Sequence record: OQ411014.1
Reading direction: 5' to 3' (one strand)
Length of the DNA stretch: 64,000 nucleotides
The translations under genes were made by a program, and so were the position numbers. Positions within the stretch are counted from its first letter, which is position 1; the number at the start of each line of letters is the position of its first letter. Below the pieces are notes generated by a model. It made no database searches. It was not told the origin of the DNA and was given only the letters and a program-made list of their open reading frames with translations. Positions 1-64,000 of the stretch are shown here, one piece after another.

Positions 1-2
1 TA

Positions 3-392
3 ACCATCAAGGATAAGACACAAATCTCCGAAATGTATGTTGGTGACTTGCGTTCTGTTATTGGTGAATACTTCAACGGTAAACAAGGTGTTACTGAGAA
101 ACAAGTAATGTCCTTTATCCAACAGCACATCCCGAACTTGGATAGTAAGATTTACCAAGAACTACTGGCAACGATTGAAGGTGGTCGTAAACAGTTCGCT
201 AACACACAGAAGTTGAAAATTGACCAGTGTGCATCGTATGATAAATTCCGTAAAAGTTTCTGGAATTCTAAAATCATCGATAACGGTACTTTCCCTGGTA
301 AGAACGTTGAACATTGGTGTACGGTAGTGTCTGACCAACAAACCCGAACAGCAATGCAAACTGGGATTCAAGAACCAATCAAATTTAGATAA
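3..392 (+). CDS. 5'-truncated phage protein, possibly LemA-like
   Basis: Frame stays open to the window edge; helical; followed by a terminator. LemA resemblance is an impression only. Confidence 0.45.
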   Translation, partial: TIKDKTQISEMYVGDLRSVIGEYFNGKQGVTEKQVMSFIQQHIPNLDSKIYQELLATIEGGRKQFANTQKLKIDQCASYDKFRKSFWNSKIIDNGTFPGKNVEHWCTVVSDQQTRTAMQTGIQEPIKFR

Positions 393-399
393 TAATACA

Positions 400-429
400 G
401 CGAAAGGTCATATGGCCTTTCGCTTTTTT
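400..429 (+). terminator. Rho-independent terminator
   Basis: gcgaaaggtca-ta-tggcctttcgc plus T6. Confidence 0.85.
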
Positions 430-442
430 GCGAGGAATACAT

Positions 443-1042
443 ATGCGTGAAGTACTGTTTACATTAGCTGATGGGTTAGCAACTTCCCATAAAGCAATCA
501 AAGAAACTAATCTATATAAAGAACTCAAACGATACAAATCTAACAATTTTAGTTATGTAGTAACGCCTGAAAATATTGAAATTTCTGCTCATGCTACATA
601 CACAGAACCGCCACCACCCAAGACTGGTCCAGCTTTGTCAACCAATAGTATTAGCGTTCCTAATGGTGCTATGACAGGCTACTACTTTTCAGGACCACAT
701 AATTATTTTATAAAGCTAAAACTCATTCTCAATGCATGGAATGAAGTTCTGAATATTCGCATAGTTCGCAATGTGAATAACCCCAACACTATCAACACTG
801 TAGGTTCGCACTCATTTACCATTACCAATGACGGTCAAAGTAACTACAGTCTAGAAGATGGTGGAGATCTTTTACATAACGTGCTATTTGTTGATAAAGA
901 CTATATCCTTTATGATGGGAAGGTGTATAATATCAATAGTTCTCCTACTGCATTCAATGAATCAATGTTCGGTGACACAATTACAGTACTGGATTTTGTG
1001 GAGATCAAAGAACGCTTTGAAGCTATCGTACGTGAAGGATAA
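443..1042 (+). CDS. hypothetical protein
   Basis: GAGG RBS before ATG 443. Confidence 0.7.
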   Translation: MREVLFTLADGLATSHKAIKETNLYKELKRYKSNNFSYVVTPENIEISAHATYTEPPPPKTGPALSTNSISVPNGAMTGYYFSGPHNYFIKLKLILNAWNEVLNIRIVRNVNNPNTINTVGSHSFTITNDGQSNYSLEDGGDLLHNVLFVDKDYILYDGKVYNINSSPTAFNESMFGDTITVLDFVEIKERFEAIVREG

Positions 1043-1046
1043 AAAA

Positions 1047-1520
1047 ATGTCAGAATTGTATGAAGAGTTTATTGAAGATGATGAAGCTGGTTACAACGAA
1101 ACACTAATTCATGGTGTTCGTGCATTGGTCAGTACTGGCATTCTAAAGAACATTAAGAGTGTTCAGGATGCAGTTCAATCTGGTTGTGCTTTCGAAATGG
1201 ATATCCTAGACAAAACTAATGTCTGGAATTCATTGAAGTGCAAAACCAATTACAACTCAATCTGTGTTGATTTTCTTTTACAGCCAGGAACACCCGAAAC
1301 CCGAAAAATGCATGTTGTATTCAGGGATGGTAAATGTATATTCTTTAGCGTTAGTATTCATGATATTGTCATGGACGTTGTTTTGTGTGATGATTCATTT
1401 ATGTTCAGCTATGGTGATAACATTACATATTCACATTTTGAAGAACATGAGTTCCAGTACTCTACATGTTCTGAAGCAGTCGCTTCTTTATTAGCACTAT
1501 CTAAAACTCGTAAGGAGTAA
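1047..1520 (+). CDS. hypothetical protein
   Basis: AAGGA RBS, ATG 1047 (the track's upstream extension overlaps the previous gene). Confidence 0.7.
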   Translation: MSELYEEFIEDDEAGYNETLIHGVRALVSTGILKNIKSVQDAVQSGCAFEMDILDKTNVWNSLKCKTNYNSICVDFLLQPGTPETRKMHVVFRDGKCIFFSVSIHDIVMDVVLCDDSFMFSYGDNITYSHFEEHEFQYSTCSEAVASLLALSKTRKE

Positions 1521-1523
1521 AAC

Positions 1524-1880
1524 ATGACTTGGATTTATCTTATTCTTTTATTCTCTGTAGTACTGTACCTTTTCTTTCTGAAAGGTGTTTCTGTAGTACT
1601 ACGCAAGATTGACAGTACTGAATGTGACGGTTCGATTGTGGATGTAATCATGGATTACCCACGTACAGTACTTGTGGGTTTATTTGTATTCTTGCTTATG
1701 TCCTTGTTTACTGTGCGTTATCAGATTGGTCAGATGTATGACTGTTCTGTTCGTAGTTCAGTACAGCAGGTACAAACGCAATATTCATGGTACTTTGATG
1801 TATGTCAGTTCAAGAACAAGTCCGGTGTTTGGATTGATTTCAAACAAGTTCGTGCTACACCGGATGGTGAGGAAGAGTAA
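1524..1880 (+). CDS. membrane protein (2 TM)
   Basis: AAGGAG RBS; two hydrophobic segments. Confidence 0.7.
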   Translation: MTWIYLILLFSVVLYLFFLKGVSVVLRKIDSTECDGSIVDVIMDYPRTVLVGLFVFLLMSLFTVRYQIGQMYDCSVRSSVQQVQTQYSWYFDVCQFKNKSGVWIDFKQVRATPDGEEE

Positions 1881-1886
1881 TATATA

Positions 1887-2363
1887 ATGTTCGAATTTGA
1901 AGAAGAGATTTATTTTGATCCTTCTGAAGATGGCTATACACACCTAAATGCGTATAGTAAAGGACGTACACGTTTGGGGAGGATGCTATCTAATTTTGCA
2001 TACTCCCCATTTGTGTTTGAGCCGTATGGTCACTTCAAATCGATGGAAGGATTCTGGTACTGGTACTGTACTGGTCAGAAGCATGATATTCTAAGAACCC
2101 TAAGTGGGGCGAAGGCCAAAGCTGAAGGCCAGAAGTTTCCTAGAGTGATTACATCAATGTCCGATGAAGATATCAGTACTATTCAAGATGCTATGGTAGC
2201 GAAGATAGTACAGAATAGTGAAATCAAAGATGCGTTGATGAAGTGTAATCTTGAGATAGTTCATTACTATGTATATGCAGGTAGGGTTGTACGATTAGAC
2301 CAGAAAGATGATTGGTTCGCAGAAACGCTGAACATGATTCGTGATGCATTACAGGGTAAATGA
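1887..2363 (+). CDS. NADAR-like protein (T4 gp30.3-like ADP-ribose hydrolase fold)
   Basis: LSNFAYSPF...F.SMEGFW and LSGAKAKAEG resemble T4 gp30.3 LSNFAQWPF...F..LEGFL and LSGLAAQQAG. Confidence 0.6.
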   Translation: MFEFEEEIYFDPSEDGYTHLNAYSKGRTRLGRMLSNFAYSPFVFEPYGHFKSMEGFWYWYCTGQKHDILRTLSGAKAKAEGQKFPRVITSMSDEDISTIQDAMVAKIVQNSEIKDALMKCNLEIVHYYVYAGRVVRLDQKDDWFAETLNMIRDALQGK

Positions 2364-2389
2364 GATGAAATGAAAAATTGTGATATAAT
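2360..2389 (+). promoter_or_regulatory. class II promoter ATGAGA-18-TATAAT with TGTGA
   Basis: Same architecture at 7 sites in the window. Confidence 0.75.
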
Positions 2390-2395
2390 CCTAAT

Positions 2396-2905
2396 ACAAT
2401 ACCAGTCCTTCGGGCGATACGTTCCCAGATTCGAAAAGTAGATGATGGATGAGCATGATGGTACATGCGAGTGCAGAGATACCCGTACGCGGCGTTTACG
2501 GCACGTTAAAGGAGCTTTTAGGCAGATAGGCTCCCTAGATAGGTAAACTGAAGGTCAACTTCACCATAATGCTAAGGGAGGCTCATATGAGCCACATGTA
2601 CGTTTGATCGAATAGACTGTACATGAAGTGGGCTAAGACCCCGACCGTTGCACATGACTGTGATAGAGAGAAACAGAGCAACCCGCTTTCGTTTCCTGAC
2701 CATTTTAGTACGGGTAAGTTGTATCTAAAATTCAGGAAAATTCACAATTCGATAATTCCGATGCTACCAGCGTCAGATTTAACATCCCCCCGTGGGGGAT
2801 GAAAATACCTCATCAAACCTCGTCAGGATATAAAGTACTAAAAGTGAATTGAGTTACGATAGTAACGAAAATTCTTTGACAATCGTAAGATTGGCGAATC
2901 AGAAC
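2396..2905 (+). ncRNA. large structured ncRNA, copy 1 (ROOL/GOLLD size class; family unassigned)
   Basis: No credible ORF; own promoter; many stems; blocks of 30/34, 21/22 and 32/36 nt identity to 45085-45640 in the same order. Confidence 0.8.
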
Positions 2906-2930
2906 CTTTACAACAATACAGGAATGAAGT

Positions 2931-3167
2931 ATGATAACAGCAATATGTGAAATGGCTGACCAAGCCAGTGGTATAAAAGATGTTAGATTGATAGAAAACA
3001 CATTACAAGCTATGCAAGATTATGAAGACTATTGTGATGATCAGATCATGTGTGGTTTGGGTTTTTGTGTATATTTCTTTGATACCGAGAAAGATATGAA
3101 AGGCTGGTCAGAAGATGATGTATATGAGTTTATGCGTATTAACGCTCACTTGGAGATTGAAGTATGA
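2931..3167 (+). CDS. acidic hypothetical protein
   Basis: AGGA RBS; overlaps next gene (ATGA). Confidence 0.65.
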   Translation: MITAICEMADQASGIKDVRLIENTLQAMQDYEDYCDDQIMCGLGFCVYFFDTEKDMKGWSEDDVYEFMRINAHLEIEV

Positions 3168-4105
3168 CTGAACTAAACAGAGCTAAAGGAAGTCTAATTG
3201 GATTAGCAGTAGGTGATGCAGTTGGAACGACTTTAGAGTTCAAAGTACGTGATGTCAAAAACATCACCGATATGGTAGGTGGTGGTCCGTTTAACCTCGA
3301 CGTAGGCCAGTGGACTGATGACACTAGTATGGCTCTTTGTTTGGGTTATGCACTTTTGCAAAATCATAATGTCAATGATATTGTTGATAGTATCAAGTGG
3401 TCACAAGTACAATTAGACAACTATGTAAAATGGTACATGAACGGTTACTGTAGTTCTAATGGATATTGCTTCGATATCGGAAGTACTACTCAAAGTGCAT
3501 TGCGTGCTTATATGAAAGATGGTGTCATTCGTAACAACGATCATTTCTTGGATTCAGGTAATGGTAGTCTTATGCGTCTTGCTCCAATTGCATTGTACTA
3601 TAACGCAAAGAATGTAGAAGAGTTCACAACTCTAGTGTATGCTGCTGACCTAAGTAGTACTACTACACATGCCAGTACTTTATGCCGTGAATCTTGTGTT
3701 GCATTTTCAGTACTACTCAATCGTGCTATCAATGGTATCGACGATAAGACTAAACTACTTGACTTCCCACCATCACTATGGAACGGTTTGGTGTCAGAGA
3801 AGTTAGTACTGGATGTGTTGAACGGTTCGTATAAGAATAAGACTCGTGAACAAATTAGTTCAAGTGGGTATGTTATTGATAGCCTAGAAGCCGCTCTATG
3901 GGCCTTCTGGAACACCGATAACTTCCGTGACGCTATCCTATTGGCTGCTAACTTAGGCAACGATGCAGACACTGTAGCGGCGATTACAGGGCAGATTGCA
4001 GGTGCTTTCTATGGTCTTGATGGTATCCCTGATGAATGGGTACAGAAGATTACAGCCACAGATGAAATCCAACAACTAGCTGAGGCTTTGTATAATGCAA
4101 ATTGA
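3164..4105 (+). CDS. ADP-ribosylglycohydrolase (ARH/DraG family)
   Basis: GLAVGDAVG, GQWTDDTSM, GNGSLMRLAP and LGNDADTVAAITGQIAGA motifs. Confidence 0.92.
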   Translation: MTELNRAKGSLIGLAVGDAVGTTLEFKVRDVKNITDMVGGGPFNLDVGQWTDDTSMALCLGYALLQNHNVNDIVDSIKWSQVQLDNYVKWYMNGYCSSNGYCFDIGSTTQSALRAYMKDGVIRNNDHFLDSGNGSLMRLAPIALYYNAKNVEEFTTLVYAADLSSTTTHASTLCRESCVAFSVLLNRAINGIDDKTKLLDFPPSLWNGLVSEKLVLDVLNGSYKNKTREQISSSGYVIDSLEAALWAFWNTDNFRDAILLAANLGNDADTVAAITGQIAGAFYGLDGIPDEWVQKITATDEIQQLAEALYNAN

Positions 4106-4541
4106 TAAGATTGTGAATGTCAAAATCGCACCAGGTCATAAAGTAACAATTGAACATACTTCGGTCGATACGCGTGAAACAATCGAAGCAGTTGTATCAT
4201 GTTCTACGCTAGATAATGGAAAAGGTGTTGCAGTCTTCAGTACTGAAGATGGTCAAGTCTTTACATGGAAACCTTCATTTTCTTCTTCACATGGGGAAGT
4301 AGTTCGAATTGATTCTGCACGTCCAGATGTTCTCGTCAATGCTTATGTAAGAGCATTCAGTACTGAAGTCCAACAGTACCGTCCGGTGCATGTAAATAGT
4401 GGTGAGTACACGTATACTGAAAAAGTATGTGAAACGCATAACTGGAGTGAAGCACTAGCACCACACGGTGATCATATATGTCTTGATTGTCGTATGGTAG
4501 TAAATGATAAATTTGAATTTGGAGTGTACTATGGGGATTAA
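4095..4541 (+). CDS. hypothetical protein with C-terminal Cys/His cluster
   Basis: CETH...HICLDC; overlapping gene arrangement. Confidence 0.65.
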   Translation: MQIDKIVNVKIAPGHKVTIEHTSVDTRETIEAVVSCSTLDNGKGVAVFSTEDGQVFTWKPSFSSSHGEVVRIDSARPDVLVNAYVRAFSTEVQQYRPVHVNSGEYTYTEKVCETHNWSEALAPHGDHICLDCRMVVNDKFEFGVYYGD

Positions 4542-4542
4542 C

Positions 4543-4764
4543 ATGTCGTACTGTATGTTTGAGAATACAGTGCGAGCATTAGAAGAAGTGTTAGAAAAGA
4601 TGTGGGAGCCGGATTTTGATCCTGATTCACTATCTTCACATGAGCGTCGTGCTTATAACCAACTCTATGAAATGGGTTCCTCTATTCACGCAGCAATCGA
4701 CGAGATCGAGGAACGCAAATATGATGAAGAACTAGCTAAACTGGATAAAGAAGATGACGAATAA
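4543..4764 (+). CDS. hypothetical protein
   Basis: GGGG RBS before ATG 4543. Confidence 0.65.
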   Translation: MSYCMFENTVRALEEVLEKMWEPDFDPDSLSSHERRAYNQLYEMGSSIHAAIDEIEERKYDEELAKLDKEDDE

Positions 4765-4960
4765 CATCCAGATGCCTTATATTATCACTGAACGTACAGT
4801 GATTGACATTGCTTACAATCCAGAGTATGGTGATAGTCGTATGTGTACTTGTGGTCATACATATGCACGTCATTTTGATTCATATGAAGATATGGACCCT
4901 GAAGGATGTAAGTACTGTGGTTGTATTGAATTTGTTGAAAAACTAAATAAGGACTTCTAA
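4754..4960 (+). CDS. small Zn-finger protein
   Basis: CTCGH...H...CKYCGC. Confidence 0.65.
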   Translation: MTNNIQMPYIITERTVIDIAYNPEYGDSRMCTCGHTYARHFDSYEDMDPEGCKYCGCIEFVEKLNKDF

Positions 4961-5460
4961 TGAAATATTATATGCTAAATGCAACTGATGCTAGTGGTCA
5001 TGGTAAAACTAATTTTTCTTACATTGACTTATCTGATAATAGTACTTTGGATGATGCGAAAGAAATCTTCTTAGAAGAGAACCCGTGGATTCAGTTCCAA
5101 GAAGTTGCTCGCATTACTGCACTGGAAATCGACCACAAAACCTATAAGGCAGGTTTGGCATTCAATGAATATGCACAGTACTGTCAAGATAAAGAATACG
5201 ATGAAGTGTACCAAGCAGCAACTGGTGAACACCCGTACCGAAACCCTAAATACACAAACAATCGTCTGTGGGAGCACCATAATATGTTTCCTACACGCAA
5301 ATGGGCTGAGATGCTCGCAGATCCAACCAAACCAGTACTGATCGGTTATCCGAAGATGTTTTCTGTGTTCAAGATGGACGATAAACGAAACCTACATTTC
5401 GTATATCATCATAGCAGTACTATTGACTTCCGTGATGATGCACGATTTGTCAAACAGTGA
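4960..5460 (+). CDS. hypothetical protein
   Basis: TAATG coupling to the previous gene. Confidence 0.7.
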   Translation: MKYYMLNATDASGHGKTNFSYIDLSDNSTLDDAKEIFLEENPWIQFQEVARITALEIDHKTYKAGLAFNEYAQYCQDKEYDEVYQAATGEHPYRNPKYTNNRLWEHHNMFPTRKWAEMLADPTKPVLIGYPKMFSVFKMDDKRNLHFVYHHSSTIDFRDDARFVKQ

Positions 5461-5468
5461 GATAGATA

Positions 5469-5738
5469 ATGGCAGTAAGACGTTACCCTGGTATATTTGA
5501 GTACTACAATAGTACTCAATTTGAAGAACATACTCAAGACAGCACAGTACTGATTAATACGTACTGGATTTGTACTGACATGGACTTCATGAAAAGTATA
5601 AAACAAGGTGTGTGGCAATACCATAGCAATAAAGGTGTAGCTGAATCAATCAGTTCACAACTACCAGGAACGACAGTACGTTTTATGGAATTTGCATATA
5701 TACCAAAAGAACCAAAGAGGATTGACAATGCAAAATGA
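5469..5738 (+). CDS. hypothetical protein
   Basis: ORF in tightly packed operon. Confidence 0.6.
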   Translation: MAVRRYPGIFEYYNSTQFEEHTQDSTVLINTYWICTDMDFMKSIKQGVWQYHSNKGVAESISSQLPGTTVRFMEFAYIPKEPKRIDNAK

Positions 5739-6060
5739 AGAGTATATTATTAGGTGTGAATGTGGTGACAAGACCGACCATGTGATTCATATCGCACAGT
5801 ACGATATCGGTGAAGATTGTGGTGATGATTCAATGGGTCAATGTGTCGTGTCATTACGTTTAGACCCACGTGCTTTCTGGTACAAGCGTGTGTGGTTGGC
5901 GTTCAAATACATCTTCGGTATTGGTAATCATTACCAGTATGTTGATACGTATATTGATGTTCAGTCATTGAAAGAAGTTGCTGAATCTTTGAAAGATACT
6001 CGTTCCGATGAACACAAAGAAGAAGCAAAAACTGATAAGACCATTCCAAAGGTATACTAA
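5728..6060 (+). CDS. hypothetical protein
   Basis: GAGG RBS before ATG 5728. Confidence 0.65.
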   Translation: MQNEEYIIRCECGDKTDHVIHIAQYDIGEDCGDDSMGQCVVSLRLDPRAFWYKRVWLAFKYIFGIGNHYQYVDTYIDVQSLKEVAESLKDTRSDEHKEEAKTDKTIPKVY

Positions 6061-6245
6061 TGGACAATTCGAAAGAATATAAGTACTGTACAGAATGTAC
6101 TTATGCTTTCACGTTTATGTCCGATAGAATATGCCCTAATTGTGGTGAAATGGACAGTACTGAAATATGTACTCGTCCATCACAATCGATAGACATTAGT
6201 CGATACCTAACATTGAAAGCTATGAAAGGACGTAAACAGTGCTAA
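6060..6245 (+). CDS. small Zn-ribbon protein
   Basis: CTEC...CPNC. Confidence 0.6.
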   Translation: MDNSKEYKYCTECTYAFTFMSDRICPNCGEMDSTEICTRPSQSIDISRYLTLKAMKGRKQC

Positions 6246-6637
6246 ACATTTACAATGAACTAATTGAACTTGATTTTTTCAAGAATCCAGCCCGTAAGAC
6301 AAGTACTGAATCATTCTTTGAAAAAGAATTCATGATGCATCTAATGTTTGAAGATGAATACAGTGATGATTCAGTGAATAGTATTCTAGTAGTGAAGGAT
6401 TTATCTGAAGGAAATCTCTCACACATCAATGTCAGTACTAATCGCTGTATGCTCCAGTACTCCAATGATACTGGAATGATTGCTATTGTCAGAGCTAATG
6501 TTTCTGAAGATTTATTCGTACCAATAGCGTGTGATGAAGGTCAGTTCTTTCAGCTTATGGTACTGGAGGATTTGGGGAAGATTACACATGAATATGTGAA
6601 ATTAGTTCAAGATGTTTATGCAATTTTGAGCAAATGA
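6239..6637 (+). CDS. family A protein (C-terminal EExFQ motif)
   Basis: DEGQFFQLMVLED. Confidence 0.7.
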   Translation: MLNIYNELIELDFFKNPARKTSTESFFEKEFMMHLMFEDEYSDDSVNSILVVKDLSEGNLSHINVSTNRCMLQYSNDTGMIAIVRANVSEDLFVPIACDEGQFFQLMVLEDLGKITHEYVKLVQDVYAILSK

Positions 6638-6655
6638 AATATATTGTGATATAAT
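6626..6655 (+). promoter_or_regulatory. class II promoter TTGAGC-18-TATAAT
   Basis: TGTGA before -10; shared architecture. Confidence 0.7.
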
Positions 6656-6665
6656 AAGGATATGT

Positions 6666-7646
6666 ATGTACGATACGTGTTTTGTGAGTAACGCACCAAT
6701 CACCCCAGGTGACCATGTGAAGTTATTCTATATCGCTGAGAAACGTGATATTTACGATACGAATCCACCAATGAAAAATAAAGGTGCAGGACAAACGTCC
6801 TGTACTGAAGATTATCTCATCATTGGATTTCCGGTTGAAGCAGTATATGATGAAGATGGGGATTACCAACACATTGATTATCCTGGATTTGAAGCTGAAT
6901 ACGTTCGTGATGTGATCACATCTCATTTAGCTTACGGATTCAGTGCAGTGATTGATTTTGGTGAAGCAACGTTATATACTCTTGATAAAATCATTCAAGA
7001 TGAGCAATTGGTTGTATCTCGCAATGGTATCCGCTCAAGGGTTCATAGAGTTGCAGTACTGGATTATATCTATGAAACAGTCCAAGATACGATTGACCCA
7101 TTTATACTGAGTTCGAATTCGTTCAAGCATTTAGCTAAAGCGTCAGTGAAACATAGTTATGCAATGTCATCTAAGACTGAATCAGTACAGCAATGGGCTA
7201 CTGAAAATGATAAGTACGTAAAGTTAGAGAAGATTCAAGACGCACAGGCTGACCAGTTCAAGTTCATTCATGCACTTGATGTTGTGAATACTAAGATACG
7301 ACCATCGTCACAAGTCAGTTCCACATATCATTTGGATAAAATTGCTTCATATCATTTACGCCTAGCACAGATTATGTTGCAGAAAGAATCCAGATTCTAT
7401 GCAAATACAAAATTCAATTTACAAGTGTGTAAGTGCATTACTCTGAAAGATTTAGAAGAGTTCTTCACTAATCACTATGACAGCGAAGTATATGAGAATG
7501 GTCTTTATGCGATAGAACGCTATAAGGAGCTATTCCAGTACGAATCACTTTATCTGGATTATGAATCGAGTAAAGCCTTACGCTTTGAGGTATTCTTTGA
7601 AGCCGTTGACGATCCCACTGTTCCTATCAAAGTGATAGTTACATAA
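6666..7646 (+). CDS. hypothetical protein
   Basis: 326 aa ORF with AAGGA RBS. Confidence 0.75.
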   Translation: MYDTCFVSNAPITPGDHVKLFYIAEKRDIYDTNPPMKNKGAGQTSCTEDYLIIGFPVEAVYDEDGDYQHIDYPGFEAEYVRDVITSHLAYGFSAVIDFGEATLYTLDKIIQDEQLVVSRNGIRSRVHRVAVLDYIYETVQDTIDPFILSSNSFKHLAKASVKHSYAMSSKTESVQQWATENDKYVKLEKIQDAQADQFKFIHALDVVNTKIRPSSQVSSTYHLDKIASYHLRLAQIMLQKESRFYANTKFNLQVCKCITLKDLEEFFTNHYDSEVYENGLYAIERYKELFQYESLYLDYESSKALRFEVFFEAVDDPTVPIKVIVT

Positions 7647-7718
7647 AAATTTACAATTATATGTAAATACGTACAGATGTAGAGGTTTTTTCTTTACATC
7701 TGTGCTATGGGAGAATAA

Positions 7719-8045
7719 ATGAAAGTAAAAGAGTTAATCATTAGACTTCAACAACTTGATCCTGAAGCCGTAGTACGTATACCAGTAACTTCAACGAGTT
7801 ATCCATATGGTAGTACTACTTCGGTGGATATTGACGGTGTTGGGGCTGGTATAGATTGGGACATAAGCATTGTACATGTGTATACAAAATCACCACTTGT
7901 ACATTTTATGCCTAATCAGTACGAGAACTTTATGAATGAATTGTTCGCAGCTAACAAGGCTCGTGATGTTGCATTCAAGAAAGGTATCAAAGATGCCAAA
8001 ATCGTCGAAATAAATATGAATCCTATATTTAAAACAGGAGTATAA
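7719..8045 (+). CDS. family B protein (MKVKELI..L...DPEA), paralog of 24293-24658
   Basis: GGAG RBS; shared N-terminus and G.DWD motif. Confidence 0.7.
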   Translation: MKVKELIIRLQQLDPEAVVRIPVTSTSYPYGSTTSVDIDGVGAGIDWDISIVHVYTKSPLVHFMPNQYENFMNELFAANKARDVAFKKGIKDAKIVEINMNPIFKTGV

Positions 8046-8047
8046 TA

Positions 8048-8605
8048 ATGCTACAAGAAATCCAAACACTAATTACACAAATTGAAAACTTCCTACAAGA
8101 AAAAGAAGGTTTCAGTGCAGAAGTCCACACTGCTGGTGCAGTACTGAAAGTTCATGAACCATCTGGTAATGAAGTACAGTACGATGGGTATGAACTACTC
8201 CTTTACACTCTAGCTTCACGTAAACTCGGTCATGAGATCAAACTAAGCGTAGTGAAAGATGAAAAAGGTAATGATACGTTCCGTATCAATTCAGGTGCTA
8301 ATTATGACCTTGATAAATATATTGCAGAAGTAAACAGTACAGTACTGTCTAAAGTGAAAGCTAAAGATGTACACGCAGTAGTAATGAGCCGTCAAACTGG
8401 TTCAGTAGAATTCCCGTACTGTATCAATACATTCTTTGAAGGTGGTTCTTGGTTGCGTTATGACGTAACTATGCCTGAAATGCTATATGCAGCTATTCAT
8501 GAACTACCAGTAGAAGAACAGTCTGACAAGTCATTCGCGTTTACTAAACTACGTAACATCACTGAAACTCTACGCGTAGAGATTGAAGAATTTCTCAAAA
8601 AATAA
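8048..8605 (+). CDS. hypothetical protein
   Basis: AGGAG RBS; 185 aa. Confidence 0.75.
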   Translation: MLQEIQTLITQIENFLQEKEGFSAEVHTAGAVLKVHEPSGNEVQYDGYELLLYTLASRKLGHEIKLSVVKDEKGNDTFRINSGANYDLDKYIAEVNSTVLSKVKAKDVHAVVMSRQTGSVEFPYCINTFFEGGSWLRYDVTMPEMLYAAIHELPVEEQSDKSFAFTKLRNITETLRVEIEEFLKK

Positions 8606-8613
8606 ATAAATTT

Positions 8614-8643
8614 TTGAACATTTCAGAAAAAATGTGATATAAT
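8614..8643 (+). promoter_or_regulatory. class II promoter TTGAAC-18-TATAAT for tRNA-Thr
   Basis: TGTGA before -10; followed by 5' hairpin tacaggaga/tctcctgta (8649-8673). Confidence 0.75.
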
Positions 8644-8681
8644 ATAAGTACAGGAGATGAGAGTTCTCCTGTAACAAATTA

Positions 8682-8754
8682 GCTTGAATAGCTCAGTAGG
8701 TAGAGCAGCGTACTTGTAATACGAAGGTCGTGGGTTCAATTCCTGCTTCAAGCA
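8682..8754 (+). tRNA. tRNA-Thr(TGT), CCA not encoded
   Basis: Acceptor gcttgaa/ttcaagc, loop ct-tgt-aa, T-loop ttcaat. Confidence 0.92.
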
Positions 8755-8792
8755 TTTATTCATACGATGATAATAAAAAATAAATATAGTCC

Positions 8793-8834
8793 TTGACAAT
8801 CTTACCCAGAATTTGTATTCTGGGTTTTCTTTTA
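8793..8834 (+). promoter_or_regulatory. overlapping sigma70 promoter (TTGACA-17-TATTCT) and terminator hairpin
   Basis: acccagaat/attctgggt plus T-tract. Confidence 0.6.
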
Positions 8835-8855
8835 ACTAATCAAAAGGTAAATCCT

Positions 8856-9362
8856 ATGCAAATGACTTACGAAGATACAATGACTCATCTCAGTACTATT
8901 GATATTGAAAAGTTCACTCTAGAAGTCACTACTGGCGACCGCAACAAGAAGATGTGGTACAGTGAATATGAAAATCAAGATGACCTGTATGTTGTGGTTT
9001 CTGATAACAGTTCTTGGGGATTGGTATCAATCACAGTATTCACACCAAATGCTGACAGGACAGTTTTGCATCGCTTCAACCGTTCTATCCATCCTAAGCA
9101 CGAACTGGACGTGATGAAGATTGAATCAATTATGTTCGACTTTGGTGGAAATCGAGATGATAAAGCGGACATTCCAGCAGTGTGCATTCAAAACCTAAGT
9201 ACACTGAAGTCCGAGTCTGATTTCTTCAGTTATATCCTAATGAACAACATCAATGATATCACACATCAGAATATCGTTGACTTCATTGAATTCACTGATA
9301 AACTGTACAGTAAATGGGTAGAACAGTTCGGTGAACCATCTCTAGGAGACGAAGATGAGTGA
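8856..9362 (+). CDS. family A protein
   Basis: AAGG RBS before ATG 8856; SESDFFSYILM. Confidence 0.65.
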   Translation: MQMTYEDTMTHLSTIDIEKFTLEVTTGDRNKKMWYSEYENQDDLYVVVSDNSSWGLVSITVFTPNADRTVLHRFNRSIHPKHELDVMKIESIMFDFGGNRDDKADIPAVCIQNLSTLKSESDFFSYILMNNINDITHQNIVDFIEFTDKLYSKWVEQFGEPSLGDEDE

Positions 9363-9753
9363 AATTCAATCCAGATGTTATATAGTACTGAACAAAGAAC
9401 TCCAGATGCCTGTCGGTAAAGCTGCTGTACAGGTTGGTCATGCGATGGATCAGGTTTGGGGAGCTTTCTGTAATATGACTTCACAACCTACCATGTCTTT
9501 GTTGGGTAACCTGAAGTACATGGAAGACTTTTCCAAATGGAAAGATGAAGGCCGTAAGAAAGTAACACTAGGTGCTAAGAACGACGCTGAAGTTCAGAAA
9601 TATAAAGACAAACTCCTTGATGCGGGTTATACTGTGTTTGATATCGTTGACTACGGAATCAATTTCTTTGATGGTGTAACCAGGACTGGTATTGTAGTCT
9701 TTCCAGTACTGAATGCTATCCCTGAACTAAAACGTTTACAGGTATTCAAATGA
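9355..9753 (+). CDS. pth2: peptidyl-tRNA hydrolase, Pth2 family
   Basis: IVLNKELQMPVGKAAVQVGHA, W...GRKKVTL, VD.G...F...T.TGIV. Confidence 0.88.
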   Translation: MSEIQSRCYIVLNKELQMPVGKAAVQVGHAMDQVWGAFCNMTSQPTMSLLGNLKYMEDFSKWKDEGRKKVTLGAKNDAEVQKYKDKLLDAGYTVFDIVDYGINFFDGVTRTGIVVFPVLNAIPELKRLQVFK

Positions 9754-10172
9754 AAGAATTCAACCGTGCAGAAGCTATAGCAGAGGCTTATGAGAAAATA
9801 AAAAACAATGAACTACGTCTAAAGGATGTATCTCAATCGAATAAGCATCGTGAAACTGACGAATACGTATTGTATTTCAACCCATATGCTGGTATGTTCA
9901 TCTTACGAATGAACTTGGAATGTATCCTAGATACAAACCAGAATCGGACGTTATTATTTTATTCGACCGATGAACCAGATGAAGCATTAGTACCAGTACA
10001 GAACGGTATTGGTAGTATAATTGTACACCCTTATAAATCTGAAGCTGAACAGTTCCAGCGTACTTTGGTCGAAGAAGATTATCCTGACGTTGAAACTATG
10101 AAACAGATTCAATATATTGTTGAGTATATCAAAAGTACACATTTCGGAGGCGTTGATGCAGTACAAGAATAG
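9750..10172 (+). CDS. family A protein
   Basis: SEAEQFQRTLVEED. Confidence 0.7.
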   Translation: MKEFNRAEAIAEAYEKIKNNELRLKDVSQSNKHRETDEYVLYFNPYAGMFILRMNLECILDTNQNRTLLFYSTDEPDEALVPVQNGIGSIIVHPYKSEAEQFQRTLVEEDYPDVETMKQIQYIVEYIKSTHFGGVDAVQE

Positions 10173-10521
10173 TTATGCAGTCCAACTCGGTACTATGCTG
10201 GCTTTTACTTTCCTGAACGGTTTGTTTGCGTTCTTTTCTCCTAGTACTCCAGAAGTACCAGCACAGGGTCAAGAGAAAGTACTCAAGATTGAAACCATCC
10301 GTCAGGACGTAACTTCATACACTCAAGTACTGAAAAAAGCCGATACGTGTGAAAAGGTAACTGATAAAGAAGAAAATGATTTCTATAGTTGTCCTGACAG
10401 TACTACTATTTCTATGGTACACTGGACTCGTAGCCCAGACCGTAAAGGTGTGGTAACAAAATACTATGACAAGGATAAGAACCTGTTGATGATCTATGGT
10501 CATCCAGATGATGTTTACTAA
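10156..10521 (+). CDS. membrane-anchored or exported protein
   Basis: GGAGG RBS; N-terminal hydrophobic segment; Cys pair. Confidence 0.65.
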   Translation: MQYKNSYAVQLGTMLAFTFLNGLFAFFSPSTPEVPAQGQEKVLKIETIRQDVTSYTQVLKKADTCEKVTDKEENDFYSCPDSTTISMVHWTRSPDRKGVVTKYYDKDKNLLMIYGHPDDVY

Positions 10522-10530
10522 GGATATATA

Positions 10531-10968
10531 ATGCAATCGTACTTCTCCATAATTACCGATGTACTCGCAGAATATACCAAACCAGAACAGTGGACACCAA
10601 TCAAATCAGACGTAGGAGAACGCTACCGTTCAGTACTGGATGGTAGTGTCCTGTCCGTATCTAAAGCATTGATTGGTTTCATTTACAATGGAGACAAAGC
10701 ACCAGTCCAGGAATTGACTGTGAACATTTTTGCTAACTCGAAGTATTTTGTATTTGTAGACCGAAATACCAACAAGGTAAGAATAAAGACCAGTGTAGGC
10801 AGTACTGGTATTATGACGAGTAAGGTACTTTCTACTTTAGTTCCAGAAGATGAGTATTTTCATTTGATGTTATCATCTGATGAGTATCAGATATCCTATG
10901 AAGAGCAGAAAATATTGCTCAAGTTCATAGAACTCGCAAAGTGGGTACACAGGAAAAATAATCGTTGA
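10531..10968 (+). CDS. family A protein
   Basis: PEDEYFHLMLSSD. Confidence 0.7.
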   Translation: MQSYFSIITDVLAEYTKPEQWTPIKSDVGERYRSVLDGSVLSVSKALIGFIYNGDKAPVQELTVNIFANSKYFVFVDRNTNKVRIKTSVGSTGIMTSKVLSTLVPEDEYFHLMLSSDEYQISYEEQKILLKFIELAKWVHRKNNR

Positions 10969-10993
10969 CAGTACTGCTAGGTGTGCGTATAAT
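10965..10993 (+). promoter_or_regulatory. sigma70 promoter TTGACA-17-TATAAT
   Basis: Perfect consensus; spacer starts with AGTACT overlap. Confidence 0.85.
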
Positions 10994-11033
10994 CACTTCA
11001 TAACGAAATGACTTAAACACTAAGGATAACAAA

Positions 11034-11291
11034 ATGGCTAACGTAATTCGCTCTCGAAAAATGATTTCTGGTAATGACCTTCGCTATCTGAACAACTATC
11101 GTCATCTTTTCCAACAGTTGGGTAAAGGTGTAAAAATGACAGTTATTACTGATACCATTCAGGAACCAGAAGACATTTTTGGTGTATACCATAGCGTTTT
11201 CAATCTATACATCAAACGTGGTCTGTTGGACGTAAAAACCATTACTGAAATTGATGACGATGAAGAGATGGAGAATTTCCTGTTCCTATGA
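11034..11291 (+). CDS. early hypothetical protein
   Basis: AAGGA RBS behind consensus promoter. Confidence 0.75.
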   Translation: MANVIRSRKMISGNDLRYLNNYRHLFQQLGKGVKMTVITDTIQEPEDIFGVYHSVFNLYIKRGLLDVKTITEIDDDEEMENFLFL

Positions 11292-11493
11292 ATAATGAAT
11301 ACTACAATGCTTGGTCGTACGCGATTGAGTTTTGTCGAAAGTACGACATATGCACGAGTACTAAAAAATGGAAACCGTGGGAGAAGAAATTCTTCTTCTA
11401 CATTTATAACCTAAAATTAGGACGTGAGGTGTAACATGCCAGAACCATTAGATCGTGATGATGATTTCATGGATGAACGCTATGGTGATAAGG

Positions 11494-11973
11494 ATGAGTA
11501 GATTCCTTACACTAGCTGATGTAATCAAGGAGGCTAATGATTATCTTGACAGTAAACCAGTGTTCAATGATAATGCAAAGGATACAAGAACATCTTTCGT
11601 CCCGAATTTGATTAACACTGCGTACGCTAATATTATTGACGTATTCGTGTGTCCACGCTATGCTATTTTCAAATTCCGTGATGTTGAGAATCTCGTGGAG
11701 TATCAACTATCAGTTCTTCCGTGGCGTAGTGGATTTTCGTTTATGTCATGGGATGATAGTTATATTGATGACGGTGAAGACATGCGGCATCTTTCAATGG
11801 GGTTTATTACATCAGAAGAACAGTTCTTCCAAGAATCGTTGAAACGTGATTTGTCATGGGTAGAATTGGTTGACGTTATCAATGCCAAGAAACTTCATGA
11901 CCGCATCTTTGAGTACTATGGTATTACACCATGTGATGATGAGCAGGACCAACTAGGTGACGTATACAAATGA
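11494..11973 (+). CDS. family A protein
   Basis: TSEEQFFQESLKRD; start placed at 11494, upstream in-frame ATGs possible. Confidence 0.7.
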   Translation: MSRFLTLADVIKEANDYLDSKPVFNDNAKDTRTSFVPNLINTAYANIIDVFVCPRYAIFKFRDVENLVEYQLSVLPWRSGFSFMSWDDSYIDDGEDMRHLSMGFITSEEQFFQESLKRDLSWVELVDVINAKKLHDRIFEYYGITPCDDEQDQLGDVYK

Positions 11974-12488
11974 AAGTAGAACCGTTCAGTACTGAATTTA
12001 TGCTGGTGGACGTATCACTCTCCAATTTCAAGCGTACTATGCGAAATTCTGGAGTGCACTATTATCGTTTTAAGAATAAACGATTAGTGCATGATACGAT
12101 TCATAACACTGTAAAACTTGTATGTGAATATCAGATTGATGAAGATACTCACACAAACCAAGTTCTGCACTTCAATTACAAAACTAACGAGTTGACTGCA
12201 CTCTTTACTGTAGTTCACAATAAAGTCAAGGAAAAATTCGTAGGTAAATATAAGTTCACGCTAGACGAATGTGAGTACTTCTTACTAAGTTTATCTGCGG
12301 AGAAATATTTTCCTAGTCTACAAGATTTAGTTCAAATCAATTCAGTAGTTCAAGAATTGAAAGAAGATGTGAAGTCTTGGGATGAAGAGATGACCGCTGC
12401 CGCATATAAGCGTCGTGTTGAGAGTTTTCATAAATGGGAAATGAAAACAGGTCGGAAGTTATTTCATTATAATAGTAAGGCAAAATAA
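11970..12488 (+). CDS. family A protein
   Basis: DECEYFLLSLS. Confidence 0.65.
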   Translation: MKVEPFSTEFMLVDVSLSNFKRTMRNSGVHYYRFKNKRLVHDTIHNTVKLVCEYQIDEDTHTNQVLHFNYKTNELTALFTVVHNKVKEKFVGKYKFTLDECEYFLLSLSAEKYFPSLQDLVQINSVVQELKEDVKSWDEEMTAAAYKRRVESFHKWEMKTGRKLFHYNSKAK

Positions 12489-12742
12489 TGAGTGAATATT
12501 CAAACGTATTGAAAGCAATCATTGCTGATTTGGGCGAAGATTGTGCTAATGTTTCCGAAGAAGAATACCAGTTGTGGAAGATGAACTATGAAAGTCTCCC
12601 AGAGCATGATAAAGTATTCAATCTTCTAGGTGCAATGTCACAGTACTTGACTTGTGCATCTAAAGCTAGTGCAAGTATCTTAGCTACTGCGGTAGTTTGC
12701 ACAGAACGTTGGTGTAACGAAAAAGATTTGGAGAATTTCTAA
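12488..12742 (+). CDS. hypothetical protein
   Basis: TAATG coupling. Confidence 0.65.
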   Translation: MSEYSNVLKAIIADLGEDCANVSEEEYQLWKMNYESLPEHDKVFNLLGAMSQYLTCASKASASILATAVVCTERWCNEKDLENF

Positions 12743-12760
12743 TATATAAAAGGATTTTAT

Positions 12761-13618
12761 ATGCAACCAATAACAGTACTTAGTCTGTTCAATGGAATGT
12801 CAGGCGGGATGCTTGCTTTAAACGAAGCACAAATACCCGTACATAAGTACTATTCATCTGAGATAGATAAGTTCGCAAACGCTGAGTCCCAAGCGAATTT
12901 CCCTGATATAGTCCAGTTGGGTGATGTTACCAAGTGGAAGGAATGGGATATTGAATGGGACAAAATAGATCTACTCATGGGTGGATTTCCATGCCAGGCA
13001 TGGTCTGTGGCTGGTAAACAGGGTGGAACGAACGATCCACGTGGAATGCTATTCCATACTATGGTTGATATCTATCATCATATTAAGGCGTTGAATCCGA
13101 ACTTGAAAGTACTGTTCGAGAACGTCAAGATGAAAGAAGACTTCAAGCAATACATTGATGGTATCTTAGGAATGACACCTAAGATGATCAACTCTCAAAA
13201 CTACACTGCTCACTATCGCCAGCGATATTACTGGTACTCATCTGATAAGTACTTTATCCCGCCTCCTATCATGTCTTCCCCTTCACTGCAATCAATTCTT
13301 GATAGTGATTACACTGATAGAGAGAAATCGTACTGTATAGATGCGAACTATTGGAAGGGTGGAGATCCTAACCAGTACTTCAACAAGTCCAGGCGGCAGA
13401 TGGTGTTCATGGACCCTGATATTGATAGAGAGTACCTTATTGAAAAGGGTATAAACAAGATTGACTATCGTAAGCTAAGTGTAGTAGAATGTTGTCGTTG
13501 TCAGGGAGTGCCGGATGATTACTTTAAAGTGTCCAGCAATACCCAAGCGTACAAGATGTTAGGTAACGGGTGGACTATCCCAGTCATCGCTCACTTATTA
13601 CGTGATATATTCTTTTGA
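12761..13618 (+). CDS. DNA cytosine-C5 methyltransferase (orphan)
   Basis: Motif I SLFNGMSG, catalytic GGFPCQ, motif VI FENV, RQRYYW, C-terminal YKMLGNGW. Confidence 0.93.
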   Translation: MQPITVLSLFNGMSGGMLALNEAQIPVHKYYSSEIDKFANAESQANFPDIVQLGDVTKWKEWDIEWDKIDLLMGGFPCQAWSVAGKQGGTNDPRGMLFHTMVDIYHHIKALNPNLKVLFENVKMKEDFKQYIDGILGMTPKMINSQNYTAHYRQRYYWYSSDKYFIPPPIMSSPSLQSILDSDYTDREKSYCIDANYWKGGDPNQYFNKSRRQMVFMDPDIDREYLIEKGINKIDYRKLSVVECCRCQGVPDDYFKVSSNTQAYKMLGNGWTIPVIAHLLRDIFF

Positions 13619-13648
13619 TATAATACTATGACTTACAAAGGAGAGCAT

Positions 13649-14218
13649 ATGAACTTTATCAAGTTCAATACATCTGAGTCAGAAGCATACTTTGATACAA
13701 ATAATAAATTCAATATTATTCTAAAAGACGGAACAGTTATTATCGGAGTATCATTACTATCATTTGATGGTGAAAACCGCAAAACTGTTTATAAATTCAC
13801 CAATCTTGATGGTGATTACTGGGATACATCAGATGTATCTAAAATTTGCACACATTATGTATTTGAATCAATTGAAGTTGGTGATGGATGGGCGTTGACT
13901 TGTAATGGTAATAAAGTATTTTCTGGTAACATATTTGGGGTAATCACCGAAAAGGAAATAGTAGACCATCATCTTCATGTCCTCAATGATACTGCTAACA
14001 CTTATACACCTGATAATATCAACCTTCGCGATATTGTAACATATACTGATTGTAATGGTTTCAGTCATAAAGCAATCGTAACTGAAGTCAAAAAACCAAG
14101 AAATTATTTCGACCACGGTGTAATTGAAGTATATATGGTAGATGTTGATAAACAATACTTTGAACATTTCACTTATACTGGTTGGGATAAATTCCTAACC
14201 GTTATTGAAGAATATTAG
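13649..14218 (+). CDS. hypothetical protein
   Basis: AGGAG RBS before ATG 13649. Confidence 0.7.
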   Translation: MNFIKFNTSESEAYFDTNNKFNIILKDGTVIIGVSLLSFDGENRKTVYKFTNLDGDYWDTSDVSKICTHYVFESIEVGDGWALTCNGNKVFSGNIFGVITEKEIVDHHLHVLNDTANTYTPDNINLRDIVTYTDCNGFSHKAIVTEVKKPRNYFDHGVIEVYMVDVDKQYFEHFTYTGWDKFLTVIEEY

Positions 14219-14272
14219 GATTACTCGTGTTCTTGATACATTTTTTACTAATTCAATGAGGTTTTTTATAGT

Positions 14273-14791
14273 ATGCCAAATACAAACAATTACAATATTC
14301 CGTCACTTGCTACTGCCAAATCAGACCGCATTAGTGAACAAAAAGAATATGTGAAACGCCGTACGGATGGTGGTTTTTGTCCAGAAAAGGGTGACCGCGT
14401 ATTCTTCCAAACAACCGACCGTGATGGTAATATTGGTCGCAGTGGTTATGGTAAAGTTAGTGGTAAACATCAGTACAGTTCAAAACACTACATGTACTTT
14501 ATAGACTGTGATGATGCTACAATAGAGAATGTTGTTGTTGGACATCCTAGTGGTTTCTATCCAAAGGACTTTATCCAGTTGGAATCAATGTATAATAAAG
14601 ATAAAGAACTCAAACCTGAAGTTGTACCAAAAGAATACTTTGGTCTATATGACTTCAGAACTCAACGAGTTGAACTTGGAAGTCTATTCACATACCGTTC
14701 TGATACGTTTGAGTATGCAACATCGAAGTACGGAAACCCATTACCACATAATTTAACGATTCGTGCATTCATCATACACGAAAAGTTATAA
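14273..14791 (+). CDS. hypothetical protein
   Basis: 172 aa ORF followed by terminator. Confidence 0.65.
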   Translation: MPNTNNYNIPSLATAKSDRISEQKEYVKRRTDGGFCPEKGDRVFFQTTDRDGNIGRSGYGKVSGKHQYSSKHYMYFIDCDDATIENVVVGHPSGFYPKDFIQLESMYNKDKELKPEVVPKEYFGLYDFRTQRVELGSLFTYRSDTFEYATSKYGNPLPHNLTIRAFIIHEKL

Positions 14792-14798
14792 ATCATAC

Positions 14799-14822
14799 GG
14801 AGTCTTTTTTTAGACTCCTTTT
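14799..14822 (+). terminator. terminator hairpin
   Basis: ggagtct/agactcc plus T4. Confidence 0.65.
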
Positions 14823-14850
14823 AAATTGAATATCCACACTAGGAGTTGTA

Positions 14851-15231
14851 ATGAATCAATTAGATTGGCTAGACAAAGCTCTTGAAAAGATGCGAGCCGA
14901 AGATCCTGAAGTCCTGCACAGAAAGTTATTCGGATTTAGTGCCGCCGAATTTGAACAGTACTGCAACGATTTGACATTCTTTGATGAAGCCAAAACTGTT
15001 CTTGACTTTATGAAGAGCAAAGACTACACGATCATTAACATCTATGATACTGATGATTTTGAGTTACCTTCTCGGATGTTCTTACATTATTTCGAATCTT
15101 ACTGTACTGAAGGATACGATGAATCCTTTTGGAGTGGGTATGGTGCACATACATTGACACATGATGAATTGCAGTTACAATATCTTTTCGTTAATGGTCA
15201 GGGGACTGAACATTTCTTTCGGATTATCTAA
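14851..15231 (+). CDS. hypothetical protein
   Basis: AGGAG RBS. Confidence 0.7.
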   Translation: MNQLDWLDKALEKMRAEDPEVLHRKLFGFSAAEFEQYCNDLTFFDEAKTVLDFMKSKDYTIINIYDTDDFELPSRMFLHYFESYCTEGYDESFWSGYGAHTLTHDELQLQYLFVNGQGTEHFFRII

Positions 15232-15233
15232 CT

Positions 15234-15602
15234 ATGTATGAAGATTACAAAGTAGTACTGGAACCTAAACATCTTGTAAAAATAAAACAAATTTATAAAA
15301 GAGCACATGAGTCCAATGAACCACATTCTTACATTGTAAATAACACAATGTTTTATCTGTGTAAGGGTTTTGCAACAATGACTCGTTCTGGTGGTAATTT
15401 TTATGTAATTTCACAAATGCATAATGACCACATAGAAATCTTCAAAATGAGTTCAATGGGAAAAATTACACATAGCCATACACTCAAATATTGTAATGAT
15501 GAAGACTATTTGTTTCAACTTTCCCTTGTGTGTGATTTTGATTTGACATTAGACGATATGAATCTTATGATTGGTATCCGAGACAATATAGTAAAGGAAT
15601 AA
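15234..15602 (+). CDS. family A protein
   Basis: NDEDYLFQLSLVCD. Confidence 0.7.
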   Translation: MYEDYKVVLEPKHLVKIKQIYKRAHESNEPHSYIVNNTMFYLCKGFATMTRSGGNFYVISQMHNDHIEIFKMSSMGKITHSHTLKYCNDEDYLFQLSLVCDFDLTLDDMNLMIGIRDNIVKE

Positions 15603-15603
15603 A

Positions 15604-15816
15604 ATGAAATACCTAATAAAAGAAGTGTTTGCATTTCTGTATGTGTTGCTGTTGAGTATAGGCTCAATTACGTTAGCTCTTACTCCTTCAATTGTGTACC
15701 AATTCATTTGTGTATCAAATGATTATAACTTCGATGAAACGATCCATTTCACATTACGTGTTTTTGGCTTCATTGTGTGGTTATGTGCATTTAGTTATTT
15801 TATGAACAGGAAATAA
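15604..15816 (+). CDS. small membrane protein
   Basis: AAGGA RBS; two hydrophobic segments. Confidence 0.65.
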   Translation: MKYLIKEVFAFLYVLLLSIGSITLALTPSIVYQFICVSNDYNFDETIHFTLRVFGFIVWLCAFSYFMNRK

Positions 15817-15817
15817 T

Positions 15818-16117
15818 ATGAACAAGCACGAAGTAATTATCTTTGACCGGAAAGTATTCGTACCAACCGAGAACAGTACTGAATCGTACTATCTCATCAA
15901 TGAGATCATGTCCGCAACTAGTACTAGCTGTGAGCAGAAACCAGGTGAGTACATCTTCAGTCAGACCATTGGGTATTATCGTTACAAAGAAAAAGAACAT
16001 TTTGACATTGATTCTGAAAAAATCATTGCAGTACTGAAAGAATGTGGCTATAATGAATGTATTGAAAACGACACTACCTTACCAGTTGTCGTGTTTACAC
16101 TAAACCCAACCATCTAG
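15818..16117 (+). CDS. hypothetical protein
   Basis: AGGA RBS. Confidence 0.65.
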   Translation: MNKHEVIIFDRKVFVPTENSTESYYLINEIMSATSTSCEQKPGEYIFSQTIGYYRYKEKEHFDIDSEKIIAVLKECGYNECIENDTTLPVVVFTLNPTI

Positions 16118-16126
16118 GATAACATT

Positions 16127-16405
16127 ATGCATTTCGAAAAATTCAACGCAAACCGTAACACACGTATTGAAATGTTGTTTGAAACTCAAGATACTATCAG
16201 TATTTGTACTAAGAGTGGTGATGTTTACCATGAATGTACTATTGAGTGGGAACAAGGCCGAACACGTTCTGTTGAGTTTGACAACTACCATTTCAAACAA
16301 GGCGACCGCAAGATCTGGCCTGAACTGGTAGAAAGCATTGCATATGAAGATGAAGATAAAGAATCTTTTATCAAAGAAAATCCAGAAAATGATGAAGATT
16401 TTTGA
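16127..16405 (+). CDS. hypothetical protein
   Basis: AGGA RBS. Confidence 0.65.
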   Translation: MHFEKFNANRNTRIEMLFETQDTISICTKSGDVYHECTIEWEQGRTRSVEFDNYHFKQGDRKIWPELVESIAYEDEDKESFIKENPENDEDF

Positions 16406-16431
16406 GCATTTTGAAGAAAATGTGATATAAT
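16402..16431 (+). promoter_or_regulatory. class II promoter TTGAGC-18-TATAAT for tRNA-Ser/Arg
   Basis: Shared architecture. Confidence 0.75.
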
Positions 16432-16485
16432 ATAATTAAGAAAGGGACAACATGATGTTCTTTTCTTGTTAATAAATAGAATACA

Positions 16486-16576
<91 letters not shown>

Positions 16577-16689
16577 GTTTTCAAAAGGTAGCCGAAAGGC
16601 AAGTTTATAGGATTTACGGATAGTTATAAATCTGAATTGACAGCAACTCCTAACAGAGTTACTATCCGCTCCTATCTTTTCTTAATCCA

Positions 16690-16764
16690 CGGGGTATAGC
16701 TTAATGGATAAAGCAGTAACCTTCTAAGTTATTGATCTAAGTTCGATTCTTAGTATCCCGACCA
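16690..16764 (+). tRNA. tRNA-Arg(TCT)
   Basis: cggggta/tatcccg, gtaac-ct-tct-aa-gttat, CCA encoded. Confidence 0.92.
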
Positions 16765-16779
16765 AATAAGAGACACAAC

Positions 16780-17286
16780 ATGAACTCCAGAATCTATAAA
16801 GAACTAACTAATATAATGTATGAATTTATGGATTTTGAAGTCCAGCTTGGTGTCATATGGGGTCACACCCAACCCCGTGCCACAGATTTGTTTGAAAACT
16901 GTGGCTATTTTGTTTCTGATTGGTCATGGTATGATGGTCACATTGTATCATTACTTTCTAAACAGTACCCAAATATTGAAATTGACTACGCTGCTTGTGC
17001 TGATTCTTATACATTTAGCAGTACTGAATTTCCTGGTTTGGCAATATGTATAGAAGAAGTTCCTAAGATAAGGACAGAGCCATCAGATCATATCTTTAAT
17101 AGAGTTCCAATTTATAAGGTACTTGAAAATAGGTCAGAAGAAGTACGTATTACTAATCCAACTCCAGAGTTCAGTGAGTTCGTACAAGAATTATGTCAGT
17201 GGGTGATGACATTTGACAAGTCAGAAGAACTTGATTATACTGTCAGTATATATGTACAAGAAAACATTGAGGTCACTGAACTATGA
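16780..17286 (+). CDS. hypothetical protein
   Basis: 168 aa ORF coupled to next gene. Confidence 0.7.
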   Translation: MNSRIYKELTNIMYEFMDFEVQLGVIWGHTQPRATDLFENCGYFVSDWSWYDGHIVSLLSKQYPNIEIDYAACADSYTFSSTEFPGLAICIEEVPKIRTEPSDHIFNRVPIYKVLENRSEEVRITNPTPEFSEFVQELCQWVMTFDKSEELDYTVSIYVQENIEVTEL

Positions 17287-17720
17287 TCAATTATGAAGCA
17301 GTACTGAAATCATTTATACACTGGTTGAACGACGATATCGTATACAAAACCATTGTGCGTACTAGAAATGATGAATACATTCCTATTCAGTATTTGGATA
17401 AGAATGAAGATATCTTCTTAGATAATGAAAACCTACATTACAGTTATCAACACTGGGAATTGAACACAACTACCCAAGCTGAAAGCCTGACTTCGTACTT
17501 TGGTATTGATATAAATCGTGATGGTTCTATTGTTATATTATATAATCCATCAGGAAGTGTACGTGATAAAACTCCACCTGCACGATTTAATATTAGTACT
17601 ACAGAAGAGGAATTATTCCAACTTAGTACTATCCAAGAGGATTATGACGTAACGATGGAAGTACTGAAAGAGTTTGCTAAACTGCACGAGAAATATTTTG
17701 GGAACCTAGACGATGTGTAA
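17283..17720 (+). CDS. family A protein
   Basis: TTEEELFQLSTIQED. Confidence 0.75.
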   Translation: MINYEAVLKSFIHWLNDDIVYKTIVRTRNDEYIPIQYLDKNEDIFLDNENLHYSYQHWELNTTTQAESLTSYFGIDINRDGSIVILYNPSGSVRDKTPPARFNISTTEEELFQLSTIQEDYDVTMEVLKEFAKLHEKYFGNLDDV

Positions 17721-18159
17721 TAGATATAACATAAAGATGATCCAACGTGGATTTGATGTGTTTAAAAATATCATTGCAGCTTATAGGTTCTTGATGGAAG
17801 TTGATAATCTTTCTGAACTTGACTTATGTAATGATTTCTGTATAATTGATGATGCTGGTAATCGCAATACTGCATCAGCCACTATAGACGATGATAGAAT
17901 AATTTTCTCATTTGACGCTGCTGGTGTTATAGTTGATAACAATGAACTGATTTACACGGAATGTCTATATGATGATTCTGGACATAAAATCAAGTTCATC
18001 GTGAAGAATCCGAAATTCATTGTAAATGAAGAAACATTCTTCCAAGCGAGTATGTTGTATGATTTGTCTGATGTGAAAAGTTACGAATGGTTTGTAACTA
18101 TTATGCAAACATATGATTTCGTTATGGATTTCATGAAAATGGATTTTGAACAATACTAG
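17713..18159 (+). CDS. family A protein, tandem paralog of 18168-18572
   Basis: VNEETFFQASMLYDLS. Confidence 0.75.
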   Translation: MCNRYNIKMIQRGFDVFKNIIAAYRFLMEVDNLSELDLCNDFCIIDDAGNRNTASATIDDDRIIFSFDAAGVIVDNNELIYTECLYDDSGHKIKFIVKNPKFIVNEETFFQASMLYDLSDVKSYEWFVTIMQTYDFVMDFMKMDFEQY

Positions 18160-18167
18160 GACTTAAA

Positions 18168-18572
18168 ATGATTGATCTTCAGAAACTGCTAATGGTTCAG
18201 TATGGTTTTGATGTGTTGTCGAGTAGTGATTTATCGAACGTGAATTTGAAAGATTTTGAATTCATTATCAGAGATGCAAACAATAACAGTACTGATGCTT
18301 ATGCGTCAATTCATAACGAAAGCGTTGATTTCACATTCAATGATTGTTCTGTGTATGTTGATGCTACAGAAATCGAAATCGTTTACCGTGTATATAGTGA
18401 AAACTACGCGGACGATATCGAATATATCCTTTGTATTGAAAATCCAACTTATATAGTGAATGAAGAAACTTTCTTCCAGGCTAGTACACTTCAAGATTTA
18501 TCAGAAGTTCCTGGGTATGAGTGGATTGTTTCTATTATGCAAATGTACAAAAATATTATTACTAAGGTATAA
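18168..18572 (+). CDS. family A protein
   Basis: VNEETFFQASTLQDLS. Confidence 0.75.
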   Translation: MIDLQKLLMVQYGFDVLSSSDLSNVNLKDFEFIIRDANNNSTDAYASIHNESVDFTFNDCSVYVDATEIEIVYRVYSENYADDIEYILCIENPTYIVNEETFFQASTLQDLSEVPGYEWIVSIMQMYKNIITKV

Positions 18573-18573
18573 T

Positions 18574-19092
18574 ATGAAAGAGCTTATTGAACGTGTAGAT
18601 TTCTTTGAACTGATTGCATTGGAATTTGATCCAGAATGTACTGATATTCTTTCAGATGTACCAATCTTCCCTATTGAAAACGATGATGGTACTTCATCGT
18701 ACTTAGAAGATTACGAAGATTATTTGCGTAGCTTCTGTCCAACATCAAACGATAAAGTGCATCTCTTTACTGAAATTATTCATGTACAATACAATACAAA
18801 TAATAAAGAAATTGTATTATGTGCAATGGATACATTCAACAGTACTGAAGCTGGTATTGCACGTGAGTATGCTAAACTATATCTCATTGATACAGGTGAG
18901 TATTGTAAACTTACCATCAAGGAAAATTCATTTATATTCAATAACAAAGAATATAAGCTAGGTACTACTGAAGAAGAGAACTTCCAGATTTCATGTACTG
19001 ACATGGGTTACTTCAATAATGTAGTAAATGAAGTAAAGAAATTTATTCTTCAAGATATTGACAAGAATGGATTACCTGAGTATAATAAATAA
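18574..19092 (+). CDS. family A protein
   Basis: TTEEENFQISCTD; start at 18574. Confidence 0.7.
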   Translation: MKELIERVDFFELIALEFDPECTDILSDVPIFPIENDDGTSSYLEDYEDYLRSFCPTSNDKVHLFTEIIHVQYNTNNKEIVLCAMDTFNSTEAGIAREYAKLYLIDTGEYCKLTIKENSFIFNNKEYKLGTTEEENFQISCTDMGYFNNVVNEVKKFILQDIDKNGLPEYNK

Positions 19093-19101
19093 CAGAATTA
19101 C

Positions 19102-19191
19102 AGAAGGTTGGCAGAGCGGCTAAATGCACTCGCCTACTAAGCGAGCACTCGCTCCGGCGAGTCGAGGGTTCGAATCCCCCACCTTCTGCCA
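19102..19191 (+). tRNA. tRNA-Ser(ACT), unusual A34 anticodon
   Basis: agaaggt/accttct, ctcgc-ct-act-aa-gcgag, long variable arm actcgc/gcgagt, G73-CCA. Confidence 0.88.
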
Positions 19192-19204
19192 TATTAGGAT
19201 TTCA

Positions 19205-19594
19205 ATGATGACAATGCATGTGTACGATGAGTATGAAGAACGTATAAAACATGAAATCCAAAGTTATTTGGATGGTGTCAATAAAAAATTGAAATACAGT
19301 TCGGGTAAACGTTTTCAATCATTCACCCTAGAATACATGGATTGTGATGATTATAAACAACGCAGAATAACTATAAAAATTGCAGTTGATCCGAAGTTTA
19401 GTTGTGTGCATTCATCTTTACAGATAGATTCCACTTTTGGTGAAGATGAAGATCAATACTGGAGTGGTTTTTCCTATATACCAGAAAGTGAAGAAAAGCA
19501 CTTTCAAGAAACGTTACTCAATAAACAGATTTTAAGCTGGGATTTATTGCAGTACTTGATTGTTTTCTTCACTAAAATGCAAAATAAAGATTGA
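19205..19594 (+). CDS. family A protein
   Basis: AGGA RBS at about 19196; SEEKHFQETLL. Confidence 0.7.
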   Translation: MMTMHVYDEYEERIKHEIQSYLDGVNKKLKYSSGKRFQSFTLEYMDCDDYKQRRITIKIAVDPKFSCVHSSLQIDSTFGEDEDQYWSGFSYIPESEEKHFQETLLNKQILSWDLLQYLIVFFTKMQNKD

Positions 19595-19619
19595 CTGTAC
19601 TGTAATGAACTAGTATTAT
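19591..19619 (+). promoter_or_regulatory. sigma70 promoter TTGACT-17-TATTAT
   Basis: Near consensus; overlaps upstream stop codon. Confidence 0.75.
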
Positions 19620-19641
19620 ATTACTTAGAGGATATAAAAAC

Positions 19642-20001
19642 ATGGCAGTTCAGGATTTTTCAAAATATGAAAAGTTTCTTAGAACATTTTTGAATTCCAA
19701 ATTAACATCTTACGATGCAGCACATAGTGAAGATAAACCAGCACGTCGCATTGTAAATGAAAATCAAGATTCATTTATTATTACTAATGATGAAATTATT
19801 TTTGAATCATTTGAAGATATAAAAAGACCTGCAAAACCAACTTTACAAGATATCGTAAATAGCTTAAATGCTAGATACATTACCTTTCAGTTGTGTAATG
19901 ATGAAGAAGATGAATTTCAGAAAAGTACAGTATATGAGAATATCTTTCCACATGAATTAAATTCTGTTATACTTGATATACTGAATAGTACTGAACAGTA
20001 G
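19642..20001 (+). CDS. family A protein
   Basis: DEEDEFQKSTVYE. Confidence 0.7.
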   Translation: MAVQDFSKYEKFLRTFLNSKLTSYDAAHSEDKPARRIVNENQDSFIITNDEIIFESFEDIKRPAKPTLQDIVNSLNARYITFQLCNDEEDEFQKSTVYENIFPHELNSVILDILNSTEQ

Positions 20002-20028
20002 ATATCAGTACTGATAAAAGGGTAACAC

Positions 20029-20238
20029 ATGAAAGCACGAGAACTTGCTAAAATTCTGATGGATAATCCCGAAGCTGAAGTTGTTTTGAATGATAATGAA
20101 TCAAATTATCAATTTTCACATATTGCCTGTACTGAAACTTTTTATAAAGATTCGTATGCTGAATCTTGGCAAAACGATGATAACAAAACTATTTCAGAAA
20201 ATGAAAAATTCAAAGTTGATGTAATAGTTTTGTACTGA
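20029..20238 (+). CDS. family B protein
   Basis: MKARELAKILMDNPEAEVVL. Confidence 0.65.
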   Translation: MKARELAKILMDNPEAEVVLNDNESNYQFSHIACTETFYKDSYAESWQNDDNKTISENEKFKVDVIVLY

Positions 20239-20244
20239 TATAAT
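20216..20244 (+). promoter_or_regulatory. sigma70 promoter TTGATG-17-TATAAT
   Basis: Near consensus, upstream of a non-coding stretch and tRNAs. Confidence 0.65.
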
Positions 20245-20250
20245 GAATTC

Positions 20251-20440
20251 CACAATCAGACGTATATGGTGTAAGTTACGTCGATGTAATCCAGAACAAG
20301 ATCTCTGGTACTCTAGGAAGTGGTGAATGTTAACCTAGACGGGTTTGATAATTGGACGATAGGCAATTATTACTTGACTAGCAGGTTTAAACTAGAGGTG
20401 ACAGTCCTTCACCAAACTGGAAAACCGGATGGACTTTTTA
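20251..20440 (+). ncRNA. candidate ~190 nt structured RNA upstream of tRNA-Ser(GCT)
   Basis: No ORF; several hairpins, possible pseudoknot, ends agtcc/ggact plus T-tract. Confidence 0.45.
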
Positions 20441-20445
20441 ATTTA

Positions 20446-20540
<95 letters not shown>

Positions 20541-20607
20541 TATTGTTCCGAAAAGAATCGAGTTCTAAGATTTGTGATAACTTGTCTTAGTATAAGATTT
20601 TGTGTAA

Positions 20608-20686
<79 letters not shown>

Positions 20687-20695
20687 TCCAAATTC

Positions 20696-20769
20696 GGCCC
20701 TTTAGCTCAGTTGGTTAGAGCAGAGAACTCATAATTCTTTGGTCACTGGTTCGAGTCCAGTAGGGGCCA
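20696..20769 (+). tRNA. tRNA-Ile2(CAT, presumably lysidine); Met not excluded; CCA not encoded
   Basis: Acceptor ggccctt/aggggcc and body closely resemble enterobacterial ileX; loop ct-cat-aa. Confidence 0.85.
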
Positions 20770-20785
20770 TTAACAAGGAAACAAA

Positions 20786-20971
20786 ATGCAACTTTTCATT
20801 CTTTCTGTATTGTATATTATGATAATGATTCCATTATCAATACGTCTAATTGCAGTAGAGGGATTTTTATCGAAACATGGACATAGATCTATGATCTTAG
20901 TTCCTATTGGTTTGATACTGTTTGGTATTGTTGCATTTATCATGGGAATTAAAGCTGCATTCTTTTCATAG
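20786..20971 (+). CDS. small membrane protein
   Basis: AAGGA RBS; 2 TM. Confidence 0.65.
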   Translation: MQLFILSVLYIMIMIPLSIRLIAVEGFLSKHGHRSMILVPIGLILFGIVAFIMGIKAAFFS

Positions 20972-20980
20972 GAAACAACA

Positions 20981-21238
20981 ATGACATATTTCTTGATTCA
21001 AAGCGATGCGGATGATGAAGTAATCGCAAAAACTAAAATCGATATTGATAACTACCGTACAGTACTGGAAGCTATTCACTACTATGATGTGCGTTTACCA
21101 AGCAATGTCAACGAAATCAAAAACTGGATTGAACTGGGTGAATACAAAATTGAATCTTTATCCATTTCAGGTGATGAGTTAGAAGAAGATGGTTTCCTTA
21201 CAGAAACTATGTACTTGACTATTGAAAACGAGTTCTAA
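20981..21238 (+). CDS. acidic hypothetical protein
   Basis: AGGA RBS. Confidence 0.65.
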   Translation: MTYFLIQSDADDEVIAKTKIDIDNYRTVLEAIHYYDVRLPSNVNEIKNWIELGEYKIESLSISGDELEEDGFLTETMYLTIENEF

Positions 21239-21255
21239 CTCACGGGGAATAACGA

Positions 21256-21507
21256 ATGTTATCAGTATATGTTGTAATATCAATGTCGATTGTCATTTCA
21301 CTTATTCTCATGGTTATCATTTACGATACACTGGTAACACTTAACATCGTTGATGGTACACGTATCAGTACTGGACTATTCGGTTGGCATGTGTTAGCAT
21401 TCATGCTTTCATTTCTACCATTTATCAATCTAGTATGGTTGATGGTTATTATCGTCCATATCCGAAACATGCGTAAAGACACTGGGAAATCAAATGAAAA
21501 AGAATGA
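21256..21507 (+). CDS. small membrane protein
   Basis: GGGG RBS; 2 TM. Confidence 0.65.
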   Translation: MLSVYVVISMSIVISLILMVIIYDTLVTLNIVDGTRISTGLFGWHVLAFMLSFLPFINLVWLMVIIVHIRNMRKDTGKSNEKE

Positions 21508-21895
21508 CTTGATCAAAATGCTCCAAGAGATTGACGGCAATCCAGAGATTGTTATTTGGAATGGCTATGTCGATGATTATATGAACATCGAAAAAGGCTT
21601 GACTAAAATCACTCTAGTCAAAGAAACTGAACAGTTCCTTCTGAACGCATTAGAACACGAATGGTGCGAACGTAACAAGACATTCGACATACCAGAAGAC
21701 CAACGAACTAAGATTGCTGAACGGGCAAAAGAACTTCATAAGAAACGTGAATACGATTTCCAGAACCCATATGTTACTGAAGAAGAATTCAATCACTGGT
21801 ACGGAAAGAAAAAGTTGACAAAGTATGTCCTTTCACCTAAACTACGTGGTAAGACTTCACTTGGTGTATTCAACGCTTCTGACTTGGACTACTAA
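21494..21895 (+). CDS. family B-like protein
   Basis: MKKNDLIKMLQEIDGNPEIVI. Confidence 0.7.
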   Translation: MKKNDLIKMLQEIDGNPEIVIWNGYVDDYMNIEKGLTKITLVKETEQFLLNALEHEWCERNKTFDIPEDQRTKIAERAKELHKKREYDFQNPYVTEEEFNHWYGKKKLTKYVLSPKLRGKTSLGVFNASDLDY

Positions 21896-21906
21896 GGAAA
21901 AATAAA

Positions 21907-22227
21907 ATGATGTGGTATTCTAACGTACCGTGTGAACCTAAATATATTCAGATTTCACATAATGCACTGAAAGCGTTCTGTGATAATTGCAGTACTAAAG
22001 ATTATCACTTCGAAGACTTCAGAACGTTGATTTATGACCATCACTGTCAGCCAGCAACCAAAGATGGTATGTTTGTAATTGAACAATTCTTTCATGGTAA
22101 AGTATTGCAAATTGTTGCTGATTATCTGAAAGCAATGGGATATATTATCAAAGATGATTATCTTGATTTGGAAGGTGAATGCATTGTTGATGGTTATGAT
22201 GGTGTACTGATGAATTGGACATGGTGA
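21907..22227 (+). CDS. hypothetical protein
   Basis: AAGGA RBS. Confidence 0.65.
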   Translation: MMWYSNVPCEPKYIQISHNALKAFCDNCSTKDYHFEDFRTLIYDHHCQPATKDGMFVIEQFFHGKVLQIVADYLKAMGYIIKDDYLDLEGECIVDGYDGVLMNWTW

Positions 22228-22231
22228 TGAA

Positions 22232-22534
22232 ATGATTGCAACAATGATGATTGTACTTATCCCAATAGTACTAGTAATTCTAGTTACTTCATATGGTGCA
22301 ACCACAACTATTGAAGATCTAAAAACACATTACGCTATCGTCTTTAGTGAAGCACATGAAGACTTTGGTACAGTACTGACCGATAAGACTTATATTGCAA
22401 CTAAATGTAAGTACTACCGATTCTGGGAACGTTCTGACAAATACCACTACAGAGATGAGAAAGGCGTGAATCAGTACTTAGACGTACTGGATGCATTCTT
22501 GAAACCTTACTATACAGTAACCGAGGTAAAATAA
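22232..22534 (+). CDS. N-terminally anchored membrane protein
   Basis: Hydrophobic N-terminus. Confidence 0.6.
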   Translation: MIATMMIVLIPIVLVILVTSYGATTTIEDLKTHYAIVFSEAHEDFGTVLTDKTYIATKCKYYRFWERSDKYHYRDEKGVNQYLDVLDAFLKPYYTVTEVK

Positions 22535-22535
22535 C

Positions 22536-22751
22536 GTGAAAGCTAAAGATTTGATTTCAATTTTACAGAAAAACCCAGAAGCAGATATTCTTATTCATGC
22601 TTCGCCTTATGATGACTATGCGATTGGTAGTTGCGAAACTGCTCATTCATATCAAGCAGGGGACACCGCTGTTGAAGAGTCTGGTGAAGATTTTTCGGAT
22701 TCATTTGATGAAGATGGAAAACTCTTAGTACCAGTCATCATCCTCTCATAA
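22536..22751 (+). CDS. family B protein (GTG start)
   Basis: GAGG RBS; MKAKDLISILQKNPEADILI. Confidence 0.65.
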   Translation: MKAKDLISILQKNPEADILIHASPYDDYAIGSCETAHSYQAGDTAVEESGEDFSDSFDEDGKLLVPVIILS

Positions 22752-22840
22752 AAGAACGAAATGTAGACGGTCGTATTCAGTACTGAGTCACCAGGGGAGG
22801 TTGTGATTCCCGATTCAGTAGCTTATAAAGCAGTTCCGTG

Positions 22841-22941
<101 letters not shown>

Positions 22942-22960
22942 AGAGGTACTTCGAGTATGC

Positions 22961-23087
<127 letters not shown>

Positions 23088-23088
23088 A

Positions 23089-23135
<47 letters not shown>

Positions 23136-23232
23136 GTTAGATAAAGGTAAGAGTAAAAAATAATACAGTAAGATAACCTCCCCTCAATGCGAAAGAGTAT
23201 GGAGACTTGTTGGTTATCTTACTTCCTAAATA

Positions 23233-23294
23233 GCCGTTTAGCTCAGTTGGTAGAGCAAACACCTAGGTCGTCTGTTCGAGTCAGATAAACTGCA
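23233..23294 (+). pseudogene. tRNA-like element lacking the anticodon arm
   Basis: Acceptor gccgttt/aaactgc, intact D-arm agctcagttggtagagca and T-arm gtctg-ttcgagt-cagat, only about 7 nt (aacacct) where the anticodon arm belongs. Confidence 0.7.
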
Positions 23295-23311
23295 CAAAAT
23301 AAAGGTACAAT

Positions 23312-23728
23312 ATGGAATACAACATTGTTAAAATGGTGAACTACGTATTAAAAAACAACACATGGTCACTCTATGATGTACAAATAGAAGATATTGGTGA
23401 AGTTAGAGTATTTTGTTATGATCCAGATTTGTATGAAACCACAGATTTGAGTAAATGTTTTAATATTTTTCTTGGTTATGAAATCAATAATCATTTTTAT
23501 TCATTTGATGTGTATTTTGAACGAGTTATAATCAGAATTACTAATGTAGATAATGATTATTTTGACACTGAAATTATATTGAATTTTAACGATATTGATA
23601 CAGAAGAAAAATTCTTCCAGTACTCTTTAGTTAACGACACAATGGGATTGTCATTTGAGGACATTGAAGCTATACTTAAAGTTCAAAGTTCAATTTCAGA
23701 AGAGGTTCTAAATCCGTTAAATGTCTAG
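23312..23728 (+). CDS. family A protein
   Basis: DTEEKFFQYSLVND. Confidence 0.75.
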   Translation: MEYNIVKMVNYVLKNNTWSLYDVQIEDIGEVRVFCYDPDLYETTDLSKCFNIFLGYEINNHFYSFDVYFERVIIRITNVDNDYFDTEIILNFNDIDTEEKFFQYSLVNDTMGLSFEDIEAILKVQSSISEEVLNPLNV

Positions 23729-23933
23729 AACAGTTTACAAGCACAATGGTGTAGTTTACATTACTGACAATGCTGGAACGTGGATTGTTAATAAAGGTAA
23801 TGCACCAAACCCGTACTCAATTGGTAGTGAGTTTTTATTGAAAAGGACATGGATTGCCACAGACAATATGTGCAAGTGCGGTGAGTACAGTACATATGAA
23901 GAAGCAATGAACCGTGTTCGTTCTATTATGTAA
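23721..23933 (+). CDS. hypothetical protein
   Basis: Overlapping ORF in operon. Confidence 0.55.
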   Translation: MSRTVYKHNGVVYITDNAGTWIVNKGNAPNPYSIGSEFLLKRTWIATDNMCKCGEYSTYEEAMNRVRSIM

Positions 23934-23944
23934 TAGGAGATTTT

Positions 23945-24136
23945 ATGATTTGGAATTTAGCATGTTTATTTGGTCGTACATTCGTACTGGCAATTATCCA
24001 CACTCCTGGTATTCGTAATTTCGTTTCGTATGAATTCAAAGAAGCATACCATAACAACACTGAGCCTCGTCTTATTCGTATGAGTAAAGACTTTAACGTT
24101 CCTGTACAAAAATTCAAAAAGTACAGCGACGAATAA
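23945..24136 (+). CDS. small hypothetical protein
   Basis: AGGAG RBS. Confidence 0.6.
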   Translation: MIWNLACLFGRTFVLAIIHTPGIRNFVSYEFKEAYHNNTEPRLIRMSKDFNVPVQKFKKYSDE

Positions 24137-24292
24137 TATAACAAATTTGAACAATTCAATCCGAACTAGTACTGATAGAACAAGCACTTACGGCTGTAAA
24201 CTGGGGTTCAGTACAAACCCCTTCAGGTACAGAGTGCAACAGATTGATGACAAAAGGTATCCTTCGTCACGTTCAACCCATAAGGACAACCC

Positions 24293-24658
24293 ATGAATGT
24301 AAAAGACCTCATGGCGATTTTAACTCGCCTTGACCCTGAAACTGAAGTAGTTATTGACGTTCAGGTTCCATATGACTCAATCGGTCCTACACCTAGTGTA
24401 GCTATCAAACACGCAGTAAAAGGATTTGATTGGGATAATGGTACAGTACGTTTATGTACTGAGCAGAAGTTAGTACTGTTCAATGAAGAGCAATATAAAC
24501 ATTTCTGTGTAATGAAGACTGAAGCTCGTAAAGAACGTTCAGATGCATGGAATAAACTAAACATCAGGAGTATGTCCTATGAAGAGTCCATTGAAGTTTC
24601 TAAGGACATTGATAAAAATGTACACCCTCTATTCAAAGGTTCTTACAATGAAAGATAA
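24293..24658 (+). CDS. family B protein, paralog of 7719-8045
   Basis: MNVKDLMAILTRLDPETEVVI, GFDWD. Confidence 0.7.
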   Translation: MNVKDLMAILTRLDPETEVVIDVQVPYDSIGPTPSVAIKHAVKGFDWDNGTVRLCTEQKLVLFNEEQYKHFCVMKTEARKERSDAWNKLNIRSMSYEESIEVSKDIDKNVHPLFKGSYNER

Positions 24659-24865
24659 GAAATTCAATACAAAACGGTTTATCAGTCCAGAAGTAAAAGC
24701 TCGTCTAATCGAGATGTTGAAAAAGAAATAATCAATAATACCTATCATCTAATATCAGTACTACCAGGCGAGGTTCTACGTTTGCAGTACTGACAGGATA
24801 CCTCGTTCGCCAGTGGTGGGTTCGGGGGATGTACGTAAAGTCGTACTGGGTATGCCAAATGTGAT

Positions 24866-25357
24866 ATGGAGAGAAACATGGAATTAAGTTTAAAGCACCA
24901 GAATGCTCTGAAACGAGTAATGGACCATATCAAAACGAACAAGTCACTTTCTATGAGTACGTATGATTCCTTCCACAAAACAACACAAGTGTGGGCGAGT
25001 GATTCATTCGATAACTCGAAAGATAAAAGTAATTCTTGTATAGAAGATACTGATGGTGTAATATATGTAAATCTAAAGTACTCAAATTTTGAAGAAATGT
25101 ATATGTATATCGACATCAGAGATATGGTGGTTAACATTTCATATGCATATGATGAAGACATTGCTGCATTGAAACATGAATCGGAGATAACAAATGATTA
25201 TTGGTATGCTGATTTCACTGTTCCGATATTTGAAAAAGAAGAAGAATATTTCCAGTACTTAACTACTGAAGAGAATCCTTTGTCTATAGAAGAAAACAAA
25301 ATGTTTATTGATTTTGTTGTTGAATTTTATAAAAGAAAAGAAAAACATATTCGTTGA
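24866..25357 (+). CDS. family A protein
   Basis: KEEEYFQYLTTEE; start may be 24878. Confidence 0.7.
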   Translation: MERNMELSLKHQNALKRVMDHIKTNKSLSMSTYDSFHKTTQVWASDSFDNSKDKSNSCIEDTDGVIYVNLKYSNFEEMYMYIDIRDMVVNISYAYDEDIAALKHESEITNDYWYADFTVPIFEKEEEYFQYLTTEENPLSIEENKMFIDFVVEFYKRKEKHIR

Positions 25358-25398
25358 CACATGACCTGTACTTGAGTATAATCAGTACAGGTTTTTTT
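25354..25398 (+). promoter_or_regulatory. sigma70 promoter TTGACA-17-TATAAT with -10 in the loop of a terminator hairpin
   Basis: acctgtact/agtacaggt plus T7. Confidence 0.8.
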
Positions 25399-25417
25399 AT
25401 TGTCAAAAGGTGAAGAC

Positions 25418-25885
25418 ATGACAGCCCAAACTATAGCAAAGCACTTTCAACAGGAATGTGAAACGTTCAGGACATTTAAAATTGACAACTGGTTAGGTCC
25501 AGATGGTAAGCCAACTGTAGATTTCAATGCTAGTGGTGAAGGAATTACTAATTACTACGCCCCGAACTATAAACCATCTGTAGGTTTAGCACAGACTATA
25601 TACATCGGCAATTATGCAACATCTATTGGTGTAGTTGGTGGTGATGGAACAGGTGATATTGAACTGGATTTGAGTTATTATTACGAAACCAGTACTCTGA
25701 AGATTCACTACAGTTATACTAACGCCAATGACTACGGTCAGATTGAAACGAAAATTAGCGGTACTGAAGAAGATTACTTTCAACAAAGTACAATTCATGA
25801 GAAGCTATTCTCGCTGGAGTTCGAAAAAGAAATGTACGAATTCTTTCAAGAAGTCAAGAAACATTTCGCATATAAATCTAGGTGA
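25418..25885 (+). CDS. family A protein
   Basis: GTEEDYFQQSTIHE. Confidence 0.75.
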   Translation: MTAQTIAKHFQQECETFRTFKIDNWLGPDGKPTVDFNASGEGITNYYAPNYKPSVGLAQTIYIGNYATSIGVVGGDGTGDIELDLSYYYETSTLKIHYSYTNANDYGQIETKISGTEEDYFQQSTIHEKLFSLEFEKEMYEFFQEVKKHFAYKSR

Positions 25886-25888
25886 CAT

Positions 25889-26302
25889 ATGAGTAAGTTA
25901 TTTGAAGAGTTATTAGACATGCTCGTTCAAGGGGCATATGATTTGGGTACGTTCTCTGCTGAAGAACATGCACGGAAATTCCGCTACGGCCTGACTAGTT
26001 CTTCTATGATCGTCGGGACGTACGCAGTGTTTGCACCTGATTCGTCCTTTAGTCTCAAAAGTGAAGCATATACTATTGACAAAGACGTATTGAAACTACC
26101 TAACGGTACTAAGATTCCACACAAAGAGTGCCAAACAGAAGAACAGTACTTCCAATTTAGTTTATTAGAGAATACTCTGGACCTGGAGTACCATGAATAC
26201 GCGTACGTTGTGAAGAAATATAAAACTCTACAATTCACTGCGAATCGCAAGATTTATCATTACAACAATTTATCACATAACAGTTTAGTTGCGAGGTACT
26301 AA
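25889..26302 (+). CDS. family A protein
   Basis: QTEEQYFQFSLLEN. Confidence 0.75.
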   Translation: MSKLFEELLDMLVQGAYDLGTFSAEEHARKFRYGLTSSSMIVGTYAVFAPDSSFSLKSEAYTIDKDVLKLPNGTKIPHKECQTEEQYFQFSLLENTLDLEYHEYAYVVKKYKTLQFTANRKIYHYNNLSHNSLVARY

Positions 26303-26700
26303 TGATGTGGACTATCAATGTAAAATATCAAACTGGGGATAGCTTTGGTTCTTCTGAATCTGAAGATACTATCCCTGTTGTGTGGGAAAACTTGGCATTA
26401 GCTAAAGAAGCACTACAGGCGATCCGTAATCACAACACAGCGGCGAATGAAATCGATAACGCAAGAAACCGTGAAGCAAAAATTGCATCCATGATGAAAT
26501 ACAATGCTGAGTACTGGTTCCTTCCATCAGAGAACCTGACAGGCCAGCACTGGGACTACAACTTAGCAGTACTGAACGATGATCGAATCCCTACTATTAT
26601 TCATGCTTTCTGGCGTGGATACTTTGAGCGTATTATTTGTGCTAAGATTGTGAAGTACACTGAAGATGATGAAGATGATGGTATGGAAATTTATTTCTAG
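26302..26700 (+). CDS. hypothetical phage protein
   Basis: TAATG coupling; Y.TGDSFG motif. Confidence 0.7.
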   Translation: MMWTINVKYQTGDSFGSSESEDTIPVVWENLALAKEALQAIRNHNTAANEIDNARNREAKIASMMKYNAEYWFLPSENLTGQHWDYNLAVLNDDRIPTIIHAFWRGYFERIICAKIVKYTEDDEDDGMEIYF

Positions 26701-26728
26701 TTGACAACGCATTCAGTACTGATATAAT
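26701..26728 (+). promoter_or_regulatory. sigma70 promoter TTGACA-16-TATAAT
   Basis: Consensus hexamers; CAGTACTG abuts -10. Confidence 0.75.
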
Positions 26729-26940
26729 GTCAGTACTTTAACCAACTAAGGGTAATGAAATGCAAAAGCAACGTATAGTGAACGTTCCAAAGGCGAATGA
26801 ACCTAATAACCGTGTGTTAGGGTTCGTGGTCGATTCTTCTAAAATTCCAGTAATGGGTTTATTCGAAGAAGAGTTCGAAGAAGAGTGCATTAACTATCTT
26901 CGTTCTAAGGGTTATGTTATTCAGTCCATAGGGGAATGAT

Positions 26941-27456
26941 ATGTTTTCAATTATGTACAAAGATGAGAATAATCAGCCACAGTACTTAGAGAGTTCCAGA
27001 TTTTACTCTTGGACTGATGATCTCGACGATGCTGCAAAGTTCGCACAAGAGAAGACAGCAGAAAAAGAAGTCAAGAAGATGTACAAAAATGGCTTCGATG
27101 AACAACTCTACGTAGTCTCTGTGAAGTGTGTTGCTATGTCTTTGAATACTGTAAAAATGCCCCCTATGAAGAATGGGTATACTTTCTGGTTGTCTGTTAC
27201 TGAAGAGTTCTATCGTGGTCCTAAGAAAAACTTCGGATTCAGTTCTTTCAGTACTGCGGTAAGTGCATGTACTATATTCAAAACAGAAGAAGAAGCTGAA
27301 AAAACAATGCAAGAATATATTCAGTTCTTGCAGGATTGTTATAATATGTATAAAACAACTTCACCTTCGTATAAAGTATATAAAGATACATATGATAAAG
27401 AATCAGTACAGCTTCGTGTTGTGAAAATTGTTGATGGGAAAATGCACAATGCGTAA
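26941..27456 (+). CDS. hypothetical protein
   Basis: GGGG RBS; two similar A..F..E..AEK segments. Confidence 0.7.
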   Translation: MFSIMYKDENNQPQYLESSRFYSWTDDLDDAAKFAQEKTAEKEVKKMYKNGFDEQLYVVSVKCVAMSLNTVKMPPMKNGYTFWLSVTEEFYRGPKKNFGFSSFSTAVSACTIFKTEEEAEKTMQEYIQFLQDCYNMYKTTSPSYKVYKDTYDKESVQLRVVKIVDGKMHNA

Positions 27457-27937
27457 AATTCATCACAAGATGAAACCCTTCTGGAAAGAAGTTGATGGGC
27501 TGGTGGAGTACTTAGTGTACTACCATGCATTTGGTTCCGTCTATGAACGACAAGGCTTGAAGGACCGTTCCATCTGTATCAATAAATCCAAATCGTACTT
27601 CATTTCATTTCAGTACGATAACTTATTGTACATGATTCTTTACAGCCTGAAGAACCCGAATGTGTTTTCTATTGAGATTGCAGATACATGGGACAAAACA
27701 TCATATTCTACACTATATGATTTCACTGTACCAGTACTGCTAACTGAAGAAGAACTGTTCAGTAAAGCATTGACGCAAGACATTGCGGAGTATAGTATTG
27801 AATTGCATAAGGAAGTATATAATTACTTCATGTACGTTCACACTATGCTTGGGGTTGGTCAGTTGAAAGATATGGACCCAATCACACCGCACATCCAGTC
27901 AGTACTGGATTCTGTAAAAGATTTGAAGAAGTGTTGA
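27449..27937 (+). CDS. family A protein
   Basis: LTEEELFSKALTQD. Confidence 0.7.
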   Translation: MRKIHHKMKPFWKEVDGLVEYLVYYHAFGSVYERQGLKDRSICINKSKSYFISFQYDNLLYMILYSLKNPNVFSIEIADTWDKTSYSTLYDFTVPVLLTEEELFSKALTQDIAEYSIELHKEVYNYFMYVHTMLGVGQLKDMDPITPHIQSVLDSVKDLKKC

Positions 27938-27962
27938 CATAGGGGGAATCTTCCCCTATAAT
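27934..27962 (+). promoter_or_regulatory. sigma70 promoter TTGACA-17-TATAAT with hairpin in the spacer
   Basis: tagggg/ccccta fills the spacer. Confidence 0.8.
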
Positions 27963-27989
27963 TAATTCATACAAAACGCAGAGGTTAAC

Positions 27990-28691
27990 ATGGACATTAC
28001 TGATTCTTTAATTGTGGTATTACGTAATCACATACAAAAGCACTTCAATAGGACTGAAATTAGAAATTTCAATTATGAACTATCTGAATGCACCAAGCTG
28101 CAATTTGTACACGAAGAACCATTTAAGGTTATTAGTGTAGCATTTGTTTCCGAAGGTGGGTGTACACAGCATCCGTTCTTTGAGTTCGAGGACAAATACT
28201 TAAAGAGTGCATTTAGCTATGAAGATACTATTTCAATTGAAACATCAAGGATTGCACCAATTCATATAGAAACGATTCCGTGGAGTCGATTACTTGATGC
28301 ACCTGCAATTCAATGCGAACCTGACTGGGTGGGACTTAGTATTGAAGTAATATCGTACATTCAATATCCTACGTCAGACGATTATGGATTTGCTCTTGAT
28401 GCGTACCTATTACAATGTACTGATTTGAAGATGAAAACAGTACTGAAGACTTCCAGAAAGCGAACTGACCTGATATACTATAAGGATGAGATTATAGCTA
28501 TCATGTCCGGTACTGGATCATATGGGATGCGTTATACAGTACTCAGTACTGATAGAGATAAGTTCACTGAAATGATACATACAATCATTACAGAATCCAA
28601 AGCTGAAGATTACAAAATTCCAATTGAACATACGAAAGTGATTGACTTCACCCAAGACCCTGATGTATACTTTCATGTACCAGGTTTATAA
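27990..28691 (+). CDS. hypothetical protein
   Basis: GAGG RBS; 233 aa. Confidence 0.75.
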   Translation: MDITDSLIVVLRNHIQKHFNRTEIRNFNYELSECTKLQFVHEEPFKVISVAFVSEGGCTQHPFFEFEDKYLKSAFSYEDTISIETSRIAPIHIETIPWSRLLDAPAIQCEPDWVGLSIEVISYIQYPTSDDYGFALDAYLLQCTDLKMKTVLKTSRKRTDLIYYKDEIIAIMSGTGSYGMRYTVLSTDRDKFTEMIHTIITESKAEDYKIPIEHTKVIDFTQDPDVYFHVPGL

Positions 28692-28710
28692 ACAAACATA
28701 GGAACAGAAA

Positions 28711-28905
28711 ATGAAATTTTTTGAACGTATCGTCGCATCAATCAAAGCATATCTTGGTAACAACAACACAGGCCCAGGTGAGCTAGAGTGCTGGCGTGAT
28801 TGGGATAAACGTATGGATAGTATTGTTCCAGCGGCACATCCTAAGACGTATGACCGTTACGACCCGAAGTACAATCTTCATGAAAAAATTGAAAAAGATT
28901 CATAA
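28711..28905 (+). CDS. small hypothetical protein
   Basis: AGGA RBS. Confidence 0.65.
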   Translation: MKFFERIVASIKAYLGNNNTGPGELECWRDWDKRMDSIVPAAHPKTYDRYDPKYNLHEKIEKDS

Positions 28906-28909
28906 AAAA

Positions 28910-28939
28910 ATGAGACAAACTGGAAAATTGTGATATAAT
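28910..28939 (+). promoter_or_regulatory. class II promoter ATGAGA-18-TATAAT
   Basis: Shared architecture; followed by a two-hairpin leader (acatc/gatgt, gcgttcaa/ttgaacgc). Confidence 0.75.
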
Positions 28940-29036
28940 ATAATTATCCAAACATCGTCGGATGTAAAACGAAAAACTCACAGCGTTCAATCATTTGAAC
29001 GCAATTCTATAGAAAAGTAATAAAAGGATTTATAAA

Positions 29037-29258
29037 ATGGCTAACGAACTAAACCAAACCGCAGTAATCGCTGACATTTCCGATGTAGAACGTACCATGA
29101 ACTACATTCAATTCCAACTAAGTCAAGCAGATGCTGAATTGGCTACCTTTGCTGGTACAGATGCTAAGAAAATCTGTTATGTTCACCTACTTGCTTGGAA
29201 GCAAGAGCTACAAACTGAACTACATGAACTACGCAAAGCTCTAAAGCGTAAAGCATAA
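29037..29258 (+). CDS. small helical protein in its own transcription unit
   Basis: AAGGA RBS; promoter upstream, terminator downstream. Confidence 0.75.
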   Translation: MANELNQTAVIADISDVERTMNYIQFQLSQADAELATFAGTDAKKICYVHLLAWKQELQTELHELRKALKRKA

Positions 29259-29268
29259 GTTCATAATG

Positions 29269-29295
29269 AATGCCATCCACATGGGTGGCATTTTT
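29269..29295 (+). terminator. terminator
   Basis: aatgcca/tggcatt plus T-tract. Confidence 0.75.
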
Positions 29296-29319
29296 AAACT
29301 TACCTATTTGGAGATTATA

Positions 29320-29568
29320 ATGAAACAAGGCGATTTGGAGCAACAAGTCAAACATCTACACAAACGTATTGAGCAGATGAAAGCCCAACGTACAGAAGCG
29401 TGGAGTAAATGGCAAGAACTACAAAACGTACAAGCAACTCGTGAAATTCAAAAAGAAATTTCTTCTCTTTCTGGATTGATTTGTTCTCTGAACTATAGTA
29501 TTATGGGTACTCAGAAGACGTACAAAGAAGCGTGTTCCGAATTGATTTCATTCATCACTAAAGGGTAA
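29320..29568 (+). CDS. coiled-coil hypothetical protein
   Basis: GGAG RBS before ATG 29320. Confidence 0.65.
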   Translation: MKQGDLEQQVKHLHKRIEQMKAQRTEAWSKWQELQNVQATREIQKEISSLSGLICSLNYSIMGTQKTYKEACSELISFITKG

Positions 29569-29573
29569 TAACA

Positions 29574-30101
29574 ATGTCAATTGAAATGATTTTTCTGTTC
29601 TCATGTTTAGCTTTCCTGGGTGCGTTCATTGTACTGCTAACTATCAGTACTGCGGTAATTGGTTCTAACAAAGCACTTCGTTTGCAATACATGATGAGTG
29701 CTCTGAAGAAAGATAAGAACGTTACTGATATCGTTGAGCATATCTTAGCTAAAGAAGAAGTAGGTCTTCTTGAAGTTTCACTATCTGGTAATCGCTTACG
29801 TTTTTATGAAGTAGGTGAAGTTCCAAATGATGGTCTTTCCTGGAGCAACCGTAACTCACATAGTGTTTCTATTTGGATTGGTAATCGTTATTCTAACTAT
29901 GGTTATATCGAGAAGTACTATTCCGAAGATGATTCACAGTTCGACGGTAAGTGTCCAGCATATAAGACTTGGTTGAAACTGATTGCACTTGAACAAAGGA
30001 TTGCAAACAAAGAAACTGGTATCAATACCGACAAGACCAAAGCTAAGAAAGAAACTACTTACAAAGCTGAAAAGAACAAAGTAACAGAAATCGAATTATA
30101 A
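29574..30101 (+). CDS. membrane-anchored protein
   Basis: N-terminal TM; AAGGG RBS. Confidence 0.7.
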   Translation: MSIEMIFLFSCLAFLGAFIVLLTISTAVIGSNKALRLQYMMSALKKDKNVTDIVEHILAKEEVGLLEVSLSGNRLRFYEVGEVPNDGLSWSNRNSHSVSIWIGNRYSNYGYIEKYYSEDDSQFDGKCPAYKTWLKLIALEQRIANKETGINTDKTKAKKETTYKAEKNKVTEIEL

Positions 30102-30103
30102 TC

Positions 30104-30127
30104 AAAAGGGGTCTTGTGCCCCTTTTT
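30104..30127 (+). terminator. terminator
   Basis: aaaagggg/cccctttt. Confidence 0.7.
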
Positions 30128-30138
30128 CGTGTAAGGAA

Positions 30139-30444
30139 ATGAATATGAGTATTCACCAAACTATTGTTGATAAACTCCAAGAAGTTCTCGATGAAGTTCA
30201 AGAACTTCCTGCTGGATATCAGTACAAGATTCGTGAGTTATGTTCTTGTATTGAAACTGTTGTTAGCATGTATGAAGATGTTCAGAAGGGTATCATCCCT
30301 GAAGTTTTCAAAAAGAATACGGCACAGCATGTAGATGCAGCAGAACATGAAGTTCAGGATGAACCACAGCCTGTTCAAGAAGTAAAAGAAGAAGTAAAGC
30401 CCATAAAGAATGATGTGTTGAATATCCCTAACATCGAGCTATAA
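30139..30444 (+). CDS. hypothetical protein
   Basis: AAGGA RBS. Confidence 0.65.
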   Translation: MNMSIHQTIVDKLQEVLDEVQELPAGYQYKIRELCSCIETVVSMYEDVQKGIIPEVFKKNTAQHVDAAEHEVQDEPQPVQEVKEEVKPIKNDVLNIPNIEL

Positions 30445-30446
30445 TT

Positions 30447-30947
30447 ATGATAAACCCAAAGGTACTCAAAACTATAAAAGACGAATTGACAGTACTGCAA
30501 AGTACTATCCCAATGACTCGTAATAGTGGTGTACACAATTCAACAAAGAAGACTACCGTATTCATACCCATTGATGGTGTTAGTGGTGAAGATATAAATC
30601 TCACAGTGAACACGTATCATAATGGAGAGACATTCTTTGATGGTAAGTGTAGTAACATTCATATACTCGTTGTGGGTAGAAATGATGATGTTGATGCAGC
30701 GGGGAATCGATATTCTTCATTTTTCGAGATTGACATATATCGAGATAGATTGTTCATGCCTGGAATGAATGGTGAAGGATCTATCGATTTCAGTATGTTC
30801 TCTGACGATTATGAAATTAGTGAAAAAGAATTGTTTGAATTTTTCCTAGTTACTGATACAATGGGTTTACCAGATGACCTCATGTTGACTATCATCGAAG
30901 TTACACGAGTATTACAAGATACTGATACGTTTTCACCCATATTCTAA
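30447..30947 (+). CDS. family A protein
   Basis: ISEKELFEFFLVTD. Confidence 0.65.
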   Translation: MINPKVLKTIKDELTVLQSTIPMTRNSGVHNSTKKTTVFIPIDGVSGEDINLTVNTYHNGETFFDGKCSNIHILVVGRNDDVDAAGNRYSSFFEIDIYRDRLFMPGMNGEGSIDFSMFSDDYEISEKELFEFFLVTDTMGLPDDLMLTIIEVTRVLQDTDTFSPIF

Positions 30948-30956
30948 GGAACAACA

Positions 30957-31229
30957 ATGCAAAATTTAGATGGCTTCAAACCTTTCTTCACTTTCTATGA
31001 CTTTGGTATTCGCAAAGAAGATGCTAAAGGTTTCTTACAATTTGGTGCTACTGTAGCAGGTTCCCCAAACAGTGGATATCATGTGTTCATTGCAGCACTA
31101 GGGAAACGTTCTAAAGTACTGGCAGACTTGGAACTCTTCCATAAGCTACATGTTGCGTTAGAAGATAATCAAGAGTTTTATGATTTGTGTGTTCAAATTG
31201 TAACAGAAAATCCAGAACGTAATAAATAA
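30957..31229 (+). CDS. hypothetical protein
   Basis: AAGGA RBS. Confidence 0.7.
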   Translation: MQNLDGFKPFFTFYDFGIRKEDAKGFLQFGATVAGSPNSGYHVFIAALGKRSKVLADLELFHKLHVALEDNQEFYDLCVQIVTENPERNK

Positions 31230-31438
31230 TAATACCAAAAGAAGAATAACATAATTATATCCCTCCCCTACCTATGGGATTTGGTGTACTAGTACTGCAA
31301 TAGTACTGTACATCCCGTTGGTAGACAACTTGTGTATCTCCTGCACATATAAACATCCGCAAACTGTCCAGCTTTATGCTGGACTTTTTGTTTTTATGCT
31401 GTTATAATTTAAGTATTAACAACCATAAAGAGATAATC

Positions 31439-31828
31439 ATGAAAGCTGAACTATATGATTTATTGTTACAATCATTGAAGACTGAATTTGTATTTGACTT
31501 CAAGAACCCAACTGGCTCAATTGTATTCACGAACAAGATCGTTTATGCCAAAGCTGAAGGCGGGGCATCTGTAATCTACGTACCGTATGAAGGTCAATCA
31601 TTTTATGTGTGTATCTATCCTGACACAACAGATTACGTTACAGTAATGTACATGTCAGGTGATGATTTTGAAGAAAAAGAGGGCAGTACTGAATCTTTTG
31701 GTACATTCAAAATGATCAGTACTGAAGAAGAGTTCTTCATGAAGAGTACTATCAACGATATGAATCATTCTTTTGAATTGATCAGTACTCTTCATGAACT
31801 CCAGAAAGAACTTGACCAGTATTTGTAA
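31439..31828 (+). CDS. family A protein
   Basis: STEEEFFMKSTIND; start at 31439. Confidence 0.75.
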   Translation: MKAELYDLLLQSLKTEFVFDFKNPTGSIVFTNKIVYAKAEGGASVIYVPYEGQSFYVCIYPDTTDYVTVMYMSGDDFEEKEGSTESFGTFKMISTEEEFFMKSTINDMNHSFELISTLHELQKELDQYL

Positions 31829-31834
31829 GGACAG

Positions 31835-32170
31835 ATGATGTTAGAACTACTAGAAACAATCCTGTACGCAGCTAGAGCAGAACGATATGATAAACTCGAT
31901 GCACTAGCACCTAAAGTGTTTTATGGTCGAGAAGGTGATGCGATATTGTCCTTTACTATCATGACAGAAGAAAACTTTTCTATCATGATTAGGGCAACAC
32001 ACGTCATTGACTGTCGTTGTAAAAACTGGTCTGACGCAACATTGAAGTACGGTTACAAGGAAGATGAATTCTTCTTAGAATCACTCAAGCGTGAAATACA
32101 TTTTTCCTATGAAGAATATCTACTTGCACAAAAAATTTCAGAAGTTCTAAAAAGACTCGCATATAAATGA
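31835..32170 (+). CDS. family A protein
   Basis: YKEDEFFLESLKRE. Confidence 0.7.
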   Translation: MMLELLETILYAARAERYDKLDALAPKVFYGREGDAILSFTIMTEENFSIMIRATHVIDCRCKNWSDATLKYGYKEDEFFLESLKREIHFSYEEYLLAQKISEVLKRLAYK

Positions 32171-32196
32171 GAAATTTAGGATAAATGTGATATAAT
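32167..32196 (+). promoter_or_regulatory. class II promoter ATGAGA-18-TATAAT
   Basis: Shared architecture. Confidence 0.75.
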
Positions 32197-32204
32197 ATAA
32201 TTAT

Positions 32205-32312
32205 TAGGGACATTCGTCCCAACCGCCCTCACTGAAGCATGGTCAGACTCAGTGAGCACACTACGGGTGCTCTGACTGGTAAATGGAGGCTACCATAGAT
32301 GTAGCCTCCAAT
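32205..32312 (+). ncRNA. candidate ~105 nt pseudoknotted small RNA
   Basis: Own promoter; GC-rich; stems gggac/gtccc, ctcactga/tcagtgag, loop ggtcaga pairing with tctgact, final ggaggctac/gtagcctcc. Confidence 0.6.
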
Positions 32313-32338
32313 TTATCCTTAAACAAAAGGAGAGCAAA

Positions 32339-32785
32339 ATGAAATTCAACAAAATTCAGTTAGTGTTTGAAAACTGTGAAACTTTAGTTATTAATGCATC
32401 TGATATTGTTACATTGAAGACTTCACCAGCCCAAACTTCTTATCACAAGAACTACGGTAACAGTATCATTGAAGAACATGAAATCAAACACATCTTCCTG
32501 GCAGTGAAGAATGGCACTAAGGCTGATCCTGATTCTGTGTCATGGGACGATGACAGTACTGTGCGATTCCGTAATGACGTTACGAACATTACCTTCATTA
32601 GTGATAATGAAAGTAAAAACTACGTAGTTCGTTGGGAAGAGAGTAATACTAATAATTACTCATCTGCGTATCAGCGTTGCACAACCACTCTAGATGGTCA
32701 TCAAGTCTGGATCAACTCATCTGATGTTATTATGGATTTGCAAATTTCTGACGTTGATGAGTTAGCATCGTTTATGAATATCTAA
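32339..32785 (+). CDS. hypothetical phage protein
   Basis: AGGAG RBS. Confidence 0.75.
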   Translation: MKFNKIQLVFENCETLVINASDIVTLKTSPAQTSYHKNYGNSIIEEHEIKHIFLAVKNGTKADPDSVSWDDDSTVRFRNDVTNITFISDNESKNYVVRWEESNTNNYSSAYQRCTTTLDGHQVWINSSDVIMDLQISDVDELASFMNI

Positions 32786-32794
32786 GGAAATCAA

Positions 32795-33157
32795 ATGACA
32801 AAGCACCGTACATTACATAATGCAATAAAACATGTTCATACTAATATCAGTACTATCATGTCTAACCAGCCATATATATGCGGTGCTTTGGAATTCACAT
32901 CTCTAGGACACCAAACTGTCCACGCATACGAACTCTTCTGGAACACCCACAGAGCCATTACTATTGATATGTATGAGAATCACATGGCCTTCAAATCATG
33001 GAACGTTGATACGTACCGATGGATGGATGTGTGCAAGATAAGTTATGACATCACCAGGGAAGAGTTCGATCAGTTGTTGTTCGTTCATGACTTACGTACT
33101 TTGGAGTTCAAATCATTCAAGTACCTAAAGCTCATCAAAGAACACATTTTCAGTTGA
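32795..33157 (+). CDS. divergent family A protein
   Basis: ITREEFDQLLFVHD. Confidence 0.6.
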   Translation: MTKHRTLHNAIKHVHTNISTIMSNQPYICGALEFTSLGHQTVHAYELFWNTHRAITIDMYENHMAFKSWNVDTYRWMDVCKISYDITREEFDQLLFVHDLRTLEFKSFKYLKLIKEHIFS

Positions 33158-33181
33158 CAATGATTTGTTATGATGTATAAT
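33154..33181 (+). promoter_or_regulatory. sigma70 promoter TTGACA-16-TATAAT
   Basis: Consensus hexamers with TG extension. Confidence 0.75.
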
Positions 33182-33210
33182 ACTAACAAATAACACAGAG
33201 GATTGAAAAC

Positions 33211-33639
33211 ATGTCATTAGAAGCTAAAGTACATTTCAAAGATACGTGGATTGACTTAACCACCAATACAGTACTGAACAATGAATTCAGTACACAAACT
33301 CTTTCTGCTGATACAGTAGAAGAACTAACCAAAGATGTTAAGCAACTCATCTCATCACGTGTTGGCTCTGACGTATACAACGCTCAACGCCATATTACTG
33401 AATTGTTAGGTGTAGATGGTATTGAATACCAGATGCAGTACAAAATGAGCAAAGAAGAGATGTTTGACTTCATTTTGACTAACAATGTAGAAATCACACG
33501 AGATGGTGCTGTTTGGACTAAAACTGACGGTCGTAAAGTTCGTGTGAAATATTCTGTCAAGATCAATGATTTGAACTTAGCTGGATATGATTTAGAAGAA
33601 GCTATTCAGTACTATCACGATACGAGAGGTTCACGATGA
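33211..33639 (+). CDS. hypothetical protein
   Basis: GAGG RBS. Confidence 0.7.
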   Translation: MSLEAKVHFKDTWIDLTTNTVLNNEFSTQTLSADTVEELTKDVKQLISSRVGSDVYNAQRHITELLGVDGIEYQMQYKMSKEEMFDFILTNNVEITRDGAVWTKTDGRKVRVKYSVKINDLNLAGYDLEEAIQYYHDTRGSR

Positions 33640-34028
33640 TTGTAGTTGCAGTATTACTTGGATTTGCTATAATGGCTATAACGTTACGTCTTAACGGTTA
33701 CTACAGAGACGAACGATTTCGCATTGAGCGAGAGAAAGAACGTGACTTGCACAAAGAAATATATAAAGCACATGAGCCAGTAAAATCACCATATGAAGTT
33801 CGATTGTCTTTGAGTAAGGACAAGAAGTTGGGTTATGCAGTGTATGACCACAGTGTGGGGCATTTTGCGAACTCAAATGGTGTTTTTATGTGGTTTCCTG
33901 ATTCGAAAAGTGCTATGATATTTCAAACAACACTGGAAGTGATTGGTTCATATCCACTAACGTACAAAGAATATCTAGATGTAATTCTTCCTGAAGTACT
34001 AAACCAAGAGAAAACTGAGGAAAAATAA
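33636..34028 (+). CDS. membrane-anchored protein, tandem paralog of 34029-34379
   Basis: N-terminal TM; LGYAVYD...FAN. Confidence 0.7.
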   Translation: MIVVAVLLGFAIMAITLRLNGYYRDERFRIEREKERDLHKEIYKAHEPVKSPYEVRLSLSKDKKLGYAVYDHSVGHFANSNGVFMWFPDSKSAMIFQTTLEVIGSYPLTYKEYLDVILPEVLNQEKTEEK

Positions 34029-34379
34029 ATGTTAGCTGCAATCATCTGTACTGTTATCTTTTCTGCAACGTATTATATTTGCCAGAAGAAACGTACTGAA
34101 GCGTTTGAAACAGCACAAGCTAATCAACTAGAACTTGAGCGTTCTATGTTGATACAGGAGTCCAATGAGGGTAAAGAAGATTCCCCATTCCTCATTAAAC
34201 GTGTAGAATGTAATGGTCGCTGGGGTTATGCAATTTGGGATAAACGTATTTCTGATTATGCTAACATCTCTGACCAAAAGATTGAATTCTTCAGGACATT
34301 GGCTGCGGTTTATTGTATTATGAACGAAATAGAAACTTTTGAGAACTTTAAAGTTACTAAACCTATGCATACATTATAA
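34029..34379 (+). CDS. membrane-anchored protein, tandem paralog of 33636-34028
   Basis: N-terminal TM; WGYAIWD...YAN. Confidence 0.7.
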   Translation: MLAAIICTVIFSATYYICQKKRTEAFETAQANQLELERSMLIQESNEGKEDSPFLIKRVECNGRWGYAIWDKRISDYANISDQKIEFFRTLAAVYCIMNEIETFENFKVTKPMHTL

Positions 34380-34540
34380 GGAGATATAAGATGATTACTG
34401 TACAACTAAATGGTGTAGAACTAGAACTATCTGTCAAGGATGCAGAGAAACTAGTAGAAGAACTGAACTTCAAAATCAACGAGTACTATTACAGTACTAC
34501 TAACGTTCCTGACTCGGAAATCCTATACCGCGAGTAAATC

Positions 34541-34942
34541 ATGCAAGAAGAAGATATTGTCGATATACTGAAGGGTGTAGTCAAAGAAATCAGAGATAAT
34601 GGTGAATGCAAACAATGTAGGTTCACCATCAATGATGGTAATGGTTCTGATGGCTCATTTCTTATGCAGTTTGAGAATATGACACTTACCATTTACCCGA
34701 CTTCAGTTATAACAAATCAGTTCGAAACAAATTCAGTGAATTACTTTCGGCGGCATCCAAACGATACAGAAGAACAGTACTTCGCTAGAATGCTAACAGG
34801 CACTGAGAGTATAATTTCTCCCAGTACTGAATTAGTACTACAAAGATTCTTTTTCGTTGTCATTACATTCATTCGTGATGGTCTATCCATGTTTCACGAT
34901 ACAGTCTGGACTGGCAATGCATACTACGATGACCAATTATAA
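34541..34942 (+). CDS. family A protein
   Basis: DTEEQYFARMLT. Confidence 0.7.
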   Translation: MQEEDIVDILKGVVKEIRDNGECKQCRFTINDGNGSDGSFLMQFENMTLTIYPTSVITNQFETNSVNYFRRHPNDTEEQYFARMLTGTESIISPSTELVLQRFFFVVITFIRDGLSMFHDTVWTGNAYYDDQL

Positions 34943-34956
34943 GTTAGGAGATATAT

Positions 34957-35754
34957 ATGATTTTTGATAAAGTTAGTTTTCCTGCACATGCCTTCACTCA
35001 TGCGATTGTAGAAGACACAACTCTGTACGTGTACCTTAGTACTGGTAAGTGTATTGATATTGAATACGATAGCAATGACGCAGCAGAATACGCACTACTA
35101 CGCATTGATGCAGCCGTTTCACAATCCAATCCAGCACAAGAAGTTGTGTACGATGTGAAAGGTAAGATCACTGACATTGTGGGTTCTCTGAAAGAAAAAG
35201 TACTAGACGTTGCTAAAGATAAGGTCAAGAAAACTGCTCAAGAGAAAATCCAAGACACCATTGAAGAACGTGCACAGAAAATGTACGATGACCTACAGAA
35301 TGCACTAACTAACACCAAAGGTGTAGTTCAGAAGGTAGATGATATTTTCAGTACTATCTTTAGTGTTGGTGCACCCACTGAAGAAGAAAAACCTAAAGCA
35401 AAACCAGAAGTGAAACCTTCCCAACCTAAGAAGAAAACATACAAGCATTTTGGTGAAGATTTTTACAGTACTGTAAAAGTAACTGACCAACCGCGTGATC
35501 TAGACGGTCATCAACTACTCAATACTAAAGTATCTGATTTGACCCTGGATGAACTACGTACTGCTGTTGGTTTTGGTATTGATGATGCAATTTCTAACAA
35601 TCCAAATGTTAGTGAAAGTATCAAGATGATTGTGAAAACATTTGGTGCACAAGAAACTGAAGAAGCAATGACTTATCTAAAAGACCTGATTGTGGATTAT
35701 GCACAATCACAACCGAACGCAACCGTTCGACAAGCAATCGCTAAATTCTTGTAA
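34957..35754 (+). CDS. hypothetical protein
   Basis: AGGAG RBS; 265 aa. Confidence 0.75.
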   Translation: MIFDKVSFPAHAFTHAIVEDTTLYVYLSTGKCIDIEYDSNDAAEYALLRIDAAVSQSNPAQEVVYDVKGKITDIVGSLKEKVLDVAKDKVKKTAQEKIQDTIEERAQKMYDDLQNALTNTKGVVQKVDDIFSTIFSVGAPTEEEKPKAKPEVKPSQPKKKTYKHFGEDFYSTVKVTDQPRDLDGHQLLNTKVSDLTLDELRTAVGFGIDDAISNNPNVSESIKMIVKTFGAQETEEAMTYLKDLIVDYAQSQPNATVRQAIAKFL

Positions 35755-35755
35755 T

Positions 35756-35788
35756 AAAAAAGGCTCCTATAAAGGAGCCTTTTGTTTT
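35756..35788. terminator. bidirectional terminator
   Basis: A-tract, aggctcct/aggagcct, T-tract between convergent genes. Confidence 0.85.
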
Positions 35789-36929
35789 AATCTTTTCCAG
35801 CAATTACGATAGAACCAGCAAACCCATCGAGGGCTGTTAGTACTATATCATCTGCGTCATTAACCTGAACCTGAACAGTACAAACTGATGTACCATCATA
35901 TACAGTATATGACATATTGGATTTACCATGTTGTGCTTTGGTAATAGAAGCACTTGAGGAACCATCACCATTTGGTGTCCATGATAGAGCAGAACGGAAT
36001 GGAACACTTTGAGATGTTTTACCAATAATAACAACAACAGCGGCAGACGCAGCACTTTGTGTAACAGTAATGTTACCACTTGCATCTACGTCTACAGTAC
36101 TGAATTGTACTGCGTCATCTTGAGGTTCATGTAACTGAACAACCAGGTCCGCACCACGTCCGTGAATGATAGCAGGAACAGTAGCTTTGTACTGACCATC
36201 TGATTGTATTGCAAAATCAGCAGGAGCAATGTTGATTGAAGTTACATAGTCAGAATCAGCACCATCTGCATATACAGGGAATTGTACTTGAATTTCATTG
36301 TAATTCGGTGAAGTAATTGTTATAGTAGCTGTACCAGTTTGGGAGATAACCACTGGAGAAATACTGAATGTTCCATCTGGATTAACAGTACCTTCATATT
36401 CAGAACCATCTGGTAGAACAATTTTAACAACCATATCAGTAACGTCTAGAGCACCCGAACTAGAGGTGATAGCACCACTAATTTCAGTATCATTAACGTG
36501 AACTGGATTGATTACGATGTTGTCAATATCTGGTAGAGGGATAGTACATGTAGGTGTGTACATATCATAAAGCGTTTTACCAGTACTGAGAATTATTTTG
36601 TTCAATAGGAAACGAATGACGAAACCTTCCTTGGTCTTTTGATCATTGTAACCCCTTACAAAGAAGGTATTGCGTGGAATCTTAGCCAAGATTTGATCGT
36701 TATTTTCTAGATAATCCAGAACTCTACCCTCGGTGTCATAACCAGTGAGTAGTACTTTTTGATAAATTGTGTTTGTCGCAGGATCAATAAGGTCGAACAT
36801 TACATCAGAACGTTGTTTGTATATACGTAACATCTTTTTCTTTGTAAAGTCTCGCAGATATGCCCCATCAACTACAAATCCACAAACCCCATAAGGATAA
36901 TCCCCAACCCCAGCTATCGGTTTAGCCAT
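35787..36929 (-). CDS. putative virion protein with Ig-like/beta-sandwich domains
   Basis: GGAG RBS before ATG 36929; PVHVNDTEISG...GTVNPDGTFSI resembles bacterial Ig-like repeats; two similar C-terminal H.K/G repeats. Confidence 0.6.
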   Translation of the reverse strand: MAKPIAGVGDYPYGVCGFVVDGAYLRDFTKKKMLRIYKQRSDVMFDLIDPATNTIYQKVLLTGYDTEGRVLDYLENNDQILAKIPRNTFFVRGYNDQKTKEGFVIRFLLNKIILSTGKTLYDMYTPTCTIPLPDIDNIVINPVHVNDTEISGAITSSSGALDVTDMVVKIVLPDGSEYEGTVNPDGTFSISPVVISQTGTATITITSPNYNEIQVQFPVYADGADSDYVTSINIAPADFAIQSDGQYKATVPAIIHGRGADLVVQLHEPQDDAVQFSTVDVDASGNITVTQSAASAAVVVIIGKTSQSVPFRSALSWTPNGDGSSSASITKAQHGKSNMSYTVYDGTSVCTVQVQVNDADDIVLTALDGFAGSIVIAGKD

Positions 36930-37049
36930 AGATAAACTCCTTTTTTTGTTTTTCATTATGAACGTATTTACCCCTTGACATGTGATTATGCTTGTATTAT
37001 GATACATGCATTGATTGACGCACATGTAATAAAGAACATTAAATGTGTG

Positions 37050-37078
37050 TTGACAGTACTGAATGACTGCTCTATAAT
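37050..37078 (+). promoter_or_regulatory. sigma70 promoter TTGACA-17-TATAAT
   Basis: Perfect consensus; AGTACT overlaps -35. Confidence 0.85.
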
Positions 37079-37123
37079 ACTTACATCAACTACGAACTTA
37101 AAGAAACCATAAGGAATACTAAA

Positions 37124-37702
37124 ATGACTACTCGCTTAAAAATCGTTGACAACAAAATGTCCATCAGCCTGTTCAAAGACGAAGCTGATTCTTACATGGC
37201 TAAAGCAATGGCTAAATCACAGCGTTATAACAACATGCTGAATGGTCGTAAAGCTCCTTACGGTCAGAACCACCCACACAGCCACTACGTTGGTATGGTT
37301 GCTGAACACGCTACTTTAGTACTGATGGAAGAAATCGAACAGCTTCTGAACATTGATATGAAAATCGATGCAGTGTTCCTGGACGACAAGCGTGACAAAG
37401 AATGTGATATCGTTGTGAATGGTCTGCGTATTGAAGTAAAATGCATCAAGTACGGTTCATGGGTAAAATTCGGCCCTTGCATTACTGCCGCTCAACGTAA
37501 GAACATTGAACGCAAAGCTGATGTAGTACTGTGGGCTGTATACAACGAACGTAAACAATCCTTTACGTTTGAAGGTTTCAACCGTGTAGAAGACATTGCT
37601 AACATCCCAACTGAAATGACTGGTGTCCAAGGTCGTGAGAAGATCGAAAACCATCCAGTAATGAGTATCATCAAACCTTTACAGGAGATGCAATTTTGCT
37701 AA
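37124..37702 (+). CDS. PD-(D/E)XK nuclease-like protein
   Basis: GMVAE helix, CDIVVNGLRIEVKC (D..EVK), ADVVLWA. Confidence 0.6.
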   Translation: MTTRLKIVDNKMSISLFKDEADSYMAKAMAKSQRYNNMLNGRKAPYGQNHPHSHYVGMVAEHATLVLMEEIEQLLNIDMKIDAVFLDDKRDKECDIVVNGLRIEVKCIKYGSWVKFGPCITAAQRKNIERKADVVLWAVYNERKQSFTFEGFNRVEDIANIPTEMTGVQGREKIENHPVMSIIKPLQEMQFC

Positions 37703-37905
37703 AATATTTCTTACACTTCGAAGATGATGATGAGTTTATTGTGGTACGTGAATTTACATTACCACATAAACCACAGAAAGGTGATTTCATTACAATTGGA
37801 ACTGAATACCATTCAGTACAATATGTAGTTCAAGAAGTCGATACGTTCCTTGATATTGAAAGTGCAGCGTATAGTGTGAATGTTCATTTGGAAAAACGAA
37901 AATAA
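37696..37905 (+). CDS. small hypothetical protein
   Basis: GGAG RBS, TTG start. Confidence 0.6.
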   Translation: MLKYFLHFEDDDEFIVVREFTLPHKPQKGDFITIGTEYHSVQYVVQEVDTFLDIESAAYSVNVHLEKRK

Positions 37906-38252
37906 TGAAAATTGTATCAGTACTGGCTGGGTTGATTTTATGTAGTACTCAAGTATTGGCTAGTACAGTCGATACTGATGTGAATTATAAGAAAGAGTAC
38001 AAGACTGGTATTGCATCTGACCCATCATATTGTATTGGTTATGCGGATGCAAAGATGTTCCAGACAGGGAATCAGCAGTACTACGAATGGATGAAACAAT
38101 GGTACGAGGATCAAACTAGTAATACTGATTTGGTCATGAAGCCATTCAATCATCGTTCGTACGTTAACGGTACTGAAATGAATAATAACGATTTGACCGT
38201 TGAATGTGTAATGGAATTTGATTTCATTATCACTGACGAGGTACAACAGTGA
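37905..38252 (+). CDS. putative exported protein
   Basis: Signal peptide MKIVSVLAGLILCSTQVLA; Cys pair. Confidence 0.65.
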   Translation: MKIVSVLAGLILCSTQVLASTVDTDVNYKKEYKTGIASDPSYCIGYADAKMFQTGNQQYYEWMKQWYEDQTSNTDLVMKPFNHRSYVNGTEMNNNDLTVECVMEFDFIITDEVQQ

Positions 38253-38258
38253 GGCTCT

Positions 38259-38723
38259 ATGAGTGTATTTGATTTGGTATCTAGTATTTCGTGGATTGAA
38301 GTAATAATCTTTATTGTACTTAGTGCAGTACTGTTCATGTTCATGTTCAACGATGATTACACGTACTGTAAAAAGATTCATAAAGCATGTGCAGAACCAG
38401 TATGGAAATCATTTTGGTATATGCAGTTCATCCCGAATAAGTTCATACGACCGTTTGAAAGCTGGTGTGATGTTTCAACCAGAACAGTCCCCACGATTGA
38501 AACGATTTTATCTCTCTATGAAGATAATCGAGATTCGTTGATTATCAAACTTATACCTACATTAGATGATGATACAATCGAATTCATATGCAAGAGATTA
38601 CCATCCGTATCAATTAGGGTTAGTAACAAAATGGTTGTGAACTACAGGACTGAGCATGTGATTCCACCACGAGTTCTTGTGGGTTTGTTGAATATGTACG
38701 AAATAGAACGAAAGAAAATCTAG
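38259..38723 (+). CDS. membrane-anchored protein
   Basis: GAGG RBS; N-terminal TM. Confidence 0.65.
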   Translation: MSVFDLVSSISWIEVIIFIVLSAVLFMFMFNDDYTYCKKIHKACAEPVWKSFWYMQFIPNKFIRPFESWCDVSTRTVPTIETILSLYEDNRDSLIIKLIPTLDDDTIEFICKRLPSVSIRVSNKMVVNYRTEHVIPPRVLVGLLNMYEIERKKI

Positions 38724-38780
38724 ACATATACTTTGAGTGTGTTATAATACAGTCATCAAATAACAAGAAGAGAGGTTTAT

Positions 38781-39230
38781 ATGAACGTACTAGGAACGAA
38801 GTTCAGTACTGCAATGGGTGCACGTAATGGTTGGTTTACTATCAATGAAGTACTGGACGATACTTTCAAACATTACACGTTCAATCAGTGCCTAAAACTC
38901 AAAGTAACTCCAGAAACTAAAGATGACATGAACTTCATCGAGTGGGTTATGTATTGGGAAGGTTCACCCGTTGCAGTGCATTTACACGTTCTAACTACAG
39001 TATTGAGTACTGGTTATGTGAAAGCAACTGTCATCTCTAAGCGTCATGTATTCACTGATGAAATTGGTGAATTCCCAGGTAAACAAGCAATCATTGATGG
39101 TTACATGATTGATGGGAAATTCATGGATAAGAAGGGTGCAGAGGCATATCATACTCGTAAGCTAATGAACGGGAACTTCCGTCCAGCAGCTAAGATCCCT
39201 GATGCAGTCATTCAACCTAAACGTAAGTAA
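38781..39230 (+). CDS. early hypothetical protein
   Basis: TAGACA-17-TATAAT promoter upstream; GAGG RBS. Confidence 0.7.
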   Translation: MNVLGTKFSTAMGARNGWFTINEVLDDTFKHYTFNQCLKLKVTPETKDDMNFIEWVMYWEGSPVAVHLHVLTTVLSTGYVKATVISKRHVFTDEIGEFPGKQAIIDGYMIDGKFMDKKGAEAYHTRKLMNGNFRPAAKIPDAVIQPKRK

Positions 39231-39279
39231 TGTAGTCCCTCCTTAACTGGGGGGATTTAAACACATAAGGACAAAATAA

Positions 39280-39705
39280 ATGTTCAAATATTGTTTCCGT
39301 ACGTATGTAGTACTGTTCTTAGTACCAGCACTGTACTTGATTACTGCACAACTTAGTAAAATCTTCGAAAGTCTTAGCTTTTTGAATTTTACTGCACCAG
39401 AACAGTACAAAATTCTATTGACAATAATGTACGTTTTTTCTTTCATATTGTCAGTACTGATCATTTTCAATTCAGGATGTGACTACCGAGAGTTTCATAT
39501 TTTCAGAAACTTCAAGAACGTAACGTACTCAAAGTTCTGGAGTTATATACTCGCAGTCCCTGTTGTATTGAATTTCCATATTGAGGGCTTCTCGTTCACA
39601 ACTTTTATGCTCTTCATTGAACCAATTGCAATCTATATGTACATCCATCAACATAACCGATTCGTATTGAGTCATAATCTAGTCCACGTAGAGGAACAAC
39701 CATGA
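39280..39705 (+). CDS. multi-pass membrane protein
   Basis: About 4 hydrophobic segments. Confidence 0.7.
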   Translation: MFKYCFRTYVVLFLVPALYLITAQLSKIFESLSFLNFTAPEQYKILLTIMYVFSFILSVLIIFNSGCDYREFHIFRNFKNVTYSKFWSYILAVPVVLNFHIEGFSFTTFMLFIEPIAIYMYIHQHNRFVLSHNLVHVEEQP

Positions 39706-40199
39706 ATACGTATATCAGTGGGTTTTACAAGTACTACCTATCGTTCATAACTATATTTGCTATTCTGTTATTGAATGAAACAGAACAATTTGGATCAAAA
39801 TTCCTATCAGAAGGACTAGGAATCTTCCTTCAGGTTATCTTTGCACTGATGGCTGCTATATCAATGCCAGTACTGATCTATGGTATTCATCTTGTTGCGA
39901 GCGATGACCAGGATAGTAAGGACTCGTGTATCCGTGAGTACTGCCAAGCAGCAAAATACAGTACTATAAGTTCTATGATACCGTTTAGTCTAATTATTGT
40001 GTCCATCGCTATGTTCCAATGGAATCTGTGGTTCTTGGGTACGTTTGGATTTATTATGGGTTGTAGTATGTACGTGTATACTAAAGTACTATACAGAGGT
40101 GAGAAACTATTCACTGAAATGGAAGCCCGTAAAGGAACCAAAGCACCAGTTCAACGAGAAGAGCGAGATTATTTCGCACCAGACGATGAGTTACCTTGA
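39702..40199 (+). CDS. multi-pass membrane protein
   Basis: About 4 hydrophobic segments. Confidence 0.7.
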   Translation: MNTYISGFYKYYLSFITIFAILLLNETEQFGSKFLSEGLGIFLQVIFALMAAISMPVLIYGIHLVASDDQDSKDSCIREYCQAAKYSTISSMIPFSLIIVSIAMFQWNLWFLGTFGFIMGCSMYVYTKVLYRGEKLFTEMEARKGTKAPVQREERDYFAPDDELP

Positions 40200-40224
40200 C
40201 ACGTACCTGAAGAGTAGCTATAAT
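40196..40224 (+). promoter_or_regulatory. sigma70 promoter TTGACA-17-TATAAT
   Basis: Perfect consensus. Confidence 0.85.
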
Positions 40225-40259
40225 ACTTTCATTGAAGCGAAACTAACAAAGGAAACATA

Positions 40260-40514
40260 ATGGATACCGTACAGATTGAATCTTTGACTTCACTTGTTCT
40301 TGATAATGTAAAAGCTGAAGAAGAAATTTCAGTACAAATCAAAGCAGAGTATCAGTGCATTACTGAAAAGCTCCAAGATGCGAAGTACACTGTAACGAAA
40401 GAAATTGAAGAGCATTATAAGAACATTGAACGTCTGTTCCGTGTCAAGCAAGAACACATTGTTCGTCAGAATAACGCTAAGACTGCAATCAATAAACTTC
40501 TGGGAATCGCATAA
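40260..40514 (+). CDS. coiled-coil hypothetical protein
   Basis: AAGGA RBS. Confidence 0.7.
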   Translation: MDTVQIESLTSLVLDNVKAEEEISVQIKAEYQCITEKLQDAKYTVTKEIEEHYKNIERLFRVKQEHIVRQNNAKTAINKLLGIA

Positions 40515-40993
40515 TGAAAAACGTACAACAATACATTCAGAACTTCACCGCATATCCAGTATCAGTAATGTTCGGACATATCGATACACCTACTCCTAAG
40601 CAGAAGAAAGCGGAGAAACGTGTAGCAGAAATCTGTGAAGAACTGTATCGTTTTGATTGTACAGTACTATCAGATGTGCGAGCAGCATTCCGCGAGTTAG
40701 ATGTTCTTATCTCCTTGAGTGATGATAAGTTCCGCATCAAGCAAGTGCGTCTAACTCGTATGACTGGTCGTTTGGCATATTTTGTTGACAAAGCGGTTGT
40801 AATGCTCGATAATATGCACAAGAAAGACCAGCAACTTCAGCAGTACTGGCAACCGCTGTCAATGAAAGCTAAAGTACTGAAGGATGAAATCAAATCATTC
40901 CTTATCCAGTACGATACTTCAGTTGATAAGATTGTATTACTGTCTGAATTTGACAATGCATACAAAGAAGCCCAAGAGGAAGATAAGAAATGA
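40514..40993 (+). CDS. helical hypothetical protein
   Basis: TAATG coupling. Confidence 0.7.
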   Translation: MKNVQQYIQNFTAYPVSVMFGHIDTPTPKQKKAEKRVAEICEELYRFDCTVLSDVRAAFRELDVLISLSDDKFRIKQVRLTRMTGRLAYFVDKAVVMLDNMHKKDQQLQQYWQPLSMKAKVLKDEIKSFLIQYDTSVDKIVLLSEFDNAYKEAQEEDKK

Positions 40994-41490
40994 CAACTGT
41001 TTTCGTGAGTAAAGAATTAGGAATTGCTATTACTGACTCACGAGCCACGTTTCAAGAGTCCAGGAAGTTTCTTGGGCTTTTTAACTTGACTCCATTACCA
41101 TCGTATAAAGTTGTGAATCAAAAGGCTTTGTATGTTCATGACCGTTTATTCTTAGCATGTGGAAGTGTAGATACTATTGATAAAGTATTGCAATATTTCA
41201 TCGACGGTACTAAGTTCAAGATAAACAAGAAAACTCCAAGCTGTGAGTGTCTTCTTCTTGGTAAAGAATACGGTGTACACTTGTACGTGTGGAATGGTAA
41301 GATTCATAAGAAGACTATCTTCTTGGCGTATAATTTTGTACACTTCATGGGGTCTGGTAGTTCTGCCCTACTCAGAAAGTACTACAAGACTTTAGAACGT
41401 AATACACCAGATGAAGTTATTGATATTTTCAAGACTGTACATTTGGATGATAGCTTCACTGACGATAACGTAAATTTATACAGAATCTAG
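40990..41490 (+). CDS. Ntn-hydrolase (HslV/proteasome beta-like) protein
   Basis: MTT start, DSRAT, CGS, FMGSGS and D..T near the end. Confidence 0.55.
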   Translation: MTTVFVSKELGIAITDSRATFQESRKFLGLFNLTPLPSYKVVNQKALYVHDRLFLACGSVDTIDKVLQYFIDGTKFKINKKTPSCECLLLGKEYGVHLYVWNGKIHKKTIFLAYNFVHFMGSGSSALLRKYYKTLERNTPDEVIDIFKTVHLDDSFTDDNVNLYRI

Positions 41491-41519
41491 TTGACAGTCT
41501 AAAAGAGATATCATATAAT
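41491..41519 (+). promoter_or_regulatory. sigma70 promoter TTGACA-17-TATAAT
   Basis: Perfect consensus. Confidence 0.85.
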
Positions 41520-41710
41520 CATTGCATACCACAACGAGAGAGAAACAAAATGAGTACATTCATCGTAGAATATGTTCTGACTGGTCAAAGCATCTGGCAG
41601 GTACAAATGGTAAAAGCATGTAATAAAGAGCAAGCCCAGAGCACGCTCAAGAAAATGATTTCTGGTGTAGTAACCACCAAAGCATACCCAGCATAATTTA
41701 GAGCTATAAT

Positions 41711-41739
41711 GAATCCGCTCTGTGCGGATTCTTTTTTTT
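41711..41739 (+). terminator. terminator upstream of the sigma gene
   Basis: gaatccgc/gcggattc plus T8; a TATAAT lies just 5' of it. Confidence 0.8.
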
Positions 41740-41758
41740 AATATCAAAGGAGAAAGTA

Positions 41759-42751
41759 ATGACTGTAAAACAACTCAATCTAGAATCTATTCAAGACGAT
41801 ATCATGGATGAATGTTTTGTAAATGAAAACAATACGTTCGAGCGTATTAGTGAACAGTCACATGACAGTACTGAAGAAGTAGAAGAAAGTACTGATGACG
41901 TAGGTTCTTTCAAGACTTACAACACATCTAGCGTTTTACCAGAAGGTGAGACGAATGAATCTATTATTCGTTTAATCCGTGACGGTATCAATGTGAAGCG
42001 TAACATTGACCTTATCGTACGTAACAACGTAGGCTTAGTATATAGCCAAGCACGTCAGTGTACTTGTAATATCCCATTCCAAGATAAAGCACAGTACGCT
42101 TTTGAAGGTCTAATGCGTGCAATCCATCGTTATGATGTGAATCAGAATATTCTTTTCAGTACTTACGCTACTGTGTCTATTCGCCAAACACTCTATAACT
42201 TTGGTAATGATGAAGTTCGTCTAATCAGTATTCCACGTCACTTGTCAGTGGATAACATCAAGATTCAGAACTACATTGAGAAGCATCGTTCTAAGTTCGG
42301 TCGTACCCCAAGTGAAGATGAAATCAGTACTGCTACTGGCATCAAGTTATCCGCAGTGAAACGTGTAGTGCAGTACATGAACAGTAAGCCAATGAGTTTC
42401 GATACTCCAATGGGTTCTGACAGTACTGAAAACGATATGAGCTTAGTGGATGTAATCCCAGGAACTTCCAATGATTACACACTAAGTGCAGATACAGTTC
42501 AGAAAGCACCACTAGATGTAATTGCATTGGTCATGTCTGAACTACCAGAAGAAGAGCAGTTGCTGATCAATAAGATTCACGGCTTGAATGGACATGAAGA
42601 AAGTACTTTTATTGCTCTAGAGACTGCTGGATTGGTAGATGCGAAGGGTAAGAAGCTAACTAACCGTTGCACTATTCATCGTCGTTACAATGCAATACTG
42701 GATAAGATTCGTAATATTCTAAAAGCACGTGACATTTCATTCGATGACTGA
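41759..42751 (+). CDS. RNA polymerase sigma factor, sigma70 family
   Basis: Region 2 NVGLV, GLMRAIHRYD, FSTYAT.SIRQ, RLISIPRH; region 3 GRTPSEDEIS; region 4 remnants. Confidence 0.9.
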   Translation: MTVKQLNLESIQDDIMDECFVNENNTFERISEQSHDSTEEVEESTDDVGSFKTYNTSSVLPEGETNESIIRLIRDGINVKRNIDLIVRNNVGLVYSQARQCTCNIPFQDKAQYAFEGLMRAIHRYDVNQNILFSTYATVSIRQTLYNFGNDEVRLISIPRHLSVDNIKIQNYIEKHRSKFGRTPSEDEISTATGIKLSAVKRVVQYMNSKPMSFDTPMGSDSTENDMSLVDVIPGTSNDYTLSADTVQKAPLDVIALVMSELPEEEQLLINKIHGLNGHEESTFIALETAGLVDAKGKKLTNRCTIHRRYNAILDKIRNILKARDISFDD

Positions 42752-42915
42752 TATGATTCGTTACAAGGCAAACAAAGTACAAGGAACTGCTGTTGTAGTT
42801 TTCTTGTACTGGACTGAGAATCCGGTCTATGTTCTGGCAGAGAACAGTACTGTATCGCTGTCGGAGTTCATTGATATAGCAATTGAAGAATTCAAATCAT
42901 TAGAGGAATAATACT

Positions 42916-43287
42916 ATGTTGCACAAAGTTGAAGGTTCAAAGCACAATTGGATTGACGAATACGATATCTATGTTGGGTATGATACTTCCCCGTGTTGTT
43001 GTGAATATGCGGATTACTTCTTGAGTTATGAGATTGAGAGGAATGGAGTACCAGACGAAGAACTAATTGATAAAAGTACTTTCAAATGGGAAGAATACGA
43101 CTTCTATCCATTCGCATCTGCACTGATCGAAAACGTCCCAGGACTTGATGAAGGTGCTATTGCGATGTTCCCAATGATCCACAAAACGACTTCCCGTATG
43201 GTGTACTTGCACTTGTTTAACGCTCACAATGGTTATTACAGCCACGGGTTCGAAAGCAATACATTCATTGGTAACGGTTCTTTATAA
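42916..43287 (+). CDS. hypothetical phage protein
   Basis: GAGG RBS; CCCE and HNGYY motifs. Confidence 0.7.
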   Translation: MLHKVEGSKHNWIDEYDIYVGYDTSPCCCEYADYFLSYEIERNGVPDEELIDKSTFKWEEYDFYPFASALIENVPGLDEGAIAMFPMIHKTTSRMVYLHLFNAHNGYYSHGFESNTFIGNGSL

Positions 43288-43475
43288 GGAATTTTTGTGA
43301 AAACTAAAAACTCAAAATCTTTAGGTACATATGTGAATGGTAATCGCTATGCGAAAATCAGTACATGTATTGATTGCAGTACTGGAAATACTTTATACTA
43401 TTACTGTATTCCTGGTGAGCGGGTGTATATCAGTTCAGAAGAATTCAAGAATGAATGGGTAAAAAACTAAAACAA

Positions 43476-43509
43476 AATGCTTGACTTCGGTCGAGCATTC
43501 TTTTAATAT
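43476..43509 (+). promoter_or_regulatory. terminator/promoter hybrid cassette
   Basis: aatgcTTGACttcggtcgagcatt plus T-tract; TAATAT at a 17 bp spacer. Confidence 0.7.
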
Positions 43510-43549
43510 AATTGCATCAACTACACTACTACACTTGAGGATAACAATC

Positions 43550-43990
43550 ATGGCTTGGATTCACAGCAATCATTCTGAACTGAACAATTTCGATATCTTT
43601 GCATTCGTGAACATGCAAGAGAAGATCTTCATCAAAGGACGTCTCTGCACGCTCTCTGACGGCTCACGGGCCATCTGTAACATGAACAACAAGGGTGAAG
43701 TACTGGATATCGTTGCTCTTCCTGCGTGGGCTACTGTGCAGCCTGAAGAGGCACTTATGCGTCTACTCTTTGAAGAGATTGGTAAACTTCCAGGTACTGA
43801 TGTGGAGAACAAACTCTTCAACATCAAACACTCCAAGTACAGTGCTGACCAATTATCTGGTTTAACTGATACAGTACTGAAAGAAGTTGTAAGTAATCAA
43901 TGTAACGTAATTCTTAAGTACGTTCCTGAACTGGAACTGACTGAAGAAATGCTAGTGGAATTTGACATCAACGCTAAGGGTTCTCTATGA
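43550..43990 (+). CDS. early hypothetical protein
   Basis: GAGGA RBS before ATG 43550. Confidence 0.75.
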   Translation: MAWIHSNHSELNNFDIFAFVNMQEKIFIKGRLCTLSDGSRAICNMNNKGEVLDIVALPAWATVQPEEALMRLLFEEIGKLPGTDVENKLFNIKHSKYSADQLSGLTDTVLKEVVSNQCNVILKYVPELELTEEMLVEFDINAKGSL

Positions 43991-44349
43991 GACTAATCCT
44001 GTTACTGATTTTGTTAGTAACTGCACAGACGATACCATCTGATTCATATATCGATATAAATCCAGCACGTGAGTTCATTATTTGTACAGACAGAGTAGAC
44101 AGTACTAAAAAGATTGAAGTCCTCTTCGATTCAAGTACTCCAGAATATGTAGTGACGAACAAAGTACAGTACAAATTCATTTCTCACGAAGTTATTGGGG
44201 ATGTAGATGTACTTCAATATAAGTTCGGTTCAAAGACTATGAATTTTGAATTTATTATGCAAGGTGATAAAGTATCTTCTATTCGATTGGAAGTACTTGG
44301 TGCTATCCCTGGTATGGAATTCATGGATGGGGAGTGTAAACTGCTATGA
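43987..44349 (+). CDS. putative exported protein
   Basis: Signal-like N-terminus; Cys pair; beta-rich. Confidence 0.65.
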   Translation: MRLILLLILLVTAQTIPSDSYIDINPAREFIICTDRVDSTKKIEVLFDSSTPEYVVTNKVQYKFISHEVIGDVDVLQYKFGSKTMNFEFIMQGDKVSSIRLEVLGAIPGMEFMDGECKLL

Positions 44350-44690
44350 TTTCAGTACTGAATAGTATTAGTATTGTTGTTATGATTTTAGCCTGTACCT
44401 ACGCTATCCTAGCTGGGGTGCTCATCTTCTACAAGAAGACTAAGTTCTTGGGGTGGTTACAGATAAGTAAAACTGGCTATTGTTTTGTGTACGGAATAAG
44501 TGCCTTTTGTATATACAGGGATTTATTTTTAGGAGTACTTCCTCCTGATTTCAATGGGTACAACTTTAGTGCAGTGTTCTTATTGTTTTATATTGTACTT
44601 ATTGTGCTTGGTCTTTGTATACCGTATGTACTTATAGTTGGTGTTTCAAAGGTACTTGAGTACCGTAAACGTATTCCTGATGAGGATTGA
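44346..44690 (+). CDS. 3-TM membrane protein (paralog of 44694 and 54750)
   Basis: Three TM segments, ends RKRIPDED. Confidence 0.7.
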   Translation: MISVLNSISIVVMILACTYAILAGVLIFYKKTKFLGWLQISKTGYCFVYGISAFCIYRDLFLGVLPPDFNGYNFSAVFLLFYIVLIVLGLCIPYVLIVGVSKVLEYRKRIPDED

Positions 44691-44693
44691 TAA

Positions 44694-45023
44694 ATGAAGA
44701 TGGAAGACTTAGTAGAACTATTACAGCCGTACGCTACAGTACTATTTTTGATTGCTTCAATGTATACTGTTGTAACTCTAGTACTTGGATTCTTCAAGTA
44801 TCGAACACTAGCTAAACGCTTAGACGAGAACTTATGGCTCTCTGTTCCTAGTATCTTTAGTGTAGCTATTAGTATTGCAAACTATTTTATTGAAGATCGT
44901 ATGTTCGCTGCTATTATGTTATTATTTGTTTTGGTTGGGGTAACATTTGTAGGTACTATCTATGCAATGTGTAAAGGATTTGTGTACGTTCGTTCCAAGA
45001 TACCAGATCCAGAACAAGAATAA
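44694..45023 (+). CDS. 3-TM membrane protein
   Basis: Three TM segments, ends RSKIPDPEQE. Confidence 0.7.
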   Translation: MKMEDLVELLQPYATVLFLIASMYTVVTLVLGFFKYRTLAKRLDENLWLSVPSIFSVAISIANYFIEDRMFAAIMLLFVLVGVTFVGTIYAMCKGFVYVRSKIPDPEQE

Positions 45024-45031
45024 TTCTAATT

Positions 45032-45074
45032 AATGCTCACTTCGGTGAGCATTTTTTTTATTTTGTGATATAAT
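45032..45074 (+). promoter_or_regulatory. UUCG terminator whose 3' arm supplies the -35 of a class II promoter (GTGAGC-18-TATAAT)
   Basis: aatgctcac-ttcg-gtgagcatt, T-tract, tgtga-tataat. Confidence 0.8.
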
Positions 45075-45084
45075 TAAGCTATAA

Positions 45085-45640
45085 TCTCGATTAACCATTA
45101 TGGTATAAAGAAACCTAATCCACTCGAAAATGTAGAGGGTAGATGAGTTGAGTAATCGCAACGAAGTGCAAATGAAACCCGTTAGGTGAAGGCATAGTTA
45201 GTACCTCCCACGGCGACGCGGCACTATAAATGAGCATGGTAAGATGATATTGCTCACTCGATAGACGTATAGGATGAACACCTACCAAATATCTAAGGGA
45301 GTTCATCAAAAAGGCTGGCTATAGATCCGTCCAGAATTTGATGAACACAGTACTGAATTGACTGTATAGTTCAGTACTGAAGTGTAGTAAGACTACGACC
45401 GTTGCAGAACAGAGATAGGGAGAAACAGGGCAACCCGCTTCCGTATCGTAAGATAATTCTCTATACAGTACTCCGATGCTATCAGCGTCAGATTGTCGTC
45501 CCTCCCTTGTGGGGGGATGAAATTTCCTCAACAAATCTCGTCAGGATTGATTCAGTACTATTGATATTAAATGAATATTCAGTTATGATACGAAGTATCT
45601 AACGAATACCAGACTTCTCATAAGAGAAGGATGTGATGAC
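45085..45640 (+). ncRNA. large structured ncRNA, copy 2
   Basis: No credible ORF; own promoter; colinear conserved blocks and covarying stems relative to 2396-2905. Confidence 0.8.
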
Positions 45641-45654
45641 CCAAAGGAGATATA

Positions 45655-45903
45655 ATGAAGATTTTCAAATTTATTGCTGCTTCAGTACTAGCACTTTCCC
45701 TAAGTGCGTGTGATCGCGTAACAGAAGAACGTTCGCATGAGTTCGCACTTCCTTCTGAGTTAGTTCAAGCAGGATGTAAGATTTATCGTATGCGAGCTGA
45801 AAGTGGTGTAACTCTATATGCTTTGTATTGTCCTAATTCCACAACCACAACAAGCTACACCAGTGGTAAACAAACTCATCATGTCACTACGTACAGTAAC
45901 TAA
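45655..45903 (+). CDS. small lipoprotein
   Basis: Lipobox LSAC; AGGAG RBS. Confidence 0.8.
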   Translation: MKIFKFIAASVLALSLSACDRVTEERSHEFALPSELVQAGCKIYRMRAESGVTLYALYCPNSTTTTSYTSGKQTHHVTTYSN

Positions 45904-45905
45904 CT

Positions 45906-46676
45906 ATGTTCAAAATATCATACTACTCACCTAAGTGTATAACTGAGCTTACACAGTCAGAGATTGATGGTATTGACTGGACTGAAATAGATCCACCAAC
46001 AATGGATTCTATCCCAGAGGATTATCTACATCACGTCAAGAATCTTCCGATTCTCTTTGAAAAGAGAACACCTGGTACGGTCAGTGATGCGTGTCTTCGT
46101 AAGTTACTTCTCAAAAGCATGAAAGGACGTAGTACGTACTATCGTGATAGTATTTGTGAAAGTCTCTGTGACTGGGCTGGGCCAGAATTTAGTGCTAGAA
46201 ATGTGACAATGTTTGCACGTTTCATGCGAACTGGACCAATGTGGAGAACTAAACTCTACCTTATGAAACATAACATCATTAGCCTAAATGTTTACAGAAG
46301 TACCAAATCATTGAGTTCTGCAAACATGGAAGAAGTGCTGAGTTCTGTACATGTCCCAGTGCAGGAAAAGTTTGAGTACTTACTGCATTCGAATTACATT
46401 TTCGACAAGTACAATATCATTGACGAATCGTGCTTATTCGTTCATAATAAGTATCTCATAGATTTGGGCCTACCACCAATAGTGGTTAACCCTAACTCCA
46501 TGAACGAATATGAAGTACAAGAATGGAGTAATCTCGGATGTCTACAATGGGATGTTCTCCTTGATGCGTACCTTCGTGGAGAAATCGCTCCAGAATATCT
46601 GTATGACATTCATATGATGTTCTTTGATGAAAATAGCATGAAAGATAGAACCTTCTATTTTCGTGATAATGAATAG
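45906..46676 (+). CDS. hypothetical protein
   Basis: 256 aa ORF followed by terminator agtacagaaa/tttctgtact. Confidence 0.7.
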   Translation: MFKISYYSPKCITELTQSEIDGIDWTEIDPPTMDSIPEDYLHHVKNLPILFEKRTPGTVSDACLRKLLLKSMKGRSTYYRDSICESLCDWAGPEFSARNVTMFARFMRTGPMWRTKLYLMKHNIISLNVYRSTKSLSSANMEEVLSSVHVPVQEKFEYLLHSNYIFDKYNIIDESCLFVHNKYLIDLGLPPIVVNPNSMNEYEVQEWSNLGCLQWDVLLDAYLRGEIAPEYLYDIHMMFFDENSMKDRTFYFRDNE

Positions 46677-46722
46677 AATAATACAGTACAGAAACTTTTC
46701 TGTACTTTTTAAGAAAAAAGAG

Positions 46723-46750
46723 TTGACACAGATTTCAGTACTGATATAAT
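46723..46750 (+). promoter_or_regulatory. sigma70 promoter TTGACA-16-TATAAT
   Basis: Consensus hexamers; CAGTACTG abuts -10. Confidence 0.75.
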
Positions 46751-46987
46751 TACTACATCAAGAACGAACTAACTAAAACACTCAAACATAGGATTAAAAA
46801 TATGCCATATCTTCTGATTATTATCATTTCTTTCGGTGCAGGTATCTACAGTGGTAAAGTGATGTTTGAAAAAGAAATCACTGCTGGTGCTTGTTTGGAC
46901 AACAGTACTAAGTCCATCGGAGAGAAGTATGATGATATTATGAAAATCATCAAAGAATAATTCTACACTATACAAAAGGAAACAACT

Positions 46988-47311
46988 ATGAAAGCTCTAC
47001 GTAACATTATCGCTTATGCAGTAATCTCTATGGGTATGACCTTTGCAGCACATGCAAACAGTTCTATCCTATGTGAATCGGAAAATGGCAAACAGCACGT
47101 TATGAAACATAACAGTACTGTTATGACTGTTCACGGTGAAAACTTCAACTTTGAACAAACTGGCACTCTCAAGAGCGGTGCGGATGTATTTGTTTACTGG
47201 AACCAAGAGCGTACTAAACTATTGGCGGTAACTTCTGCTGATAAGCAAACTATTGTTTATCAAATCATGGATAAGCGTCAACGTGTACTTGACATGGGTA
47301 CTTGTAACTAA
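46988..47311 (+). CDS. putative exported beta-rich protein
   Basis: Signal peptide ending AHA; Cys near both ends. Confidence 0.75.
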   Translation: MKALRNIIAYAVISMGMTFAAHANSSILCESENGKQHVMKHNSTVMTVHGENFNFEQTGTLKSGADVFVYWNQERTKLLAVTSADKQTIVYQIMDKRQRVLDMGTCN

Positions 47312-47371
47312 TATACTTTATGGGTGCATTAATATTGATGCACCTAAAACAACTAGCTCTGGAGTTTAGAT

Positions 47372-47677
47372 ATGATTGGTGTAAATTGGAATATCATTGT
47401 ATTATGTGTACCGTTGTTATTCATGACTATTGCAATGCTTGTCCGAATGTGGAAGCCCAGCATCACTGAAAAGGATATCGGATTCAATCCGCTGATTCAG
47501 CTACTCGACAATGTTTTATGTATGTGGGTAGTACTGGCATTCGTTTGGCTCTATGTATTCAATGAAGATTATCTAAACGCCAGAGCAGCACTGTATTCAA
47601 TGATTGCACTTGGGTGGTTGTGGTTGACGTGCTTCACTATTCAAACTACAGTAAAGTTCTTTCAAAATAAGGGTTGA
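47372..47677 (+). CDS. membrane protein
   Basis: GGAG RBS; 3 TM. Confidence 0.7.
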   Translation: MIGVNWNIIVLCVPLLFMTIAMLVRMWKPSITEKDIGFNPLIQLLDNVLCMWVVLAFVWLYVFNEDYLNARAALYSMIALGWLWLTCFTIQTTVKFFQNKG

Positions 47678-47696
47678 CTTCGGTCAACCTTTTTTG
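47669..47696 (+). terminator. UUCG terminator of the hybrid-cassette type (no good -10 found)
   Basis: gggttgac-ttcg-gtcaacct plus T6. Confidence 0.8.
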
Positions 47697-47742
47697 AGCC
47701 TAATTTTGGGAACTTGATCTAGATCAATGTACAGGAGTAGTA

Positions 47743-48069
47743 ATGAAAAAGATATTTTTCAGCACTTTAGTAGTACTGAGTTTGTTGTCTTTCAATGTTA
47801 GTGCTTTAGAGTGCATAGATGATGCCGATAATCATTACATCATTGAGCCAGGAGAAGAAGATTCAGTACTGATCAATAACACAGAGTTTTATAAACTCAA
47901 TACGGAGGAATTCAAAGATACAGAGACAACCATTCATGATACTTGGTTACAGGATGAATCTGGAACCATTGCATTACTATCAGTAATAACAACAAAGAAA
48001 TCAAAAGAAGTTCAAACTAAACTGCACTTCGTCCAGGGAGATGAAATGTATAAGGGGATTTGTAAGTGA
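47743..48069 (+). CDS. putative exported beta-rich protein
   Basis: Signal peptide ending VSA; Cys near both ends. Confidence 0.75.
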   Translation: MKKIFFSTLVVLSLLSFNVSALECIDDADNHYIIEPGEEDSVLINNTEFYKLNTEEFKDTETTIHDTWLQDESGTIALLSVITTKKSKEVQTKLHFVQGDEMYKGICK

Positions 48070-48371
48070 ATACAACACGCGTCATAAACTATGTCATGGC
48101 AGACATGAAACAAGCGTACGAAGATGCATACGTACGTTACTTAGGGAAAGAGGAAGTTATTGCGACGCGAGTATACCTTGCATATGAGATGAGTTGTTCT
48201 ACACACCCTTCACTGAATAGCAAAGAAAACGCTAAGTTATTTCGTAAAGTAATTATTGACCACTACCGTAAAAACGGGTATCATATCCCTAGTGTTATGA
48301 AACTCTTCATGAATGTGATTCCTTCTAAGTATTCAGTTCATGGGGACTACGAGCCATTAACCTTAGAGTGA
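48066..48371 (+). CDS. hypothetical protein (GTG start)
   Basis: Overlapping operon arrangement. Confidence 0.6.
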   Translation: MNTTRVINYVMADMKQAYEDAYVRYLGKEEVIATRVYLAYEMSCSTHPSLNSKENAKLFRKVIIDHYRKNGYHIPSVMKLFMNVIPSKYSVHGDYEPLTLE

Positions 48372-48377
48372 TAAACC

Positions 48378-48710
48378 ATGCAACTAAGAGAAGTACCATT
48401 AGTCCTGCCAGTACTGGCAAATTGTGTAGTACTGTTGATATTTGTATACGCATTCTTTGAATGTTTGTGTCACTTATATGTAACAGGAAGATACAGAAAC
48501 AAGTTCTTTGAGTACTCAAGAGTAGACGTAATTGCTTCAACATATTGTACGTTACTGTCGAGTACTTTGGTATGTGCTTTCTGTGTTTATATATTACCGG
48601 ACACATATTTCGCATTGACTATGTGGGCTATGATATCTAATGGTGCTGCTTTGATGTACCTGATATACATCGTGGACTACTGGAATCTAAAAAGAACTAA
48701 ACGTATATGA
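48378..48710 (+). CDS. membrane protein
   Basis: 3 TM. Confidence 0.65.
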   Translation: MQLREVPLVLPVLANCVVLLIFVYAFFECLCHLYVTGRYRNKFFEYSRVDVIASTYCTLLSSTLVCAFCVYILPDTYFALTMWAMISNGAALMYLIYIVDYWNLKRTKRI

Positions 48711-48832
48711 TTTTATTCTTTATTTTATGTAGTACTGTAGTGTATACTCTCTTCGCTCCAAAGAAATCTACTATACAGATCTTGAGCGAAGAGATTAATA
48801 AATCCAAATCTAAATCCAATAAGGAGAAGTAA

Positions 48833-49084
48833 ATGTCACTACTTGCTTTTGTAGTACAAATGCTCATTGCAGTTTTAGTCGTACTTCCAGTACTGATCGC
48901 GTTATTCCGTGCTAAACAGGGTGTGTTCTTCGCAACAATGGGCTTGACATTTGTTATCCCAGTTGGACACCAAATCATCTTTGGTTCTTACGCAAACATG
49001 AGCAATACTGTACTAATTGTATATGGTGTATGTTATGTTACAGCACTAGCCCTCGCAATCTTCACTGAAGCAGATAAAGGATAA
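48833..49084 (+). CDS. small membrane protein
   Basis: AAGGAG RBS; 3 TM. Confidence 0.7.
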   Translation: MSLLAFVVQMLIAVLVVLPVLIALFRAKQGVFFATMGLTFVIPVGHQIIFGSYANMSNTVLIVYGVCYVTALALAIFTEADKG

Positions 49085-49088
49085 GAAC

Positions 49089-49592
49089 ATGCAACTAGAA
49101 AATTGGTTAGGATGGACTATCGTAGTAATATGTGTAGTACTGATGTATGCCCCACTAGTGCTGGTATTCGTCAAAACTAAAACAATCTCAATGCTGCTTC
49201 TGTCAATGGCAATCATTGCTGGTGCAGTAGGTGCACTCTTCGGTCAAGCATCTCCTAAAATCAGTGCAGTATTGATGGTAATGATTTGGGTAGTGATGTT
49301 GTTCGTTTCTCTCAAACTCATTTGGGCTGAGAAGGCTCCAATGTTTGAAGCTGATGAAAAGGGTAAGCGATGGTTCCTGTACTGCTTGAGTCATGATTTA
49401 CGTGTACGCATTACTGACGGAAAGATTGAGTACTATCTAGGTGAAGTAGTAACGCTTGACGAAATTCTAAAAGTGTATAAACTATCAGAACAGAATCATA
49501 ATGCATTACTTGACCAGATTGAAGCTGAAGAGTTCGCAGAACATCGTGAACAAATCAAGAAGGACTTAGCTGATTTGCGTTGTGCAAACTAA
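49089..49592 (+). CDS. membrane protein with soluble C-terminal domain
   Basis: AGGA RBS; N-terminal TMs resemble 48833-49084. Confidence 0.7.
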   Translation: MQLENWLGWTIVVICVVLMYAPLVLVFVKTKTISMLLLSMAIIAGAVGALFGQASPKISAVLMVMIWVVMLFVSLKLIWAEKAPMFEADEKGKRWFLYCLSHDLRVRITDGKIEYYLGEVVTLDEILKVYKLSEQNHNALLDQIEAEEFAEHREQIKKDLADLRCAN

Positions 49593-49597
49593 ACACT

Positions 49598-49622
49598 AGG
49601 GAACCGATGGGTTCCCTTTATT
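49598..49622 (+). terminator. terminator
   Basis: agggaacc/ggttccct plus T/A tract. Confidence 0.65.
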
Positions 49623-49646
49623 AATCCAACACACATAGAGAACAAA

Positions 49647-49946
49647 ATGAATTACATCTTATCTGTCATCTTCTTCAGTACTCTAATTGCGTATTCAGTC
49701 AATTCTTATAAAGAGAACATTGCACCAGATATGTATGAGTGTACAATAAATGTACAGTACGATACAGTACTGAAGACTAAGAAAGATACGTTCACATCCA
49801 CACGTCTGAACGAGATTGTAGACCACGGTGGTGCAATGCTGGGTGTTCATGTAGAAGATATGAAAGAAGATTCAGATTCATATAAAGGTGTAGTACTGAA
49901 ATATGAAGACGTAGTTGGTGGTAGTGTAGTGTGTAACAGAATATAA
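49647..49946 (+). CDS. putative exported or anchored protein
   Basis: Hydrophobic N-terminus; Cys pair. Confidence 0.65.
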   Translation: MNYILSVIFFSTLIAYSVNSYKENIAPDMYECTINVQYDTVLKTKKDTFTSTRLNEIVDHGGAMLGVHVEDMKEDSDSYKGVVLKYEDVVGGSVVCNRI

Positions 49947-50149
49947 AAAGAGGTACGAGTGATGAAAAAATGTACACTTTATGTATTGGCTTTTAGTATC
50001 TTTGCTGTACTGACATATTTTTCATTTTCTATCAAAGAAAGTTCTTCCCTTTGGGTATTCGTTGTGTTAGAATTCTTTTCGTTGGCAGTGACAATGTTGT
50101 TCATCGAACTATATTGTCGTTACATTAAAACTTAAATGAGATACTAACC

Positions 50150-50785
50150 ATGACTAAACAAGATATTTTCAAAACTGTAATCAATGCTCTTCGGTCTGAA
50201 GAAGTTCGTTGTATGATGGAATACAACATCAATAAAGCCACTGACGCTATCGTTCCTGTTATTGAAGCTGCTGGCCTGGTGTTCGTTGGTATTGGTATGT
50301 ATTCTGTCGTTGTGGAGCATCCTAAGTACCCTGGACGTGTGTTTAAGGTTAGTACTTCACGTTGGGATGGTTTCCGTGAGTACGCTAAGTACTGCAAAGA
50401 TAACAGCAACAAACCATTTGTACCTGCTATCTATAGTGCTGAAGTTAAAGGTAACTTCGCATGGTATGAGATGGACAAATACTTCTCAATCATGAAGGCT
50501 GATGAATCTGATTTCGTAAGCAACAAAGCAGATGAAATGTATTCCTTTGCTAATGCTGGTCAGTACGGTTCATCTCTTCGTGAAGAGATGGATGTACAAC
50601 AGGATCGTATGGATATCTACAACTTCGCTAAGGAGTTAGAAAGTGCATACGGTTCGCGTTTCACGCTGGACATTCACACTGGCAATATCATGATGGATGT
50701 ATTCGGTAACTTCTTTATCACTGACCCACTTGCTGGTGATTTACGCCGCGAGATTCCAGTACTGGAAGAAGATCCAGTATTCTAA
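50150..50785 (+). CDS. Ser/Thr protein kinase, T7 gp0.7-like catalytic domain
   Basis: G.G.YS..V.HP.YPGRVFKV, Y..YC...P..P.IY, DIHTGNIM, ITDP align by eye with T7 gp0.7 (G.GHFS...HP..P.RVIKV, DMHSGNIM, ITDP). Confidence 0.85.
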   Translation: MTKQDIFKTVINALRSEEVRCMMEYNINKATDAIVPVIEAAGLVFVGIGMYSVVVEHPKYPGRVFKVSTSRWDGFREYAKYCKDNSNKPFVPAIYSAEVKGNFAWYEMDKYFSIMKADESDFVSNKADEMYSFANAGQYGSSLREEMDVQQDRMDIYNFAKELESAYGSRFTLDIHTGNIMMDVFGNFFITDPLAGDLRREIPVLEEDPVF

Positions 50786-50794
50786 GGAGATATA

Positions 50795-51088
50795 ATGAAA
50801 GGTGCATTATTAGTAATTTTTGGAATGATTTTGATTTATTTTAGTGTTGACAAGTACACACAAAAGTCTGTACAATCAGTACCAGAAGCCCAAGAGACTT
50901 CACCAGTTCAGGAGCCACCAGCACCGGAACCTAAGTCCCAAGAGCAAGTACAAAACGAATACTACGCACATCACGTGTATCGTTTTAAAGATGACAAGTA
51001 CAAAGTTATTTGCTGGCGTATCATGAATATGAACCATGCAGGTTTATCTTGTCTCCCTGAACATTTGGTAAACGAAAGGACCGAATAA
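50795..51088 (+). CDS. membrane-anchored protein
   Basis: AAGGAG RBS; N-terminal TM, Pro/Gln linker, Cys pair. Confidence 0.7.
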   Translation: MKGALLVIFGMILIYFSVDKYTQKSVQSVPEAQETSPVQEPPAPEPKSQEQVQNEYYAHHVYRFKDDKYKVICWRIMNMNHAGLSCLPEHLVNERTE

Positions 51089-51420
51089 TGAATATCATTT
51101 ATCCTAACACAAGCACCAATTTTGATGACGTTGTAAGTGTTCTGAACAATAACAGTACTGTAACAATTCAGTTTCAGTTATCACCAAGTACTGGTCTTCT
51201 TGTGAAGAAAGAAGTATCCAAATACGTTGGCTATGAAAACCAAACTGTAATTGAAGTTTCGTTCTATGAAGATGATGCATCTGTGTTCGGTCGCATGTCA
51301 TCTGGTACTGAAATTCATGCAGCAGATGAAGCACTATTAGTAGTGCGTGCACTAAAGGAACGCTTGGCTTCAACGTCACCAAGCGATGTCAGTTCTATCT
51401 CTCTAGCTCGCGTGTGGTAA
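51088..51420 (+). CDS. hypothetical protein
   Basis: TAATG coupling. Confidence 0.65.
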   Translation: MNIIYPNTSTNFDDVVSVLNNNSTVTIQFQLSPSTGLLVKKEVSKYVGYENQTVIEVSFYEDDASVFGRMSSGTEIHAADEALLVVRALKERLASTSPSDVSSISLARVW

Positions 51421-51425
51421 ACGAA

Positions 51426-51728
51426 ATGAAACAGGTTATTATTGCAACGTTTGTATTTTTACTATTCACTCCAGTAACTTATGCTGGTATCAATCTGGAT
51501 TGTGTACTCACTAATTCATCTGGTGCAAAGATGCAGATCAATACCAGACAGACCTTTGGTGAATCTTATATTGAGTCAGATGCTTATATCAACTTCAAAG
51601 CAGTGGACTTTGTTGAAGGCTCGTTCATCAACTCCAACATGGTACTGGATAAGATTACTCTCAAGGGAGTGTTCAGTACTCAAAAGGATAACGGTAAAAC
51701 CCATCACGCAATGGTAGATTGTAACTAA
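51426..51728 (+). CDS. putative exported beta-rich protein
   Basis: Signal peptide ending TYA; Cys near both ends. Confidence 0.65.
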   Translation: MKQVIIATFVFLLFTPVTYAGINLDCVLTNSSGAKMQINTRQTFGESYIESDAYINFKAVDFVEGSFINSNMVLDKITLKGVFSTQKDNGKTHHAMVDCN

Positions 51729-52041
51729 GAGGAAAGCTAAGTTATGACGTACTTATCTATTGCAGTTGTTGTATTTTTAGTTTTAGTCGTTTGTGCATTT
51801 GGGTATCTCATGACTAAAGGTGATTGAATGTGAAATACATATTAGTCCTACTAGTATTATTCACTACATGCACAAATGCTAGTGCATTGAAGGAGCAGAA
51901 ATTCTTTGTATCCTTCTTTGCACCAGTACAAACGAAGCACATTAAATGGACGTATAATTCAAATCTACTAGAGTTGAATGAGCACAGGATTGGATTCGTT
52001 ATCAATTACGTGTGGTGAATAACAATTCAGTACTGAAGAAT

Positions 52042-52075
52042 GGGTTGACTTAGGTCAGCCCTTTTGTTATAAATA
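52042..52075 (+). promoter_or_regulatory. terminator/promoter hybrid whose -10 is also a T4-type late box TATAAATA
   Basis: gggTTGACttaggtcagccc tttt gt TATAAATA. Confidence 0.7.
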
Positions 52076-52120
52076 ACGGTATAGAAAAACACTATATGAA
52101 ATCTATGGAGAGAAATCAAA

Positions 52121-53641
52121 ATGCCAAATGATATGAAACACAAGAATGGTGCATTAGTACAACACTCTGACAAATGGAGTGAAGCTAATCGTCGTAAGAA
52201 TTCACACAACGCAGGCCAAGGATCTCGTGGCTCTCGCAATCAGGGGACTGGTGAAGCTGGTAAAGCTAATACAGTTGCTTCTGGTGGTATGGACACTTCC
52301 AATATGTCTCAACATGAGAAACTAAAGTACTTCAACAGTTTAGGACTCCTAAACCCTACACAGAAGAAGCAATTACAAGACATGGACGCTGCTGCATCTG
52401 CACCAAAAGAACAGCCACAGCAAGCTCCTAAAGCTGCTCCTGCTGGTAATCCTGTCAAAGAGCTATCTGATAACTTAGGTCGTATCTTTGCACAGAAGCC
52501 TAATCTAATTCAAGGTATTGTAAAAGAACTACAAGCAGTACCGAAGGAAGAGCTAAAGAGTAAAGCACAAGCTGTACTTGATGCTATGAAAGGCAATCGC
52601 AGTACTGAACCAACCGAAGTATTCAGTACTATCATGCGTGCACTTCAAGCTAAACCACAAGCTGCTCCAGCACAGAAAGCACCTAAGATGGACAGTGCAC
52701 AGGACATGTCAGATTTGTTTGGTAAAGTTGGTGCTGAAGGTAAGAACAACGCACAACAAGTCAAGAACGTCCAAGCTAAGATTATTGATCGTTTAGGTGA
52801 TAATCAAGACAAGACTAAGCGGGCATTTGACGCATTGAACAAAGCACTTGAATCTTATGTTCCTGGTGAGAAAGACAAGTTCCAGACCATCATGAACGCA
52901 GTCTTTGGTGAAATGAAGAAGTACGAAGCAGAGCACGGTGAGAAGGTATCATCTGATGGCTATATGATTCGTAAAGACGAAGAAGGTGCAGTAGACCAGA
53001 AAGATGCTCCTAAAGAGCAAGAAGACCTACCTGATACAGTTGATATGGATGGTTACATTTCTCGTCCAGATGAATATGACTTCGGTTCAGACAAAGAAGG
53101 TTATGAGTATGCTATGGACATTTATCGTTTCCTAGCTAAGAACTATGATTATGCTAACAAGTACGTAGATCAGTTTGTCAGTGCTTGGGATAATTACAAA
53201 GATAAAGGTTATGACTTCCCTGCGGAAGCTGCATTCTTTGAGTTAGGTAAACTACTCCAGAAAGATGGTGTAGAGATTGGCTCGAAAGAAGATACTTCTA
53301 GTCTAGATGCAGAATTGGCAAAAGACCGTCAAATGACACCAGGTTCTAAAGCTGAATTGAATAAGCTCCTATCATGGATTGTTGACATTGGTAAAAATGC
53401 TGGTAAAGATAACAAGAGTATCAACCGCAGTATTTCTTGGATCAATAATAAAATTGATAACAACGGGCGTAAGCTACAGAAAGCATGGAGTGATTTAGTC
53501 AATGGTGCAGATGAGATCGATATTGATTCTCCTGAAGCATATGAGTATGCGATGACGACTCTAGACAATTCCTTCCAGGACTATGAAAATGGTAATCTAA
53601 CTGCTAGTGAACAAGACATCATGCGTTCACACGGAAAATAA
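52121..53641 (+). CDS. 506 aa protein with low-complexity, A/P/Q/K-rich N-terminal half; possibly virion-packaged
   Basis: GGAG RBS; TATAAATA upstream; function inferred only. Confidence 0.7.
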   Translation: MPNDMKHKNGALVQHSDKWSEANRRKNSHNAGQGSRGSRNQGTGEAGKANTVASGGMDTSNMSQHEKLKYFNSLGLLNPTQKKQLQDMDAAASAPKEQPQQAPKAAPAGNPVKELSDNLGRIFAQKPNLIQGIVKELQAVPKEELKSKAQAVLDAMKGNRSTEPTEVFSTIMRALQAKPQAAPAQKAPKMDSAQDMSDLFGKVGAEGKNNAQQVKNVQAKIIDRLGDNQDKTKRAFDALNKALESYVPGEKDKFQTIMNAVFGEMKKYEAEHGEKVSSDGYMIRKDEEGAVDQKDAPKEQEDLPDTVDMDGYISRPDEYDFGSDKEGYEYAMDIYRFLAKNYDYANKYVDQFVSAWDNYKDKGYDFPAEAAFFELGKLLQKDGVEIGSKEDTSSLDAELAKDRQMTPGSKAELNKLLSWIVDIGKNAGKDNKSINRSISWINNKIDNNGRKLQKAWSDLVNGADEIDIDSPEAYEYAMTTLDNSFQDYENGNLTASEQDIMRSHGK

Positions 53642-53650
53642 GTAAAAATA

Positions 53651-53683
53651 AGGGTTGACATATGTCATCCCTTTTTGTATCCT
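53651..53683 (+). promoter_or_regulatory. terminator/promoter hybrid
   Basis: agggTTGACAtatgtcatccct tttt g TATCCT; 17 bp spacer. Confidence 0.75.
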
Positions 53684-53720
53684 ATCAGTACTGAATTAAT
53701 CCCAACTAAGGTGACAAAAC

Positions 53721-54041
53721 ATGGAACTCAAACAATACGACGCAGCAATCGAATTTATGGGTTATACTGAAGAGTACCCAAATGACTTCATCTATAAGCA
53801 CGATGTAGGGCGTGATCATTCAATTTATTTCATTCAGCATAAACAAACTGGTGTACGCATTGGTGTGAATGATACATATTCTGTAGCGAAGAACTTTTCT
53901 TCCTTCAATCATGTAAATTCAACTGTAGCAAAGAATGTTGTTGACACAGTACGCAAATTCATAGAGAATGAACGTCATCAGGAATCAGTTTCCTCCGACA
54001 ACGCAAGCCTTATGAAAGTGTTTGCTCACTATAAACTCTAA
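53721..54041 (+). CDS. hypothetical protein
   Basis: AAGGT RBS. Confidence 0.7.
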   Translation: MELKQYDAAIEFMGYTEEYPNDFIYKHDVGRDHSIYFIQHKQTGVRIGVNDTYSVAKNFSSFNHVNSTVAKNVVDTVRKFIENERHQESVSSDNASLMKVFAHYKL

Positions 54042-54355
54042 TGCTGAGACTAATCATGACTAATCCACAATCTGATTTTGATATTGAAGTGTATGTAGGT
54101 TCTAATGTGTACCCTGAAATCTTGTCAGATGTACAGGAACTGAAAGGTACAAGTTCAGTACTGCACTTTGAAGAACTTTGCGTGAAGTACGGTTCTATGG
54201 GTGATAAAGAGTTTATTGCATTCTACATGGAAGCGAGAAACTTGAAGTTTTTAGATGGTTCATATTTCAAAGTACAAGAAACAGTCGCAGCAGACTATTC
54301 AAAGAAATATGAAAGTTCAATCATTGACTTGTATAAAAAGTACGGAATCTTATAA
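54041..54355 (+). CDS. hypothetical protein
   Basis: TAATG coupling. Confidence 0.65.
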   Translation: MLRLIMTNPQSDFDIEVYVGSNVYPEILSDVQELKGTSSVLHFEELCVKYGSMGDKEFIAFYMEARNLKFLDGSYFKVQETVAADYSKKYESSIIDLYKKYGIL

Positions 54356-54364
54356 GGAACTCCA

Positions 54365-54742
54365 ATGCGTGTATCATATAAAGTAACTGAATTCAACAAA
54401 GATTTGTTAGTACGTTCTATGTTTGAAGATGCGAAATCATTCAAGTACTTCAAAATTGGATTAGATGCGTGTATTGAGATTCAGAAGTTGATAGATGCTG
54501 GATATATCATCATGGATAATGGTGAACCTATTCCACGGCATTATGAGTTCAAGATTGCATTTGACTCATTCGATTCAGTGCTTAGTATGCCGCGACTGGG
54601 ACCAGATGGGGTTATGTGGTTAGGTTCAACTATGGGTAACATTGAAGATACTGTGTTTGTGTATAAGAAAGAACTCAACGAAGCATTTGGTAAACTTTCT
54701 TACATCAAGCCAGAAGACCAATGTAAACTGAAATTTATTTGA
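54365..54742 (+). CDS. hypothetical protein
   Basis: AAGGA RBS. Confidence 0.7.
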   Translation: MRVSYKVTEFNKDLLVRSMFEDAKSFKYFKIGLDACIEIQKLIDAGYIIMDNGEPIPRHYEFKIAFDSFDSVLSMPRLGPDGVMWLGSTMGNIEDTVFVYKKELNEAFGKLSYIKPEDQCKLKFI

Positions 54743-54749
54743 GGTATGT

Positions 54750-55082
54750 ATGTTAGTATATAATTACTTCAGTTTTATAATCTTCATGATGTTTTCGCTT
54801 TATATCATCATGGGTAACGTTGCGTGTTTCTTGAAGCATTATAAACTCGCAAACAGATGGTTTATGATGACAAATCCTTGCTTCCCGAATTTCTGTGCAT
54901 TTATATCTGGGATTTTAGTACTGGTAGATTTGTTCTTGGGTATCTCATCGGAACAACCATGCTTCTCTGCGGTAGCGATGACATTTTTGCTCGTTGCAAC
55001 AGTCCTGGGTATTGTGTTTATCATCTGTACAGTACTGATAGAGTTGATTAGTGATTGGCGACGAAAGTGGCCTGAACAATAA
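54750..55082 (+). CDS. 3-TM membrane protein (paralog of 44346/44694)
   Basis: K.YKLANRW, three TM, ends RRKWPEQ. Confidence 0.65.
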   Translation: MLVYNYFSFIIFMMFSLYIIMGNVACFLKHYKLANRWFMMTNPCFPNFCAFISGILVLVDLFLGISSEQPCFSAVAMTFLLVATVLGIVFIICTVLIELISDWRRKWPEQ

Positions 55083-55090
55083 CATCATAA

Positions 55091-55124
55091 AAGGGTTGAC
55101 TTCGGTCAGCCCTTTCTGTATTAT
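55091..55124 (+). promoter_or_regulatory. terminator/promoter hybrid
   Basis: aagggTTGACTtcggtcagccctttctgTATTAT; 17 bp spacer. Confidence 0.8.
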
Positions 55125-55151
55125 ACATACATCAACTGAGAGGATAATTAA

Positions 55152-55580
55152 ATGCGTGTATTTCGTTTTGAATTAAAATATTCTATTCTTGAAGGTAAGT
55201 ACAACTCTATCATTACTGGTATGGGACCATTCACATGGTACTACAAAGATTACAGTACTGAAGCTGGCTACCGTGCACTTGAAATGAAAACGCTTGAAGA
55301 GTGTCAACCAGAGCCAGAGGATGATGGTATTCATGCTATTAAGAACGGATGGGCTTTTGGGTGTGACTCACTGGAATCGCTGTATGAGTTCTTTAATGCT
55401 GATATCCAGGCTTTGAGTGCTGCTGGGTTTGCAGTGTCTGAATATGAAGTTCCTTATCAGCACGTAGACATTGGTCTACATCAAGTACAGTACTACAAAA
55501 AGAGTGCACAATTGCTAGCTATCCATGATGTGAATGAAATATTCAAATCAGTACTTGACAATTGTACTGTTCAGTACTAA
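55152..55580 (+). CDS. hypothetical phage protein
   Basis: GAGGA RBS; GPF...PEP..D...FGC.S..L..FF motif. Confidence 0.7.
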   Translation: MRVFRFELKYSILEGKYNSIITGMGPFTWYYKDYSTEAGYRALEMKTLEECQPEPEDDGIHAIKNGWAFGCDSLESLYEFFNADIQALSAAGFAVSEYEVPYQHVDIGLHQVQYYKKSAQLLAIHDVNEIFKSVLDNCTVQY

Positions 55581-55612
55581 ACTATATCTAACTTAACAGA
55601 GGAATCAAACAA

Positions 55613-56224
55613 ATGACTAAATGTGCTTACGGTCTGGACTATTCCATCAATGGTAAATTCACATCTCTCGGCACTTCTAACGATTGGCGTGCCATTTTTG
55701 AGACATTCATTAATGATGTTATTAGCACATCAGTTGAAAGTGTTGAATATGCAATCCTCACGTTCAACGATGAACCGATTGTAAATTCAGTACTGGACGT
55801 TATTCTTTTTGGGATGGTAGAACACAAATATCGTGTAGTTCTTTTGAATAAAGAACGTGACACTATTATTTCATGTGCTTCTTACAACGAAACATATAAC
55901 ATGCGTGAATGTAATTTATGCTCTGGTATTATTGAAGTAAAAGCAGTAAATCAAAACAACTTATGTTTTTCATTGGGTAAGGACTTTTCATTTAGTAGTG
56001 CTGATTTTGAAGTGTTCATGAATGATTGGAATACTATGCATCTCAAGACTAAAACTAAAATTTCTAGCTTACAACGCCCTACTGAAGTTGCAAAAAACGA
56101 GAATACTATTCAGTACCATGTCAGTACTGAATTAGAGAAAGCAATCAAAGTAATTGATTCTAATCCAGAAGAAGCAAAGCGTATTCTTAACGTAATGCAA
56201 TATATGTTCACTAACAAAGGATAA
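55613..56224 (+). CDS. hypothetical protein, weak family C C-terminus
   Basis: GAGGA RBS; ends ...EEAKRIL. Confidence 0.7.
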   Translation: MTKCAYGLDYSINGKFTSLGTSNDWRAIFETFINDVISTSVESVEYAILTFNDEPIVNSVLDVILFGMVEHKYRVVLLNKERDTIISCASYNETYNMRECNLCSGIIEVKAVNQNNLCFSLGKDFSFSSADFEVFMNDWNTMHLKTKTKISSLQRPTEVAKNENTIQYHVSTELEKAIKVIDSNPEEAKRILNVMQYMFTNKG

Positions 56225-56229
56225 TTGAA

Positions 56230-56826
56230 ATGCTATTCAATAAAAGTAATTATTTTTCAGTACCGAAGGTTTCTGGCAAACCGCTCCAAATGACTTTTGA
56301 TATGAATATCAGTACTATATTCTATAATTTGCTTCGCATTCAAAATAATGATAAAGAGTTCGTCTTGGGTAAAGCAGCAATTTACAATTCAGATGATATT
56401 CCTTTGATTTGTGATTTTGATAAAATTCTTGAAGCAGCACGTTCAGCCACCAGTAGAGTATATAAATTCACTGTTTGTGATTTGTCACAGAAGGTACTTG
56501 ATTATAGTTTCTATATGGATGAAGAAAGTTTGAAGGTAAGTATCACAAATATCATCAATGCAGACATTACCCTTGATAAGAAACCGCACCTTTCGATCAC
56601 AGATAATGAGACTGGGGAAACTCGAAGTGGTACTGTGAATGAAATTTATGATCATTACTTCCATGCACAGATTGCACCTAAAAATGATTCTACTATGTCT
56701 GTAGTACTGGACATGGAAGAAGTACTGAATGAAATGCGTCCTATTATTCAGAATGGTACTGACGTAGAAAAGTCCAACGCAAAAGCAATCCTGGCGTATG
56801 TTGCAGCTAAATTGGCTAAACAATAA
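56230..56826 (+). CDS. family C protein (C-terminus shared with 61302-61964)
   Basis: LDMEEVLNEMRPIIQNGTDVEKSNAKAILAYVAAKLAKQ. Confidence 0.75.
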   Translation: MLFNKSNYFSVPKVSGKPLQMTFDMNISTIFYNLLRIQNNDKEFVLGKAAIYNSDDIPLICDFDKILEAARSATSRVYKFTVCDLSQKVLDYSFYMDEESLKVSITNIINADITLDKKPHLSITDNETGETRSGTVNEIYDHYFHAQIAPKNDSTMSVVLDMEEVLNEMRPIIQNGTDVEKSNAKAILAYVAAKLAKQ

Positions 56827-56863
56827 AAGAAAAAAGGAGACTTTGTAGTCTCCTTTCTTTTTA
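56826..56863. terminator. bidirectional terminator
   Basis: aaaggagact/agtctccttt flanked by A- and T-tracts between convergent genes. Confidence 0.85.
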
Positions 56864-58039
56864 TGGTAAATCAAATTCCGTATATGAATATTTGTATACA
56901 CCATCTGGTCCACGACCTGAGTATCGTAATTTACCAGAAGTAGTTATATATGCTGAAGTAATATTACTAGTACTGAATATGTTAAACACTGACTTCATAT
57001 CATTCACTGTACCGTTACCGAATGGTATCAGGTTAAGTTCATTGCCGTTGACACCAGTACTCAATCTTCCTGAAGAATTTGCTCCACAACCATATGCATT
57101 TGATGGGCTAAGAGCAACGTAACCAGTATTACTAGTATAATAACTTAGTAAACCAATAAAATTCTCTGTAGTGGCTATTTCAGTAAAGACTCTAATATTG
57201 ACAGAACTATTCACTCCATTACCTAAGTTTCCAGCATTCTGGCTTCCCGCAGCATATAGATGTGTTTTACCAGTACCGTCACTGTACAATATTGTGAATG
57301 CTGATTCAGTTAGACCAATATCAAAAACACTAAGACCTGGGTCTGGTAGTGGTACTTGTGTTAGCACATTTATTCTTGTATCTGGATGACCAATACCGAG
57401 TTGACCAAATGAGTTTGAACCTGAAACCCAAACACTTAAATCATTTTTTAATATCAGTACTGATGAATTAACAAATTCAACTTTTTGAACATCTGATGTA
57501 AGTTTTGAGAAAGTAGTTAGTGCAAGATAATTACCAGTTGCTAGTTGGCCTTGGTTATTAAAACCGCTTCTATAAAGATCACCATTGTTCATTAATATAT
57601 ATAATGCATATACACCAGCATGAACAGATGTTATTTGATTAAGATTCCCTGTACCTATACCAGCTTCAATAAATGGGGTACAATCAGTATATGATGTCAC
57701 AACTTCAGTAGATGATGTATTGCCAGTTTGAAAGCTACGGCGACCAGTATATAATAATTTTCCATCCATAGTTTTAATGATAACAAAACTTGTGTTTGTA
57801 CACCAAACATCTTGAACATCATCTCTGATTAAAGTCCACTCTAGCTTTTGTTCTGTTGGCTTTCCATCCCCATAGATATAATTATCAACTGTTCCTCCAC
57901 CGATACCATACAATCTGTTATCATCATATAATACCATAAATGCCGGACGAGACGATGCATAAGGTACTAATATTTTTGTAATTTCAGGTAATGAAGGTGC
58001 TTTATTACCATAATTAAGCATTCGTACAAAAGGTAACAT
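56861..58039 (-). CDS. RCC1/BLIP-II-like beta-propeller repeat protein, probably virion-associated
   Basis: Repeated G.N..GQL(G/A).G units; MLPFVRMLNYGN N-terminus of the kind recalled from this phage group; GGAG RBS. Confidence 0.8.
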   Translation of the reverse strand: MLPFVRMLNYGNKAPSLPEITKILVPYASSRPAFMVLYDDNRLYGIGGGTVDNYIYGDGKPTEQKLEWTLIRDDVQDVWCTNTSFVIIKTMDGKLLYTGRRSFQTGNTSSTEVVTSYTDCTPFIEAGIGTGNLNQITSVHAGVYALYILMNNGDLYRSGFNNQGQLATGNYLALTTFSKLTSDVQKVEFVNSSVLILKNDLSVWVSGSNSFGQLGIGHPDTRINVLTQVPLPDPGLSVFDIGLTESAFTILYSDGTGKTHLYAAGSQNAGNLGNGVNSSVNIRVFTEIATTENFIGLLSYYTSNTGYVALSPSNAYGCGANSSGRLSTGVNGNELNLIPFGNGTVNDMKSVFNIFSTSNITSAYITTSGKLRYSGRGPDGVYKYSYTEFDLP

Positions 58040-58085
58040 AATTAAATCTCCGTCTAATAATTATAATGTATTTACCAAAAAGGAC

Positions 58086-58114
58086 TTGACAGTACTGAAC
58101 AGTACTAGTAGAAT
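58086..58114 (+). promoter_or_regulatory. sigma70 promoter TTGACA-17-TAGAAT with two AGTACT in the spacer
   Basis: Read directly. Confidence 0.8.
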
Positions 58115-58148
58115 TGTATCCAAGATAACTCACTAAGGAATATCCAAA

Positions 58149-58439
58149 ATGACAACTGTTACTTATTATCAAACACGCCGCCTTTTTGACATGACTGAAG
58201 GGCGTGGCCCAATGATCAATGATTTGGCATTCACTGAGTACCGCCATGCTGAAGCATACATCAACTCCCAACCTGGTGTTATGGGTCGTCGCTGTAACTG
58301 GACACAAGAGCGTCATGCGTCTGACTGGGACATTCAAACAGTACACGCCAGGACTGAAGCCTATGATCCACAAGAAGAAGCACGTCAGCGTGCATTAGCT
58401 AAACTAACCAAAGAAGAACGTAAACTACTAGGACTCTAA
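58149..58439 (+). CDS. early hypothetical protein
   Basis: AAGGA RBS. Confidence 0.75.
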   Translation: MTTVTYYQTRRLFDMTEGRGPMINDLAFTEYRHAEAYINSQPGVMGRRCNWTQERHASDWDIQTVHARTEAYDPQEEARQRALAKLTKEERKLLGL

Positions 58440-58440
58440 T

Positions 58441-58653
58441 ATGACAGTACAACTAAAAACTTATAAAGAAGATGATAAAACATATGTAGCTACTGGTTTT
58501 ATCAAAGACAATGGCTTCCATCGTGCACACGATCAACGTCAATACACAGCAGAACGTGCTGGCGGTGAAGTACTCAACACTGACAGCTATGATGATGCAT
58601 TAGCTTTCATTGCTGCCGGACTAGGTAAACCAGAGCGGTTATATACGTTATGA
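58441..58653 (+). CDS. hypothetical protein
   Basis: AGGA RBS. Confidence 0.65.
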   Translation: MTVQLKTYKEDDKTYVATGFIKDNGFHRAHDQRQYTAERAGGEVLNTDSYDDALAFIAAGLGKPERLYTL

Positions 58654-58916
58654 AATACATTCTAGTACTTCTAAGTATCTTCTTTCTTACGGCATGTGAA
58701 CCGGAAGAAGAACGTGAAGAACGTATTGATGCGAAGTATCTGGTGGCGAATGATTGTAAGTACACTGGCGAATCCTTTATAAACGAAGAAACCATTATGG
58801 TGGGTCCAGCCCGTTTCTCTAGGCCAGAGGTCGTTGAGAAGCGTTATTACGTGTATAAATGCAGTCAAGAGCGGAAGGTTCTCGCTACAGTTCGATTTGA
58901 AATTGAAAAAGAATAG
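58650..58916 (+). CDS. small lipoprotein
   Basis: Lipobox LTAC. Confidence 0.75.
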   Translation: MKYILVLLSIFFLTACEPEEEREERIDAKYLVANDCKYTGESFINEETIMVGPARFSRPEVVEKRYYVYKCSQERKVLATVRFEIEKE

Positions 58917-58953
58917 TTGACACACAATGGGAGTACTGTATAATACTCCCATC
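58917..58953 (+). promoter_or_regulatory. sigma70 promoter TTGACA-16-TATAAT with -10 inside a hairpin
   Basis: atgggagta/tactcccat. Confidence 0.75.
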
Positions 58954-59143
58954 TTAACGACAAAAGAGGAATTGAAATGGAACGTGTATACTTGAACGTA
59001 ATCACTGGTGCTAAACGTAAGTTCATCGGCAAAGAAGGATATTTCTGGATGAACAATAAGCAGTGGGTTCCTAATGGTACATCAGAAGAACTCATCAAAG
59101 CATTACCATATTACAAAGTACTCTAACTATAGGAATCAATCCC

Positions 59144-59791
59144 ATGCTCAAAGATATATCAATTGATGTAGATGCACTGAATGAAGAGTACAAAGATAAA
59201 GGGATTGATTTTTTTGAAACCGTAAGGGAAAACCCAATTAATGGTTCAAAACTACAAGTTACAATGGGAGTTGTTAATCCATTACATCCAGCAATACAGG
59301 CAAAGAAACTACCTATTAGTACTAAACCAATACGCCTTATGCTCGCGGCACATTGTAGTACTGGTATCTATATGGGATTCCCATTACATGAAACTATTCG
59401 CAAGTACAGCAAAAGCGAAGTTGTTTCTCGTATGGTTGAGTTTGATTTGAGTACTGGAATGTGGTATGATTCTCATGAAGTGGCACAGTCCTTCAATGAG
59501 AAGGAATTACCTTCTGGAAAGGCTCCTGCCGATATTACTCGCTTGAGTAGTTCTTATGGTTTAGCTGATAACATCAAGCAAATCATCAAGCACTACAGAA
59601 AAGTAATTAACAGGAGTGACTTCAATGTAGTGCTGCATATTACGTACAACAATGAAAAGCAACTGGCTGGATTGCGTTGGCATAAATGCGGGAAGTACTT
59701 GGGTAAGCATAAACAGAAGCACGAATACTTAGAAGAAGATAATATAAAGAGTATTCTACAATTCCACCTTTATGTACTGAAGGAGGACTAA
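59144..59791 (+). CDS. hypothetical phage protein
   Basis: AGGA RBS; YG.AD..Q, RWHK.G.Y.G and FH.Y motifs. Confidence 0.7.
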   Translation: MLKDISIDVDALNEEYKDKGIDFFETVRENPINGSKLQVTMGVVNPLHPAIQAKKLPISTKPIRLMLAAHCSTGIYMGFPLHETIRKYSKSEVVSRMVEFDLSTGMWYDSHEVAQSFNEKELPSGKAPADITRLSSSYGLADNIKQIIKHYRKVINRSDFNVVLHITYNNEKQLAGLRWHKCGKYLGKHKQKHEYLEEDNIKSILQFHLYVLKED

Positions 59792-59955
59792 ATGAATCAT
59801 GATAAGATTCAAGAAATTGAAGAGAAGCGTAATCACTTAAACGCACTCACGTATGAAATGACACAGACTGCTGATGTGGTGATGGGAGTATTATCAACAT
59901 CCGCAGTTCTTTCAGTACTGATAGCGATTTATATATTTTTCTTGTCATGAAGTGT

Positions 59956-59984
59956 TTGACAATCTTAGTATCATCTAGTATGAT
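59956..59984 (+). promoter_or_regulatory. sigma70 promoter TTGACA-17-TATGAT
   Basis: Near consensus. Confidence 0.7.
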
Positions 59985-60016
59985 GTTTGTACTATAATGA
60001 TATAAGGAAATACAAA

Positions 60017-60262
60017 ATGAAATTTATTAGTGCAATTATTCTTTCGATGACTTTATTGGTTGGATGTTCAACTGATTTCATGAAAGAAGCATACGTTGGT
60101 GAAGTGAATGGACGTACAATCGTCTTCTTCAAAGATATCCAACGTAACGGTATGCAGTACTACACTCCGCAGTTTGCATCTGTATGCCGTGATATGTTCG
60201 GGGTAAGTTCACCATGTAGGATAAAAGAAACTGCAATCAAAAACATTCGTCCATACAAATAA
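60017..60262 (+). CDS. small lipoprotein
   Basis: Lipobox LVGC; AAGGA RBS before ATG 60017. Confidence 0.75.
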   Translation: MKFISAIILSMTLLVGCSTDFMKEAYVGEVNGRTIVFFKDIQRNGMQYYTPQFASVCRDMFGVSSPCRIKETAIKNIRPYK

Positions 60263-60273
60263 GGAAACACAAT

Positions 60274-60597
60274 ATGTTTATTCTTTCTTTCCCACTGTTC
60301 GTTCTGCTTATCTGTTATATTGCAGTAGTAGCAGTAGGTTCTAAGTACAAAGATCTCCCTGAATATCTGAACATTGGTGACGGTCAAACAAATTCGCTAC
60401 GCTTTGTTCTGGGTGCAACGTTTGTATCATTAGGGTTCCAAATTCTTGGTCTGTTCTTTGCGTTTGCAATTAGTCTAGGACTGTTGTTTTCAACTATTGC
60501 TTCAGTCCTTGCGTGGTGGTGGTTGTTTGAAACATTCCAGTCTGGTAAGATCAAGATCTGGTACAAAGATGCTAAAGCATATTTCGATCAGGACTAA
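60274..60597 (+). CDS. membrane protein
   Basis: AAGGA RBS; 3 TM. Confidence 0.7.
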   Translation: MFILSFPLFVLLICYIAVVAVGSKYKDLPEYLNIGDGQTNSLRFVLGATFVSLGFQILGLFFAFAISLGLLFSTIASVLAWWWLFETFQSGKIKIWYKDAKAYFDQD

Positions 60598-60652
60598 TTG
60601 ATTCATTGTTTCATCGGGGTTAACATGTGTTAGCCCTTTTTTGTAGGTAATA

Positions 60653-61036
60653 ATGCGAGCGATGATTAGTATAGATAAGAAAGGTGCAACTCGGATTGTA
60701 TTCTTGACGAAGAGATACGCAATCAAGATACCATCTTTCTATTCGTGGAAAATGTTCTTACATGGATTGATTGCTAATCTAAATGAAAGAGCATTCAAAG
60801 AGTACTCATGTTCTCCTGGTTCTGGATTATGCCCTACTGTATATGCGTCAGGAACGGGTCTAATAAGCATTCAGAAGAGATGTTTACCAGTACAGCACAG
60901 AGGTATGTTCTGGGTGGAATTGGCTCACCTAGCGTGCAGTACTGTACTACATGAGGACTTCTTTTATTCGGATGCGAAGCCTGAGAACTTCGGGTATATA
61001 GATGGGAAGTTAGTAAAATTGGATTACGGAGATTGA
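60653..61036 (+). CDS. minimal protein-kinase-like protein
   Basis: GATRIVF, YAIKIP, N..E, DAKPENFG, KLDYG in only 127 aa. Confidence 0.7.
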   Translation: MRAMISIDKKGATRIVFLTKRYAIKIPSFYSWKMFLHGLIANLNERAFKEYSCSPGSGLCPTVYASGTGLISIQKRCLPVQHRGMFWVELAHLACSTVLHEDFFYSDAKPENFGYIDGKLVKLDYGD

Positions 61037-61037
61037 T

Positions 61038-61226
61038 ATGCTAATTTACAATAACAATGGTATTAGAGTACTTCAGCATGAATACTTACAAGTGTTTCAT
61101 GTACAGAAGTTCATGGAGGGTGATAATCCTCGGAGCTATGGTCGTACGATGGATTACTTCACTGTAAAGGAATGCTATAGTATTCAAGAAGTTCGTGAAG
61201 TTGTATCTGAATTACTTGAAGAATAA
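61038..61226 (+). CDS. small hypothetical protein
   Basis: GGAG RBS. Confidence 0.6.
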   Translation: MLIYNNNGIRVLQHEYLQVFHVQKFMEGDNPRSYGRTMDYFTVKECYSIQEVREVVSELLEE

Positions 61227-61233
61227 TATTAGA

Positions 61234-61269
61234 AAGGGGTTGACTTCGGTCGGCCCTTTTTGTTATAAT
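61234..61269 (+). promoter_or_regulatory. terminator/promoter hybrid
   Basis: ggggTTGACTtcggtcggccc ttttt gt TATAAT; 18 bp spacer. Confidence 0.8.
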
Positions 61270-61301
61270 CATTACATCGACAACCAATAGGAAATCTAAA
61301 A

Positions 61302-61964
61302 ATGCCAATTCCATTGTTTCATGAAAGTAATACATTCACTATCTACAAAAATAATGGCGAACTGAAGACTATTCACTTCACTGGTCACAAAGTAGGTTTG
61401 TATTACAAGTTGTATTCAATCCTACGTAAGAGTCACAACTTCAATATGCCTTCAGTAACTGTACGTGATATTACAGGGCGGGTATTATCCAATGGAAACT
61501 TCTTGGATATCTATTTTGAGTTGATTGATGTATTGAAAGCAGAACACAAGTACTCAATCATGACGACCAATAGTGTTGGTGAAGATCTATATCACTTCCG
61601 TGATGAACCTGAAGGTGTACTGCAACAACTGAAGCATCTGAGAGATACATATACTAAAAATGGTGATCCGCGTCGTTTTGAATATCACACAGTAGTACGA
61701 AGAGATGACTCATCGTTTATTCGTAACAAGTTGGATTATTTGATTATAGAATACCAGAAAATTGCTGATGCAGAGAACTCAGAGAAAGCTGGCGAAACCG
61801 ACTGCATTGGTGAAACTGGCGAAATGGGGTTAGGTGTGTACCTGGAGTTCGATGAAGTAGTGAACGATATGCGTGAGCAAATCAAATCAGGTACTGACAA
61901 AGAGAAGATTGAAGCTAAAGCAGTACTGTCATATATCGCTACTAAAATAGCACTGAAACAGTAA
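61302..61964 (+). CDS. family C protein
   Basis: LEFDEVVNDMREQIKSGTDKEKIEAKAVLSYIATKIALKQ. Confidence 0.75.
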   Translation: MPIPLFHESNTFTIYKNNGELKTIHFTGHKVGLYYKLYSILRKSHNFNMPSVTVRDITGRVLSNGNFLDIYFELIDVLKAEHKYSIMTTNSVGEDLYHFRDEPEGVLQQLKHLRDTYTKNGDPRRFEYHTVVRRDDSSFIRNKLDYLIIEYQKIADAENSEKAGETDCIGETGEMGLGVYLEFDEVVNDMREQIKSGTDKEKIEAKAVLSYIATKIALKQ

Positions 61965-61969
61965 AATAA

Positions 61970-62004
61970 AAGGGTTGACTTCGGTCGGCCCTTTTTGCTA
62001 TAAT
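61970..62004 (+). promoter_or_regulatory. terminator/promoter hybrid
   Basis: agggTTGACTtcggtcggccc ttttt gc TATAAT; 18 bp spacer. Confidence 0.8.
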
Positions 62005-62034
62005 CATTTCAACTTCTGATGAAAGGAAAATTAT

Positions 62035-62283
62035 ATGTTCGCACTACGCCACAAAGAAACAAAGAACTTCATGTGTATTGATACACAGTGGGATTGCTTT
62101 GGTAGTACTGAAGTATTGGAAGAACACGCTGAGAACGTCTTTGTTGTTAGTGAACGTTCATTGTTGGAAGCACTAATTGAGGACTTCAATGCTGGTACTA
62201 ATGCATTCTCTCTGAACTTTCCGGTTGTTGCAGATCCAGAAGCATTTGTTATGTACGAAATTGTAGAACTTACTGTGAAATAG
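62035..62283 (+). CDS. hypothetical protein
   Basis: AAGGA RBS. Confidence 0.7.
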   Translation: MFALRHKETKNFMCIDTQWDCFGSTEVLEEHAENVFVVSERSLLEALIEDFNAGTNAFSLNFPVVADPEAFVMYEIVELTVK

Positions 62284-62300
62284 TATCATTGGAGATAACC

Positions 62301-62597
62301 ATGAAAGCACTGACCGCCGTAGAAATCAAAGAGCAATACAAAGATTTATTCGAGTTTAAACACAACGGTGAAGAATTCAAACGTAGTAGTACTGTACGTG
62401 ACTTCTTGAACAAACTCTTCTGTACTAAGTTCAAAGCTGCGTACATTACTATGCCTGAGCGTACTTCAAGTGCAGAAGATATCAAGAAGTTCGGTTTAGG
62501 TTGGGATGCACAATCAATCATCCTGGTGAATGCAGATGAAGAGCTAGTGTACTTGACTAACTCCGAGTGGGCTTCTTTCATGTATCTTCGTAAATAA
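62301..62597 (+). CDS. hypothetical protein
   Basis: GGAG RBS before ATG 62301. Confidence 0.7.
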   Translation: MKALTAVEIKEQYKDLFEFKHNGEEFKRSSTVRDFLNKLFCTKFKAAYITMPERTSSAEDIKKFGLGWDAQSIILVNADEELVYLTNSEWASFMYLRK

Positions 62598-62606
62598 GGA
62601 ACTATA

Positions 62607-62789
62607 ATGAAACTGAAACGTTATGACCGCAATCGTATTATGGATGCTTTGTATCGTGAAGAAATTTCACTCAATAAGGTGAAAGTGTACTTTATGTTAG
62701 AAGGACGGCTTCCAGCACGTAAAGCTAAACAGTTAGCTATTGAACTGTTGAACGAAGGTATTGAGTACTGGCATTATGACGGATATTGA
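62607..62789 (+). CDS. small hypothetical protein
   Basis: AAGGA RBS. Confidence 0.65.
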   Translation: MKLKRYDRNRIMDALYREEISLNKVKVYFMLEGRLPARKAKQLAIELLNEGIEYWHYDGY

Positions 62790-62800
62790 TTTGTGAAATA

Positions 62801-62834
62801 AAAGGTTGACTTCGGTCAGCCTTTTTCGTATTAT
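62801..62834 (+). promoter_or_regulatory. terminator/promoter hybrid
   Basis: aaaggTTGACTtcggtcagcc ttttt cg TATTAT; 17 bp spacer. Confidence 0.8.
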
Positions 62835-62865
62835 GTACTCATCGAAACGAAGGAGATATAAAAAA

Positions 62866-63102
62866 ATGAAACTATCTTTTATACGATTGGGTCAATTCTT
62901 CGGTACTAATGTTATAACTTTACAACAAATTGCAGATAATACATCTCTAACGATTCAAGAAGTACTTGACTTGGATGACATAAATTACGATACTACATGT
63001 ATCGAGTACAAAGAAGGTCTTATCGAAAAGGATAAGATTCAGGCTAAAATTAATGGTGCTGGAAAAGTTCAGTACTGGAAGGGAGTGTTAAGTAATGTGT
63101 AA
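62866..63102 (+). CDS. hypothetical protein
   Basis: AAGGAG RBS before ATG 62866. Confidence 0.7.
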   Translation: MKLSFIRLGQFFGTNVITLQQIADNTSLTIQEVLDLDDINYDTTCIEYKEGLIEKDKIQAKINGAGKVQYWKGVLSNV

Positions 63103-64000
63103 CTTTGATGTTTTAGATTGTTTTTCTGTAGATGAAATTATTTATGAACCCAAATCACATAATTCAGTATCCCCAGGGCAATATGAAAAGAAAATAACAG
63201 AGTTATTTTCATTAAATGATCATAATGTTGTTTTTATCGGATTCAATATGAAAACCGCCAATGAATGGCAAGCGGGTGATACTAAAGTACATTTTAAACT
63301 CGTCAACAAATATTACGAGGATATTTTTTCTGATGTGACAATAGAAAAGATTATCAAAAAATTTAAGAAAAAAACCTACAAACCTAAACATAAAAAATTA
63401 ACAATGGAAATTATTGAATATCAGGCCAAGGCTGTATCTTACTTAAAAGGCCATCGGATTATATCATTTGGTCCATTTGATGGTGCACTCACTAAAATTG
63501 AGATGGAATGTCTAATGGATTCACATACGTGGTCTACCAGTTACAATTCATATGTGACAAATGACAAAGGTTGTGTTAAATGTGGAATTGTAGTGACCTC
63601 TGAGTTTCACCGGACAAATCACGATGATGTGAACTTGTTCTTAAAAGAAAATGGAGATATTAACAATTATGATTTATATGAAGAATTCATATATTCTAAT
63701 AATTTAACAATAATAAAAAGAATTTGCAAAATATGTAATCATGGTAAATGTGGAGAATGGAAAACGTCTTATGAATGCATTAAGAATCGTGATCATCAGT
63801 GTCCAGTATGTAAGACAACTGAAGCTCGGTGCATCAAACGTGATCTAGATCCGATTTTTAGTGGGTTCGGTGTGGTAGAATGTGAAAAAAAATATGATGA
63901 TTGTAGGATGATTAATCATTTACGCTACGACCGCTTCATCCCGAAACTCAACATGTTATTTGAATATGATGGAGAGCAACATTTCAATAAGAGGAACATT
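63095..64000 (+). CDS. 3'-truncated homing endonuclease-like protein (Zn ribbons plus Vsr/DUF559/EDxHD-type nuclease); absent from the ORF track
   Basis: Translated by hand: open for 302 codons; C...H...GCVKC, CKICNH...CPVC, then EKKYDDCR...LRYDRFIPKLNMLFEYDGEQHF. Confidence 0.8.
   Translation, partial: MCNFDVLDCFSVDEIIYEPKSHNSVSPGQYEKKITELFSLNDHNVVFIGFNMKTANEWQAGDTKVHFKLVNKYYEDIFSDVTIEKIIKKFKKKTYKPKHKKLTMEIIEYQAKAVSYLKGHRIISFGPFDGALTKIEMECLMDSHTWSTSYNSYVTNDKGCVKCGIVVTSEFHRTNHDDVNLFLKENGDINNYDLYEEFIYSNNLTIIKRICKICNHGKCGEWKTSYECIKNRDHQCPVCKTTEARCIKRDLDPIFSGFGVVECEKKYDDCRMINHLRYDRFIPKLNMLFEYDGEQHFNKRNI

What the first reader, a model, noticed from the sequence alone, without database searches (positions are those of the whole stretch)
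6239..34942. 23 small proteins with dissimilar N-termini share a C-terminal E-E-x-[FY]-F-Q-x-S module
SEEN: ORFs starting at 6239, 8856, 9750, 10531, 11494, 11970, 15234, 17283, 17713, 18168, 18574, 19205, 19642, 23312, 24866, 25418, 25889, 27449, 30447, 31439, 31835, 32795 and 34541 (110-175 aa) carry the motif roughly 25-60 aa from the C-terminus. Examples: TEEELFQLST, SEEQFFQESL, NEETFFQASM, TEEKFFQYSL, TEEDYFQQST, TEEQYFQFSL, TEEEFFMKST, DEDYLFQLSL. A short linker and an amphipathic helix follow. The upstream 80-130 aa look beta-rich and are not alignable by eye. All lie within 6-35 kb, interleaved with the tRNA genes; none were seen after 35 kb. INFERENCE: a modular effector/adaptor array in which variable heads engage different host targets or defence systems and the shared tail docks on one partner (a phage scaffold, host RNA polymerase, ribosome or protease) or drives co-oligomerisation.
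Basis: partly seen in the sequence, partly recalled or inferred. Interest (0 to 1): 0.87.

Follow-up and report, generated by a model that had tools for sequence, protein, structure and literature searches.

The report
Expanded small-protein family in jumbo phage
A 34-kb stretch of the jumbo E. coli phage EJP2 carries 24 fast-diverging copies of one small, mostly acidic, single-domain protein of unknown function, so the "variable head plus shared tail" is one fold whose conserved helix stayed recognisable.

Summary
The window is Escherichia phage EJP2 (Asteriusvirus, 349 kb), bases 248001-312000. All 23 ORFs exist and are annotated as hypothetical proteins. The shared C-terminal motif is real. 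A profile built only from 67 unrelated relatives from other phages recovers 21 of the 23 at E<0.01. Shuffled sequences almost never contain the motif, and synonymous codons vary, so selection acts on the protein.

The modular reading is not supported. The N-terminal parts cannot be aligned by sequence, but they have uniform length and a shared pattern of hydrophobic positions. Two AlphaFold models (pLDDT 88 and 83) give the same single domain: helix, seven strands, two helices. The motif forms the first C-terminal helix. Independently predicted models of phage relatives match over the full length. The tail never occurs alone or on another protein type.

The family has no Pfam or PDB relative and spans at least 25 PHROGs of unknown function. 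It occurs only in RaK2-like jumbo phages, and its gene content turns over strongly between phages of one genus. The array sits among strong sigma-70 promoters, and members are absent from two virion proteomes.

Best reading: early, non-virion binding proteins on one scaffold. This function is inferred, not shown.

The parts
1047..1520 (+).
   Evidence: It is the only non-listed ORF in the window with the strict motif, which lies about 25 aa from the C-terminus. Its head matches the independent family profile at E 0.009. The last helix is shortened.
6239..6637 (+). Family member EJP02_351 (132 aa)
   Evidence: Independent profile E 2.3e-10. Leave-one-out tail E 0.0011.
8856..9362 (+). Family member EJP02_355 (168 aa)
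   Evidence: Independent profile E 4e-08. Leave-one-out tail E 0.0019.
9750..10172 (+). Family member EJP02_357 (140 aa)
   Evidence: Independent profile E 0.0029. Leave-one-out tail E 0.0036.
10531..10968 (+). Family member EJP02_359 (145 aa); not acidic (pI 7.9)
   Evidence: Independent profile E 0.0013. Leave-one-out tail E 0.0011. pI.
11482..11973 (+).
   Evidence: Independent profile E 7.2e-18. AlphaFold pLDDT 83.1, pTM 0.77: H7-19, seven strands, H108-117 (motif), H125-142. Relatives at 32-41% identity occur in Munch, GAP32 and CBB.
11970..12488 (+). Family member EJP02_363 (172 aa); basic (pI 8.9) with a long C-terminal extension
   Evidence: Independent profile E 0.0022. Leave-one-out tail E 0.0021. 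pI.
15234..15602 (+). Family member EJP02_369 (122 aa)
   Evidence: Independent profile E 6.6e-11.
17283..17720 (+). Family member EJP02_374 (145 aa)
   Evidence: Independent profile E 4.2e-14. Linked to 23312, 30447 and 31439 by iterative search.
17713..18159 (+). Family member EJP02_375 (148 aa); recent tandem duplicate of the next gene
   Evidence: Independent profile E 9e-07. Full-length match to 18168-18572 at E 9e-64.
18168..18572 (+). Family member EJP02_376 (134 aa)
   Evidence: Independent profile E 2e-10.
18574..19092 (+). Marginal family member EJP02_377 (172 aa), with the region just after the motif shortened
   Evidence: Independent profile E 0.015. Leave-one-out tail E 0.73. The motif is visible in the translation.
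19208..19594 (+).
   Evidence: Independent profile E 2.5e-07. Its head clusters with four relatives from other phages.
19642..20001 (+). Family member EJP02_379 (119 aa)
   Evidence: Independent profile E 4.3e-05. phrog_38341 E 3.9e-45. A 66%-identical orthologue is present in phAPEC6.
23312..23728 (+). Family member EJP02_389 (138 aa); the first modelled member
   Evidence: AlphaFold pLDDT 87.9, pTM 0.82: H5-15, seven strands, H98-107 (motif), H115-125. Independent profile E 1.3e-14. Orthologues in 37 phage records are all annotated hypothetical.
24878..25357 (+).
   Evidence: Independent profile E 1.1e-10.
25418..25885 (+). Family member EJP02_395 (155 aa)
   Evidence: Independent profile E 1.7e-13.
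25919..26302 (+).
   Evidence: Independent profile E 1.8e-10.
27449..27937 (+). Family member EJP02_400 (162 aa) with a C-terminal extension
   Evidence: Independent profile E 1.4e-08.
30447..30947 (+). Marginal family member EJP02_407 (166 aa)
   Evidence: Independent profile E 0.033. It is linked to 23312 over about 70 residues at E 3.4e-20 by iterative search.
31439..31828 (+). Family member EJP02_409 (129 aa)
   Evidence: Independent profile E 4.4e-14.
31838..32170 (+).
   Evidence: Independent profile E 2.7e-08.
32795..33157 (+). Family member EJP02_412 (120 aa) with a degenerate motif
   Evidence: Independent profile E 1.1e-07. Leave-one-out tail E 28.
34541..34942 (+). Family member EJP02_417 (133 aa); last of the array
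   Evidence: Independent profile E 0.0031. Leave-one-out tail E 0.12.
10965..10993 (+). Perfect sigma-70 consensus promoter-like site inside the array
   Evidence: 12 of 12 hexamer matches with a 17-nt spacer.
19058..19086 (+). Perfect sigma-70 consensus promoter-like site
   Evidence: 12 of 12 matches.
23030..23057 (+). Perfect sigma-70 consensus promoter-like site, upstream of 23312
   Evidence: 12 of 12 matches. All nine sites scoring 11 or more of 12 in 5.5-25 kb lie on the + strand.

Best explanation
The 24 genes are tandemly expanded, strongly diverged paralogues of ONE small single-domain protein. They are not heads joined to a portable tail.

Shown:
- The fold is an N-terminal helix, a seven-strand antiparallel sheet and two C-terminal helices.
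The 'linker plus amphipathic helix' is the turn and the last helix of the same domain.

Inferred from helical periodicity:
- Nearly every position of the motif helix is conserved except two. This fits a helix packed against the sheet on one side and the last helix on the other. A Thr/Ser plus acidic run would cap its N-terminus. On this reading it is the structural keystone of the fold, which explains why it stayed recognisable while the sheet sequences drifted beyond alignment.

Inferred from context:
- The genes lie in the early, host-RNA-polymerase-transcribed accessory region.
- The products stay in the infected cell rather than in the virion.

Inferred, not shown:
- The products act as a repertoire of mostly acidic binding or inhibitor proteins. 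Their variable sheet and loop surfaces would recognise different host or competitor proteins.
- An arms race would explain the near-complete turnover of the repertoire between phages of one genus.
For: Identity of the window:
- It is 100% identical to phage EJP2, bases 248001-312000.

One fold:
- The AlphaFold models of 23312 (pLDDT 87.9, pTM 0.82) and of 11494 (83.1, 0.77) have the same order of elements. The motif helix is the most confident part, with pLDDT 95-97.
- BFVD models of uncharacterised proteins from RaK2, CBB and other phages match over the full length: TM 0.45-0.64 at 12-20% identity, E down to 2e-05.
- Head lengths cluster around 90 residues.
- Across 90 non-redundant sequences, helix-1 and alternate strand positions are 80-100% hydrophobic. 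In the motif helix Glu is 98% and 88% at the first two positions, Phe 99%, Gln 86% and Ser 81%.
- All 89 database hits are 85-175 aa with the motif in the same relative place.
- Among 90 orthologues of 23312, entropy is 0.11 bits in the motif helix against 0.63 in the sheet region, with a hot spot at residues 77-87.

Expansion and turnover:
- 17713 and 18168 are near-duplicates.
- The same profile finds about 19 members in the syntenic 40 kb of phAPEC6. Only 2 of them are more than 60% identical to an EJP2 member, and 10 have no BLASTP counterpart.
- It finds at least 10 in Munch, 5 in GAP32 and 4 in CBB.

Early and non-virion:
- Three perfect and six 11-of-12 sigma-70 sites, all on the + strand.
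- The authors of the CBB genome paper propose CBB_390-546 as the early host-takeover region; it holds two of the four CBB members found here (PMC5259590).
- The four CBB members carry no mass-spectrometry flag in the CBB table.
- No phAPEC6 member is among that phage's 62 virion proteins. The two genes just past the array (gp077, gp078c) are (PMC7247149).

Charge:
- Median pI is 4.5, against 5.6 for the other ORFs of the window.
Against: - No functional datum exists for any member, and no paper found describes the family.
- Only two members were modelled. The second alignment contained the whole family, which could pull the model towards a common fold. The BFVD matches argue against this.
- Burial of the motif could not be measured, because no coordinates were available.
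- The near-invariant polar residues (Glu, Gln, Ser, Asp) could mark a shared binding or oligomerisation site rather than a purely structural one.
- Early timing rests on consensus promoter matches and on an author's proposal for a relative, not on expression data. The total count of promoter-like sites is barely above shuffles (98 against 82.8 +/- 9).
- Six members are near-neutral or basic, so 'acidic binder' does not fit all.
- Fast turnover could also reflect relaxed constraint.
Confidence: 0.57

Rival explanations
1. Single-domain scaffold, but the conserved helix pair is primarily a functional interface. It would mediate homo- or hetero-oligomerisation among paralogues, as in the doughnut-shaped p32/gC1qR trimer, or bind one common partner. 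The variable sheet would face the targets. This keeps the reader's 'shared docking' idea without the modularity.
For: - Conserved polar residues in and after the helix: Glu 98%, Glu 88%, Gln 86%, Ser 81%, Asp 72%.
- The top PDB Foldseek hit for both models is human p32/gC1qR, a homotrimer, aligned over 155-172 columns.
- Most members are strongly acidic, as the title of entry 1p32 says of p32.
- Twenty-four co-located, probably co-expressed paralogues would allow mixed oligomers.
Against: - The p32 matches are not significant: E 0.03-0.1, TM 0.20-0.38, rmsd 12-18 A.
- There is no MAM33 Pfam match even at E<=1, and no PDB sequence relative.
- The conserved positions cover almost the whole helix circumference, which fits a buried core helix better than a one-sided interface (inference).
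- No oligomer prediction could be run.
Confidence: 0.22
2. One reading: a modular effector/adaptor array. Structurally unrelated N-terminal heads would be fused to a portable C-terminal docking module.
For: - The heads fall into 65 sequence components among 110 proteins and give no family-wide profile signal.
- The tail is clearly conserved.
Against: - Both models have the same topology over the whole length.
- Independent BFVD models match over the full length.
- The heads share a conserved hydrophobic pattern and uniform length.
- The tail is never found alone or with another architecture among 1.84 billion clusters.
- There is no low-confidence linker between 'head' and 'tail'.
Confidence: 0.06
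3. Decaying duplicates: a selfish or neutral tandem expansion with no specific function per copy. Only the fold-critical helix would remain under constraint.
For: - Repertoire content turns over strongly between phages of one genus.
- The heads are not alignable.
- Several members have degenerate motifs.
Against: - All 24 reading frames are intact and of normal length.
- Individual orthologues are kept at 59-84% identity across 37 phage records and 92 protein clusters.
- Core hydrophobic positions are kept.
- The family persists across several genera of RaK2-like phages.
Confidence: 0.1
4. Virion-packaged or ejected internal proteins. The conserved motif would be a processing or capsid-targeting signal.
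For: - Paralogous families of small internal head proteins exist in other giant phages (general knowledge).
- The two genes next to the array encode relatives of phAPEC6 virion proteins.
Against: - No family member is in the phAPEC6 virion proteome of 62 proteins, and none is flagged in the CBB table.
- The motif sits in a rigid helix at the highest pLDDT, not in an exposed linker.
Confidence: 0.04
5. Chance or compositional similarity of acidic ORFs, or a conserved DNA/RNA element lying inside the genes.
For: The motif is short and rich in common residues. The genes are AT-rich and acidic.
Against: - Shuffles give a mean of 0.00 strict matches against 9 observed, and only one other ORF of 379 has it.
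- An independent profile recovers 21 of 23.
- Synonymous codons, including AGT versus TCN for Ser, vary within the motif.
Confidence: 0.01

Closest known systems
PHROG clusters phrog_17453, 24941, 24321, 23322, 30111 and at least 20 others (all 'unknown function')
   Same: These clusters are the family itself. Window members and their relatives hit them, some over the full length. Examples: 23312 to phrog_17453 at E 1.5e-48, 11494 to phrog_30111 at E 5.8e-27, and 19642 to phrog_38341 at E 3.9e-45.
   Different: PHROGs splits the family into at least 25 separate clusters with no annotation. The common fold and signature that unite them are not recorded there, in Pfam, or in the papers searched.
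Human p32 / gC1qR / C1QBP (MAM33 family; PDB 1p32, 7te3, 6szw)
   Same: It is the top PDB Foldseek hit for both modelled members, aligned over nearly the whole length. The order of elements is the same: one N-terminal helix, seven consecutive antiparallel strands, two C-terminal helices (p32 topology from established knowledge of entry 1p32). Both are strongly acidic.
   Different: The matches are not significant (E 0.03-0.1, TM 0.20-0.38). There is no sequence or profile similarity. The phage proteins are shorter, and their oligomeric state is unknown. This is a likeness of topology only, not membership.
Lineage-specific expansions in jumbo phages, and the plastic early regions of T4-like phages
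   Same: Many small paralogues of unknown function lie in a promoter-rich accessory region. Comparable cases:
[quoted passage not shown]
- 22 paralogous ORFs in CBB (PMC5259590);
- eleven RCC1-like proteins in phAPEC6 (PMC7247149);
- about 35 zinc-ribbon copies in Bacillus phage G (PMC7824862).
   Different: This family has a different fold and its own signature helix. With 24 copies it makes up about 4% of the 540 EJP2 ORFs. It was not singled out in those papers.
Polyimmunity-type arrays of small alpha+beta proteins (e.g. SUKH/SMI1-KNR4 immunity proteins)
   Same: Both are tandem arrays of highly diverged small paralogues with one conserved core. This is a resemblance recalled from general knowledge.
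   Different: No Pfam match to those families at E<=1 in any of 79 members. No toxin genes are adjacent. The setting is a lytic phage early region, not a bacterial conflict locus.

Membership tests
p32/gC1qR/MAM33 (Pfam MAM33) | Sequence match to the family profile | tested here: not met
   No MAM33 hit at E<=1 for 10 window members or for 79 family members. The family profile finds no PDB chain at E<=10.
p32/gC1qR/MAM33 (Pfam MAM33) | Topology: N-terminal helix, seven consecutive antiparallel strands, two C-terminal helices | tested here: met
   Both AlphaFold models show this order of elements. The p32 topology is taken from established knowledge of entry 1p32.
p32/gC1qR/MAM33 (Pfam MAM33) | Significant three-dimensional superposition | tested here: not met
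   It is the best PDB hit for both models, but at E 0.03-0.1, TM 0.20-0.38 and rmsd 12-18 A.
p32/gC1qR/MAM33 (Pfam MAM33) | Doughnut-shaped homotrimer with an asymmetric acidic face | not testable with these tools
   No multimer prediction and no model coordinates were available. Only the net charge is known: median pI 4.5, with net charge -9 to -19 in 16 of 23.
   All 89 hits among 1.84 billion clusters are 85-175 aa with the same layout. Two heads that do not align by sequence give the same fold. Full-length structural matches occur at 12-20% identity.
   The models are single compact domains (pTM 0.82 and 0.77). pLDDT is 80-96 across the junction, with no low-confidence segment.
PHROG clusters of unknown function (e.g. 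phrog_17453, 30111, 38341) | Full-length profile match | tested here: met
   23312, 11494 and 19642 match at E 1.5e-48, 5.8e-27 and 3.9e-45. The other members match weakly, mostly over the C-terminal half.
Virion internal / ejected proteins | Detection in purified-virion proteomes | tested here: not met
   None of the roughly 19 phAPEC6 members is in Table 1 of PMC7247149. The four CBB members are not flagged as detected. No proteome exists for EJP2 itself.
Early (host-RNA-polymerase-dependent) phage genes | Sigma-70 promoters upstream and early transcripts | tested here: inconclusive
   Nine near-perfect sigma-70 sites lie on the coding strand, and the syntenic CBB region is proposed to be early. 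No expression data were found.
SUKH/SMI1-type immunity proteins | Profile match to the Pfam families of that superfamily | tested here: not met
   No such family appears among the Pfam hits at E<=1 for 79 members.

The most novel reading that the evidence does not exclude
The family is a phage-encoded repertoire of binders on one scaffold. It would consist of about 20 early, mostly acidic, p32-like proteins per genome, possibly oligomeric. Their hypervariable sheet and loop surfaces would each neutralise a different host defence or nucleic-acid-binding protein. The invariant helix pair would hold the fold together and perhaps let paralogues assemble into mixed oligomers. This would amount to a rapidly reshuffled counter-defence library, specific to RaK2-like jumbo phages.
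Probability: 0.15. Interest if true: 0.8.

Novelty: new member of a known kind. Interest (0 to 1): 0.42.

Why it matters
Most genes of jumbo phages have no known function; 471 of 540 ORFs in EJP2 are hypothetical (PMC10213699). This work shows that about 4% of the EJP2 ORFs, and similar blocks in phAPEC6, Munch, GAP32, CBB and RaK2, are one protein family with one fold and one signature helix. At least 25 unannotated PHROG clusters therefore collapse into a single superfamily.

The family also has a clear evolutionary behaviour. Its core is conserved, its surfaces are hypervariable, and its content turns over almost completely between phages of one genus. That makes it a well-defined target for structural and expression studies of host takeover in RaK2-like phages. 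It also gives a family profile that would improve annotation.

The result is a caution as well. A conserved short motif next to non-alignable sequence can be the last recognisable part of a single diverged domain rather than a shared module.

Tried and rejected
1. Head homology by sequence. Leave-one-out head profiles scored no better than decoys. Iterative head-only searches linked only orthologous subgroups, giving 65 components and no false hits. Sequence alone therefore cannot show head homology; structure and column patterns were needed.
2. Extra members in the window. The tail and full-length profiles found none at 35-64 kb. The 35 kb upstream of the window holds replication and nucleotide-metabolism genes. 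It gave only one weak motif-less hit, EJP02_322, at E 6e-4.
3. Pfam on 10 and then on 79 members: only scattered single hits below threshold. PDB sequence search with the family profile: nothing at E<=10.
4. Word-based protein search with 23312 returned only orthologues at 59-100% identity.
5. Membership in the p32/gC1qR family was considered and rejected as unproven.
6. A DNA-level explanation (recombination or regulatory element) was rejected on codon variation.
7. A virion-protein explanation was rejected on two proteomes.
8. Literature searches on RaK2-like phages, EJP2 and jumbo-phage comparative genomics found no description of the family. One search was uninformative.
9. Pfam on nine neighbouring non-family genes gave nothing. 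The ADP-ribosylglycohydrolase was confirmed.
That breaks the rule against sequences from memory. The likeness was not tested and nothing here rests on it.
11. Not done: burial of the motif residues (no coordinates), oligomer prediction (no tool or quota), and a scan of the remaining roughly 250 kb of EJP2.

Full report
WHERE THE WINDOW COMES FROM. The window is 100% identical to Escherichia phage EJP2 (OQ411014.1, 349,185 bp, genus Asteriusvirus), bases 248001-312000. EJP2 is a RaK2/121Q-like jumbo myovirus. Its describing paper assigns functions to only 69 of 540 ORFs and says nothing about this region (PMC10213699). Nearly all genes of the window lie on the + strand. G+C is 32-41%. Six tRNA genes lie at 8.7-20.8 kb.

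CHECK OF THE OBSERVATION.
- All 23 ORFs exist, and each matches an annotated 'hypothetical protein' CDS. GenBank uses slightly different starts for five of them.
- The C-terminal region aligns in all 23.
- The literal motif is looser than the title. The strict pattern EE..FQ.S is present in 9 of 23, E[ED]..FQ in 12, and a relaxed pattern in 21.
- The strict pattern occurs in only one of the other 379 six-frame ORFs. It occurs essentially never in 1000 shuffles of the family proteins (mean 0.00).
- A leave-one-out tail profile gave E<0.01 for 18 of 23.
- A fully independent test used a profile built from 67 database relatives. None comes from the window, and none is a 50%-identity orthologue of a window member. 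It found 21 of 23 at E<0.01. ORF 18574 scored 0.015 and ORF 30447 scored 0.033. The next unrelated ORFs scored E>0.1.
- Codons inside the motif vary synonymously, including AGT versus TCN for serine. The constraint is therefore on the protein, not on a DNA or RNA element.
- The one extra ORF with the strict motif is 1047-1520 (EJP02_339). It also matches the head part of the independent profile (E 0.009).
- No member lies at 35-64 kb. None lies in the 35 kb upstream of the window, which holds ribonucleotide reductase, gyrase and clamp-loader genes. The array therefore spans window 1047-34942.

ARE THE HEADS REALLY DIFFERENT? At sequence level, yes.
- Leave-one-out head profiles did not separate held-out heads from decoys.
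- Iterative head-only searches on 110 family proteins gave 65 separate components and no false positives.

At fold level, no.
- Head lengths are narrowly distributed around 90 residues.
- In an alignment of 90 non-redundant members, the first helix has an i, i+3, i+7 hydrophobic stripe. Alternate positions of the strands are 80-100% hydrophobic. Two strand positions are Tyr in 40-45% of sequences.
- The AlphaFold model of 23312 (pLDDT 87.9, pTM 0.82) has H5-15, seven strands, a short turn, H98-107 and H115-125.
- The model of 11494, whose head does not align with that of 23312, has H7-19, seven strands, H108-117 and H125-142 (pLDDT 83.1, pTM 0.77).
It matched 23312 over 135-146 columns to uncharacterised proteins of RaK2, CBB and other phages, at 11-20% identity and TM 0.45-0.64 (E 2e-05 to 8e-03).

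THE MOTIF HELIX. The column shares below are from 90 sequences, in 23312 numbering.
- Thr 58% at 97, mostly Ser, Asp or Asn otherwise.
- Glu 98% at 98, Glu 88% at 99, Glu 62% at 100.
- Hydrophobic 92% at 101, Phe 99% at 102, Gln 86% at 103.
- Position 104 is variable.
- Ser 81% at 105. Position 106 is Thr in 52% and hydrophobic in 48%. Hydrophobic 88% at 107.
- Position 108 is variable. Asp 72% at 109.
- The last helix then carries hydrophobic positions every three or four residues.

On a helical wheel only 104 and 108 are free. I infer a helix packed on two sides, against the sheet and the last helix, with a Thr/Ser plus Glu capping arrangement at its start. That makes it a structural keystone. 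The conserved polar residues leave room for a shared functional site.

Among 90 orthologues of 23312, entropy is 0.11 bits in this helix against 0.63 in the sheet region. Variation is concentrated at residues 77-87, the last hairpin.

HOW WIDE IS THE FAMILY?
- A profile of the 23 paralogues was searched against 1.84 billion cluster representatives. It found only 89 proteins at E<=0.001.
- All 89 are 85-175 aa. In nearly all of them the same signature can be read at the same relative position. None has extra domains.
- Named sources are RaK2-like jumbo phages: Asteriusvirus coliphages, Salmonella phages Munch, SE_PL and 7t3, Klebsiella phage fENko-Kae01, Cronobacter GAP32, Pectobacterium CBB and Klebsiella RaK2. 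The 'E. coli' or 'Salmonella' records are contigs of about 350 kb, which is phage genome size.
- No Pfam family matches, and the family has no PDB sequence relative.
- The family is spread over at least 25 PHROG clusters, all of unknown function.
- No paper found describes it. The RaK2 and CBB papers mention only that many ORFs are paralogues.

ARRAY DYNAMICS.
- 17713 and 18168 are recent tandem duplicates (E 9e-64).
- The same tail profile finds about 19 members in the syntenic 40 kb of phAPEC6, at least 10 in Munch, 5 in GAP32 and 4 in CBB.
- Of the 19 in phAPEC6, which belongs to the same genus as EJP2, only two are more than 60% identical to an EJP2 member. Ten have no BLASTP counterpart among the 23.
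- Individual orthologues, where present, are kept at 59-84% identity across 37 phage records.
- Cores are kept, surfaces diverge, and the gene set turns over.

CONTEXT AND LIKELY ROLE.
- The stretch 5.5-25 kb has three perfect and six 11-of-12 sigma-70 consensus sites, all on the coding strand.
- The total count of looser sites is only slightly above shuffles, so only the top sites carry weight.
- The CBB authors propose CBB_390-546 as the early host-takeover region. It is rich in RpoD-like promoters and short hypothetical genes, and it holds two of the four CBB members found here (PMC5259590).
- None of the four CBB members is flagged as detected by virion mass spectrometry.
- None of the phAPEC6 members is among its 62 virion proteins. 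The only virion proteins in that part of the map are gp077 and gp078c (PMC7247149).
- Their relatives are the two genes just past the end of the EJP2 array, at 35787-36929 (minus strand) and 34957-35754 (42% and 22% identity).
- Neighbours include an ADP-ribosylglycohydrolase (Pfam E 5.7e-66), a cytosine methyltransferase, tRNAs and, at 41.8 kb, an RpoD-like sigma factor.
- Most members are acidic: median pI 4.5, net charge -9 to -19 in 16 of 23. Six are near-neutral or basic.

From this I infer early-expressed, non-virion proteins that bind other macromolecules through their variable surfaces, under arms-race-like turnover. None of this is shown directly.

COMPARISON WITH KNOWN FOLDS.
- For both models the best PDB match is human p32/gC1qR (1p32, 7te3, 6szw), aligned over nearly the full length.
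- That protein has the same order of elements and is also very acidic.
- The scores are not significant (E 0.03-0.1, TM 0.20-0.38) and there is no sequence signal.
- I therefore record a likeness of topology and do not file the family under MAM33.

VERDICT.
- The modular interpretation fails its own test. This is one diverged single-domain family whose C-terminal helix pair is the conserved core.
Different members may address different targets, and the conserved helix may also serve a common contact.
- The family is undescribed as such, but it belongs to a familiar kind: lineage-specific expansions of small accessory genes in large phages.

Noticed in passing
window 1047-1520 (+): EJP02_339 (157 aa) carries the strict motif about 25 aa from its C-terminus and matches the head part of the independent family profile.
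   Followed up: partly
window 34957-35754 (+) and 35787-36929 (-): The two genes just past the array are related to phAPEC6 gp078c (22% identity, E 7e-12) and gp077 (42%, E 1e-94). Both were detected in the phAPEC6 virion proteome. They form an isolated pair of virion-protein genes, one on the minus strand, inside an otherwise early-looking region.
   Followed up: partly
window 19102-19191 (+): ARAGORN reads the anticodon of this tRNA-Ser as ACT, which is an unusual A34 anticodon. The loop can be read in the sequence. AGT is the most used serine codon in the family genes (80 of 236) and the main one at the conserved Ser of the motif.
   Followed up: no
window 20029-20238 / 22536-22751; 7719-8045 / 24293-24658; 44346-44690 / 54750-55082; 56230-56826 / 61302-61964 (all +): Four further pairs of small paralogous ORFs unrelated to the family were linked by iterative search at E<1e-4.
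   Followed up: no
window 11482-13618; L003 20022-21373; L004 20010-21356: The 11494-type member lies directly upstream of a DNA cytosine methyltransferase in GAP32 and CBB. In EJP2 it lies two genes upstream of one (EJP02_362 to 365). This is a conserved neighbourhood across genera.
   Followed up: no
L005 24241-24549 (EJP2 237241-237549, EJP02_322): A 102-aa ORF in the replication-gene region gives a weak full-length-profile hit (E 6e-4) but has no motif. It may be a remote relative or may be noise.
   Followed up: no
window 3164-4105 (+) and 41759-42751 (+): An ADP-ribosylglycohydrolase (Pfam E 5.7e-66) lies between the probable first member (1047-1520) and the next (6239-6637). An RpoD-like sigma factor lies about 7 kb past the array's end. 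Both fit a host-takeover setting.
   Followed up: partly
window 17000-26000 compared with other Asteriusvirus genomes: Only 21-31% of this 9-kb stretch has a megablast match in any other phage record, and the matches centre on the tRNA block. The array is the most EJP2-specific part of an otherwise shared genome layout.
   Followed up: partly

Follow-up and report, generated by a model that had tools for sequence, protein, structure and literature searches.

Escherichia phage EJP2 (OQ411014.1), a 349-kb Asteriusvirus, carries two tRNA genes for the AGY serine box, one with the conventional anticodon GCT and one with ACT. A review calls an adenosine at the first anticodon position (A34) "universally missing" from the Ser-Arg split box and regards it as "prohibited" in phages as well (PMC8007984). 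The question raised by this locus is whether the second gene, tRNA-Ser(ACT), is a genuine tRNA and, if so, what it would do for the phage. Both genes lie in the 64,000-nucleotide stretch of EJP2 DNA analyzed here (the window). The EJP2 genome paper counts six tRNAs genome-wide, so the full phage set falls inside the window (Table 1); three of the six are serine tRNAs, as had been noted in a prior reading of this DNA from its letters alone (the sequence-only reading). The 3 kb of the window that were compared match the GenBank record at 266000 to 269000 with 100% identity, and the record carries a tRNA-Ser feature for the gene there.

Table 1. Coordinates of the tRNA genes, promoter-like sites, and candidate non-coding element in the window
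Feature	Position	Strand	Basis or remark
tRNA-Thr(TGT)	8682-8754	+	ARAGORN, Rfam
tRNA-Ser(TGA)	16487-16576	+	ARAGORN, Rfam; D arm nearly identical to that of Ser(ACT)
tRNA-Arg(TCT)	16690-16764	+	ARAGORN, Rfam; cognate for AGA/AGG, the Arg codons of the split AGN box
Sigma-70 consensus promoter, TTGACA-17 nt-TATAAT	19058-19086	+	12/12 matches
tRNA-Ser(ACT), class II, G73, encoded CCA	19102-19191	+	ARAGORN, Rfam, alignments, covariation count
Promoter-like site	20216-20244		
Unannotated element of ~200 nt	20246-20447	+	Conservation, predicted fold
tRNA-Ser(GCT), conventional AGY decoder	20451-20540	+	ARAGORN, Rfam
CAT-anticodon tRNA, of Met type or perhaps Ile2 type	20696-20769	+	ARAGORN, Rfam

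The sequence-only reading had described an intact class II tRNA with G73-CCA and a 7-nt loop CT-ACT-AA, and every one of these details was correct by ARAGORN, by Rfam, and by direct reading. ARAGORN, which had been named as a check, confirmed tRNA-Ser with anticodon (act), and the Rfam tRNA model (RF00005, Infernal) matched the gene with 47.9 bits (E value, 3.7e-07; gathering threshold, 29). All six tRNAs of the window score above the threshold of this model, Ser(ACT) being the lowest. Read from the sequence, the acceptor stem (AGAAGGT/ACCTTCT) has 7 bp and is followed by the discriminator G73 and a CCA encoded at 19189 to 19191, and the D stem (GCA/TGC) contains C11:G24. The anticodon stem (CTCGC/GCGAG) closes the loop C-T-ACT-A-A, with the anticodon at 19136 to 19138. 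Between the anticodon and T arms stands a long variable arm (CTCGC-TCCG-GCGAG) that aligns with that of the host tRNA gene serV, and the T arm (GAGGG-TTCGAAT-CCCCC) has a single mismatch, A50·C64. G73 and C11:G24 are identity elements of E. coli seryl-tRNA synthetase (SerRS). The gene thus has the cloverleaf, conserved T loop, D-loop GG, long variable arm, G73, and C11:G24 of a bacterial class II tRNA-Ser. It departs from this type in the anticodon, which is ACU in place of the canonical NGA or GCU, although AGU is a serine codon.

In single-sequence folding, the cloverleaf of the EJP2 gene has a predicted energy of −28.5 kcal/mol and the predicted minimum, at −32.4 kcal/mol, is not a cloverleaf; the non-cloverleaf minimum of one sequence was judged uninformative for a tRNA. 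The gene also contains an 8-nt direct repeat, GCACTCGC, at 19126 to 19133 and 19145 to 19152 (19 nt apart), and the letters of the variable-arm stem are those of the anticodon stem. This repeat, which is lacking in the 121Q type described below, may reflect an internal duplication or chance.

A BLAST search with the 90 nt of EJP2 Ser(ACT) matched 18 other Asteriusvirus records (17 genomes) over positions 2 to 46 at 91%. The gene found there, hereafter the 121Q type, is 100% identical in all 17 genomes. GenBank already notes tRNA-Ser(act) in 121Q (2014) and Sharanji, and ARAGORN also calls Ser(act) in 121Q, JP4, and Sharanji. Alignment of the EJP2 gene with the 121Q type showed the same D stem, an anticodon arm identical at 17 of 17 positions, and double compensatory changes in the acceptor stem (1:72, A:U versus G:C; 7:66, U:A versus G:C), together with replacement of the variable and T arms. 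The 121Q type is without an encoded CCA. Verification of the A34 base in relatives, as had been proposed, therefore gave a clear result: with an identical anticodon arm in 17 independently sequenced Asteriusvirus genomes and 47 more distinct viral Ser(ACT) genes (see below), A34 is no sequencing error.

The genus Asteriusvirus is a patchwork for AGY serine tRNAs. Ser(ACT) is the only one in 121Q, SP27, slurp01, and UB, Ser(GCT) is the only one in PBECO4, Ecwhy_1, and the Salmonella and Klebsiella relatives, and the two occur together in EJP2, JP4, Turkey3, ph0011, and WPEC3. The same slot holds Ser(ACT)-Met-Asn in 121Q and Ser(GCT)-Met-Asn in PBECO4 and, given that the stems of the two serine genes are unrelated, this points to exchangeable cassettes for one job. 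The Ser(GCT) of EJP2 is identical to that of PBECO4, and its acceptor, D, and anticodon stems differ from those of Ser(ACT) in the alignment; it is a separate gene lineage and not a point mutant of Ser(ACT). A BLAST search of EJP2 Ser(ACT) against 5,426 complete E. coli genomes gave zero matches at an E value of ≤0.01, so the gene was not captured recently from the host. Elsewhere in PBECO4, beside Ser(TGA), positions 25839 to 25917 (minus strand) give a weak tRNA-like match at the Rfam threshold (29.3 bits) and no ARAGORN call; the counterpart position in 121Q is annotated as tRNA-Leu(taa).

A further feature of the locus is the unannotated element of ~200 nt that lies just 5′ of tRNA-Ser(GCT), after a promoter-like site (Table 1). 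It is 94 to 98% conserved in Asteriusvirus and RaK2-like phages and 85 to 92% conserved in unrelated T4-like (Bragavirus) and T5-like (Novosibvirus) phages, where it sits exactly between two tRNA genes (Gly-x-Asp and Leu-x-Ser). Copies outside the window are at positions 398 to 598, 400 to 598, 401 to 593, and 400 to 604 of four other phage loci. Its predicted fold includes one hairpin with compensatory changes, and a comparison with Rfam gave zero matches. The element is a candidate for a stable non-coding RNA of phage tRNA clusters.

An exact search of the IMG/VR viral collection with the anticodon arm shared by EJP2 and 121Q returned 121Q itself only, so a structural pattern was needed to reach the wider family. 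A looser pattern found a Leu(CAA)-Ser(ACT)-Arg(TCT) cluster, in which Arg(TCT) directly follows Ser(ACT), on four unrelated viral contigs from metagenomes. The Ser(ACT) genes of these contigs have the acceptor GGAAGGG and the D arm in common with 121Q, and their anticodon stem (CTTGT/ACAAG) carries two compensatory pair changes around an unchanged loop. IMG/VR was then searched with a general class II pattern that specified the D region (TGG..GAG.GG), the loop CTACTAA, and a canonical T loop; since the loop was fixed, variation within it falls outside the scope of this result. The pattern matched 29 plus 65 contigs, and ARAGORN called Ser(act) at 93 of the 94 loci, in 47 distinct sequences. 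The contigs measure between ~6 kb and 519 kb, a few of them being giant-virus bins, and within the stretch fetched Ser(gct) was also present at only 3 of the Ser(ACT) loci. What had at first been taken for a near-unique oddity is instead a recurrent viral tRNA type.

The fold of this family is maintained. In an alignment of 48 distinct Ser(ACT) sequences, covariation was counted over the acceptor, D, anticodon, and T stems. Overall, 98.9% of cells were paired, versus 70.0% in shuffles, and 17 of 20 stem pairs showed changes on both sides. The covariation score was 0.789, versus 0.209 in shuffles and ≤0.161 with partners slid. Because the search pattern fixed the loops and not the stems, this covariation is real evidence of a maintained tRNA fold. 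The median pairwise identity of the viral genes is 0.64, G73 is present in 40 of the 48, and the A50·C64 mismatch of EJP2 is the sole broken T-stem cell in the alignment.

The share of the ACT form could be estimated on one backbone, TTGGCCGAG, which is identical in 13 contigs with the loop CTACTAA and 71 contigs with CTGCTAA, so that ACT makes up ~15% of the viral AGY serine tRNAs on it. In cells the form is far rarer: the GTGG form of the ACT pattern gave 18 matches in 185,579 bacterial and archaeal species (one genome each), compared with 29 in the much smaller viral collection. The cellular matches were mostly from Polynucleobacter, plus contigs of metagenome-assembled genomes (MAGs), including DPANN archaea. 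Several Polynucleobacter species are among them, with a Thr(cgt)-Gly(ccc)-Ser(act) cluster and, in one strain, matches on five contigs. Other cellular genes are in Methylocystis MAG contigs, in a CPR bacterium, and in DPANN MAGs that are AT rich; in one DPANN MAG a Ser(gct) is adjacent.

A search of the viral sample for recent switches between G34 and A34 found no GCT tRNA more than 86% identical to any ACT tRNA, and this sample therefore gives no evidence of repeated point mutation. Nor is Ser(ACT) coupled to Arg(UCU) by presence, which is 28% versus 30% in the comparison set (not significant); Arg(UCU) within 300 nt was seen at 14 of 93 versus 6 of 118 (p = 0.018), a difference on which we do not rely, because redundant contigs had not been removed. 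Elsewhere in these viral contigs, the tRNAs of the remaining NNY two-codon boxes retain G34 (Asn gtt, 23; Asp gtc, 14; Cys gca, 14; Tyr gta, 13). Sporadic A34 tRNAs of two-codon boxes also occur among the ~1,600 viral tRNAs, namely, Phe(aaa) 4 times, His(atg) twice, and Cys(aca) and Asp(atc) once each, and are far rarer than Ser(act).

The EJP2 gene is preceded by a perfect sigma-70 consensus promoter (Table 1), which overlaps the end of the upstream coding sequence (stop codon at 19090 to 19092) and whose −10 hexamer ends 15 nt 5′ of the tRNA. The 121Q-type gene likewise has TTGACT-17-TATAAT ending 9 nt ahead of it. Throughout the window, TTGACA-17-TATAAT occurs 16 times with at most one mismatch, versus 1.28 expected, always on the plus (coding) strand, and seven sites are perfect (examples start at 10965, 19058, 25354, 27934, 37050, 40196, and 41491). 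Given their number and their restriction to one strand, these sites are very likely the early host-polymerase promoters of the phage, and from this promoter-like signal we infer that Ser(ACT) is transcribed.

Codon usage was counted in the 136 ORF-called genes of the window and set against a sample of 15,058 E. coli codons. AGT is the commonest serine codon of the phage (377 occurrences, 20.6 per 1,000, versus 8.4 in the E. coli sample), and AGC is depleted (77 occurrences, 4.2 per 1,000, versus 16.7). Every codon matched by a phage tRNA (AGA, TCA, AGT, and ACA, plus ATA should the CAT tRNA be an Ile2 tRNA) ranks in the top ten for enrichment in the phage, which is the classic picture of codon compensation. 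The presence of Ser(ACT) does not, however, track codon usage among relatives. PBECO4, which has Ser(GCT) and lacks Ser(ACT), shows an equally strong skew (AGT:AGC, 5.3). A comparison, in bins of GC content, of 79 viral contigs that carry ACT with 113 that carry GCT revealed no codon signature specific to ACT: the AGT share of AGY was 0.68 versus 0.71 and tracked GC content in both sets. Since the same skew is seen in relatives that have only GCT and in GCT-carrying contigs, the ACT tRNA leaves no mark of its own on codon usage, and it is clearly dispensable.

The sequence-only reading had also suggested that Ser(ACT) serves AGT codons produced by in-frame AGT-ACT motifs. The palindrome AGTACT is indeed abundant, with 241 copies in the window versus ~22 expected (for instance, at 19551, 19987, 20007, and 20657), mostly as CAGTACTG (86 of 241), and its enrichment is just as strong in 121Q, JP4, Sharanji, and PBECO4. 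It occurs in all three reading frames (82, 48, and 83) as well as between genes, and the in-frame copies supply 82 of the 377 AGT codons (22%). The proposal is thus partly right: the tRNA matches the commonest serine codon, and only a part of the AGT codons comes from the motif. PBECO4 has the motif without the tRNA, and in unrelated viral contigs with Ser(ACT) the skew toward AGT (130:29) occurs with no enrichment of AGTACT, which makes the motif a contributor and not the cause. AGTACT sometimes abuts a promoter −35 element, as in TTGACAGTACTG. Other 6-bp palindromes are wholly absent from the window: AAGCTT (16 expected), CAGCTG (9.2 expected), and CCATGG (7.8 expected), as well as ACCGGT, AGGCCT, and AGCGCT. 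This looks like restriction-site avoidance.

Ser(ACT) is, to judge from these comparisons, real, conserved, and very probably functional. We consider it likely that it is a serine isoacceptor that is transcribed early by the host RNA polymerase, charged by the host SerRS, and used with a mostly or wholly unmodified A34, plain Watson-Crick reading of AGU being the most likely mechanism. Host RNA polymerase would transcribe the gene early from its own consensus promoter, and SerRS would recognize the long variable arm together with acceptor and D features, and not the anticodon. A34, unmodified or mostly so, would pair with the U of AGU, and Ser(ACT) would be a perfectly matched, dedicated reader of the top serine codon of the phage, which the tRNA-Ser(GCU) of the host reads through G·U wobble only. 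AGC would still be read by the host tRNA and, in EJP2, also by the phage Ser(GCU), and for this reason the virus could afford a specialist for one codon. In a cell, one tRNA must cover both AGU and AGC, and the cell would accordingly keep G34.

The serine box would also be the one where such a change costs least in charging. The synthetases for Asn, Asp, Tyr, His, Phe, and Cys read the anticodon and SerRS does not, so that a change of G34 to A is free of charging cost for a serine tRNA. The retention of G34 in the other NNY boxes fits the reading of the anticodon by the synthetases there. Unmodified A34 has been reported to read loosely and would risk the insertion of serine at AGA and AGG. 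These codons are not avoided in the window (152, of which 105 are AGA), and the phage Arg(UCU) would compete for them. With an ACU anticodon engineered into a tRNA, AGU was read in E. coli lysate at higher efficiency than with the GCU variant (PMC6158751).

In a rival reading, A34 is edited. The sequence-only reading had proposed a new substrate of host TadA; after deamination, the anticodon ICU would serve AGU, AGC, and, though weakly, AGA. In the host, A34 is confined to tRNA-Arg(ACG), as had been stated, and in the serV-argVYZQ cluster this tRNA has the loop CTACGAA on the stem CTCGG/CCGAG; the Ser(ACT) loop CUACUAA differs from CUACGAA only at position 36, and both 5-bp stems begin with CUCG. 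In E. coli, a Methanocaldococcus jannaschii tRNA whose loop has one mismatch (CUAUGAA) is partly converted to I34 (PMC5137457), and ~29% of the sites edited by overexpressed TadA are one base off TACG (PMC12255301). This reading is nevertheless not favored and seems to us quite improbable, because the TadA mRNA-editing motif is YUACGAA in a stem-loop, from which Ser(ACT) departs by U36, natural editing reportedly requires UACG, and changing one base of the 7-base motif leaves little or no editing (PMC12255301). Some changes at position 35 or 36 prevented the deamination of stem-loop substrates, according to work cited in PMC5137457. ICU would moreover place serine at AGA, used 105 times in the window, and Ser(ACT) is also found in contigs of giant-virus and archaeal type, the hosts of which have other deaminases or none. 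The sole annotated deaminase-fold protein of EJP2 is a dCMP deaminase that is also present in relatives without Ser(ACT). A wider departure from the dedicated reading of AGU carries a somewhat larger, still small, chance: a fraction of ICU, or loose reading of AGA and AGG, would lead in infected E. coli to a low, tolerated or exploited substitution of serine for arginine, or A34 would let the tRNA survive a G34-dependent host nuclease, and Ser(ACT) would form a virus-specific isoacceptor class that breaks the A34 rule.

Survival of a nuclease could by itself be the function, with the A34 tRNA replacing a host tRNA-Ser(GCU) that is cut by a host anticodon nuclease requiring G34; the anticodon loops of Ser(ACT) and host serV differ only at position 34. 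Phage tRNAs that escape nucleases through anticodon-loop changes are documented (PMC10264068; PMC12445682), as the sequence-only reading had noted, and the phage Thr(UGU) corresponds to a known nuclease target (PMC12445682). EJP2 also encodes, outside the window, a tRNA repair kit of RNA ligase, 3′-phosphatase/5′-polynucleotide kinase, and tRNA nucleotidyltransferase, the CCA-adding enzyme (PMC10213699, supplementary table), which makes attack on tRNAs a relevant pressure. For Ser(ACT) itself, resistance to a tRNase found no support: the E. coli nuclease targets named in the literature checked are Lys, Tyr, Thr(UGU), and others (PMC10264068; PMC12445682), and no E. coli nuclease against tRNA-Ser(GCU) is named there. 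Normal Ser(GCU) is kept alongside in EJP2, JP4, and others and stands alone in many relatives, and an A34 tRNA could not fully replace it, since AGC would be left poorly read. We hold this explanation to be as improbable as TadA editing. Least probable of all, in our view, is a neutral or decaying paralogue of little function in EJP2, conserved through the recent common ancestry of close genomes. The T-stem A·C mismatch, the lowest score of the six tRNAs, and a predicted minimum fold other than the cloverleaf would fit decay, as would the dispensability of Ser(ACT) within the genus and the finding of the identical 121Q type in genomes that are nearly identical overall. Yet the acceptor stem has changed in a compensatory manner between EJP2 and 121Q while the anticodon arm has not, a perfect consensus promoter precedes the gene, and the cloverleaf is kept, with covariation, in 47 further distinct viral sequences. 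The score itself is close to that of the 121Q version (49.9 bits) and of the metagenomic version (52.8 bits).

A candidate for a phage-encoded TadA was also considered and rejected. Sharanji has been reported to carry a "tRNA-specific adenosine deaminase" (PMC11895373), and the same label (tadA) is found in slurp01. By sequence, this protein is a dCMP deaminase. Its orthologue in EJP2, gene 116 (OQ411014.1, 59803 to 60258, outside the window), is 71% identical to the Sharanji protein, matches the dCMP deaminase Cd of T4 (1vq2) with an E value of 2e-29 versus 6e-4 for TadA (1z3a), and scores 27.9 bits against the NCBIfam TadA model, for which the cutoff is 150. The tadA label in both phages is probably an automatic misannotation, and no phage-encoded TadA is evident among the annotated proteins of EJP2.

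As a likely dedicated reader of AGU, Ser(ACT) bears on the rule that excludes A34 from split boxes. A literature search for phage Ser(ACU) or Ser(ACT) found no paper discussing such a tRNA, and the EJP2, Sharanji, and fEgEco12 papers list tRNAs without anticodons. Ser(ACT) is thus annotated in GenBank and not discussed in the literature searched, and it is a widespread, virus-enriched class of serine tRNA with a "forbidden" anticodon. Contrary to PMC8007984, Ser(ACU) is common in viral contigs (about 1 in 6 or 7 AGY serine tRNAs on one shared backbone) and very rare in cells. This suggests that the "prohibition" of A34 stems from the need for one tRNA to read both AGU and AGC and not from chemical impossibility, and that viruses, leaning on the host tRNA, are free to add a specialist for a single codon. 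Among NNY two-codon boxes, the anticodon is ignored by the synthetase in the split AGN box alone, which would explain where the exception is located. The cultured E. coli phages EJP2, 121Q, and Sharanji offer a natural in vivo system in which the modification, the codons read, and the accuracy of an A34 tRNA in a split box can be followed.

Compared with E. coli tRNA-Ser(GCU) (serV) and the phage Ser(GCU), Ser(ACT) is likewise a class II serine tRNA of the AGY box, with G73, C11:G24, a loop of the form C32-U33...A37-A38, and an anticodon ending in CU. It differs in having A34 and not G34, so that AGU is matched by Watson-Crick pairing and AGC poorly, and in its acceptor, D, and anticodon stems. 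With E. coli tRNA-Arg(ACG) it shares A34, the loop CUAC-AA, and a 5-bp stem starting with CUCG; unlike that tRNA, it has U36, which breaks the UACG core, and it is of class II and serine identity and serves a split box in which inosine would misread AGA. Mycoplasma Thr(AGU) and yeast mitochondrial Arg(ACG) tRNAs have an unmodified A34 and serve unsplit four-codon boxes, where loose reading is harmless. The A34 of Ser(ACT) is presumed to be unmodified as well, but in the split Ser/Arg AGN box. An ACU anticodon has also been engineered into tRNAs for the reassignment of AGU in E. coli lysate, and thus in the translation system that the phage uses; these tRNAs are synthetic, orthogonal, and "non-native," and AGA and AGG were removed from their templates as a precaution against misreading (PMC6158751), whereas the phage anticodon is natural and conserved and coexists with many AGA and AGG codons. 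Like the tRNAs of T4, T5, and mycobacteriophages, Ser(ACT) belongs to a small set that is carried by a lytic phage for codons poorly read by the host and is clustered among small early genes (PMC10264068); those known cases have canonical anticodons, and Ser(ACT) does not.

Follow-up and report, generated by a model that had tools for sequence, protein, structure and literature searches.

Locus, neighbourhood and family assignment

The window analysed here, a stretch of 64,000 nucleotides from record OQ411014.1 of Escherichia phage EJP2, carries the sigma-70-family gene EJP02_431, annotated as an RNA polymerase sigma factor. The open reading frame called at this position is 100% identical to it. 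The gene and its upstream features are:

41491..41519, plus strand: perfect sigma70-type promoter (TTGACA-17-TATAAT), predicted to drive the 48-aa ORF and, through read-through, the sigma gene
41550..41696, plus strand: conserved 48-aa ORF EJP02_430, directly 5' of the sigma gene (ORF call, annotation)
41711..41739, plus strand: intrinsic terminator-like hairpin with T8, 19 bp 5' of the sigma start codon (from the sequence)
41747..41753, plus strand: putative ribosome-binding site AAGGAGA of the sigma gene (sequence read)
41759..42751, plus strand: sigma-70-family gene EJP02_431, 330 aa plus stop (ORF, translation)

Much of this arrangement recurs in related phages. In metagenomic relatives the position of EJP02_430 is held by protein-level homologues, and in the CBB/BF/XbC2 lineage by a small ORF of comparable length. 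The hairpin and T-run also precede the sigma gene in Kae01, BF, CBB, RaK2, XbC2 and contig L032, and the hairpin is imperfect in contig L031. EJP02_429, the upstream neighbour, has a homologue before the sigma gene of PBECO4, Ecwhy1, RaK2 and Kae01. EJP02_431 itself lies where perfect sigma70 promoters are clustered. The genes around it were scanned with Pfam and PHROG, which revealed no function and no recognisable regulator or anti-sigma factor; in CBB a transcriptional regulator lies two genes from the sigma gene, according to the genome description (PMC5259590).

EJP02_431 matched Pfam Sigma70_r2 (PF04542; residues 87–148, 36.3 bits against a cut-off of 24) and Sigma70_r3 (PF04539; residues 168–236, 34.2 bits against 25.3), and is the only Sigma70_r2 match in the 349 kb EJP2 genome. 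Its best sequence matches in the PDB are SigA, SigB, RpoD and RpoS (E about 1e-16), and a Foldseek search returned sigmaS and sigmaA chains as top matches over ~270 columns, using an AF2 model of mediocre quality (mean pLDDT 62). All 25 listed NCBIfam models, of the RpoD, RpoS, SigF and FliA types, scored far under their curated cut-offs; RpoD_Cterm was best (94.6 bits against 354), closely followed by SigF (81 bits), SigBFG (70) and FliA/WhiG (68). The protein matches phrog_351 (E = 8e-51), and a tblastn search found 72 phage records in which 80% or more of the query was covered. EJP02_431 is thus, by profile and fold, an unusual sigma2-sigma3-sigma4 protein of the sigma-70 family and, judged by full-length similarity and early-block position, a member of the Rak2-like jumbo-phage sigma clade phrog_351. 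Homologues for comparison were taken from the database (16) and from 7 further Rak2-like phages, altogether about 24, and residues were mapped by alignment with E. coli RpoD, RpoS, FliA and RpoH. The literature searched yielded no experimental work on core binding or promoter-specific initiation by EJP02_431.

Domains of the phage sigma factor

The following segments were delimited within the gene:

41759..41833, plus strand: conserved N-terminal peptide, aa 1–25, LNLESIxEEVLDECF (conservation in 16 homologues)
41834..41944, plus strand: acidic disordered linker, aa 26–62, replacing regions 1.1/1.2 (composition, pLDDT below 50)
41945..42208, plus strand: sigma-2 domain, aa 63–150, regions 2.1–2.4 (Pfam r2 87–148; helices 66–148, pLDDT 70–83)
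42173..42178, plus strand: codons of V139 and S140, which align with the W433/W434 dyad of sigma70 (E. coli RpoD and RpoS)
42248..42388, plus strand: sigma-3 domain, aa 164–210 (Pfam r3 168–236; helices 164–208)
42389..42508, plus strand: region 3.2-like linker (sigma finger), aa 211–250, with invariant S213, D215, T216 and P217
42509..42727, plus strand: sigma-4 domain, aa 251–323, four helices (AF2 helices 251–261, 264–274, 284–290, 303–323)
42629..42652, plus strand: 8-residue insertion GLVDAKGK, aa 291–298, in the turn of the region 4.2 helix-turn-helix (HTH; a gap in cellular sigmas)
42656..42724, plus strand: region 4.2 recognition helix, aa 300–322, rewritten relative to TRERIRQ (alignment and hhalign)

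Pfam r1_1 and r1_2, which mark group 1 sigma factors, gave no match in EJP02_431. The first-pass annotation, made from the sequence alone, described a short acidic stretch in place of region 1.1. That description is correct: residues 1–62 contain 16 D+E versus 3 K+R, with pLDDT below 50, and the linker at aa 26–62 has 10 D+E versus 2 K+R and a conservation of 0.45. The first 25 residues, however, form a conserved peptide with a mean majority fraction of 0.73 and a short helix (8–20) modelled at low pLDDT. Since L6, L8, I11, E18, C19 and F20 are invariant in the 16 homologues and conservation is strong, this peptide is, as far as alignment can tell, more than filler. The acidic N-terminus may play a region-1.1-like role.

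Residues 133–143 read FSTYATVSIRQ where E. coli RpoD and RpoS have FSTYATWWIRQ, as the first-pass annotation had it. The FSTYAT..IRQ block aligns with RpoD 427–437, and V139/S140 fall on the W433/W434 dyad of group 1 in the alignment with RpoD, RpoS, FliA and RpoH. When the conservation of this wedge pair was checked, as that annotation had proposed, the VS pair itself proved variable: it is VS, NV, AS, TS, TA or AA in 16/16 database homologues and TA, TT, AS or SS in the 7 further Rak2-like phages, and a tryptophan occurs at either position in none of the about 24. Across this family the tryptophan-free wedge is, from its distribution, no chance substitution. Alternative sigma factors generally lack the dyad; in the alignment the same positions are QR in E. 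coli FliA and HW in RpoH. Because such absence is usual, the missing dyad of EJP02_431 is unremarkable taken alone, and its earlier presentation as exceptional was overstated. Wedge residues other than tryptophan are weaker at melting, in the order WW > HW > QR, and make alternative sigma factors stringent (PMC4593229, PMC10216364).

Region 2.2 is the best-conserved part among the homologues (0.89) and reads QDKxQYxFEGL versus LDLIQEGNIGL in RpoD; conservation of region 2.3–2.4 is 0.74. Y136, R142/Q143 and H161 correspond to Y430, R436/Q437 and H455 of sigma70, and P159 is also kept. The residue equivalent to Q437, a reader of position -12, varies within the family (IYM in PBECO4, Ecwhy1 and RaK2), yet the -10 boxes of these phages are identical. 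E458, which reads the extended -10 in sigma70, aligns with V164. The sigma finger is disordered in the free-sigma model and keeps its SxDTP motif, SFDTPMG aligning with SMETPIG of RpoD.

With the threshold at E <= 10, Pfam Sigma70_r4 (PF04545) matched neither EJP02_431 nor any other part of the genome. Despite this failure region 4 is, by profile comparison, homologous to cellular sigma-4 (hhalign probability 96.4%, E = 1.4e-9). The residues with which group 1 factors read TTGACA are replaced at all positions but one (R584->R303, E585->C304, R586->T305, R588->H307, Q589->R308), R584 alone being kept; residues 301–314 read TNRCTIHRRYNAIL. That this helix is rewritten had been recognised at first pass, but in a register one residue off and without the 8-residue insertion. 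The insertion is a gap in RpoD, RpoS, FliA, RpoH, P0022 and a second Vibrio-phage sigma. Among the 16 database homologues its G291 and D294 do not vary and G297 hardly does, and the AF2 model gives it, with low confidence (pLDDT about 69), as a loop with one beta-bridge. Conservation of the recognition helix is 0.61; R308, Y310 and R318 are invariant in 16/16 database homologues, and beyond that set RaK2 has Y308, F310 and K318 and PBECO4 has K318. In the CBB/BF/XbC2 lineage R303/H307 are changed to K/S.

Promoter classes and co-variation with the recognition helix

Three promoter classes were recognised in EJP2: host-type TTGACA/TATAAT, class B (the class II of the first-pass annotation) and ATAAATA late promoters. 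The near-consensus sigma70 promoters number 114, 34 of them perfect, and are spread across the whole plus strand beyond the early block. Class B comprises about 29 sites of the form TGAGAC-N17-TATAAT with an essentially invariant extended -10 (TGnTATAAT). In full the consensus runs wwwTGAGAC(A)-N13-TG(A)TATAAT(A), which places the -35-like hexamer TGAGAC at a 17-bp spacing before a perfect extended -10. A PWM scan of the genome placed 29 on the plus strand and 0 on the minus strand. Every intergenic TGAGACA in the genome has TGnTATAAT at a fixed distance, and this combined pattern, expected 0.02 times in the window, occurs 2 times. A spaced-motif census upstream of TATAAT revealed no fourth promoter class. 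The following class B candidates lie in the window:

2361..2389, plus strand: class B promoter, candidate target, before a large ncRNA copy (PWM scan)
6627..6655, plus strand: candidate class B promoter TTGAGCA ... TGTGATATAAT (PWM scan and sequence read)
8615..8643, plus strand: candidate class B promoter TTGAACA ... TGTGATATAAT (PWM scan and sequence read)
16403..16431, plus strand: candidate class B promoter TTGAGCA ... TGTGATATAAT (PWM scan and sequence read)
28911..28939, plus strand: candidate class B promoter TGAGACA-N13-TGATATAAT, the genome's top scorer (PWM scan)
32168..32196, plus strand: candidate class B promoter before a small RNA candidate (PWM scan)

Class B sites stand directly before the gp55-like/gp47/gp46 genes, DNA polymerase, the gp45-like clamp, RNaseH, the ssDNA-binding gene, primase-helicase, DHFR/RNase HI/RecD, gyrase B, the clamp loader, ClpA and glutaredoxin. 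EJP02_240 encodes the gp55-like late sigma (phrog_12791, E = 5.9e-148).

Orthologous class B promoters precede the same genes in CBB, PBECO4 and RaK2, and their -35 box varies between phage lineages together with the residues of the recognition helix, as the aligned sequences have it. Sigmas with R..HR (EJP2, Kae01, PBECO4 and Ecwhy1; about 36–42% identical to the EJP2 sigma) go with the box TGrGAC(A), and those with K..SR (CBB, BF, XbC2) with TGrAACG; in RaK2, where the otherwise invariant R308/Y310 are Y/F, the box is TGAAC(A/G). The CBB box (TGAAACG-N-TATAAT) is absent from the window, the EJP2 box being TGAGAC. Essentially two or three independent splits between lineages underlie this co-variation, and shared ancestry could yield it. 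Two metagenomic lineages with H303 offer, within reach of the sigma gene, one class B site each (TGGGAT and TGGTAA), too few for a residue-base link, and the most distant relative fetched, Vibrio phage 2.275.O, has TGTTATAAT boxes with no clear -35 consensus.

Proposed role and alternatives

We consider it probable that EJP02_431 is a middle-gene sigma factor acting second in a cascade of sigma70, phage sigma and gp55. Host sigma70 would make EJP02_431 early in infection; the phage factor would then take the place of sigma70 on the core enzyme of E. coli and bring the holoenzyme to class B promoters. These would turn on genes for replication, recombination and nucleotide metabolism, several RNAs and the late sigma gene EJP02_240, whose product would be the third step. 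In favour of this role count the sigma70 residues that are kept, the single Sigma70_r2 match in the genome, the want of AsiA (nothing above cut-off) and MotA, the place of class B before these genes, its co-variation with the helix and the sigma70 promoters around EJP02_431. Against it stand the sigma70-like look of class B, the small number of lineage splits, the varying Q437 equivalent, V164 in place of E458 and the mediocre model. CBB has the same three motif classes and its sigma gene in the presumed early region (PMC5259590), and jumbo phages lacking an RNA polymerase are thought to use their own sigma homologues on the host enzyme (PMC7824862, PMC13282480).

The link between EJP02_431 and class B is one that we infer from helix and box. 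R303, H307, R308 and Y310 of the rewritten helix would read the TGAGAC box, perhaps with the help of the basic insertion in the HTH turn. The small V139/S140 pair would confer a low melting capacity, offset by an obligatory near-consensus extended -10; EJP02_431 would therefore be highly stringent. One of two proposals in the first-pass annotation, a stringent sigma that needs an extended -10 and a different -35 and matches class II, agrees in this respect with the about 29 sites, their place before replication genes and the late sigma gene, the co-variation and the published melting behaviour, its tie to these promoters being a putative one.

A less probable reading is that EJP02_431 brings no new specificity and is a substitute that continues transcription once the phage disables or outcompetes host sigma70. 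Class B looks like a set of good extended -10 promoters of the sigma70 type, and the host factor could therefore fire it unaided; with an 18-bp spacer its wTGAGA matches TTGACA at 4–5/6 positions. Host sigma70 would already read class B as extended -10 promoters and the phage factor would recognise a -10 much alike, its rewritten region 4 and insertion would provide immunity to a region-4 inhibitor or -35 independence, and the timing would come from sigma70 shut-off, promoter discrimination not being involved. The -10 readers Y136, R142 and Q143 are largely kept, class B has the consensus TGnTATAAT, and the host-type promoters, perfect ones included, extend over the whole plus strand. Extended -10 promoters do not require a -35 element. 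We nevertheless hold this to be unlikely, since neither an AsiA-like gene nor another candidate inhibitor was identified (the best AsiA match, PF09010, in the EJP2 genome scores 13.5 bits, is below the cut-off and contains stop codons), and since the class B -35 box is conserved, has a fixed spacing in each phage and changes with the helix, which is unexpected if the -35 is irrelevant.

It is more doubtful still that class B is read by host sigma70 with a MotA-like phage activator bound to TGAGAC, EJP02_431 serving another promoter set. T4 middle promoters, which combine a -10 element with an activator box in place of the -35, are a precedent; most early genes near the sigma gene are without known function, and in CBB a transcriptional regulator is noted two genes from the sigma gene (PMC5259590). 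Against this, AsiA and MotA homologues are absent from EJP2 (MotA, PF09114, found no match in the genome), the census left no fourth class for EJP02_431 to serve, the three classes map onto host sigma70, EJP02_431 and the gp55-like sigma, and its 17-bp spacing puts the box where a sigma-4 domain canonically finds its -35.

The other first-pass proposal, a decoy that sequesters core RNA polymerase and would here be a defective sigma that shuts off host transcription and initiates nowhere, could appeal to the missing wedge tryptophans, to two changed region 2.2 residues that matter to core binding by sigma70 (E407->Y113, N409->F115) and to the failure of the Pfam region 4 model, but is very improbable, because parts dispensable for a decoy (R308, Y310, R318, the SxDTP finger and Y136) are under purifying selection, region 2.3–2.4 (0.74) and the recognition helix (0.61) are conserved like other structured regions, a promoter class that looks cognate changes along with the helix, and FliA, which is functional, also lacks the dyad and differs at E407/N409.

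The middle-gene role would give a concrete three-step programme of sigma70, phage sigma and gp55-like sigma, a phage switch of familiar type but uncommon construction. Taken further, and tentatively, since we rate the joint reading as possible rather than likely, the Rak2-like sigmas could be an undescribed sigma-70 subgroup with a distinct initiation mechanism. With small wedge residues, opening of the -12/-11 junction would depend on the extended -10 contact; the basic, glycine-framed insertion and the rewritten helix would read a new -35 box, TGrGAC or TGrAAC; the rewritten region 4 would also confer insensitivity to the phage's silencing of host sigma70; and the N-terminal acidic peptide, the 48-aa ORF and the terminator would be dedicated regulators of the sigma. 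The family offers natural experiments in how far wedge residues can shrink given a perfect extended -10 and how an HTH with an enlarged turn re-specifies a -35 element. If confirmed, the pairs of helix and box (R..H with TGrGAC, K..S with TGrAAC) would provide E. coli with a compact orthogonal set of sigma factors and promoters. Rak2-like jumbo phages (EJP2, PBECO4/121Q, RaK2, CBB, Munch and others) have been isolated widely as candidates for therapy and lack an RNA polymerase of their own; to our knowledge their transcription programme has never been dissected.

Comparison with known systems

By sequence and fold EJP02_431 is closest to the group 1 and 2 factors RpoD and RpoS, with which it shares the FSTYAT..IRQ core, the IPxH of region 3.0, the sigma finger, a sigma-4 modelled with four helices and, in all likelihood, a TATAAT -10 with TG. 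Unlike them it lacks regions 1.1 and 1.2 and the non-conserved region, has V/S for W433/W434, carries the region 4.2 insertion and has C/T/H/R for E585/R586/R588/Q589. Group 3 factors (FliA/sigma28, SigF/SigB) are of like size (about 240–330 aa) and have the same sigma2-sigma3-sigma4 plan without region 1.1; they too lack the dyad, and stringency for near-consensus promoters is expected of them (PMC4593229). EJP02_431 differs from them in its group-1/2-like FSTYAT and IRQ, its TATAAT-type -10, its small rather than bulky wedge residues, the HTH insertion and the acidic N-terminal peptide.

Coliphage phiEco32 gp36 is a phage middle-gene sigma. In SPO1 the early phage sigma gp28 redirects the host core RNA polymerase to middle promoters in a sigma cascade (PMC13401047). 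The likeness of EJP02_431 to both lies in the logic of the cascade: gp28 and gp36 are small and very divergent, whereas EJP02_431 is RpoD-like in sigma-2 and sigma-3 and its candidate targets, unlike theirs, keep sigma70-like geometry and -10.

The 'divergent RpoD-like' promoters of CBB and GAP32 (TGAAACG plus TATA) are of the same class as class B and, in CBB, precede the same replication genes and gp55-like gene, the EJP2 box differing as TGAGAC(A); in its available portion PMC5259590 does not assign the class to a sigma or describe the W-dyad and region 4 features of the sigma. The wider context in EJP2 is T4-like, with gp55-gp47-gp46 synteny, a gp23-type capsid and ATAAATA late motifs, and class B resembles the T4 middle mode in joining a sigma70-type -10 to a different upstream box. 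Unlike T4, EJP2 is without AsiA and MotA, has its box at -35 (17-bp spacing) rather than at -30, and possesses a complete extra sigma gene.

Identity and domain structure of EJP02_431

The window matched bases 248001–312000 of OQ411014.1 with 100% identity; this 349,185-bp record is that of EJP2, an Asteriusvirus and Rak2-like jumbo myovirus. The sigma gene is:

41759–42751, + strand: EJP02_431, 330-aa ORF annotated as 'RNA polymerase sigma factor'

Its product contains Sigma70_r2 (residues 87–148) and Sigma70_r3 (residues 168–236) domains, both over the Pfam gathering score, with no Pfam match to region 1 or region 4 domains, and belongs to phrog_351 ('RNA polymerase sigma factor'; E = 8e-51). 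A whole-record scan revealed no second Sigma70_r2 gene in the EJP2 genome. With NCBIfam no model reached its cut-off: RpoD_Cterm scored 94.6 bits (cut-off 354), with cyanobacterial RpoD, SigF, SigB, RpoS, SigBFG and FliA just below. Since all scores fell far short, EJP02_431 is placed between group 2 and group 3, in no curated subfamily. The EJP2 paper has the gene as a list entry only (PMC10213699), while the RpoD-like sigmas of RNAP-less jumbo phages are thought in reviews to work probably on the host RNAP (PMC7824862; PMC13282480). In the searched literature no experiments on this clade of sigmas turned up, nor any description of its missing tryptophan dyad, HTH insertion or N-terminal peptide. 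Its sequence suggests that EJP02_431 is a sigma-70-family factor serving the middle genes of the phage, a kind of factor already known.

Wedge, core-binding and DNA-recognition regions

EJP02_431 was aligned with E. coli RpoD, RpoS, FliA and RpoH (NC_000913.3), the sigmas of seven other Rak2-like phages and two Vibrio jumbo-phage sigmas. As the first-pass annotation had claimed, there is no tryptophan dyad: in FSTYATVSIRQ (residues 133–143), V139/S140 align with W433/W434 of sigma70. RpoD and RpoS read YATWWIRQ here, FliA YAVQRIRG and RpoH FAVHWIKA. Among 16 database homologues and the fetched Rak2-like sigmas the pair is VS, NV, AS, TS, TA, AA, TT or SS and never includes W, and therefore the absence is real and clade-wide; it is the W-free state that is conserved, the exact VS pair being variable. 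Judged from the alignment, this absence alone is not exceptional. Wedge pairs ranked WW > HW > QR by activity in a study of sigma32 (PMC10216364), and bulky hydrophobic residues are favoured (PMC10216364; PMC4593229), compared with which the EJP02_431 pair is small and slightly unusual.

Retained in the alignment are Y136 (= Y430), R142/Q143 (= R436/Q437), P159/H161 (= P453/H455) and the sigma-finger SxDTP motif. In sigma70, Q437 reads -12. The IRQ following the wedge (R436/Q437) is IYM or VYM in the sigmas of PBECO4, RaK2 and Ecwhy_1, despite which the -10 element of their class B promoters (TGAGAC-type -35 box plus extended -10) is still TGnTATAAT. The best-conserved block of the clade (0.89; aa 106–118, window 42074–42112) is region 2.2, through which sigma70 chiefly contacts the beta' clamp helices; it reads PFQDKxQYxFEGL in the clade versus QFLDLIQEGNIGL (sigma70 LDLIQEGNIGL), with E407 replaced by Y and N409 by F, and may point to a changed core interface.

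The distantly related Vibrio phage 2.275.O._10N.286.54.E11 has two sigma-70-family genes. One product (399 aa) is of the canonical type, carrying WW and a TTKTTIQRFESK helix. The other (371 aa), a relative of the EJP2 type, reads YAWTWIKQ, keeping one W; its HTH insertion is partial, and its C-terminal extension resembles a second sigma-4.1-like repeat.

Sigma70_r4 gave no Pfam match in EJP02_431 or across the 349-kb genome, even at E <= 10. An AlphaFold model built on a 16-sequence alignment (mean pLDDT 62; domains 70–83) comprises sigma-2 (residues 66–148), sigma-3 (164–208) and a C-terminal four-helix domain (251–323); Foldseek matched this model to chains of sigmaS and sigmaA, aligning about 270 columns. 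The profile of the phage C-terminus matched that of cellular sigma-4 with 96.4% probability (E = 1.4e-9). The model and the profile match indicate a domain homologous to sigma-4, despite the lack of a Pfam match.

The helix claimed to be rewritten, region 4.2, lies in TNRCTIHRRYNAIL (residues 301–314). Profile and MAFFT alignments agree in mapping R584 to R303, E585 to C304, R586 to T305, R588 to H307 and Q589 to R308, with just R584 kept, which bears out the claim. Both also reveal a feature additional to the first-pass description, an insertion of 8 residues (G291-LVDAKG-K298) in the turn that joins the HTH helices, found in none of the cellular sigmas aligned. In the 16 database homologues G291 and D294 of the insertion are invariant and G297 nearly so; R308, Y310 and R318 are likewise invariant, RaK2 and PBECO4 deviating at some.

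The N-terminus (residues 1–62) has 16 acidic and 3 basic residues and is predicted to be disordered, and sigma70-type regions 1.1 and 1.2 are absent from the protein. The description of an acidic stretch replacing region 1.1 fits this composition, yet residues 1–25 (LNLESIxEEVLDECF) rank among the best-conserved parts of EJP02_431.

Genomic setting and promoter classes

EJP02_431 lies in a block of small function-unknown genes with many perfect TTGACA-17-TATAAT promoters. Between 41491 and 41758 it is preceded by a cassette ending in an RBS:

41491–41519, + strand: perfect sigma70-type promoter, upstream of the 48-aa ORF and the sigma gene
Between this promoter and the terminator, + strand: EJP02_430, conserved 48-aa ORF (MSTFIVEYVL...)
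41711–41739, + strand: intrinsic terminator (T8), ending 19 bp 5' of the sigma start codon

A small ORF and terminator also precede the sigma gene in fENko-Kae01 (Kae01), BF, CBB, RaK2, XbC2 and the metagenomic contig L032; in metagenomic contig L031 the terminator is an imperfect hairpin, and among the relatives compared PBECO4 and Ecwhy_1 have no such terminator. The ORF and terminator may constitute an attenuator, or the EJP02_430 protein may be a sigma partner. EJP02_429 (40990–41490; 166 aa; phrog_24804), of unknown function and with no Pfam match, has homologues 5' of the sigma gene in PBECO4, Ecwhy_1, RaK2 and Kae01, and its function may be tied to that of the sigma. In a search of the EJP2 genome AsiA did not exceed its cut-off and MotA gave no hit. 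EJP02_240 is a gp55-like late sigma (phrog_12791, E = 5.9e-148); the order gp55-gp47-gp46 here is T4-like.

Hexamers were counted at fixed spacing 5' of every TATAAT, with genome-wide totals taken over the full EJP2 record as assembled from its annotated stretches; three signals emerged. The first, TTGACA, occurs on the + strand as TTGACA-N16-18-TATAAT in 34 perfect copies and in 114 with <=1 mismatch, against 8 on the - strand; in the window perfect copies start at 37050, 40196, 41491 and 46723. Many spacers contain GTACTG/AGTACT, and AGTACT is strikingly common near early promoters. The second is a terminal-region element, AAAAAGTACTTGCAyAGTACTGA...GCGTATAATGTTTTA, with ~30 copies at record 0–9 kb and 338–349 kb; these probably represent immediate-early promoters at both genome ends. 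The copies, all outside the window, are near-identical (in full, AAAAAGTACTTGCAyAGTACTGAwAAAAGCGTATAATGTTTTAyAT), and each has a GGGGGAA...TTCCCCC hairpin and a small ORF downstream.

The third signal, TGAGAC/TGAGAT, belongs to class B. Every intergenic TGAGACA has TGnTATAAT 13 nt downstream; an iterated weight matrix located 29 class B sites in the record, exclusively on the + strand, and the strict pattern occurs twice in the window (expected 0.02).

Class B sites of EJP2, all + strand (window sites from the weight matrix; genes from annotation tables)
Window, extended -10 TG at 2381, 6647, 8635, 16423, 28931 and 32188: six sites
Directly 5' of gp55-like sigma with gp47/gp46
Directly 5' of a small ORF and DNA polymerase
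Directly 5' of the gp45-like clamp gene
Directly 5' of RNaseH/5'-3' exonuclease
Directly 5' of the ssDNA-binding gene: two sites
Directly 5' of primase-helicase
Directly 5' of DHFR/RNase HI/RecD helicase
Directly 5' of gyrase B
Directly 5' of the clamp-loader block
Directly 5' of the thymidylate-synthase block
Directly 5' of glutaredoxin, ClpA and a ClpP-like gene: sites
Directly 5' of several ORF-free stretches: sites

Those at record 36759, 90693 and 170492 are followed by ORF-free gaps of ~700 bp (36736–37477, 90666–91355 and 170485–171206). In contrast, ATAAATA is found ~40–60 nt 5' of structural genes on both strands (e.g. record 179455, 172299, 109286, 165546 (minus strand)); these are presumed gp55-like late promoters, as predicted for CBB and GAP32.

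Recognition of class B promoters and a proposed cascade

Two parts of the genome, the sigma gene and the 43 kb running from gp55 to the helicase, were compared with their counterparts in CBB, BF, XbC2, PBECO4, Ecwhy_1, Kae01, RaK2 and Vibrio phage 2.275.O. Orthologous class B promoters precede the same genes, the -35 hexamer always lying about 17 bp from TATAAT.

The -35 box and recognition helix by phage
EJP2: TGAGAC; R-x-x-x-H-R-x-Y ('G-type')
PBECO4, Ecwhy_1, Kae01: TGGGAC(A); R-x-x-x-H-R-x-Y ('G-type')
CBB, BF, XbC2: TG(A/G)AACG; K-A-T-L-S-R-R-Y ('A-type')
RaK2: TGAAC(A/G); R-G-T-L-H-Y-K-F, the sole change of the otherwise invariant R308/Y310

The 'G-type' sigmas share about 36–42% identity with that of EJP2, and H occupies position 303 in two metagenomic lineages with one class B site apiece. 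The parallel differences in helix and box match the prediction of direct read-out of the box by the recognition helix, and are suggestive rather than stronger because just two or three independent changes are involved.

The most economical reading is a cascade from sigma70 through EJP02_431 to the gp55-like sigma. Host sigma70 would read the TTGACA-type promoters, producing EJP02_431 at a level perhaps held down by the upstream terminator; EJP02_431 would bring core RNAP to the class B promoters and there activate replication functions together with the gp55-like sigma; the latter would in turn read the ATAAATA late promoters. In published work, sigmas without the dyad melt DNA less well and hence need near-consensus promoters (PMC10216364; PMC4593229). 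Such stringency agrees with the extended -10 of class B, which hardly varies, and so, at the level of sequence analysis, the first-pass proposal of a stringent, weakly melting sigma using an extended -10 and a different -35 is supported.

The chief reservation is that host sigma70 could plausibly use the class B sites, too, as extended -10 promoters, and two alternatives are therefore kept: that EJP02_431 substitutes for sigma70 with unchanged -10 specificity, which we consider unlikely, and that host sigma70 reads class B with the help of an activator, which appears more doubtful still. The other first-pass proposal, a decoy sequestering core RNAP, is hard to square with the conserved recognition helix, sigma finger and Y136 and is very improbable.

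The three promoter classes underlying the proposed cascade agree with those predicted for CBB; there, DNA-synthesis genes and the gp55-like gene are preceded by sites of the second class, described as 'TGAAACG plus TATA' (PMC5259590).
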